This document shows positions 1 through 21,266 of a stretch of DNA of 21,266 nucleotides, one piece after another. The notes beneath the pieces are model-generated. The model was not told the DNA's origin. It searched no databases and saw only the letters and a list, made by a program, of their open reading frames with translations. The DNA is from a virus. Taxonomy: Duplodnaviria > Heunggongvirae > Uroviricota > Caudoviricetes. Each line of letters begins with the position of its first letter. The first letter of the stretch is position 1. The stretch lies in the IMG/VR virus record IMGVR_UViG_3300037510_000012, positions 1 through 21,266 of that record; one strand, written 5' to 3'. The position numbers and the translations under genes were made by a program.

Positions 1-3000
1 GCAAAGGATTGGTCAGACGTTCTTGGCTTTGTTTACAATGAGGCTGGTCAGGTTACCACTCAGGAAGGCAAGACAGTTGCCACCATTGATGCTCAGGTAA
101 CTAAGCTGAAGGAAAAGAATTCACAGCTTGTGAAGAGCCTTCAGCTTGCTAAGGCTGCCGGTGACCAGGAAAAGGCCATTAACCTTGCTATCGCTGAGGG
201 ATTGAAGGTTCGTAATCACGGTGGTTCAGCCGATGACGCAATGAATGCCGCTAAGGTATCACTTCGTGCTGCCGGTTACACAACCCAGGAAATCAGCAAG
301 ATGGTCGCAAAGATTAAGGTTCAGGTCGATTTTGAAAATGCCAAGAGCACTCTTAATCGTCAGATGAAGGAATTCCACGACACCTTCAGCAAGGTCGCTA
401 ACAACGAATTTGGCCAGGGTACGTGGGAAGGATTCACCCGTGCATTCTCTGGTCGTGGAGATATTAACCAGAATGCTGCTGAGCGTGGTAAGGGAATGGC
501 TAAGGAATTCTGGACGGGATTCCAGGCACAGAACAGCCTGTCATCTCGTAAGGACTACTTTGACCAGTTCTTCAAGCAGATTGAGAAGGAACAGCACACT
601 GCTTGGGGACGCCTTGGAAATTCTAACCGTGCAGACCTAAAGAAGGTCGGTATTGAGTCATGGCAGGAATTCGCTGCTGCGTACAAGGACGCTCAGGATA
701 TGACTGATGTTGATTTCCGTAACAAGTGGGCCAATGGTGACATTGAGCAGGCTAACGAGGTAAAGAAGGCTTTGCGCGGACTCGGTAGCGAGACGACTCG
801 TTATGCAGAGAAGCACATGGATGCAGAAAAGCTCATTGCTCGTGAAATTGCCAAGAAGAATAATATGTCAGATGATGAAATCAAGAAGATTAACACAATT
901 GCTGATTTGTATGACGCTCTTGACATGTCTCTATACACAGTGAAGCAGGCTCAGTCTGGTTACACTGAGGCAATGAACAACTACAACCGTGAAGGAACAA
1001 AGCTTTCCAAGAAGGAGCAGCTACGTATCCTTAACATTTACCGCGTAAATGCCGGACTTGAAAAGGCAACATCAATCGAACAGGGATTCGGTGATGTTAT
1101 CGACGCAAGCACTGGAAAGGTAAAGGATAGTGCAGATGCAATGGATGAGGCTGCGGCTTCTGTTGATGACTGGAACAATGCTCGTCAGAAGGCATTCTCT
1201 GGTGCACAGGATACCGTACTTTCTGAGGCTGATGCAATTTGGTCTGACCAGGCTGACGCTACAATCAAGGCAATTGAGGACAGAGGTCAGCGTCGTGAAG
1301 ATGCTCTAGACGCTCAGGCAGAGCGTCAGGATGAGCGTTTCGATAAGCGTGCCGAGGCTGCTGATAAGAGATTCGATAAGCGTTCAAAGAATCTCGATAA
1401 GCGCTGGGACAAGATTATGGACGACTTCGATGCCAAGTGGGATAAGAAGCTCAAGAAGGAAGAAGACGCCTATAACAAGCGAATCGACAATATCAAGAAG
1501 GCTATTGACGCTGAGGAAAAGGCTGAGGAACAGCGCCAGAAGATTTTCGAGGCGGAAAAGTCCCGCCTTGAGAGAATGGCGCAGATGGCCAACTCCCAGA
1601 TTGATTTCAATGTCGCTGTAAATACTGGTAACCTTGATGAGGCTGCAAAGATTGCTAACAACATGCAGTCTACTGAGGCTAGCTGGACACAGGACGATGC
1701 CGCCGCTGCAAGCCAGACTTCTTCTGATGCTCGTAAGGCTAAGATGGAAGGTCAGATTGACACTCTTGAAAAGGCACGAGATAAGCGTCTAGAAGACCTA
1801 AAGAAGGTTGAAGAGGCAGAGAAGAAGGCACTTGAAGCTAAGAAGGAGCGTGAGCAGGAAGCCCTACAGGCAGAGCGTGAGCGTTACGAAAAGGCTCTTG
1901 AGGCTGAGCGTAAGCGTTATCAGAAGGGTATTGAGGCTCAGAAGAAGTACATTCAGGAAGAGACTCAGAGAAATGCTGATGCTACAAAGCGTTACCTTGA
2001 TTCACAGAAGAAGAAGCTTGAGCTTGAACTTCTAGCAGTTAAGGCTTCTGTCCCTCGCTCAAAGAAGGAATATCAGAAGCAGATTTCAACCATTGAGGGT
2101 CTTTACAAGAAGTACGGTGTAAGACTAACTGGATATGGTGACAGATGGGCAAACACAATTGGTGATGCCCTAACTGCTCACGTAAAGGAAGCATCTGCTG
2201 ATATTCAGAACAAGATTGCTTGGGGTCAGGTAGCCAACAAGGTAACACAGAGCATGGTTGATGGTGGATTCAATCTTACCACATCACAGTTCATGAAGTG
2301 GGTTACCACTGGTGAGCTTCCTAAGAATTACAAGGCTCCATCAAAGCCTAAGACGCGTCACACTGGTGGTCCTGTCTCTGGTAACTCAAAGTACGACAAC
2401 CGTGGTGGTCGTCACTGGGGTGCTGGACTCCGCCGCGACGAGTCAATGATGCTTTTGAAGAACGATGAATACGTTCTTAACGGAAAGGCTCATAAGGCTC
2501 TCGGTACAGATTTCCTTGACAACATTAACAGTGGAAAGGGAACTGGAGGAATTGGTGGTGCTGATACTCTAGGACTAGCTGGTGTATTTGCGGCGGGTCT
2601 TGCTGGAATGTACGGTGCAGCAGCAGATATGGTCATTAACGAAGCTGGTAATGCAGCTATGGGAATGGGCATTGATGGAATGGCAATTGCCGGTGCTGCT
2701 GGTAAGTACGGCGGTATCTACCTAAATGCTGAGCAGCTAAAGAATGCAGCAACCATTATTGGTGTTGGTAAGGGAATGGGTGCAAACACAAATGACCTTA
2801 TCGTATCGATTATGACTGCTATGCAGGAGTCAACCCTTAGAAACCTTCACTACGGTGACCGTGACTCTTTGGGTCTATTCCAGCAGCGTCCTTCTCAGGG
2901 TTGGGGTACTCCAGAGCAGATTCTAAATCCTTCATATGCAGCCCGCAAGTTCTTTGAGCACTTGCTAGCAATGAAGGGTCGCGGAAAGCTCAGCCTAACA

Positions 3001-3756
3001 CAGCAGGCACAGGCTGTCCAGCGTTCTGGATTCCCAGAGGCTTATGCACACTGGGAGGCAATGGCTAAGGCGGTTGTTTCTGGAACTGGATTCAAGCCAT
3101 TTGCTGGTGCTGGAGGAGCTTTGCAGCGTCCGGTAAGCGGTCCTGTTTCTCGTGACTGGGCACACCACAGCAACCTTCCAAGAGCTACTGACTTCGGTGT
3201 TGCAGTTGGAACACCTGTTCGCTCTGCAATGAACGGTTATGTTCAGACTTCTACTGACCTTCGTGGTTCAGGAAATGGCGGATATCGTTCGTACGGTCGC
3301 TACATTGTTGTTGCTAATGGTCTCGACAGAACCTTGTATGCTCACCTTTCAAAGCGTAACATTGGAGAAGGTTCGCAGGTTCGCGCGGGTCAGCTAATTG
3401 GTTATTCTGGTAATACAGGTAACTCTACTGGTCCTCACCTTCACTTTGAGACATGGAAGAATGGTAAGGATGTTCCTCCGGGAGTATTCGGAATTCCAGG
3501 TCTAAAGACTGGTGGATTCACATTGAGTGATGGTCTGGCAATGCTTCACAAGAAGGAAACTGTTCTTACGGCTCCACTTTCAGAGCAGCTTAAGTCCGGA
3601 ATTCAGAATATTGACCAGGGTATGAATAATGAGTACAATGTAAATGTAACATTTACTGGCCCTGTCAATTCTGAACTAGACATTGAGCGTGCCGTAACAA
3701 AGGCTATTAATAAGCGAGAAAGTAAGCTAGGAAGAAATAGGAGTATTACATCATGA
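1..3756 (+). CDS. Tape measure protein, 5'-truncated, with C-terminal lysozyme-like domain (~2722-3084) and M23 peptidase domain (~3120-3480)
   Basis: Frame 1 is open from base 1 (AKDWSDVLGF...), so the ORF-track start at 130 is artificial. The protein is long, Ala/Lys/Glu-rich and helical with 11-aa F/W periodicity. It carries AMQES...GDRDSLGLFQQRPSQGWG (lysozyme-like) and YAHLS...GNSTGPHLHFE (M23 HxH). Tail-tip genes follow. Confidence 0.93.
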   Translation, partial: AKDWSDVLGFVYNEAGQVTTQEGKTVATIDAQVTKLKEKNSQLVKSLQLAKAAGDQEKAINLAIAEGLKVRNHGGSADDAMNAAKVSLRAAGYTTQEISKMVAKIKVQVDFENAKSTLNRQMKEFHDTFSKVANNEFGQGTWEGFTRAFSGRGDINQNAAERGKGMAKEFWTGFQAQNSLSSRKDYFDQFFKQIEKEQHTAWGRLGNSNRADLKKVGIESWQEFAAAYKDAQDMTDVDFRNKWANGDIEQANEVKKALRGLGSETTRYAEKHMDAEKLIAREIAKKNNMSDDEIKKINTIADLYDALDMSLYTVKQAQSGYTEAMNNYNREGTKLSKKEQLRILNIYRVNAGLEKATSIEQGFGDVIDASTGKVKDSADAMDEAAASVDDWNNARQKAFSGAQDTVLSEADAIWSDQADATIKAIEDRGQRREDALDAQAERQDERFDKRAEAADKRFDKRSKNLDKRWDKIMDDFDAKWDKKLKKEEDAYNKRIDNIKKAIDAEEKAEEQRQKIFEAEKSRLERMAQMANSQIDFNVAVNTGNLDEAAKIANNMQSTEASWTQDDAAAASQTSSDARKAKMEGQIDTLEKARDKRLEDLKKVEEAEKKALEAKKEREQEALQAERERYEKALEAERKRYQKGIEAQKKYIQEETQRNADATKRYLDSQKKKLELELLAVKASVPRSKKEYQKQISTIEGLYKKYGVRLTGYGDRWANTIGDALTAHVKEASADIQNKIAWGQVANKVTQSMVDGGFNLTTSQFMKWVTTGELPKNYKAPSKPKTRHTGGPVSGNSKYDNRGGRHWGAGLRRDESMMLLKNDEYVLNGKAHKALGTDFLDNINSGKGTGGIGGADTLGLAGVFAAGLAGMYGAAADMVINEAGNAAMGMGIDGMAIAGAAGKYGGIYLNAEQLKNAATIIGVGKGMGANTNDLIVSIMTAMQESTLRNLHYGDRDSLGLFQQRPSQGWGTPEQILNPSYAARKFFEHLLAMKGRGKLSLTQQAQAVQRSGFPEAYAHWEAMAKAVVSGTGFKPFAGAGGALQRPVSGPVSRDWAHHSNLPRATDFGVAVGTPVRSAMNGYVQTSTDLRGSGNGGYRSYGRYIVVANGLDRTLYAHLSKRNIGEGSQVRAGQLIGYSGNTGNSTGPHLHFETWKNGKDVPPGVFGIPGLKTGGFTLSDGLAMLHKKETVLTAPLSEQLKSGIQNIDQGMNNEYNVNVTFTGPVNSELDIERAVTKAINKRESKLGRNRSITS
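1330..1455 (+). repeat. 11-residue tandem protein repeat in the tape measure protein
   Basis: Units DERFDKRAEAA / DKRFDKRSKNL / DKRWDKIMDDF / DAKWDKKLK, with an aromatic residue every 11 aa as is typical of tape measure proteins. Confidence 0.8.
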
Positions 3757-4154
3757 TTTTGACATTGCCTAGACCGCGACTAATGCGGTGGAATGGTAAC
3801 GCTATCACTGACCATAATCGACAGCAGCTAAGTATTGATGTTGAGAGAATTGAGAAGAAGCAACGAATGGCTAACGGTACACTTCGTAAGTATATCGTGG
3901 CGGATAAGCGCAACTTCTCAACCTCTTGGCAGATGCTTCCTAAGCTGTCTTCTCAGACCGTTGACGGTTTCTGGGGGGCAGATGATATCGAGCAGTTTTA
4001 CAACACCGTTGGTGGCTCATTCTCACTTGAGCTAAGTGATGGTGATGGAGAGACATACACATTTACAGTTATGTTCTCTGATTTCTCAAAGACAGTCGTT
4101 AAGCGTGGAAGCGTAGACTTCTGGGAAATCTCTGTAGCTATGGAAGAGGTATAA
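3753..4154 (+). CDS. Minor tail protein, probable distal tail (Dit/gpM-like) protein, 133 aa
   Basis: ATGA overlap with the tape measure stop and AGGAG at 3739-3743. It lies directly after the TMP, and its size and beta-rich pattern (RMANGTLRKY...KRNFSTSW...WEISVAMEEV) fit a Dit. The Dit assignment is positional inference. Confidence 0.75.
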   Translation: MILTLPRPRLMRWNGNAITDHNRQQLSIDVERIEKKQRMANGTLRKYIVADKRNFSTSWQMLPKLSSQTVDGFWGADDIEQFYNTVGGSFSLELSDGDGETYTFTVMFSDFSKTVVKRGSVDFWEISVAMEEV

Positions 4155-4155
4155 A

Positions 4156-7100
4156 ATGCAGAGTTCAACATCATTTCTTCAGAACGCTCTGAAGCAGGGT
4201 GAAGACCTGTATCCAGCCATCCGTGCAATTGCTGAGTGGAACCATAATAGGTACACGACTGTAACGACCGTTGATAATTACCAGTACGATGAAAAGACGA
4301 ACGGATATGACCTTGACATGTATCCGATTGAGACCATCATTGACCCTGTACGTCCAACGGCGGGTTTGCTGAAGGCTCGTGCTGGTGAAGGTGCTGTAGT
4401 TCAAGGATACTCAGACACAGTAAGAGGATACAGAACGTATACAGCAGACCCGGATTCAAAATACAAGTATTGGACGGGTCCAGCTCAGGCTAATACAACA
4501 CCATATTCTGGTGGTGGATATACATTGCCTGAGCCTGTTCGTCCTCACATTGTTTATGAAGCCCCTGTCTTGACGAACAAGATTTACATTTGTATTGAAG
4601 ACTCATGGGCACGCCCACAGAAGTGGGATATCCAGATTACAACAAATGGTACGACATGGACAACAATTGCTTCTGACATTGTAACGAACGACAATGGGCA
4701 GGTCATCCTTTATCTACAGGATGACACTTCTTGGAGTTCGACAGTTAATAGAAACAATGGACTAAACATCAGAGGAATTAAGCTAGATGTAAAGTCCATG
4801 AATAGAGTTAATTCATGGTTCAACCTTGTTGAGCTTGGTGCCAGATTGGAAAAGGACCTTTCTGATAGAATCATTGATTTCTCTGTTGGTAATGAGCTTA
4901 GTGATACTGACTTCATTACTCCAATGGGAACAATTAGTTCTAATTCAGGAAGCATTACCCTTTCTAATATTGATGGTATTTTTAATTACGACAATCTGAG
5001 TTCTCCATATCACGGCCTCATTGATGCCAATGTGAAATTCATGATTGATTTCGGAATTGACGTGTCAGCTTGGGGCGGGTCCGGAATTGAGTACATCAGA
5101 ATGGCTACCATGTATTCAGATACATGGGGCGGCAATGAAGAGCAGTCTTCAGTCTCACTAAAGGATGCATCTAAGTTCTTGCAGGAGGTAAAGCCTCTTG
5201 CTGAGCTTATGGAAAATGTAACCATTGGTATGGCAATTTGGCGTATGCTTGATTCTGTAGGATTCATCGATTACGAGTACACACGTGCTGCTGAGGTTGC
5301 ATCAAATCAGATTCCGTTCTTCTGGACAGATAACGAAAAGACAATCTGGGATAACATTCAGGACCTTTGTCGCGTAACACAGACTGCTGTGTACTTTGAC
5401 GAGCACGGAATTCTCCAGATTAAGACTCGTGACTCTGCATTCAACAAGACAGCTCCAGTATCATGGACATTCGACTATGCTCAGAATGGCTCAAAGATGC
5501 CGGATATCGTAAGCGTTGACACAAGCAGTAACTACGAAGCAAATAAGGTCACTGTAAAGTACCAGAAGACGAATCTAGCACAGGATTCACAGGGTCGTCC
5601 AATCTCTGAGATTGTATGGCAGCCTGAAGAGACAATCGTTCTCCGCAGCTCTGCTTTGACTACAGCTATCACGAAGACGGATATGCGTTTCTGGATTGAT
5701 AAGAAGGATATCACTGACTGGCCATACGAAGGTATGGTAAACGTTCGTGGTGAGCTTATCAAATACAAGGGTAAGGGCTACCGTTACTATCCTAAGGGTG
5801 GTTCATACACCGGAAACATTGATACGGATACTGTATTCAAGGTAATCTATTCTAGCGATGAAAAGTTGCAGATTGATAATGAGCTTTCTTCATCAGTTCA
5901 TGGATGGAGAAACTATTTCACTGGATACATGAAGGTGGAAGAGCGCGGGTATGATTCAACAACAGCTCAGGACCATCCTCTCATTCAGGAAGTGTGGCTA
6001 AGTAATGGTTCATATTACGGTCTTGAAGGTGGAACCCAGAAGTTGTGGAATGGTGGAACAAAGTTCATGCCAACAGACTCTAAGTTGCGTCTTCAGTCTA
6101 CTGGAAAGAAGGCTACTGGAAATCATTGGTACACAGCCCGTCGTGGTGCTTGGACTGGTGAGTCTCCAAAGTTCATCGGTACTCGTCTTATGTTCCCATC
6201 GAACCCTAAGGGAAAGCACACTGCTGCTGGAATTTGGGTCTGGGGAAACACTGCCCAGAACAATATGTACGCCATTGACATTAAGTGTACGAAGAACATT
6301 GACCGCAAGACTCACAACGAGGTACGTGTTCTCAAGCGCAAGAATGGTGTTGTGACGTCAATTGGTGGTAAGGGTGCAACCGTGGCTATTGATTACGACA
6401 AGTGGTACGATGTTGATGTTGTTGTAACGTCAACAGCTCGATTCACAGTCTACATCAATGGTAGTCCAGTCATGAACGTAATCGATAACGGAACTGACAT
6501 TCCAATTTCAGGACGCGCGGGTCTCTATGTAAGAGGAGACTGTGTAACTGATTTCGAATACTTCTATATGATGGCAGATGGTGGAATTCAGGAAACTGAC
6601 CTAGACAATTCTTCATACCTAGACTTGATTCGCGGCGGGTATTACTCAAACCAGTATTACCGTGACTTCGTAACAAGGACAAGGGTAGCACAGAAGCGTC
6701 GTGGAAAGAAGACAATCAAGTACACTCAGTGGTACGACCAGCGCTACTTTGATGAGTTCGGTCAGCAGGTTCATGAATACAGACCATACACTATCACATT
6801 CGATAAGTTCCCGGTTTTGTATTCTAGCCTGTATGTAAGTAATGAGTCTCAGATTGTAACAGATGAATATGTGCACAATCCATTCGGAGCGCACTTTATT
6901 ATCGCTAACGCATCTAGATTCAATTCTGTAGTAAACGGTGAGGACACCCTCACATATGGTGCTGATAATTCTGTAGACCAGAAGATTATGATTACTGGTC
7001 GCACAATTCAGCAGGCTGAAGCAACAGACTATGTTGTTTCGAATGACCAGGCTATCAAGGCTCGTGGAGAAATCGCAATTGAATTCTCTTCTCCTTGGAT

Positions 7101-7344
7101 TCAGTCAGAGGCAGCAGCAAAGGCGCTAGGTGATTGGATTGTCGATAACTGGTCTGAGCCATGTGATGAGGTTGAACTTGAAGTCTTTGGTAATCCTCTT
7201 ATTCAGATTGGTGACGTAGTTGCTGTCAACTATCCGCCAAAGAATATGACTGCATCAACACACAAGTATTTCGTTATCGGTGTTGACCAGTCATGGGATA
7301 ATGGTCTATCTACTCAGCTTAAGCTTCGTAGAGCCAGAATCTAA
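4156..7344 (+). CDS. Minor tail protein, baseplate hub/Tal-like, with inserted sugar-binding-like domains, 1062 aa
   Basis: It follows TMP and Dit. Hub-type segments are GTISSNSGSITLSNIDGIFN, IWDNIQDLC...YFDEHGILQIKTRD (~5344-5433) and C-terminal GNPLIQIGDVVAV (~7189). It also has a galactose-binding-like stretch (~4546-4848) and a concanavalin/lectin-like stretch (~6085-6570). Confidence 0.75.
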   Translation: MQSSTSFLQNALKQGEDLYPAIRAIAEWNHNRYTTVTTVDNYQYDEKTNGYDLDMYPIETIIDPVRPTAGLLKARAGEGAVVQGYSDTVRGYRTYTADPDSKYKYWTGPAQANTTPYSGGGYTLPEPVRPHIVYEAPVLTNKIYICIEDSWARPQKWDIQITTNGTTWTTIASDIVTNDNGQVILYLQDDTSWSSTVNRNNGLNIRGIKLDVKSMNRVNSWFNLVELGARLEKDLSDRIIDFSVGNELSDTDFITPMGTISSNSGSITLSNIDGIFNYDNLSSPYHGLIDANVKFMIDFGIDVSAWGGSGIEYIRMATMYSDTWGGNEEQSSVSLKDASKFLQEVKPLAELMENVTIGMAIWRMLDSVGFIDYEYTRAAEVASNQIPFFWTDNEKTIWDNIQDLCRVTQTAVYFDEHGILQIKTRDSAFNKTAPVSWTFDYAQNGSKMPDIVSVDTSSNYEANKVTVKYQKTNLAQDSQGRPISEIVWQPEETIVLRSSALTTAITKTDMRFWIDKKDITDWPYEGMVNVRGELIKYKGKGYRYYPKGGSYTGNIDTDTVFKVIYSSDEKLQIDNELSSSVHGWRNYFTGYMKVEERGYDSTTAQDHPLIQEVWLSNGSYYGLEGGTQKLWNGGTKFMPTDSKLRLQSTGKKATGNHWYTARRGAWTGESPKFIGTRLMFPSNPKGKHTAAGIWVWGNTAQNNMYAIDIKCTKNIDRKTHNEVRVLKRKNGVVTSIGGKGATVAIDYDKWYDVDVVVTSTARFTVYINGSPVMNVIDNGTDIPISGRAGLYVRGDCVTDFEYFYMMADGGIQETDLDNSSYLDLIRGGYYSNQYYRDFVTRTRVAQKRRGKKTIKYTQWYDQRYFDEFGQQVHEYRPYTITFDKFPVLYSSLYVSNESQIVTDEYVHNPFGAHFIIANASRFNSVVNGEDTLTYGADNSVDQKIMITGRTIQQAEATDYVVSNDQAIKARGEIAIEFSSPWIQSEAAAKALGDWIVDNWSEPCDEVELEVFGNPLIQIGDVVAVNYPPKNMTASTHKYFVIGVDQSWDNGLSTQLKLRRARI

Positions 7345-7352
7345 TACCATAT

Positions 7353-7381
7353 TTGACTTTCACTTGACCGAAAGATATAAT
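7353..7381 (+). promoter_or_regulatory. Sigma70/HrdB-like promoter, probably giving a leaderless mRNA
   Basis: TTGACT (7353-7358), 17-bp spacer, TATAAT (7376-7381). The ATG at 7389 is 8 nt after the -10 box, with no SD sequence between them. Confidence 0.8.
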
Positions 7382-7388
7382 TATCAAT

Positions 7389-7769
7389 ATGGACCAAATC
7401 AAAAGCACTAATGTAATCAACGCACCAGAAGTCGTGCTCAATCCGGTATTCTTCCTTCCACCGGATGTTGTTGACGTGCGCGTCGGCACATCATCTGAAC
7501 CAGTTGAGGAAGATGGCGTTACCTATGATGACGTAATTGATGCTGACGATGTAATTACAGATGAAGATTTGGCCACCGACCCAGGACCGGAAGTTCCTGT
7601 TGATGACGATGGGGAGGGAGCAGAAGTGCTCCCTACACCCCAGTGGATGAACATTATCGACCAGCAGGTTAGAATCGCCCCGGATGGTAAGGCTGTCGTT
7701 GATGTTGTTATTGAGCTTGAGGACGTTTCAGGTGCAACCGAATACGACGTAAGGATTACCAAGGCATGA
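7389..7769 (+). CDS. Acidic tail-associated protein, 126 aa; C-terminus resembles the first strands of an FN3 domain
   Basis: It starts at the predicted transcription start. The middle is D/E-rich low-complexity sequence and the end is beta-rich (PTPQW...VVDVVIELEDVSGATEYDVRITKA). It has an ATGA overlap with the next gene. Confidence 0.75.
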   Translation: MDQIKSTNVINAPEVVLNPVFFLPPDVVDVRVGTSSEPVEEDGVTYDDVIDADDVITDEDLATDPGPEVPVDDDGEGAEVLPTPQWMNIIDQQVRIAPDGKAVVDVVIELEDVSGATEYDVRITKA

Positions 7770-8662
7770 GAGGCACATACAGATTTTATCAGAATGGCGA
7801 ACTAATCGCAGAGCAGCCCAACCTTATCACAACAGAAGGTGAGAGGCTTATTTTGCGTTACCTTGCTGGTCAGTCTCCTTCCCTTGGTGCTGCAATCGGC
7901 GCGGGTGTTTCATCAGTAGCAGCTACAGTAAATGATACCTCCCTCGGATTTGAGGTTGAGCGTGTATCAGTAAACCTCCGCAATGCCGACTACACAAACG
8001 GCGCGGTTATTTTCAAGGGTACAATGGAACAGGATGTTGTACTCAACATTTATGAAATGGGCCTATGGTCATCTGCTGCAAACAATCTCAGTGGTGAATT
8101 CGATTCACGCATCATTACGACATTCGACCTAGAGCTTGAAACATGGTCCAATGTAACTGCGGATACCACGGCTAACAGAACAAGCGCGGATGCTGTAAAG
8201 GTGAGTGCTGCTATCAGCTCAACCACATCACCCCGCCTTGACGTTGAAATGGACCTATCTGGATACTCAGCAAATGACACATTCCTACTTGCCATGAGTA
8301 AGCCAAACAACAACATTTCAACCATTAAGCTTATCTTTGAAGATGTTGTCGGAGGTGGGAATGCCTCTTTGACAAAGACAGTATCCAGCCTACCAACAGG
8401 ATATAACATCGTTCAATTCCGTAAGGGAGACTTTACCATTACGGGTACCTTTAGCTGGGAAACAGTAACAAGAATGGGATTTGATGTAACCGCTGGAGGA
8501 ACGGCGGGTTATGTGATTCTAGATGGCCTTCGTGTAGAAGACCTAGATACACCAAATCAGGACTTTGTTCTTGTATCCCACGCTATCCTCGGAAGCCCAA
8601 TTCAGAAGACGAATGTGGCTCCGATGGATGTAGAATATGCATTGGAATTTAACGTAACATGA
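7766..8662 (+). CDS. Minor tail protein, tail-collar/fibre-anchor-like fold with an inserted CBM-like domain, 298 aa
   Basis: ATGA overlaps at both ends. The N-part (NLITTEG...DTSLGFEVERV...IYEMGLWS) and C-part (FVLVSH...IQKT...DVEYAL) match the fibre-anchor pattern. A jelly-roll-like insert lies at ~8108-8542. Confidence 0.7.
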   Translation: MRGTYRFYQNGELIAEQPNLITTEGERLILRYLAGQSPSLGAAIGAGVSSVAATVNDTSLGFEVERVSVNLRNADYTNGAVIFKGTMEQDVVLNIYEMGLWSSAANNLSGEFDSRIITTFDLELETWSNVTADTTANRTSADAVKVSAAISSTTSPRLDVEMDLSGYSANDTFLLAMSKPNNNISTIKLIFEDVVGGGNASLTKTVSSLPTGYNIVQFRKGDFTITGTFSWETVTRMGFDVTAGGTAGYVILDGLRVEDLDTPNQDFVLVSHAILGSPIQKTNVAPMDVEYALEFNVT

Positions 8663-11600
8663 GTAGAATTCTCCTAAGAGACCTAGAGCCAGGCAGACTG
8701 TATCACATTCAAGCAAGAGCCACGAATGGTGAGCAGTCTTCTCAGTGGTCCCAGCTTTGGGACCTTCAGACAACTAGCGACATTATGCCACCAGCCGCAC
8801 CAACCAGTCTAACATGGACTGTTGAGGGTACGGCTTTTAAGGCTGTCTGGACAGGACCGACACTAAACCAGGATGGAACGCCTTTGATGGATTTCAAGGA
8901 TTTCCAGGTAAAGGTTTATTCTCCTGCTGCACCTTCTACGATTATTACGTACTATACAACAGCAGCTAGATTCGATTTCCCATTCGAGCTGAATGTAAAC
9001 TCATTCGGTACTCCACGTGCTCAGGTGAACATTGAAGTTCGCGCACGTGACAATACAGGTAATCTATCTTCTGCTGCTACAGCTTCCGCTACTAATCCGC
9101 CTCCTGCAAATGTGGCCGGGTTTACAGCAACAGGCATTACAGATGCAATTGCTCTTAAGTGGACAGCAAATACAGATTCAGACCTAAAGTATTACCTCGT
9201 TTATCAGGGTACAGCATCAGGTTCAGAAACGAATCTTGTTTACACAGGACTCGCTACAACATTCGTATACAATACCCTGTCAACGAATCCACAATACTTC
9301 AAGATTTTCGCGGTTGACGTATTCAATTCACAGTCAGCAACAGGCGCAACCGCCAACGCAACCGCGAAAAGTTCTCTTGGTGTAGATACAACGCCACCAG
9401 CAGTTCCGTCAAATGTTCAGGTTACATCTAGCTTGCACAGCACTGACCCAACGGGAGGTACGGCGTTTATTGACGTGTCTTGGAATGCAGTAGCAGACAC
9501 CGACTTGCAGAACTACGTTATTCGCTATTCTTCAAGTTCAACGACGACTTCTTGGCAGTACCTAGAGATTCCTGAAGGAACCCTTGAGGGTAGAATTCAC
9601 AATCTCAGAGCAAACACAGCCTATTACGTTGGTGTAGCTGCTCAGGACTTCCAGGGTAACATGAGTGCATTTGCTAATGCAGGAACTTACCCAATTACGA
9701 CTCCAAAGGACACTACTGCACCTGCCGCTCCAAGCGGAGTAACAGTTGGCGCGGGTGTCACCACAATGACTGTTTACTGGAATGAGAATTCAGAAACAGA
9801 CGTTAAGGGTGGAATCGGGTATTACGAAGTTCAGATTGACACTGCAAATACATTCAATACAGGTAACCTTATTACCAAGCAGGTTAGTGCGACAATTACG
9901 TCATTCTCTAACCTGACTTCAAACACGACCTATTACACAAGGGTTCGTGCAATTGATGCTTCTGGTAACGCAGGTTCATATTCGTCAATTGTATCTGGAA
10001 CACCACGTTATGTAGCCAACTCTGATATTCAGGCTGGTACAATTAACGGTGACAGAATTACCGCAGCAACAATTAATGGTGACCGAATGATTGCAAACAC
10101 CCTTGATGCAAATGTCATCAAGGCTAACACGACATTCTCTCAGAACCTAAACGTTGGTGCGACCTTCACCATGGCCACCAGCGGTATTATGAAGAGCAGC
10201 AATTATTCGGCGGGTTCCGCTGGATGGCAGCTAACTAACACTACCCTAGAAATTAACCAGGGTACCATCAAGGCTGCTGCTCTACAGCTTCAGGACAGTC
10301 AGAATGTCATGCATCCTGCATACGCTGACTTTGAATACGTTTCATCATGGTACACCGGAAAGATTACAAGTTCTAGCCCTTCTGGAACAATCGCATGGTC
10401 TATCGTAAACACGTCAGAAATCACTCCAAAGTATGGTACTCAGTGCTTGAAGCTGACACGTACTGGAGGAACTGTCGGAGACGATTCAGATTTCTGGCTT
10501 AGCCCTTCATTCTCAACAGCTTACAATGTAAGCCTGGAGGCTGGACTCACTTACATTATGTCTGTATGGCTATACAATCCATCAGGCAACGGTACAAAGA
10601 ACGTTCAGTTGAAGATTCGTACCAATGATGGAACATATCGTTCATTCACTGCAATGATGCCAGTAACCGACAATGGTGCATGGACAAGGTATTCAGGAGC
10701 ACTAAATGTTGGAACGAATACCGCAGGTACTCTGGCTATCTCTTATGAGAATGACGGTACACTATATGTTGATGGTGTTCAGCTTGAAATCCAGATGGCT
10801 GGTTCAGGAACACCTTCCCCATGGCGTCCACCTAGCCAGACAAGCATTGATGGTGGAATCATTCGCACAGGACAGATTCAGTCTACAGCTTCAGCTAATG
10901 GTCTTTCAGGGCAGCCAGCATGGTCAATTAACATGGCTGGTAATGCCCAGTTTGGTGATGCCCTGATTCGTGGTCGTCTTGTTGTTGGTGACCCAAATAA
11001 CCCATCTGCTGATGGTGCTAACTCAAAGATTCAGTCTGCGAATTACGCGGCGGGTTCTACTGGATGGATTATTCGTAATGATGGATATGCAGAATTCCGT
11101 CAGATTGCAGTTAACTCAATCAAGGTTACGGCATTCGACTCTCCATTCCAGCAGTCATCAAACGCTAAGTTGTTCGACTACATGCAGGATGCAACTCTAT
11201 GGCTTACTTCTGGTTCTGTTACTCAGAAGACTGACCCTGGTGCGTATTCTGCCGAATCTCTATTTGAATTCACCGGTCCTGGATTGGTATTCAGAAATGG
11301 TGCGGGTGTTAAGCCTATTGCTTATGACCCTACTATTCTATACCGCGTTTCAGCACGTGTTCGTACATTCTCTGTTGGTACTCTAAACAGCAACGGAACA
11401 TTTGAGGCTGGTGATACAACTGGATGGACAGTAGACGCAACAAACGGTGCGACAATTTCATCAAGCACGGATTATGCAAACACTGGTACCCGCTCTATGA
11501 AGATGGTTTCTGGAGCATCTACTGGTGCATCTTATCGTGCCTGGACAAACGTACTTGTAACTCCAGGATACAATTACACAATTAACTTCAAGCTAAAGGC

Positions 11601-14600
11601 TATGATTCAGGCGGCATACTACAATGCGTCTAATTCAGGAAATGTTGAAGTTCGTGTAACATGGTTCAATGCATCTGGATACATGGATGAGTCAATTCAG
11701 CTTATTTCACCACCTGTAGATTCTAGTGGTGTAATGCTAACGGCACCTACTGCATTCTATTCTGTTGGTGCAACATTTACTGCGCCTGCTGGAGCTACGA
11801 ATGCAAACTTCATCATCCGTCTTGCACGTTACGACAATGTAACTTCAGGAACCACAATTGGTTACATTGATGATGTTACTGTTACCACACCACCAAGAAT
11901 TAAGGTTGGTCTGTTCGGTATGGATAACGCTAACAATATCGTTGACTATGACTTTGTTGATGCTGCAACAACGCCAACAAAGCGCAGGACCATGCCAACC
12001 GACTACAGCCTTCTTTCTTCATATGCTTCAAATCAGTACATGCTTGTTGCTGACAATATTGAAGTACCAATTGCTACTGGTGATTCAAGTACGACCGCTG
12101 ACTGGATTACCCTTACAGGTTACATCAAGGGTCGTGGTGGTTCTGGTGCGACTGGTAAGTTTGGTAAGCAGGGAATGTTCCTTGATGAATACAACCCTTC
12201 ATCATTCAACCAGGAAATTCGCTATATGGTCCCTTACGTTCAGTTCGATACTGCGGCGGGTTCTGTTGCTCAGATTGACCAGTTCTCTATTGAAGCATAT
12301 GAATCTGGTGCTGTATCAAAGATTGATACTACTGGAACTTCAGATAGTGTAAAGTCTGTATCGATTGAGAACATTCAGGACGGTACAGAGTTTGACCATG
12401 CTGTCAGATTCTACACTGGAGAGATTGACGAAAAGAAGCCGGGTCTAATTGGTCATATCACAGATGGTGATAACAATGATGCCGCTCATCTTCGTATCGT
12501 TCCGCCACTTCTCAACAGCTTGAGTGATTACAATGCCGGACCATACATTGGTATTTGGGACCAGAATCCTAACTATCTATATGATGCCTCATTCCAGACT
12601 GGTATTTCTGGTTGGACGGGAATGGCCAACACCACCCTATCTTGGAATACAACTGTGGGTCGTGAAGATACATCATGTCTACAGATTACTGCGACTGGAA
12701 CAATTTCCAGCCCTTCAACCACAGAGCTTCTAGGAAAGTATCAGGTATCTGTTCTTGGAAATCAGGAGCTTGTTGGACAGCAGATTACCGTTTCTGGATA
12801 TGCTCAAATGGGAACAGCTACGGGTAGGAATGTTCGTCTAGTTGTTAAGTTCCTTGATGAGTCGGGTGCCATGATTACTGGCTATTACACAGAAAAGGCA
12901 ATCACAAATACTGGATGGACTTACTACGCATTCGTAACTCCTATTGTTGTCCCTGATACATGTTACACAATTGAATTCTCATTCTCTTGGTTCAATGGTG
13001 CAACTGGAGATATCGTATATGTTGAGGATGTTCAGCTTGAGGCAAACAATCAGAAGACTGATTTCCGCTCTGCATCTGCAAGTAAGATTGAGCTGAATTC
13101 TGAAGTTGTGCGCGTTCGTGGTGGAATTATTTCCGCTGACACCGACTTTGTTCTTCCTTCTGGTGCTCAAGGAGCTGCTGGAAAGCCGGATGCGCCTTAC
13201 TACAAGGGACTCTATGCTCAGTCTGGTGCAGGTACAGCAGCTTGGAGACTAATTGACTACACAGATTCAAGTGGTCAGCGTGCCTCTGCTTGGATGACAT
13301 TCTGGGGACCTGATGGAACAGAACAGCAGTCAGTTAGACTTTATGGTATGAATGATGCGTCATTCCCTGGTAGAACTGCAATTACTGGACCTGATGGTGC
13401 ATTTGCGCTATCAACTACGCCAAATCCTGACCCATCAATTACAACATATGATACTCGTGTTTACGGAAACCTAATTGTTGATGGTGACATGGTTTGGACT
13501 CGACCAACGCTTTCCAATATCACTGAATTCGATGATAACCGTGCTATTGCTTATGCAAAGAATAATGGTAGAGTTTATCTTCGTGGAGCTGGTTCAGGTC
13601 TAGGAGCTAACGGAAGTACATTCTTTACGCTTCCTTCTGGATACAGGCCACCAAGCAACTACTATGTTACTGCTACTGGATGGAATGGTACAACTACTTC
13701 TGGTGTAATGACATTGCAGATTACATCTGGTGGAGCCGTGCTTCTATATGCTGGTAATCCAATGAATAACATTTCATTTGACCAGATTTCATTCCCATAC
13801 AAGGCTGTTACAACAGTTGCTACTCCTGGTACTGACACAACAGCACCTAGTGCACCAACTGGATTCACAATTTCTGCGGTATCATCTGGTACGTCAACGG
13901 GTTCTTACAAGCTTGCTTGGACTAACCCTAGTGCATCAGATACGGCCGGTGTCAAGATTATTTGGCGTTCTGACCGTTACCCAACAGTAACAATTGCGGG
14001 TTCTGGTGTGAAGACCTTGACAACAGATGGTACAGTTATCAACGTAACTGGAACGGCATCACAGGCTAAGTCATATACACACTCTGGATTGCCAGTAAAC
14101 AAGACAATCTACTACCGAGTTGTTTCATATGACAGCACGGGTAACCATTCAACATACGTTAGCGCATCGCGTTATCTGTTGGCAAGTCCTGTTACCATTA
14201 CTGCCAATTCATCAGGTTCATACCGCCTTGGATATGGTGGTATGTGGCGTAATGATGGTGACGAGGTTTACCAGGGTGACTGGTCTGGAAATGACAACCA
14301 CAGAGGTCTGTACTTCTATGGAACACTCATCTACGACAAGTTGGCCACGGGTGGTGTTGTACGTACTCCAACCAAGATGACGGTTTATCTAAAGCGTTTG
14401 AATACCTCGCACGGTAACAACACCGGGGTTGGTATTAATCTACGCGGACACGTTTACCAGACCAAGCCATCGGGTGACCCTGTTGGTGGTATGACAAACG
14501 AGGGAAGCGATGGAGACAACATTGTTTATCTATCAAGAGGAGAGGCTGCTACTGTAACAATTCCTTCTTCATGGTACAATAACTTTGTAGATGCAAACAC

Positions 14601-14718
14601 GACCAACCGTCTTGAAGGTCTCGGTGTCTATGGTAGCTCAACGTCTGACTACGCCATTATGTATGGTAGAAGCGACAGCAGCTCTTACGGAAAGATTACG
14701 ATTTACCACAAGGGTTGA
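8659..14718 (+). CDS. Large tail fibre / receptor-binding protein with multiple FN3 and CBM4/9-like domains, 2019 aa
   Basis: N-terminal FN3 repeats (PAAP...WT, DTTPPAVP...VSW, DTTAPAAP...VYW...TYYTRVRAID). Tail-tip motifs SSNYSAGSAGW and SANYAAGSTGWIIRNDGYAEF. CBM-like modules at ~10303-10833, 11167-12303 (nested) and 12565-13068 ending in VDGVQLE/IDDVTV/VEDVQLE. RBP-head-like GRVYLRG...FTLPSGYRP at ~13531-13797, then a further FN3 and a C-terminal domain. Confidence 0.88.
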   Translation: MSRILLRDLEPGRLYHIQARATNGEQSSQWSQLWDLQTTSDIMPPAAPTSLTWTVEGTAFKAVWTGPTLNQDGTPLMDFKDFQVKVYSPAAPSTIITYYTTAARFDFPFELNVNSFGTPRAQVNIEVRARDNTGNLSSAATASATNPPPANVAGFTATGITDAIALKWTANTDSDLKYYLVYQGTASGSETNLVYTGLATTFVYNTLSTNPQYFKIFAVDVFNSQSATGATANATAKSSLGVDTTPPAVPSNVQVTSSLHSTDPTGGTAFIDVSWNAVADTDLQNYVIRYSSSSTTTSWQYLEIPEGTLEGRIHNLRANTAYYVGVAAQDFQGNMSAFANAGTYPITTPKDTTAPAAPSGVTVGAGVTTMTVYWNENSETDVKGGIGYYEVQIDTANTFNTGNLITKQVSATITSFSNLTSNTTYYTRVRAIDASGNAGSYSSIVSGTPRYVANSDIQAGTINGDRITAATINGDRMIANTLDANVIKANTTFSQNLNVGATFTMATSGIMKSSNYSAGSAGWQLTNTTLEINQGTIKAAALQLQDSQNVMHPAYADFEYVSSWYTGKITSSSPSGTIAWSIVNTSEITPKYGTQCLKLTRTGGTVGDDSDFWLSPSFSTAYNVSLEAGLTYIMSVWLYNPSGNGTKNVQLKIRTNDGTYRSFTAMMPVTDNGAWTRYSGALNVGTNTAGTLAISYENDGTLYVDGVQLEIQMAGSGTPSPWRPPSQTSIDGGIIRTGQIQSTASANGLSGQPAWSINMAGNAQFGDALIRGRLVVGDPNNPSADGANSKIQSANYAAGSTGWIIRNDGYAEFRQIAVNSIKVTAFDSPFQQSSNAKLFDYMQDATLWLTSGSVTQKTDPGAYSAESLFEFTGPGLVFRNGAGVKPIAYDPTILYRVSARVRTFSVGTLNSNGTFEAGDTTGWTVDATNGATISSSTDYANTGTRSMKMVSGASTGASYRAWTNVLVTPGYNYTINFKLKAMIQAAYYNASNSGNVEVRVTWFNASGYMDESIQLISPPVDSSGVMLTAPTAFYSVGATFTAPAGATNANFIIRLARYDNVTSGTTIGYIDDVTVTTPPRIKVGLFGMDNANNIVDYDFVDAATTPTKRRTMPTDYSLLSSYASNQYMLVADNIEVPIATGDSSTTADWITLTGYIKGRGGSGATGKFGKQGMFLDEYNPSSFNQEIRYMVPYVQFDTAAGSVAQIDQFSIEAYESGAVSKIDTTGTSDSVKSVSIENIQDGTEFDHAVRFYTGEIDEKKPGLIGHITDGDNNDAAHLRIVPPLLNSLSDYNAGPYIGIWDQNPNYLYDASFQTGISGWTGMANTTLSWNTTVGREDTSCLQITATGTISSPSTTELLGKYQVSVLGNQELVGQQITVSGYAQMGTATGRNVRLVVKFLDESGAMITGYYTEKAITNTGWTYYAFVTPIVVPDTCYTIEFSFSWFNGATGDIVYVEDVQLEANNQKTDFRSASASKIELNSEVVRVRGGIISADTDFVLPSGAQGAAGKPDAPYYKGLYAQSGAGTAAWRLIDYTDSSGQRASAWMTFWGPDGTEQQSVRLYGMNDASFPGRTAITGPDGAFALSTTPNPDPSITTYDTRVYGNLIVDGDMVWTRPTLSNITEFDDNRAIAYAKNNGRVYLRGAGSGLGANGSTFFTLPSGYRPPSNYYVTATGWNGTTTSGVMTLQITSGGAVLLYAGNPMNNISFDQISFPYKAVTTVATPGTDTTAPSAPTGFTISAVSSGTSTGSYKLAWTNPSASDTAGVKIIWRSDRYPTVTIAGSGVKTLTTDGTVINVTGTASQAKSYTHSGLPVNKTIYYRVVSYDSTGNHSTYVSASRYLLASPVTITANSSGSYRLGYGGMWRNDGDEVYQGDWSGNDNHRGLYFYGTLIYDKLATGGVVRTPTKMTVYLKRLNTSHGNNTGVGINLRGHVYQTKPSGDPVGGMTNEGSDGDNIVYLSRGEAATVTIPSSWYNNFVDANTTNRLEGLGVYGSSTSDYAIMYGRSDSSSYGKITIYHKG
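10033..10122 (+). repeat. Three 10-aa tandem units in the fibre shaft
   Basis: AGTINGDRIT / AATINGDRMI / ANTLDANVIK. The first two units are also similar at DNA level (acaattaacggtgacagaat vs acaattaatggtgaccgaat). Confidence 0.75.
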
Positions 14719-14745
14719 CAAGCACCCATCGGGTATGCTTATAAT
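14715..14745 (+). promoter_or_regulatory. Sigma70-like promoter with a 19-bp spacer containing a dyad
   Basis: TTGACA (14715-14720, overlapping the fibre TGA stop), 19-bp spacer, TATAAT (14740-14745). Inverted repeat AAGCACCC-atc-GGGT(at)GCTT at 14720-14740. Confidence 0.7.
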
Positions 14746-14776
14746 ATTTAAAGAGAGAAAAGAAAGAAAATAAATT

Positions 14777-15013
14777 ATGGATAACAATAAGAGACTAGAA
14801 CTAACTATTACTGCTCTTAAGCAGAGTCTAGCAAACAAGGTAGCTGATTATGAAGAGCAGCTAGCCACGATTAGAGCCGAGGCTTCCCTTTTGCTAGAGG
14901 ACCAGGGTAACAGAATCTCTGAGCTTGAGCAGCAGAATCGAGACCTTCAGCAGAAGCTCGATGACTTTGGTGTAAAGGATACTGAAAACGAAGATGTGGC
15001 CGTTTCGTCGTAA
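14777..15013 (+). CDS. Hypothetical coiled-coil protein, 78 aa
   Basis: ATG after the promoter and an A-rich leader. Heptad-like L/I/E/Q pattern and phage-like codon usage. Confidence 0.75.
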   Translation: MDNNKRLELTITALKQSLANKVADYEEQLATIRAEASLLLEDQGNRISELEQQNRDLQQKLDDFGVKDTENEDVAVSS

Positions 15014-15398
15014 GACGCCAGAACTGCACATCCCTACGGAAAAGACGGATTACCCATACGGCCTCTTCATTGTAACAGAGGCCGGGTATTTCCTCATCAG
15101 GGATGGCTACCGCGTTGGCGTAAAGTCTGATAGAGTGGTTTGTTCCTGGAACACACGGGTGTGCTTGTCGAGTGAGTCAGCAGTGGCTCACATTCCGGTA
15201 AGTGGCTACATCGGTTTCAGGGATGGTACACTGATTCGTAATCAGGCTGACAAGAAGGATTACCTGATTTCTCGCGGGTTGAAGAGACACATTGTCTCCC
15301 CAGACGTATTCGAGAAGTACGGGCTTGATAGAAAGAGCATCATTGTAGTCTCAGATGAAGAGACTAATTTTCACAGTGATGGGGAGGTGTTGAGTTAA
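14994..15398 (+). CDS. Hypothetical two-repeat protein, 134 aa
   Basis: ATG at 14994 overlapping the upstream ORF by 20 nt. Two similar ~55-aa units (GLFIV...YFLIRDGYRV...SG and GTLIR...YLISRGLKRHI...DG). Confidence 0.7.
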   Translation: MWPFRRKTPELHIPTEKTDYPYGLFIVTEAGYFLIRDGYRVGVKSDRVVCSWNTRVCLSSESAVAHIPVSGYIGFRDGTLIRNQADKKDYLISRGLKRHIVSPDVFEKYGLDRKSIIVVSDEETNFHSDGEVLS

Positions 15399-15839
15399 TT
15401 GGCCGTTTCAGCATTTAAGGATGTTAATTGGGCTCCAAATGAATATCTAGCAACTGATAAGTTGAATACGATGGTATCCAATACACGATACCTCTTTGAG
15501 AGAGCGCCTAAGCTGTACTACAATTCGTATTCAATTAAGAAGGATACTGGATTGCGAATTGCATGTGGTACTACGACAATTGCACCAAGCAAGGCGCATT
15601 ACTATAAGAAGACTGTGAATTTCGGAAGTTTCTTTACTTCTGGTTCAAAGCCAGTAATTGTAACTAGTGTAACTTCTCCATATAATAGGCGAATCATTCT
15701 TTCGCATTATGGAATTCAGGGAGAGGGATACGTACCAGACCACAGAGGGTTTATCGTGGTTGGTGCAACAGCTACTCTTGAGAAGTCGCATTATTTGTCT
15801 AAGCAGATTTACATTAACTGGATTGCAATGGGATATTAA
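15399..15839 (+). CDS. Minor tail / short fibre-like protein with a lectin-like C-terminus, 146 aa
   Basis: TTG start with GGAGGT at 15383-15388. N-terminal W...KLNTMVSN anchor-like motif, and VNFGSFF...PVIVTS...INWIAMGY terminus typical of small phage fibre/lectin-like tip domains. Confidence 0.65.
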   Translation: MAVSAFKDVNWAPNEYLATDKLNTMVSNTRYLFERAPKLYYNSYSIKKDTGLRIACGTTTIAPSKAHYYKKTVNFGSFFTSGSKPVIVTSVTSPYNRRIILSHYGIQGEGYVPDHRGFIVVGATATLEKSHYLSKQIYINWIAMGY

Positions 15840-15858
15840 TTTGGAAGGAGGCGTGTCT

Positions 15859-16140
15859 ATGAAGTACACTCCACTACAGAAGTGGCATAGACGCGACCGC
15901 TCCCTAAATTCCAACGGGTACGTTTTGGTATGGGTACCGGAACATCCAAAGAGTTTTTCGGGCGGGTGGTATTACGAGCACAGACTTGCAGCAGAAAGGA
16001 GCATTGGAAGAATCCTGAAATCATGGGAGACAGTGCACCATATTTCTGGCGACAAGACAGATAACTCATGGTACAATCTGTTCGTATGCACGAGGAAAGA
16101 ACATGACCGGGCTGACCGGTTGACACTTCAACCTGCATGA
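15859..16140 (+). CDS. Free-standing HNH endonuclease (HNH_3-like), 93 aa
   Basis: AAGGAGG at 15845-15851 places the start at ATG 15859, not 15709 (which overlaps the upstream gene). Motif YEHRLAAE...IGR...ETVHHISGDKTDNSWYNL...KEH. Confidence 0.85.
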   Translation: MKYTPLQKWHRRDRSLNSNGYVLVWVPEHPKSFSGGWYYEHRLAAERSIGRILKSWETVHHISGDKTDNSWYNLFVCTRKEHDRADRLTLQPA

Positions 16141-16148
16141 GTTAGAGT
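16120..16148 (+). promoter_or_regulatory. HrdB-like promoter for the phosphoesterase gene
   Basis: TTGACA (16120-16125), 17-bp spacer, TAGAGT (16143-16148, matching the Streptomyces TAGART consensus). The -35 box lies inside the HNH 3' end and inside the dyad GGTTGA-cact-TCAACC (16118-16133). Confidence 0.75.
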
Positions 16149-16164
16149 ATAGATAGTTGTTCAC

Positions 16165-16188
16165 GAGGACCGGGGAAACCTGGTCCTC
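16165..16188 (+). terminator. Stable GNRA-capped hairpin (terminator, attenuator or 5' stabiliser)
   Basis: GAGGACCGGG-GAAA-CCTGGTCCTC forms a 10-bp stem with one G-U pair. It is followed only by a weak CCTCTTT tract, so terminator function is uncertain. Confidence 0.5.
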
Positions 16189-16208
16189 CCTCTTTGATAG
16201 GAGAATAT

Positions 16209-17024
16209 ATGAAGTGGGCTTTTGTAGGCGACCTACAGATTCCATATCACGATAAGCGAGCGGTAGACCTTTTCTTCAAGGCTATGAAATGGTGGAAGCC
16301 AGACGCGATGGACTTTCTAGGTGACATTGATGACCAATTGGAGTACAGTAGGTTTTCAGATGGAACGACAGATGAGTTCTTCAGTCAGCTAAAGAAGGAA
16401 AAGAAGATTGATGAAGAGACCGACGAGCAGTTTCGTGGCCGGGTATCTCCACTTCCGTTCGTAAAGAAGAATGCAGAAGGCGCAAGAGAGCTTTACACTT
16501 TTGCCAGGAATCAGCATAAGGATGCTGACATGCACGCTAGCCTGGGTAATCACGATATCCGTGCAAAGGGATATATGGATAAGAAGTTTCCCGAGTACGT
16601 TGATGAGGTGACGCCTAATATGCTGTGGAGTCTTGATGACCTCGGAATTGCCTGGCGTCCGTATGAACTTCCGCCAATCGAGAGATTCGGCGGGATTTAC
16701 GTTCATCACGGTAACACAACAACGACGACTGGTCTAGCCGTAAAGTCAGATATTGAGAATTACAACATCTCTCTGGCTCGTGGACATGACCATCGCGGCG
16801 GGGTAGTATATAAGTCTTACCCCATGACAGGGACCACACTGATTGGTCTAGGCACCGGTCACCTATGTGACCCAAGTGCATACGGATTGAGGTACACTAC
16901 CAATCCGTCGTGGGAACTTGGATTTGGAATCGGCCATGTGGTCAATAACGTTCCTTTCCTTCAGTTTGTTCCCATCTCTCCCGACTACGTTTGCGTAGTT
17001 GATGGAAGAGTCTTCAAGGGCTGA
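16209..17024 (+). CDS. Calcineurin-like metallophosphoesterase, 271 aa
   Basis: AGGAG at 16199-16203 supports ATG 16209 rather than TTG 16194. Motifs are GDLQ (I), GDIDD (II), GNHD (III), HHG (IV) and GHDH (V). Confidence 0.88.
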   Translation: MKWAFVGDLQIPYHDKRAVDLFFKAMKWWKPDAMDFLGDIDDQLEYSRFSDGTTDEFFSQLKKEKKIDEETDEQFRGRVSPLPFVKKNAEGARELYTFARNQHKDADMHASLGNHDIRAKGYMDKKFPEYVDEVTPNMLWSLDDLGIAWRPYELPPIERFGGIYVHHGNTTTTTGLAVKSDIENYNISLARGHDHRGGVVYKSYPMTGTTLIGLGTGHLCDPSAYGLRYTTNPSWELGFGIGHVVNNVPFLQFVPISPDYVCVVDGRVFKG

Positions 17025-17036
17025 TTGCCCTTTGAA
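17013..17036 (+). terminator. Hairpin at the phosphoesterase stop codon, possible terminator or operator
   Basis: TTCAAGGGC-TGATT-GCCCT(T)TGAA forms a 9-bp stem with a 1-nt bulge. The stop codon is in the loop and the hairpin overlaps the next -35 box. Confidence 0.4.
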
Positions 17037-17054
17037 CATGTGCTCTGCTATAAT
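17025..17054 (+). promoter_or_regulatory. Extended -10 sigma70-like promoter upstream of the holin-like gene
   Basis: TTGCCC (17025-17030), 18-bp spacer, TGc-TATAAT (TG 17046-17047; -10 at 17049-17054). Strong SD AAGGAGGT at 17075-17082. Confidence 0.72.
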
Positions 17055-17091
17055 ATGAGCATAAGATAAAAGTGAAGGAGGTATAACCTAT

Positions 17092-17436
17092 ATGGCTTAT
17101 GCCAAGTCTCTACTAGCAGTTCTCGTAACCGTAATCACTGCGGTTGTCGCTGCTCTTACTGACAACACTGTTTCCACCGTAGAGTGGATTAACGTGGCCA
17201 TTGCTGGTGTTGGTGCTGCTGCTGTATTTGCTGCGCCTAACGTTCCTGGCTCACGTTACACAAAGGCTGTTCTTGCAGTTCTTACCGCAGTTCTTACGTT
17301 CATCGTAACGATTGTAACTGATGGTATTAGCACTGCTGAATGGCTCCAGGTTCTTGTTATTGCTGCTGGTGCTATCGGCGTTTACGCAGTTCCTAACAAG
17401 CCTACGACCACGATTGGTCAGCCTGGTGTACTGTAA
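17092..17436 (+). CDS. Holin-like membrane protein with four TM segments and an internal duplication, 114 aa
   Basis: Almost fully hydrophobic. Two ~54-aa repeats (YAKSLLAVL...STVEWINV...VFAAPN / YTKAVLAVL...STAEWLQV...VYAVPN), each with two TM helices. Strong SD. Confidence 0.7.
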   Translation: MAYAKSLLAVLVTVITAVVAALTDNTVSTVEWINVAIAGVGAAAVFAAPNVPGSRYTKAVLAVLTAVLTFIVTIVTDGISTAEWLQVLVIAAGAIGVYAVPNKPTTTIGQPGVL

Positions 17437-17617
17437 TAAGTGTAACGGTCGAGTAATGTTCGACCGAGTGTTTTCAGAAAAGAAGCATGTAGAATTGTTT
17501 TGCATCATCTGCGGTAAGCGATGGATGCTTGATAAGACAAAGAATAGGTTTGCAGCATGGCTATGGAAAACAGAACAAAGCCACGCCACAGCCGCAAGCG
17601 ACGCAAGGCCCGTCTAA
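17426..17617 (+). CDS. Small Zn-ribbon protein, 63 aa
   Basis: GTG at 17426 overlapping the holin-like stop. MYCNKC...LFCIICGKRW gives two CxxC pairs. The ORF-track start at 17321 lies inside the holin-like gene and is unlikely. Confidence 0.75.
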   Translation: MYCNKCNGRVMFDRVFSEKKHVELFCIICGKRWMLDKTKNRFAAWLWKTEQSHATAASDARPV

Positions 17618-18096
17618 GGTATTTTTACCTAAACGGTGACCTGCACAAAGTCCTCAGTGTTAATCGACCTGAGGACTTTGCTGTTTGTTGGAATTTTCCA
17701 CAAGGCAAGCGGGTTGGATATGTTTGGTCTGATGTTCGCAAGCGAGCAGAAAAGGCATTCACAATGAAGCAAGTTGGTGCTATGCTTGGTAGACACAGAG
17801 TAAACATTGAGCGTGATATTCTGGCGGGTAACATTAAGGCCCCTCAGAGGAGTTACACTCTAGACGGTAAGAAGAGATTGCTGTACTATTTCTTCTCCGA
17901 AGAAAATGTGTTTGATTTGCACAGTTATCTACTATCAGTTCACATTGGTAGGCCACGCAAGGACGGAAAGATTGTCCCAAGGCAGAGTCTACCATCCAAG
18001 GCGGAATTGAAAGCGATGATGAAGCATGATATTGTTACATACGTTAAGACCGAAGACGGAGAATTCGTTCCGGTTTGGAAGGAGCAGGATTGGTAA
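17557..18096 (+). CDS. DNA-binding protein with a MerR/excisionase-like winged HTH, 179 aa
   Basis: Basic N-terminus. FTMKQVGAMLGRHRVNIERDILAGNIKAP...YYFFSEENVFDL (~17755-17925) fits the MerR-type HTH-wing pattern. The start could also be ATG 17563. Confidence 0.7.
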   Translation: MAMENRTKPRHSRKRRKARLRYFYLNGDLHKVLSVNRPEDFAVCWNFPQGKRVGYVWSDVRKRAEKAFTMKQVGAMLGRHRVNIERDILAGNIKAPQRSYTLDGKKRLLYYFFSEENVFDLHSYLLSVHIGRPRKDGKIVPRQSLPSKAELKAMMKHDIVTYVKTEDGEFVPVWKEQDW

Positions 18097-18389
18097 AGGT
18101 AAAGCCTGTCACATATGAGCCCATTAGCGATGAGCTGAATGGCAGTGTGGCACTATTGCAGGCTGCCTCCGCACTTGACGCGGCGGTGTTTCTTGCTGTA
18201 GAGTCAAAGAATGTTGAAAAGTTGATGGATGCTGTAGCCATGTGGATTGGACTGGCTGAGCGTCTAGGCATCGAACTAGAAGATGAGGATTGTTCTGACG
18301 TAAAGGACAAGCCCTTCTTTGGGTTTAGTGGTGCAGATATGTCTAAGATTGATGAACCAACGAAGGAGGTTATCGCTGAAGATGCATGA
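18090..18389 (+). CDS. Hypothetical protein, 99 aa
   Basis: AAGGAG at 18079-18084 favours TTG 18090, which overlaps the upstream stop. Helical N-half and acidic C-half. Confidence 0.65.
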   Translation: MVKVKPVTYEPISDELNGSVALLQAASALDAAVFLAVESKNVEKLMDAVAMWIGLAERLGIELEDEDCSDVKDKPFFGFSGADMSKIDEPTKEVIAEDA

Positions 18390-18612
18390 AGTTGAGACCG
18401 AAAAGACTCCTAATGGCCACCGAGTGAAGGTGAGTCTAGGGTATACTCGTAATATGGGTAATTTCGAATCTCTGCGTGTCGATATCGGGCTTGAGCTTGA
18501 TGGCGCAGGGAATCCCAACCCTACCTTTGATAAGGCTTATGGTTGGGCAGAGGGTAAGTTGCTTGAAAAGGTTGACGAAGTAGAGCAGCAGATTAAGGCA
18601 ATTAAGGAGTAG
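18382..18612 (+). CDS. Hypothetical protein, 76 aa
   Basis: AAGGAGGT at 18363-18370 favours ATG 18382 (MHEVETEK...RVKVSLGYTRNMGNFESLRVDIG). It overlaps the upstream stop. Confidence 0.7.
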   Translation: MHEVETEKTPNGHRVKVSLGYTRNMGNFESLRVDIGLELDGAGNPNPTFDKAYGWAEGKLLEKVDEVEQQIKAIKE

Positions 18613-18614
18613 AA

Positions 18615-18959
18615 TTGGCCTCTAAGAATGTGGTAGCGCAGAATGCTAATGCTCTGATTACTCTTTATATCCAGTGTTTTACCGAAAAGTATTCTCGGAA
18701 GCCTAACATCAATCGCTATCGCGTTAAGTGGGGCTTTCAGGATATGGTGGAAGACCTTGGTTATCAGCGCTGTAGAGAAGTAGTTGAATACTACTTCAAG
18801 ACTGGTCGCCAAGGCCACCAGGTAGATTTTCTCTTGATGAACTACGAGAAGATTTCGGAAGTTTACGAAGAGAAGCAGGAAGACGAACGTAAGAGAGCAG
18901 AACTGCGAAAGCAGACTGAAGAACGAGTAAAGGAGCTGGAATCTAAGAGTGACGGCTGA
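18615..18959 (+). CDS. Hypothetical helical protein preceding the helicase, 114 aa
   Basis: TTG start with AAGGAG at 18604-18609. Charged coiled-coil C-terminus. It overlaps the helicase start by 11 nt. Confidence 0.75.
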   Translation: MASKNVVAQNANALITLYIQCFTEKYSRKPNINRYRVKWGFQDMVEDLGYQRCREVVEYYFKTGRQGHQVDFLLMNYEKISEVYEEKQEDERKRAELRKQTEERVKELESKSDG

Positions 18960-20166
18960 ACTTAAGGTAATTAATGCAGTCTGCAAGAACAAGGACATTG
19001 GTGTTCTGTTCGCAGACAATGTAGATGAACTGTTCGATGCATATGGTGATGTTTGGAAGAGCATCAAGACGCATTACGAAAAGTACAAGTCCGTTCCTGA
19101 ACTGAGTGTTCTTCAGGAGCGATTCGATGACTTGGAAGACCTTGGAATCAAGGGAGAAACCGAATACTATCTCGATGAGCTTAAGACCGACTATATGAAT
19201 GCTCGGATTAAGCAAATTGTCACAAAGGCTGGTGCTGCCATTCAGGCAGGCGAGGCTCCAGGACGAATCATCGATAAGACCAACACTGCTCTTGCAAAGT
19301 TGGGGAGGTTTGCTAACAACGTCCGAGATGTTGATGTTACAGATTTCGCGGCGGCGGAGCAGCATTTTGCAAACGTTCGTGAGCGTAGTAGCGCTACCGG
19401 TAGCCCTGGTATCCCTACGTCGTTCAAGTCTATCGACTCCGTATATCCTACAGGAATGGCACCTGGTCACCTCATCGTGGCTATTGGTTGGCCTGGTAAG
19501 GGTAAGACGTGGTTCACTTCCTATCTTGCCTGTAAGGCATGGGAACAGGGCTTCAAGCCTATGATTGTTTCTCTGGAAATGTCTCCAGAGAATATGCGTG
19601 ACCGTATTTACACCATGATGGGTTCTGGTCTATTCCGCGCTTCTGACTTTGCTAAGGGTGACGTCAACATTGACGACTTCCATGCATGGGGCAAGCGTCG
19701 GTTTGATAACAAGGGCGGATTTGTGGTAGTATCAAATGAGGGACTTAATGATGTAACTCCCAATACGGTTCAGGGTAAGATTGACCAGCACAAGCCGGAC
19801 CTGGTAATCTGTGATTACCACCAGCTATTCCAGTGCAACTCAAGGTCGAATAGCCCTACCGAGCGTGGTATGGCGGTTTCACGAGAGTTCAAGATGCTCG
19901 CTGTTACCAACAATATCCCGCTGATTGATATTACGGCTGCAACTCAGTCTGACCTTTCCGACCGCGACAACCCTCCGATGATGAGTCAGGTTGCTTGGTC
20001 TAAGGCTATTGAGTACGATGCTGACATGGCGTTTGCGGTTCACCGTAATGAGGAATCAAACCTCGTTGAGATTGTGTGCCGAAAGAACCGACACGGAAGT
20101 CTTTTCGACTTCTACCTAGACTGGGATATTGACCGTGGTATCGTAAACGAGAAGTTCACACTTTGA
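18949..20166 (+). CDS. dnaB: DnaB-like replicative DNA helicase, 405 aa
   Basis: Walker A GWPGKGKT, SLEM, Walker B LVICDYHQL, IEYDADM and the KNRHG arginine-finger region. The GTG is the first start codon after an in-frame TAA at 18928. Confidence 0.93.
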   Translation: MTAELKVINAVCKNKDIGVLFADNVDELFDAYGDVWKSIKTHYEKYKSVPELSVLQERFDDLEDLGIKGETEYYLDELKTDYMNARIKQIVTKAGAAIQAGEAPGRIIDKTNTALAKLGRFANNVRDVDVTDFAAAEQHFANVRERSSATGSPGIPTSFKSIDSVYPTGMAPGHLIVAIGWPGKGKTWFTSYLACKAWEQGFKPMIVSLEMSPENMRDRIYTMMGSGLFRASDFAKGDVNIDDFHAWGKRRFDNKGGFVVVSNEGLNDVTPNTVQGKIDQHKPDLVICDYHQLFQCNSRSNSPTERGMAVSREFKMLAVTNNIPLIDITAATQSDLSDRDNPPMMSQVAWSKAIEYDADMAFAVHRNEESNLVEIVCRKNRHGSLFDFYLDWDIDRGIVNEKFTL

Positions 20167-20169
20167 TAC

Positions 20170-20490
20170 ATGCACAAGACGATTAAGAGGTTCGGATTCG
20201 AGGGCAAAATTGGCGACGATGCTGATTTTGCCCGTCTCCGTTCCCAATACGAAAGTATGATAGTAAGGGAAATGAGAGAGTGTGGCTATGTGCCGGTACT
20301 CGACCTAGGCCCTTATTGGTCAACATCTTATATTCAGGCAGAGACAGCTTATGACTTTGTCCTGTCAGTCTATGGAGTTTACGTCGGAAGGAGGCGTTCA
20401 TGGGAGGTAGAGGGAATTTCGAATGGGAGCGAGATAGGGAGACCTACACCCCCAACCAAGTCGAAGCCACCCTCCGAGCCTGCGGAGTAG
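20170..20490 (+). CDS. Hypothetical protein between helicase and primase, 106 aa
   Basis: ATG 3 nt after the helicase stop, with phage-like codon usage. The last 91 nt overlap the primase start. Confidence 0.7.
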   Translation: MHKTIKRFGFEGKIGDDADFARLRSQYESMIVREMRECGYVPVLDLGPYWSTSYIQAETAYDFVLSVYGVYVGRRRSWEVEGISNGSEIGRPTPPTKSKPPSEPAE

Positions 20491-21266
20491 ATGTTGAGGG
20501 AGAAACACACAATGACTTTCTGTGTTTCTGTCCTTTTCATGGAAATAGATTTAGCCCATCATTCAGTGTTTCGAAAACTAACGGAGCATTCATTTGCTTC
20601 AATCACTCATGTGGAATGACCGGAACACTAATTGAACTTGTTAAGAAGATTCCAAAGAGAGACGGAACATTTCGCAATGAGTTTGCAGCACGCAGGCTGA
20701 TTATTAAGAAGGGTAGCGAGACAGAGCAGGCATTTACGGAGCAGCTAGAAAAGCTGCTAGAGCCTGTGACGGAGTTTCCTGAGTTCCCGCAGCATACTCT
20801 CGACCGAATGTATGATGACTTCTGGCAAAACCCCGAAGCTATCCGCTACATGGTAGAAGAGCGCGGGTTTGATGAGGAAACGCTAGAGTTTTTCCGCATT
20901 GGATTCTCAGCAAAGAAGGATATCATTGCTGTACCAATGCACACGATTAAGGGTGTTCCTGTAGGAGTCATTGGCAGACCAGCCGACAAGGAGAATAAGT
21001 TTTTCAAGAATTCTCAAGGTCTGCCAACAAGTAAGACTCTATGGAACATTCATAGGGCTAGGAAGCATGGTGAGGTTGTCATCGTGTGTGAGGCATCGTT
21101 CGATGCTATGAGGATTCATCAGGCGGGATTTCCGAATGTGGTTGCCTGTCTAGGTGGAAACTTCAGCCCATACCACTTTGAGCAGTTGAATCGGCACTTC
21201 AGTCGTGTTATCATTATGACTGACTTTGACAAGAAGGAAAAGCACATCTACAAGAATTGTAGGAAG
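20400..21266 (+). CDS. dnaG: DnaG-like DNA primase, 3'-truncated (not in the ORF track)
   Basis: I translated it from ATG 20400 (AAGGAGG at 20388-20394) and it is open for 289 codons to the window end. It has the Zn finger CPFHGN...SFSVS...FICFNHSCG, YMVEERGF, and TOPRIM VIVCEASFDAM...VVACLGG...IIMTDFD. Confidence 0.92.
   Translation, partial: MGGRGNFEWERDRETYTPNQVEATLRACGVDVEGETHNDFLCFCPFHGNRFSPSFSVSKTNGAFICFNHSCGMTGTLIELVKKIPKRDGTFRNEFAARRLIIKKGSETEQAFTEQLEKLLEPVTEFPEFPQHTLDRMYDDFWQNPEAIRYMVEERGFDEETLEFFRIGFSAKKDIIAVPMHTIKGVPVGVIGRPADKENKFFKNSQGLPTSKTLWNIHRARKHGEVVIVCEASFDAMRIHQAGFPNVVACLGGNFSPYHFEQLNRHFSRVIIMTDFDKKEKHIYKNCRK

What the first reader, a model, noticed from the sequence alone, without database searches (positions are those of the whole stretch)
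2593..20868. Strand-polarised GCGGGT motif written into coding sequence in all three frames (Chi/KOPS-like or phage-protein binding signal)
Seen: 20 copies of GCGGGT on + and only one on - (11488), roughly one per kb. A rough base-composition estimate gives about 4 per strand. Thirteen copies extend to CGGCGGGT (7) or GCGCGGGT (6). The motif occurs as GCG-GGT (13), NGC-GGG-T (6) and AAG-CGG-GT (1), so it uses GCG, GGG and CGG codons that look rare elsewhere here (Ala is mostly GCT/GCA, Gly mostly GGT/GGA). Established: G-rich, oriented, frame-independent short motifs are the signature of Chi sites (RecBCD/AddAB), KOPS (FtsK) and cluster A mycobacteriophage stoperators. Inference: this may be an undescribed cis-signal for phage recombination, DNA ejection or translocation, or a site for a phage DNA-binding protein. 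Polarity alone could also reflect escape from Type III or BREX/Pgl-type systems that read asymmetric sites, as with the co-oriented EcoP15I sites of T7.
Basis: partly seen in the sequence, partly recalled or inferred. Interest (0 to 1): 0.85.

Follow-up and report, generated by a model that had tools for sequence, protein, structure and literature searches.

The report
One-strand GC-rich octamer in Streptomyces phage
This low-GC Streptomyces phage writes a G-rich eight-letter word (consensus CGGCGGGT) into its genes about ten times more often than its proteins require, almost always on one DNA strand; this is the statistical signature of the Chi-type "self" signals that tame DNA-end-chewing enzymes, and no such signal is known in Actinobacteria.

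Summary
GCGGGT occurs 20 times on + and once on - in the window. Shuffles that keep every protein, codon usage and dinucleotide content expect 3.4-6.0. The word ranks 1-3 of 4096 hexamers, is enriched in all three frames, and almost none of its single-letter variants is.

The selected unit is longer: SSGCGGGT, mainly CGGCGGGT. It is 10-12 times enriched genome-wide. GCGGGT after two A/T letters is not enriched.

Whole records of four members of the subfamily, counting this one (cluster BE2), carry 42-46 copies on + and 7-14 on -, about evenly spaced, with positional turnover. Minus-strand copies cluster in the leftmost ~11 kb.

The sister subfamily (BE1) avoids GCGGG. phiC31, T7 and a Streptomyces chromosome sample show no such signal. 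The unrelated low-GC Mycobacterium phage Patience has TGGCGGGT as its commonest octamer.

Escape from Type III restriction is rejected, because one strand is enriched and the other is not depleted. Hidden hairpins and GC-codon clustering are rejected too.

Best reading (about 0.35): a Chi-like polar DNA signal for end processing and recombination. Rivals are primase start sites and an RNA-level signal.

A word search of earlier scan notes found no prior record of this motif, and no paper in the library describes it.

The parts
2591..2598 (+). CGGCGGGT in the tape measure gene; core read as GCG-GGT
3383..3390 (+). GCGCGGGT in the tape measure gene; GCG-GGT
4358..4365 (+). CGGCGGGT in the 1062-aa minor tail gene; GCG-GGT; kept in 4 of 7 aligned genomes
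5073..5080 (+). GGGCGGGT in the 1062-aa minor tail gene; NGC-GGG-T frame
5943..5950 (+). GCGCGGGT in the 1062-aa minor tail gene; NGC-GGG-T frame; unique to this genome among the 7 aligned
6515..6522 (+). GCGCGGGT in the 1062-aa minor tail gene; GCG-GGT
6633..6640 (+). CGGCGGGT in the 1062-aa minor tail gene; NGC-GGG-T frame; kept in 6 of 7 genomes
7899..7906 (+). GCGCGGGT in the 298-aa minor tail gene; GCG-GGT
8502..8509 (+). CGGCGGGT in the 298-aa minor tail gene; GCG-GGT
9749..9756 (+). GCGCGGGT in the 2019-aa tail protein gene; the only site kept in all 7 aligned genomes
10208..10215 (+). CGGCGGGT in the 2019-aa tail protein gene; GCG-GGT
11048..11055 (+). CGGCGGGT in the 2019-aa tail protein gene; GCG-GGT
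11302..11307 (+). GCGGGT without a full G/C flank (GTGCGGGT) in the 2019-aa tail protein gene
12254..12261 (+). CGGCGGGT in the 2019-aa tail protein gene; GCG-GGT
13996..14001 (+). GCGGGT without G/C flank (TTGCGGGT) in the 2019-aa tail protein gene
15274..15279 (+). GCGGGT (TCGCGGGT) in the small gene 14994-15398; NGC-GGG-T frame
15960..15967 (+). GGGCGGGT inside the HNH endonuclease gene (15859-16140); kept in 5 of 7 genomes
17709..17714 (+). GCGGGT (AAGCGGGT) in the MerR-like HTH gene; NNG-CGG-GT frame
17822..17829 (+). TGGCGGGT in the MerR-like HTH gene; GCG-GGT
20861..20868 (+). GCGCGGGT in the DnaG-type primase gene; kept in 5 of 7 genomes
9114..9121 (+). GGCCGGGT, a member of the wider enriched family (four G/C letters followed by GGGT)
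15080..15087 (+). GGCCGGGT, wider family member
16437..16444 (+). GGCCGGGT, wider family member
16797..16804 (+). GGCGGGGT, wider family member
11488..11493 (-). the single minus-strand GCGGGT of the window (no G/C flank); consistent with chance expectation
8230..8237 (-). the single minus-strand wider-family member (GGCGGGGT)

Best explanation
SHOWN. The window lies in a cluster BE2 (Loccivirinae) Streptomyces phage of 47% G+C. The genome carries a selected, strand-polar, G-rich octamer: consensus CGGCGGGT, family SSGCGGGT, more loosely four G/C letters followed by GGGT(T). It is inserted by synonymous codon choice in all three reading frames. It also occurs in some non-coding hairpins. The octamer family stands at about one copy per 3 kb of the + strand; the looser S4GGGT family stands at about one per 1.4 kb. 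Copies lie on the + strand over about 90% of the genome and on the - strand in the leftmost ~6-11 kb.

INFERRED. The motif acts at the DNA level as a polar signal on the strand that ends 3' at the nearer genome end. This is also the leading-strand sequence if forks run outward from the left-end switch zone.

MOST LIKELY MECHANISM. The motif works as Chi does. A helicase-nuclease that enters at a free DNA end meets the word on the 3'-ended strand, stops degrading and hands the tail to a RecA-type recombinase. The entering enzyme would be the host's AdnAB, because the host lacks RecBCD and the phage has no SF1 helicase. The recombinase could be the host's or the phage's own RecA-like protein with its DprA-like mediator. 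The outcome would be protection of the phage DNA and recombination-dependent replication. A 47% G+C genome supplies such a G/C-rich word about ten times too rarely by chance, so selection has to write it in. In 63-70% G+C DNA the word is common by chance.
For: 1. Enrichment survives protein-, codon- and dinucleotide-preserving nulls.
   - Window: 20 against 3.4-6.0.
   - Genome: GGCGGGT 32 against 4.9, rank 1 of 16,384.
   - SSGCGGGT: 32 against 3.2. In phage Moab: 35 against 3.0.
   - All frames are enriched and the variants are not.
2. Strong one-orientation bias in whole records. SSGCGGGT is 44/8 in Moab, 46/9 in Beuffert, 42/14 in Faust and 42/7 in this genome. In Moab CGGCGGGT ties as the most frequent + strand octamer.
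3. Published Chi-rich phages show the same signature. LLS has 23 Chi, 20 in the active orientation, one per 1.86 kb. MD8 has 32 copies all in one orientation; the word is the commonest octamer in the phage but only 43rd in its host (PMC12315714).
4. Polarity is partly set by position rather than gene direction.
   - Minus-strand copies cluster in the leftmost ~11 kb: 5 of 7 in this genome and 4 of 8 in Moab.
   - They persist into + strand genes: 10 against 3.5 expected over five genomes. In BillNye, 3 lie inside + strand genes.
   - Each end therefore faces correctly oriented copies under the Chi orientation rule (established knowledge, restated in PMC12315714).
5. The core recurs in an unrelated low-GC actinophage. 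In Mycobacterium phage Patience, TGGCGGGT is the commonest octamer. TGGCGGG is 31 against 5.4 (rank 1) and GGCGGGT is 18 against 3.4 (rank 2). Patience shares only a DnaE-like polymerase and a few small proteins with this phage. T7, with similar G+C, has 0 against 1.7.
6. The + strand density of GGCGGGT converges on the level in high-GC DNA. It is 0.27-0.36 per kb in the low-GC phages, 0.19 in phiC31 and 0.21 on the host leading strand. Bobay 2013 reported the same kind of density matching for Chi (PMC3784561).
7. Sister lineages split into enriched (BE2) and depleted (BE1: GCGGG 2 against 11.8) classes. Lambdoid phages split the same way with and without RecBCD inhibitors.
8. Positions turn over while the number is kept, and retention at synonymous sites is only modestly raised (49% against 33%). 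This is expected for a signal that works by density.
Against: 1. An 800-kb sample of a Streptomyces chromosome shows no over-representation (GGCGGGT 167 against 199 by Markov expectation). Its leading-strand bias is weak (SSGCGGGT 197/168, p 0.14). Host genes show no sense-strand enrichment. Known Chi words are usually enriched and skewed in their hosts.
2. No Chi is known for AdnAB, and its students regard it as putatively Chi-independent (PMC5314763).
3. BE1 phages plate on the same laboratory hosts without the word.
4. The phage carries its own recombination genes, whereas Chi-rich lambdoid phages lack them.
5. Copies are evenly spread (spacing CV 0.75-0.79, p about 0.01) and peak in the second fifth of the genome. 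In LLS and MD8 they concentrate at an end.
6. The 5' flank differs between the Streptomyces phages (S-S) and Patience (Y-T).
7. The evidence for position-dependent polarity rests on related genomes and small counts.
Confidence: 0.35

Rival explanations
1. The sites are preferred start sites for lagging-strand priming. The + strand is the lagging-strand template for forks that move with transcription. The phage's own DnaG-type primase (zinc ribbon plus Toprim), or the host's, would start opposite the T and make a stable G/C-rich primer (pppACCCGCCG). The genome keeps such sites at Okazaki-fragment spacing.
For: - The phage encodes a DnaG-type primase with a CHC2 zinc ribbon next to a DnaB helicase.
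- S4GGGT spacing averages 1.4 kb and is more even than random (CV 0.75 and 0.79, p 0.008 and 0.011).
- The 3' end GGGT(T) resembles T7 gp4 sites (GGGTC gives ACCC) and the T4 site GTT, both giving pppAC starts (established knowledge, recalled from memory).
- The sister subfamily's own enriched word also ends in GGT (GGCCGGTA).
- The polarity geometry is the same as for the Chi reading.
Against: - In T7 the known primase sites are neither strongly enriched nor polar (GGGTC 34 against 30-36). I know of no precedent for enrichment of primase sites.
- DnaG-type primases need only three letters.
- The +1 letter is T in only about half the sites.
- Patience shares the core word but has no detectable homologue of this primase.
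Confidence: 0.2
2. The signal is read in the transcript or on the non-template strand during transcription. Examples would be an antitermination, pausing, anti-Rho or RNA-stability signal.
For: - Over most of the genome the word lies on the sense strand. The leftward gene block also carries it on its own sense strand: 4 against 0.7-1.0 here and 5 against 0.9 in Moab.
- The same word forms the G-rich arm of many gene-end hairpins and terminator-like inverted pairs.
Against: - Antisense copies are enriched in + strand genes near the left end. They also occur inside + strand genes of BillNye and in this genome's head-gene block (5 against 0.9-1.7).
- Coding-region sites have no special local RNA structure (-18.1 against -18.7 kcal/mol in controls).
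- Host genes show no sense enrichment.
- I know of no factor or family that reads such a word.
Confidence: 0.12
3. The words are oriented binding sites for a phage-encoded DNA-binding protein or DNA translocase guide. They would be analogous to stoperators or KOPS, with a specificity that drifted between subfamilies (GGCGGGT in BE2, GGCCGGT in BE1).
For: - Subfamily-specific words differ at one core position.
- Several HTH, MerR-like, HU-like and Lsr2-like proteins are encoded.
Against: - The core recurs in Patience, which shares almost no proteins with this phage.
- Sites lie inside coding sequence and are evenly spread, not at regulatory positions.
- The BE1 word is shown to be enriched in one frame only.
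- Packaging or ejection guides should not flip polarity near one end.
Confidence: 0.1
4. The enrichment is a non-adaptive by-product. Possible causes are codon-pair or context bias (for example avoidance of GCA-GGT), clustering of rare G/C-rich codons, or biased repair linked to the small C5 cytosine methyltransferase found only in the BE2 subfamily.
For: - GCA-GGT is depleted in frame 0 in both subfamilies (8 against 12.5-18 in this BE2 genome; 6 against 16-17 in BE1 Samisti12).
- All-G/C hexamers as a class are 1.37 times enriched.
- The methyltransferase co-occurs with the motif in BE2 and is absent from the BE1 phage Samisti12.
- The null models also give z-scores of 5-15 for other words in T7 and phiC31.
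Against: - Enrichment is 10-fold and occurs in all three frames.
- It is specific. GGGGCG, GGCGGC, GGGCGC and GCGGGC are at or below expectation, and WWGCGGGT is not enriched.
- Reverse complements are at expectation in the central 63 kb, which a double-strand repair bias would not give.
- Patience has the word but has no homologue of the methyltransferase.
- Spacing is more even than random.
Confidence: 0.08
5. The polarity reflects escape from a Type III or BREX/Pgl-type system that needs inversely oriented or unmodified asymmetric sites.
Against: - The T7 comparator shows what escape looks like: one orientation falls to 0 against 8-9.5 expected, while the other stays at expectation (35 against 25-33).
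- Here the favoured strand is 4-10 times enriched and the other strand is not depleted (12 against 7.5-9.2 genome-wide).
Confidence: 0.02

Closest known systems
Chi-rich phages: E. coli lambdoid phage LLS and P. aeruginosa phage MD8 (PMC12315714); Chi enrichment in lambdoid phages without RecBCD inhibitors (Bobay 2013, PMC3784561)
   Same: - A G-rich octamer is among the commonest words of the phage.
- It stands at about one per 1.4-3 kb, nearly all in one orientation.
- Its density is at or above the host's.
- Related phages split into motif-rich and motif-free classes.
   Different: - The word is not a known Chi, and the host has no RecBCD.
- The host sample shows no enrichment or clear skew.
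- This phage has its own RecA-like, Cas4-like and DprA-like genes.
- Copies are evenly spread rather than piled at one end.
Bacterial Chi sites (E. coli GCTGGTGG; B. subtilis AGCGG; L. lactis GCGCGTG)
   Same: Both are short, asymmetric, G- and T-rich words lacking A. Both are over-represented and are polar with respect to DNA ends and replication.
   Different: No recognising enzyme has been shown here. AdnAB, the only candidate host enzyme, has no known Chi (PMC5314763).
KOPS / FtsK-orienting polar sequences and other architecture-imparting sequences
   Same: Both are polar G-rich octamers whose orientation switches at a defined zone.
   Different: The word is not polar in the host chromosome sample. 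The host's most polar word is CGGGGGAG (77/12), and that word is not enriched in the phage. Phages have no known need for FtsK guidance.
Primase recognition sites of T7 gp4 (GGGTC, TGGTC, GTGTC) and T4 gp61 (GTT, GCT)
   Same: The 3' end GGGT(T) would template a pppACCC primer. The phage has a zinc-ribbon DnaG-type primase. The spacing is like that of Okazaki fragments.
   Different: Known primase sites are 3-5 letters long and are not enriched or polar in T7.
Stoperators of cluster A mycobacteriophages
   Same: Both are asymmetric sites scattered through the genome in one orientation relative to transcription.
   Different: Stoperators are 13-14 bp repressor sites, mostly intergenic, in temperate phages. 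The present word is an 8-mer inside coding sequence of a phage with no repressor or integrase annotated in the close relative Moab.
Co-oriented EcoP15I sites of T7 (Type III restriction escape)
   Same: Both show strand polarity of an asymmetric hexamer.
   Different: T7 shows depletion of one orientation. This phage shows enrichment of one orientation.
DNA uptake sequences (Neisseria DUS, Haemophilus USS)
   Same: Both stand at about one per kb, are written into genes in all frames, and also occur as inverted pairs that form terminator hairpins.
   Different: Uptake sequences show little strand polarity and serve competence, which has no role for a phage.

Membership tests
Chi (crossover hotspot instigator) sites | Short asymmetric G-rich word that is over-represented relative to composition in the DNA that uses it | tested here: met
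   In the phage: SSGCGGGT 32 against 3.2 and GGCGGGT rank 1 of 16,384.
Chi (crossover hotspot instigator) sites | Orientation bias such that sites face the entering enzyme (3'-ended strand at the nearer end; co-oriented with replication) | tested here: met
   44/8, 46/9 and 42/14 in whole records. Minus-strand copies cluster in the leftmost ~11 kb.
Chi (crossover hotspot instigator) sites | The same word is enriched and replication-skewed in the host chromosome | tested here: not met
   In an 800-kb sample either side of dnaA in S. rectiviolaceus, GGCGGGT is 167 leading and 131 lagging against Markov expectations of 199 and 158. The 8-mers are 197/168 (p 0.14). Host genes show 1.1-fold on both strands. 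One genome and about 9% of its length were sampled.
Chi (crossover hotspot instigator) sites | Recognition by a RecBCD, AddAB or similar helicase-nuclease that switches activity at the site | not testable with these tools
   The host lacks RecC. The phage lacks a UvrD/RecB-type helicase. AdnAB is the only candidate, and no Chi is known for it.
KOPS / FtsK-orienting polar sequences | Strong skew on the host leading strands that converges on the terminus | tested here: not met
   GCGGGT ranks 111 of 3290 by skew in the host sample. The top word is CGGGGGAG at 77/12.
Type III restriction escape (T7/EcoP15I type) | One orientation is depleted below expectation while the other is at expectation | tested here: not met
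   Here the sense strand is 4-10 times enriched and the antisense strand is 12 against 7.5-9.2. T7 shows 0 against 8-9.5 and 35 against 25-33.
Primase recognition sites | Located on the lagging-strand template, with a pyrimidine start position and a cryptic 3' neighbour; a cognate primase with a zinc-binding domain is present | tested here: inconclusive
   A primase with a CHC2 zinc ribbon is present. The geometry and 1.4-kb even spacing fit. The replication direction is unknown, +1 T occurs in only about 50% of sites, and T7 shows no enrichment of its own sites.
Cluster A stoperators | 13-14 bp asymmetric repressor-binding sites, mostly in short intergenic gaps, in a temperate phage | tested here: not met
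   The word is an 8-mer. In the window 19-20 of 20 copies lie inside genes. No repressor or integrase is annotated in Moab.
RNA hairpin or terminator elements | The word pairs with a nearby complement to form a stable stem | tested here: not met
   For coding-region sites, mean folding energy is -18.1 against -18.7 kcal/mol in controls and pairing is similar. Some intergenic copies are hairpin arms.

The most novel reading that the evidence does not exclude
CGGCGGGT in Streptomyces phages and TGGCGGGT in Mycobacterium phage Patience are phage copies of a so far unrecognised Chi-equivalent of Actinobacteria. It would be read by AdnAB, or in mycobacteria by RecBCD or AdnAB. It is invisible in the hosts' own genomes because 65-72% G+C DNA supplies the word by chance. 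Low-GC actinophages would then be the natural reporter that reveals it.
Probability: 0.2. Interest if true: 0.9.

Novelty: new variant of a known kind. Interest (0 to 1): 0.72.

Why it matters
**The open question.** Whether the actinobacterial helicase-nuclease AdnAB has any Chi-like control sequence is open. Its students state that there is no information and lean towards Chi-independence (PMC5314763).

**What this finding offers.** It gives a concrete, testable candidate word with orientation. A parallel candidate exists in a mycobacteriophage.

**If it is not Chi.** A GC-rich octamer that is the commonest or near-commonest word of a 47% G+C genome is still notable. It is written into more than 30 genes at the cost of rare codons and kept across a phage subfamily. 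It must then mark an unknown cis-requirement of phage DNA or RNA metabolism in high-GC hosts.

**Practical consequences.** It bears on how low-GC phages survive in high-GC Actinobacteria. It also bears on the design of recoded or engineered Streptomyces and Mycobacterium phages and of linear DNA substrates for recombineering.

Tried and rejected
**Explanations tested and rejected**
1. Chance or composition. Rejected by dinucleotide, codon, within-gene codon and dicodon shuffles.
2. Pure codon or codon-pair bias. Rejected because all three frames are enriched and non-coding copies exist.
3. General clustering of G/C-rich codons. Rejected because only words compatible with ...CGGG(G)T are enriched. 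Reverse complements and other G-rich words are not.
4. Hidden RNA hairpins at coding-region sites. Rejected.
5. Type III or BREX escape. Rejected by comparison with T7.
6. Host KOPS or classical host Chi. Not supported in the host sample.
7. A feature of all Streptomyces phages. Rejected, because phiC31 and the BE1 phage Samisti12 lack it.
8. An artefact of about 48% G+C phage genomes. Rejected, because T7 has 0 against 1.7.
9. T5-like nick sites. I considered this because BE1 phages have 11-kb terminal repeats like T5 (PMC5764925). However, this subfamily appears to have only short repeats: the first and last genes of Moab have the same length and carry the same motif copy. The polarity also flips near the left end. 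No read data were available.

**Steps that led nowhere**
- A precedent for primase sites from T7 was not found.
- The divergent left-end region was inspected for origin-like iterons. Only a consensus promoter was seen.
- The GC-rich non-coding stretch near the right end holds no clear iterons apart from two copies of ATTCCGGGCGGGT.
- Comparing the primase between subfamilies (51% identity, zinc-ribbon core conserved) was uninformative.
Nothing in this report rests on the unpublished genome G027 listed there.
- Literature searches found no description of the motif.

Full report
**1. What the window is**

The window is bases 1-21266 of a 129,142-bp virus record. The record is a circularly permuted assembly with a 127-bp end overlap.

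It is about 82% identical to Streptomyces phages Moab, Patelgo and Gilson. These belong to Stanwilliamsviridae, Loccivirinae, cluster BE2.

All window genes lie on the + strand. They are the end of the tape measure gene, minor tail genes, a 2019-aa tail protein, an HNH endonuclease, a metallophosphoesterase, a MerR-like protein, a DnaB-like helicase and the start of a DnaG-type primase (CHC2 zinc ribbon plus Toprim). G+C is 46-47%, about 25 points below the hosts.

**2.

GCGGGT occurs at the 20 + positions listed and once on -.

I wrote protein-preserving nulls. One shuffles synonymous codons, pooled or within each gene. The other is a dicodon shuffle that also keeps every dinucleotide.

- Window genes give 20 observed against 3.4-6.0 expected, z 6.5-10, rank 1-3 of 4096 hexamers. 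All other top words overlap this one.
- The antisense word is at expectation (1 against 0.8-1.5).
- In genes of 1-63.7 kb the three frames give 23 against 8-10, 9 against 0.6-0.9 and 5 against 1.1.
- Of the 18 single-letter variants, only GCGGGG and CCGGGT are mildly raised.

**3. The selected unit is an octamer family**

- With two G/C letters in front (SSGCGGGT), the genome's genes hold 32 against 3.2 expected. Moab holds 35 against 3.0.
- With two A/T letters in front there is no enrichment (4 against 6).
- The wider family, four G/C letters followed by GGGT, gives 55 against 8.4 here and 67 against 7.7 in Moab. T is preferred at the next position.
- GGCGGGT is the most enriched of all 16,384 heptamers (32 against 4.9) and is raised in all frames.
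- Among the 64 all-G/C hexamers, only those that can extend to ...CGGG(G)T are enriched. GGGGCG, GGCGGC, GGGCGC and GCGGGC are not. This excludes simple clustering of G/C-rich codons.
- Reverse complements are at expectation.
- Coding-region sites are not hairpin arms: folding energy and pairing equal those of controls.

**4. Distribution within the genome and among relatives**

This genome has 76 GCGGGT on + and 26 on -. SSGCGGGT is 42/7 here, 44/8 in Moab, 46/9 in Beuffert and 42/14 in Faust. Reversed-word controls give 0-6.

In Moab, CGGCGGGT (26 copies) ties as the most frequent + strand octamer. The more distant BillNye (Wilnyevirus) has CGGCGGGT 10 against 1.3.

In a seven-genome alignment of the window region, relatives carry 8-15 copies on + and 0-2 on -, at 40 distinct columns. 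Only one site is kept in all seven (window 9751). Losses are mostly synonymous.

At conserved Ala-Gly positions the exact hexamer is retained in 49% of comparisons, against 33% for other Ala-Gly hexamers. Number and orientation are maintained much more than position.

The + strand S4GGGT copies average 1.4 kb apart. They are more evenly spaced than random, with CV 0.75 (p 0.008) here and 0.79 (p 0.011) in Moab.

Some non-coding copies form the G-rich arm of gene-end hairpins followed by AAGCTT. An earlier scan note (e1-1859944) described these elements. Other copies form terminator-like inverted pairs. A few lie in tRNA T-arms.

**5. What the polarity follows**

Over most of the genome the word is on the coding strand. 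The small leftward gene block at the true left end carries it on the - strand: 4 against 0.7-1.0 here and 5 against 0.9 in Moab.

But the match with gene direction is imperfect.

- Minus-strand copies continue for about 6 kb into + strand genes. Over five related genomes the antisense count is 10 against 3.5 expected (Poisson p 0.003). These genomes are not independent.
- The central 63 kb shows no antisense excess (3 against 4.3; 4 against 3.0).
- Of the minus-strand octamers, 5 of 7 (this genome) and 4 of 8 (Moab) lie within the leftmost 11 kb.
- BillNye has three minus-strand copies inside + strand genes at its far left end.
- This genome's head-gene block has 5 antisense copies against 0.9-1.7 expected.

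This favours a DNA-level polarity that points outward from a switch zone 6-11 kb from the left end. It argues against an RNA-level signal, but the numbers are small.

**6. Comparators**

- *T7, known primase sites.* GGGTC, TGGTC and GTGTC are at most weakly raised. Primase sites therefore have no precedent for this kind of enrichment.
- *T7, Type III escape.* One orientation of the EcoP15I site is 0 against 8-9.5 expected and the other is at expectation. This is the opposite of the present pattern.
- *T7, composition control.* T7 has about 48% G+C and holds GGCGGGT 0 against 1.7.
- *phiC31.* At 64% G+C it shows no enrichment.
- *Host.* I sampled two 400-kb stretches either side of dnaA in Streptomyces rectiviolaceus.
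  - GCGGGT is 601 on the leading and 493 on the lagging strand. It does not exceed its Markov expectation.
  - GGCGGGT is 167/131. The octamers are 197/168 (p 0.14).
  - In host genes, sense and antisense are both 1.1-fold.
  - The most polar host word is CGGGGGAG (77/12), and the phage does not copy it.
- *Sister subfamily BE1 (Samisti12, 50 kb).* It has no GCGGGT on either strand. It avoids GCGGG (2 against 11.8) and CCCGC (1 against 5.3). Its own enriched + strand words end in GGT: GCCGGT 27 against 8.4 (frame 0 only), GGCCGGT 13 against 2.1 and GCCGGTA 15 against 2.9. The whole record has SGGCCGGT at 17/5.
- *Methyltransferase.* A small C5 cytosine methyltransferase is present in all BE2 genomes tested and absent from Samisti12.
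- *Mycobacterium phage Patience.* It is unrelated (50% G+C) and shares only a DnaE-like polymerase and three small matches with this phage.
  - TGGCGGGT is its most frequent + strand octamer (19 copies).
  - TGGCGGG is 31 against 5.4 (rank 1) and GGCGGGT is 18 against 3.4 (rank 2).
  - The reverse complement is also raised (16 against 2.5).
- *Density of GGCGGGT on +.* It is 0.27-0.36 per kb in the low-GC phages, 0.19 in phiC31 and 0.21 on the host leading strand.

**7. Interpretation**

Shown:
- The motif is a selected, polar nucleic-acid signal of about 8 letters.
- It is kept by density rather than by position.
- It is specific to one phage subfamily, but its core recurs in another low-GC actinophage.

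Inferred: it works at the DNA level.

The closest known signature is Chi in Chi-rich phages. LLS has 23 sites, 20 in the active orientation, one per 1.86 kb. MD8 has 32 sites, all in one orientation; the word is the commonest octamer in the phage but only 43rd in the host (PMC12315714). Lambdoid phages also split into Chi-rich and Chi-depleted classes (PMC3784561). Under the Chi orientation rule, the + strand copies face an enzyme entering from the right end and the left-end minus copies face one entering from the left.

The only candidate host enzyme is AdnAB. The hosts lack RecC and the phage has no SF1 helicase. Whether AdnAB has a Chi is an open question (PMC5314763).

Evidence against this reading:
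- the host sample is negative;
- BE1 phages lack the word;
- the phage carries its own RecA-like, Cas4-like, DprA-like and resolvase genes;
- the copies are evenly rather than terminally distributed.

I put this reading at about 0.35. Lagging-strand priming is at about 0.2. It fits the even 1.4-kb spacing, the GGGT(T) end and the phage's zinc-ribbon primase, but it has no precedent and Patience has no homologous primase. An RNA or transcription signal is at about 0.12, an oriented protein-binding site at about 0.1, a neutral by-product at about 0.08 and Type III escape at about 0.02.

**8. Novelty**

No paper in the searchable library mentions the motif. A word search of earlier scan notes found nothing.

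The kind of feature (a polar, over-represented word in a phage genome) is known. The word, the host group, the absence of a known reader and the parallel in Patience are new.

Noticed in passing
whole genome G000, including window 1-21266: Many short palindromes are completely absent from all called genes although 5-41 copies each are expected. They are GATC, CAGCTG, CTGCAG, TGTACA, GAGCTC, GGGCCC, GGCGCC, GCCGGC, CCGCGG and CCCGGG.
   Followed up: partly
L103+L104 (Mycobacterium phage Patience, JN412589): TGGCGGGT is the most frequent + strand octamer (19 copies). TGGCGGG is 31 against 5.4 on the sense strand and 16 against 2.5 on the antisense strand. Frequent forms such as GCTGGCGGG resemble the RecBCD Chi family (E. 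coli GCTGGTGG, Pseudomonas GCTGGCGC). It is a candidate mycobacterial Chi-like word and is not mentioned in the Patience paper.
   Followed up: partly
L099 (Streptomyces phage Samisti12, BE1, 20001-70000): GCGGG/CCCGC is strongly avoided on both strands (2 against 11.8; 1 against 5.3). From memory, this 5-mer is the site of the Type IIS enzyme FauI. A different + strand word, GGCCGGT(A), is enriched.
   Followed up: partly
G000:C1:103589-104236 (-), outside the window: A small (215 aa) C5 cytosine DNA methyltransferase matches only the N-terminal part of PF00145. It is present in all BE2 genomes tested and absent from BE1 Samisti12. Homologues occur in about 320 actinophage and other phage records. 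Its target is unknown, and it may be what allows BE2 to tolerate GCGGG.
   Followed up: partly
G000:C1 about 96,000-102,400, outside the window: This stretch near the true right end reaches 55-60% G+C. My ORF caller finds few genes there, and Moab has a 1.6-kb unannotated gap at 121,997-123,622. It is dense in motif copies on both strands and holds two copies of ATTCCGGGCGGGT. Its nature is unknown.
   Followed up: partly
L056-L095 (Streptomyces rectiviolaceus chromosome sample): The most replication-skewed host words are GGGGGAG and CGGGGGAG (77 on the leading strand, 12 on the lagging strand). This is a candidate FtsK- or Chi-type polar word of Streptomyces.
   Followed up: no
G000 genes 1-63.7 kb; L099: The codon pair GCA-GGT (Ala-Gly) is depleted in frame 0 only, in both subfamilies (8 against 12.5-18; 6 against 16-17). 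The same hexamer in another frame is at expectation.
   Followed up: no
G000:C1 26,000-95,000 and structural block: Gene-end hairpins followed by AAGCT(T) often carry GGGTTGACA, a -35-like TTGACA, in the 5' arm or loop. In the head and tail block, gene ends instead carry ACCCGCC...GGCGGGT inverted pairs followed by T, like intrinsic terminators.
   Followed up: partly
G000:C1:107,504-107,667: The 160-bp divergent gap between the leftward block and the rightward genes holds a near-consensus TTGACA-N17-TATAAT promoter. No iterons were found. GC skew changes sign here.
   Followed up: partly
G000:C1:107,600-126,400 (head genes): Unlike Moab (sense 11 against 3.1), this genome's head-gene block shows no sense enrichment (4 against 2.0) but an antisense excess (5 against 0.9-1.7). 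This may reflect mosaic replacement of the block or a shifted polarity switch.
   Followed up: no

Follow-up and report, generated by a model that had tools for sequence, protein, structure and literature searches.

In a Streptomyces siphophage of ~129 kb, of the cluster BE / Stanwilliamsviridae type, a tail module appears to divide the strands of one FN3 domain between two proteins. A 126-aa protein, here called the adaptor, ends in strands A, B and C, the 2019-aa tail fibre begins with strands E, F and G, and a gene for a third tail protein of 298 aa lies between them. On the basis of a model of the complex and the conservation of both halves, we consider it fairly probable that the two halves make up a composite FN3 domain in trans, linking adaptor and fibre. 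The window analysed here is the whole 21,266-nt stretch of the IMG/VR record IMGVR_UViG_3300037510_000012, and the features discussed are listed in Table 1.

Gene layout and expression

The adaptor, 298-aa and fibre ORFs occupy three different frames with an ATGA at both junctions, and the gene anatomy described by an earlier, sequence-only reading (126-aa, 298-aa and 2019-aa genes joined by ATGA overlaps) agrees with the coordinates, frames and junctions found here. The fibre start at 8659 cannot be moved upstream because a TAA stands in the fibre frame at 8650–8652. The adaptor gene is present in a single copy in the phage's own genome. Upstream of it, only 7 nt separate the −10 box of a predicted promoter from the ATG at 7389, and the transcript of the module is therefore probably leaderless. 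The same TATAAT-N7-ATG arrangement precedes the small gene at 16 of 17 inspected loci, including those of very divergent phages, and the −35 box is less constant at these loci. The three genes apparently belong to a single leaderless transcription unit whose translation is coupled through ATGA, an arrangement that would help to keep adaptor, 298-aa protein and fibre at matched amounts.

Table 1 Features of the tail module, in window coordinates
Feature	Position	Strand	Remarks
Promoter, sigma-70-like (TTGACT, 17 nt, TATAAT)	7353..7381	+	11/12 matches; predicted
Adaptor gene, 126-aa protein (P0001; phrog_11696)	7389..7769	+	'Hypothetical' in relatives' annotation
Adaptor N-terminal peptide, residues 1–33	7389..7487	+	Conserved (family alignment)
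Adaptor acidic linker, residues 34–80	7488..7628	+	Variable length, low conservation
FN3 N-terminal half (strands A, B, C), adaptor residues 81–126	7629..7766	+	Ends directly after strand C
Middle gene, 298-aa tail protein (P0002; phrog_9983)	7766..8662	+	ATGA overlap with both neighbours
Tail fibre gene, 2019-aa protein (P0003; phrog_11445)	8659..14718	+	
FN3 C-terminal half (strands E, F, G), fibre residues 1–42	8659..8784	+	Pfam fn3 and complex model
Four complete FN3 domains, fibre residues ~44–451	8788–10011	+	Tandem, after the half domain

This layout bears on whether the two halves could be made as a single polypeptide, with the 298-aa gene crossed by splicing, ribosomal bypass or a frameshift. 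The idea is a formal possibility in that the joined halves would make one domain, but we give it almost no credence. Each of the three ORFs has its own frame, the fibre-frame stop falls 9 nt before the ATG with no slippery site that permits entry after it, and positions 7200–9000 hold no Rfam match, to an intron or otherwise. The intervening ORF is strongly conserved and folds confidently. Among relatives, the junctions vary by lineage (ATGA overlaps, 27–29 nt gaps or non-adjacent genes). Each small protein is closed by a stop of its own and each fibre opened by an ATG of its own, and the structural position at which this happens is constant.

Half domains in the fibre and the adaptor

Fibre residues 5–32 match positions 52–79 of 84 in Pfam fn3 (PF00041; E = 0.001, 19.7 bits), that is, the C-terminal half only, with the pattern L..L.PGT.Y.V.V.A; the score lies below the gathering score of 25 that Pfam sets for the whole domain, which is expected when half a domain is present. 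An HMM of residues 1–42 also matches the C-terminal halves of internal complete FN3 domains in most relatives (residues ~312–351 and ~421–443). When the fibre was folded alone, residues 1–13 formed no strand and only the F-G hairpin was seen. The half domain and the complete FN3 domains are followed by a tail-tip fibre segment resembling lambda J and by CBM_4_9 domains, and the fibre matches Pfam Phage_Tail_Tip (E = 2e-5) and the PHROG 'central tail fiber J' (E = 1.2e-22).

The adaptor has three parts. Its N-terminal peptide follows the consensus ..DP.F..P.G..D.. in the family alignment, with P24 nearly invariant, and from this conservation it is presumed to be an anchor to the tail tip. The linker varies in length across the family alignment and is unalignable by tblastn in distant relatives. 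Residues 81–126 are the most conserved part of the protein, whose family comprises 318 clusters at 50% identity (E ≤ 1e-3). With phmmer, residues 76–121 align to the B-C strands of eight FN3 repeats in P0092, an unrelated 1259-aa protein with bona fide FN3 repeats (Pfam fn3 E = 1.8e-34), at E = 2.4e-11 for the whole sequence. Against an HMM of these repeats the adaptor segment scored 14.3 bits over profile positions 9–33 of 91, compared with a maximum of 6.8 bits over 464 shuffles.

The sequence-only reading had taken the adaptor C-terminus for FN3 strands A-B-C and the fibre start for strands E-F-G without an A-B-C half. The latter assignment holds up through the Pfam match to the C-terminal half and the fixed start of the fibre, and for the former the repeat alignment and its margin over the shuffles point the same way.

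Several comparisons gave no signal for the adaptor. Neither its C-terminus nor any of 150 family members has a Pfam fn3 match, and only scattered weak Ig-like matches were seen. An hhalign comparison of the adaptor family with the fibre's fourth FN3 domain was not significant and mis-registered strand C with F. A profile comparison with the fibre N-terminal alignment matched only via the complete first FN3 domain, and an HMM built from this fibre's four FN3 repeats alone was too weak to score either the adaptor or the fibre half. The missing Pfam matches and the hhalign result would fit a chance resemblance, in which the adaptor would end in a generic beta-hairpin region with no relation to FN3. 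We consider this very unlikely in view of the adaptor's alignment to one and the same half in eight true FN3 repeats, the canonical complementary strand pairing in the complex model (controls 0.00) and the exactly conserved cut point.

Conservation of the split among relatives

The cut falls at the same place throughout the relatives. Among the 149 listed representatives of the 318 small-protein matches, 143 end no more than 5 residues after strand C and all end 0–9 residues after it. On the other side of the cut, 56 of 58 fibre relatives begin at the E strand, the other two being 5'-truncated calls. Related loci were collected with the middle protein as the anchor: of ~38 distinct loci only one departs from the three-gene order, which is kept even where identity in the middle protein falls to 32%, and both FN3 halves occur together in all ~38 loci with the middle gene, to 32–40% identity in that gene. 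Because it recurs in every related module examined, the split pattern is far beyond chance, and the split is an old and conserved one.

The sequence-only reading had also proposed a search for homologues with both halves fused, and had offered as an alternative that an ancestral single gene was split by insertion of the middle gene. No fused one-ORF homologue was found among the 149 listed small proteins (of 318), the 58 fibre relatives or the ~38 loci, and this search, which was not exhaustive, lends the insertion scenario no support.

A distant variant is seen in one phage (loci L041/L042), where an A-B-C-like segment lies near the N-terminus of each of three paralogous multi-domain proteins and a single fibre carries the E-F-G half.

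Modelling of the complex

Modelling of fibre residues 1–150 with adaptor residues 70–126 gave a score of 0.63, compared with 0.00 for the best of three controls. By a rough calibration, given that our own alignments were used here, 58 of 80 solved complexes reach this level, as do 2 of 110 mismatched pairs. The runs share at least 90% of contacts, with a partner pLDDT of at least 77, and the modelled interface spans adaptor residues 80–126 and fibre residues 1–42. The contacts with the lowest predicted error pair strand B with E (adaptor 103–109 with fibre 4–9, antiparallel), strand C with F (adaptor 119–124 with fibre 15–22, antiparallel) and strand A with G/F (adaptor 83 with fibre 28 and 21).

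FN3 is a seven-strand sandwich with the sheets A-B-E and C'-C-F-G. The strand pairing in the model (B-E, C-F and A-G) is the canonical FN3 topology. The predicted contacts include B-E, C-F and A-G/F, and C' is absent; the composite would have six strands because C' is encoded by neither half. As C' is an edge strand, a third partner may be involved.

A predictor may pass split versions of common folds through memory of solved FN3 structures, and the pass therefore shows that the halves look complementary rather than that they bind. Mutual information with APC over 37 unique pairs placed 1 predicted contact in the top 40 against 0.8 expected, a result that is uninformative because the sequences are few and related. 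The earlier proposal that the two halves assemble one FN3 domain in trans finds partial support, in that the modelling check was passed with controls (0.63 versus 0.00) and both the halves and the cut point are conserved.

Some of these observations can also be read as the remains of an old gene fission, with the two halves now unpaired and each packed on another partner (for example the 298-aa protein, other fibre chains of a trimer, or a 1062-aa protein whose gene follows that of the tape measure). The middle gene is always between or beside the halves, the absent C' strand leaves a sheet edge open, no covariation was detectable between the halves over the 37 pairs, and complex modelling covered one pairing only. 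We nevertheless judge this reading unlikely, as the modelled halves chose each other with canonical pairing even though the fibre's first complete FN3 domain was present, and FN3-type core patterns have been kept in both halves over very long divergence. In addition, the 298-aa protein is modelled as a closed two-domain fold (pLDDT 92.5) with no obvious missing strands.

Neighbouring proteins and the proposed joint

In the AlphaFold2 model of the 298-aa protein, a second beta domain harbours a CBM-like jelly roll as an insertion, and the fold matches of the protein include CBM11/CBM30, turret and tail proteins of HFTV1 and phage minor tail proteins; no FN3 domain was found in it. Any place for this protein in the assembly is purely conjectural. 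No FN3 domain was detected in the 1062-aa protein, which gave sub-threshold leads only in the ESM Atlas and which, from gene order, may be the hub. Sequence searches of the PDB found nothing related to the adaptor, the fibre or either of the 298-aa and 1062-aa proteins.

We propose that the A-B-C strands at the adaptor C-terminus and the E-F-G strands at the fibre N-terminus would associate after translation into a six-stranded FN3-like sandwich, with B pairing with E, C with F and A lying against G, to give a non-covalent plug-and-socket joint. The adaptor N-terminal peptide may bind the tail tip, through either the 1062-aa protein or the 298-aa CBM-like protein, and the acidic linker could serve as a flexible tether. 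Gene order and the analogy to pb3-pb4 of phage T5 suggest that such a joint would dock the fibre on the tail.

The modelled interface would fit equally well if the composite FN3 domain forms and the adaptor acts as an assembly factor or chaperone, holding the exposed half domain of the fibre while the fibre folds or trimerises and later being released or replaced, with no link in the virion. The adaptor is small, acidic and largely disordered, like many phage assembly chaperones, and in relatives it is annotated as 'hypothetical protein' and not as a tail protein. On the other hand, if it were released the mature fibre would be left with an uncovered half sandwich of three strands, its conserved N-terminal peptide suggests a second binding partner, and in the distant variant the A-B-C half lies within larger multi-domain proteins that resemble structural payloads. 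A transient role of this kind seems to us improbable.

Comparison with known systems

In chaperone-usher pili (Fim, Pap and Dr/DraE, for example), an incomplete Ig-like beta-sandwich is completed in trans by strands of another polypeptide: of the seven strands only G is missing, and it comes at first from a periplasmic chaperone and later, in an usher-driven exchange, from the N-terminal extension of the next subunit. The proposed joint resembles these pili in its incomplete beta-sandwich and in completion in trans as the glue of an extracellular fibre. It differs in that three strands would meet three, contributed by two different phage tail proteins, and there is no sequence relationship. 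Moreover, the genes belong to a phage tail operon with a Gram-positive host, and no chaperone or usher genes occur in the window. We regard the likeness to donor-strand complementation as one of principle only.

Spontaneous reassembly of two fragments of one fold also links two polypeptides in other systems. SpyTag/SpyCatcher (from CnaB2) and split GFP are engineered, and split inteins are natural, catalytic and self-removing. Unlike in these systems, no covalent bond is predicted here, and the split occurs in nature as a conserved feature of the structure.

An architectural parallel is found in siphophages such as T5 and lambda (gpJ), where strings of FN3 domains lie at the junction of hub and fibre (bioRxiv 10.1101/2022.09.20.507954). 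In T5, the BHP pb3 (a linker and 2 FN3 domains) is joined to pb4 (3 FN3 domains and a spike); a long linker ties the first FN3 domain to the hub, and the pb3/pb4 junction consists of loops between whole domains (bioRxiv 10.1101/2022.09.20.507954). The module described here likewise has tandem FN3 domains leading into a tail-tip fibre and an FN3 string shared by two proteins. While both T5 proteins carry complete FN3 domains, the junction here would fall inside one domain, and the 'linker plus FN3' piece forms a 126-aa protein of its own instead of the hub's C-terminus. The T5 hub carries the first FN3 domains, whereas none was detected in the 1062-aa protein; the adaptor may fill the role of the C-terminal 'linker plus FN3' extension of the T5 hub protein. 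A limited literature search found no precedent for FN3 or Ig domains of phage tails that are split or completed in trans.

Implications

The rules by which the many proteins of a phage tail tip are joined have mostly been learned one cryo-EM map at a time, and a conserved split domain would be a joint that can be read from sequence. If the composite FN3 domain is real, it would predict which 'hypothetical' small proteins are structural adaptors, and it would explain the swapping of fibre cassettes, in which the fibre brings the socket and the adaptor keeps the plug. The natural split-domain pair, of ~45 and 40 residues, would also be a candidate tool for protein assembly, and a testable function would be at hand for the small unannotated proteins of phrog_11696 and its relatives, which fall into ~318 clusters.

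A broader and more doubtful possibility is that the half FN3 domain is a portable docking code, by which any protein with an A-B-C plug can hang on a fibre with an E-F-G socket. Were this so, a trimeric fibre in the phage with three paralogous A-B-C-like proteins could display up to three different payloads, split FN3 halves would be a natural, orthogonal protein-ligation pair, and the split FN3 domain would stand as a general rule of tail-tip assembly in phages that has not been described so far.

Gene organization of the tail-tip region

The window, from a large siphophage, covers the tail-tip region; the phage's own record is 129,142 bp long and carries direct terminal repeats. DNA and protein searches grouped it with the cluster BE Streptomyces phages (Stanwilliamsviridae, Loccivirinae), which are ~130 kb in size. 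In the tape measure, Peptidase_M23 lies near the C-terminus (residues ~1062–1160 of the open frame, E = 4e-22), which fits a cell-wall-cutting role on a Gram-positive host. The same gene order occupies the tail-tip position in 38 of 38 matching GenBank records, most of which label the counterpart of the adaptor (P0001) a 'hypothetical protein'.

The genes for the adaptor, middle protein (P0002) and fibre (P0003) lie exactly at the positions that a sequence-only reading had given, each in a different frame, with an ATGA overlap between neighbours; this gene anatomy is established. Because an in-frame TAA lies at 8650–8652, the fibre cannot start upstream of its ATG. Recoding or splicing into one polypeptide is extremely improbable: besides the three frames, there is a stop 9 nt ahead of the fibre ATG with no usable slippery site, an Rfam search of 7200–9000 found no intron, the ORF in between is conserved with a confident predicted fold, and junction geometry differs between lineages.

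Features of the tail-tip region and of a variant in related loci
Feature	Position	Strand	Remarks
Tape-measure protein	1–3756		Peptidase_M23 domain
133-aa minor tail protein			Between tape measure and 1062-aa protein
1062-aa minor tail protein			Between 133-aa protein and P0001
P0001, adaptor, 126 aa	7389–7769	+	Next after 1062-aa minor tail protein
P0002, middle protein, 298 aa	7766–8662	+	Between P0001 and P0003
P0003, fibre, 2019 aa	8659–14718	+	ATG at 8659; last of the six listed genes
A-B-C variant, L041	50–2949		
A-B-C variant, L042	1441–2205 of reverse complement	minus	

A strong promoter-like site, TTGACT-17-TATAAT (near-consensus sigma-70-type), lies within 7353–7391, and its −10 box ends exactly 7 nt ahead of the adaptor ATG. 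Of 17 very divergent modules inspected (~35–40% protein identity), 16 retain this TATAAT-N7-ATG layout, namely the window and related loci L001, L002, L003, L005, L007, L009, L011, L012, L014, L033, L034, L036, L037, L039 and L060; L061 is the exception. Given this spacing and its retention, the three genes are probably transcribed as a separate, leaderless unit, in which translation of the second and third genes is probably coupled.

The middle protein, annotated as a minor tail protein, is predicted with high confidence (pLDDT 92.5) to be a CBM-like jelly roll inserted into a second beta domain. Its fold matches are CBM11, CBM30, proteins of the turret and tail of archaeal Haloferax virus HFTV1, and minor tail proteins of phages, one of them from Streptomyces phage Warpy. 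No FN3 occurs in the predicted fold, nor are any strands obviously absent; the protein's most probable role is that of a glycan-binding accessory at the tail tip.

Two halves of an FN3 domain on separate genes

The earlier reading had seen FN3 strands A-B-C at the adaptor C-terminus and E-F-G at the fibre N-terminus, and both observations hold. Fibre residues 5–32 match positions 52–79 of the 84-position Pfam fn3 profile (E = 0.001), that is, the E-F-G half only, and four complete FN3 domains follow at residues ~44–451. An HMM built from fibre residues 1–42 also matches the C-terminal halves of internal FN3 domains in most relatives. The A-B-C assignment has weaker sequence evidence: Pfam does not recognize the adaptor C-terminus, and an exhaustive phmmer search with the adaptor reached one protein outside its family, P0092, in which eight bona fide FN3 repeats lie in tandem (Pfam fn3 E = 1.8e-34). 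The B-C strands of each of the eight repeats align with adaptor residues 76–121, and the adaptor segment scored 14.3 bits against an HMM of these repeats (positions 9–33 of 91), against a maximum of 6.8 bits for 464 shuffles. Both ends therefore show half-domain character, less firmly for A-B-C, and with repeated matches and a fixed cut point a chance resemblance is very unlikely.

Conservation of the split

Conservation is the strongest argument for the split being functional. The adaptor family forms 318 clusters at 50% identity; among the 149 representatives listed (61–149 aa, median 115), 143 end within 5 residues after the last A-B-C position and all 149 within 9, with none continuing into C', E, F or G. 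Among 58 fibre relatives, with identity over residues 1–150 as low as 43%, the E strand directly follows the initial Met in 56, and the other two are 5'-truncated calls. With the better-conserved middle protein as anchor, we also collected loci from IMG/VR and metagenomes to a lower limit of 32% identity; each of the ~38 distinct loci has a gene that ends in the A-B-C half, and E-F-G opens the large gene that comes next. Joint conservation of the halves is thus established, and the structural cut point is unchanged across lineages even though junctions vary (ATGA overlaps, other overlaps or 27–29-nt gaps). That the halves are relics now binding other partners appears unlikely.

The phage genome contains one adaptor gene. 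Adaptor N-termini fall into at least two unrelated types, DP.F..P.G..D (window) and R.VW....I..L (L061 and L042). In L038 the small protein (179 aa, 2480–3019) has a ~70-residue lysine-rich run in place of the acidic linker, and its C-terminus diverges past strand B, limiting the match to profile positions 2–35 of 49. Fibres sharing the N-terminal ~450 residues (P0004–P0061) are mainly ~1110–1180 or ~2000–2035 aa long, which suggests cassette-like exchange of the distal, receptor-binding part while the E-F-G half and FN3 string stay.

Modelling of the adaptor–fibre complex

Modelling the two termini together, as had been proposed, gave a score of 0.63 for fibre residues 1–150 (58-row alignment) with adaptor residues 70–126 (150-row alignment), versus 0.00 for the best of three controls. 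Among solved complexes 58 of 80 attain the score mark, and among mismatched pairs 2 of 110, counts that are rough here, where our own alignments were used. At least 90% of contacts agreed between runs, and partner pLDDT was at least 77. Among the lowest-error contacts, fibre 4–9 pairs antiparallel with adaptor 103–109 (VVDVVIE; E on B), fibre 15–22 antiparallel with adaptor 119–124 (YDVRIT; F on C), and fibre 28 and 21 contact adaptor T83 in the initial P-x-P motif (A against G/F). These modelled contacts correspond to FN3 sheets A-B-E and C-F-G, so that the halves associate, in the model, into one FN3-like sandwich.

The alternative that the fibre N-terminus folds with its own downstream strands was not seen: the fibre's first complete FN3 was present in the model but did not complete the half domain. 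By itself, the fibre N-terminus is predicted to form only the F-G hairpin (strands 14–17 and 34–37), leaving residues 1–13 without a strand, which is consistent with an E strand awaiting a partner. Halves of so common a fold may pass because the predictor has learned from solved FN3 structures, and the pass supports fibre–adaptor binding without showing it; sequence search found no solved structures of adaptor, middle-protein or fibre relatives. A chaperone-like role for the adaptor is improbable.

Discussion

From donor-strand complementation in pili it is already known that an Ig-like fold can be completed in trans. For phage tails, a non-exhaustive literature search turned up no account of a naturally split FN3. 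In the joint suggested by this computational evidence, the adaptor's conserved N-terminal peptide would anchor in the tail tip, its acidic linker would act as a flexible tether, and the fibre would be held by a joint within a domain. T5 offers the closest structural analogy: a long linker and two FN3 domains form the end of its hub protein, pb3, and three FN3 domains the start of its fibre protein, pb4; those proteins meet via loops of complete domains, whereas the joint proposed here lies within one domain (preprint 10.1101/2022.09.20.507954).

A variant occurs on one 80-kb viral contig (L041/L042), which has no small adaptor ahead of the middle gene. Upstream of that gene lie the genes for three paralogues of 254, 717 and 266 aa; in each, an A-B-C-like segment close to the N-terminus precedes a proline-rich linker and further domains. 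The fibre, here 687 aa, again opens with E-F-G. Because the A-B-C-like scores are weak for two of the three paralogues (7.4 and 3.4 bits), we treat the variant as no more than a lead; were it real, the half domain would act as a portable plug.
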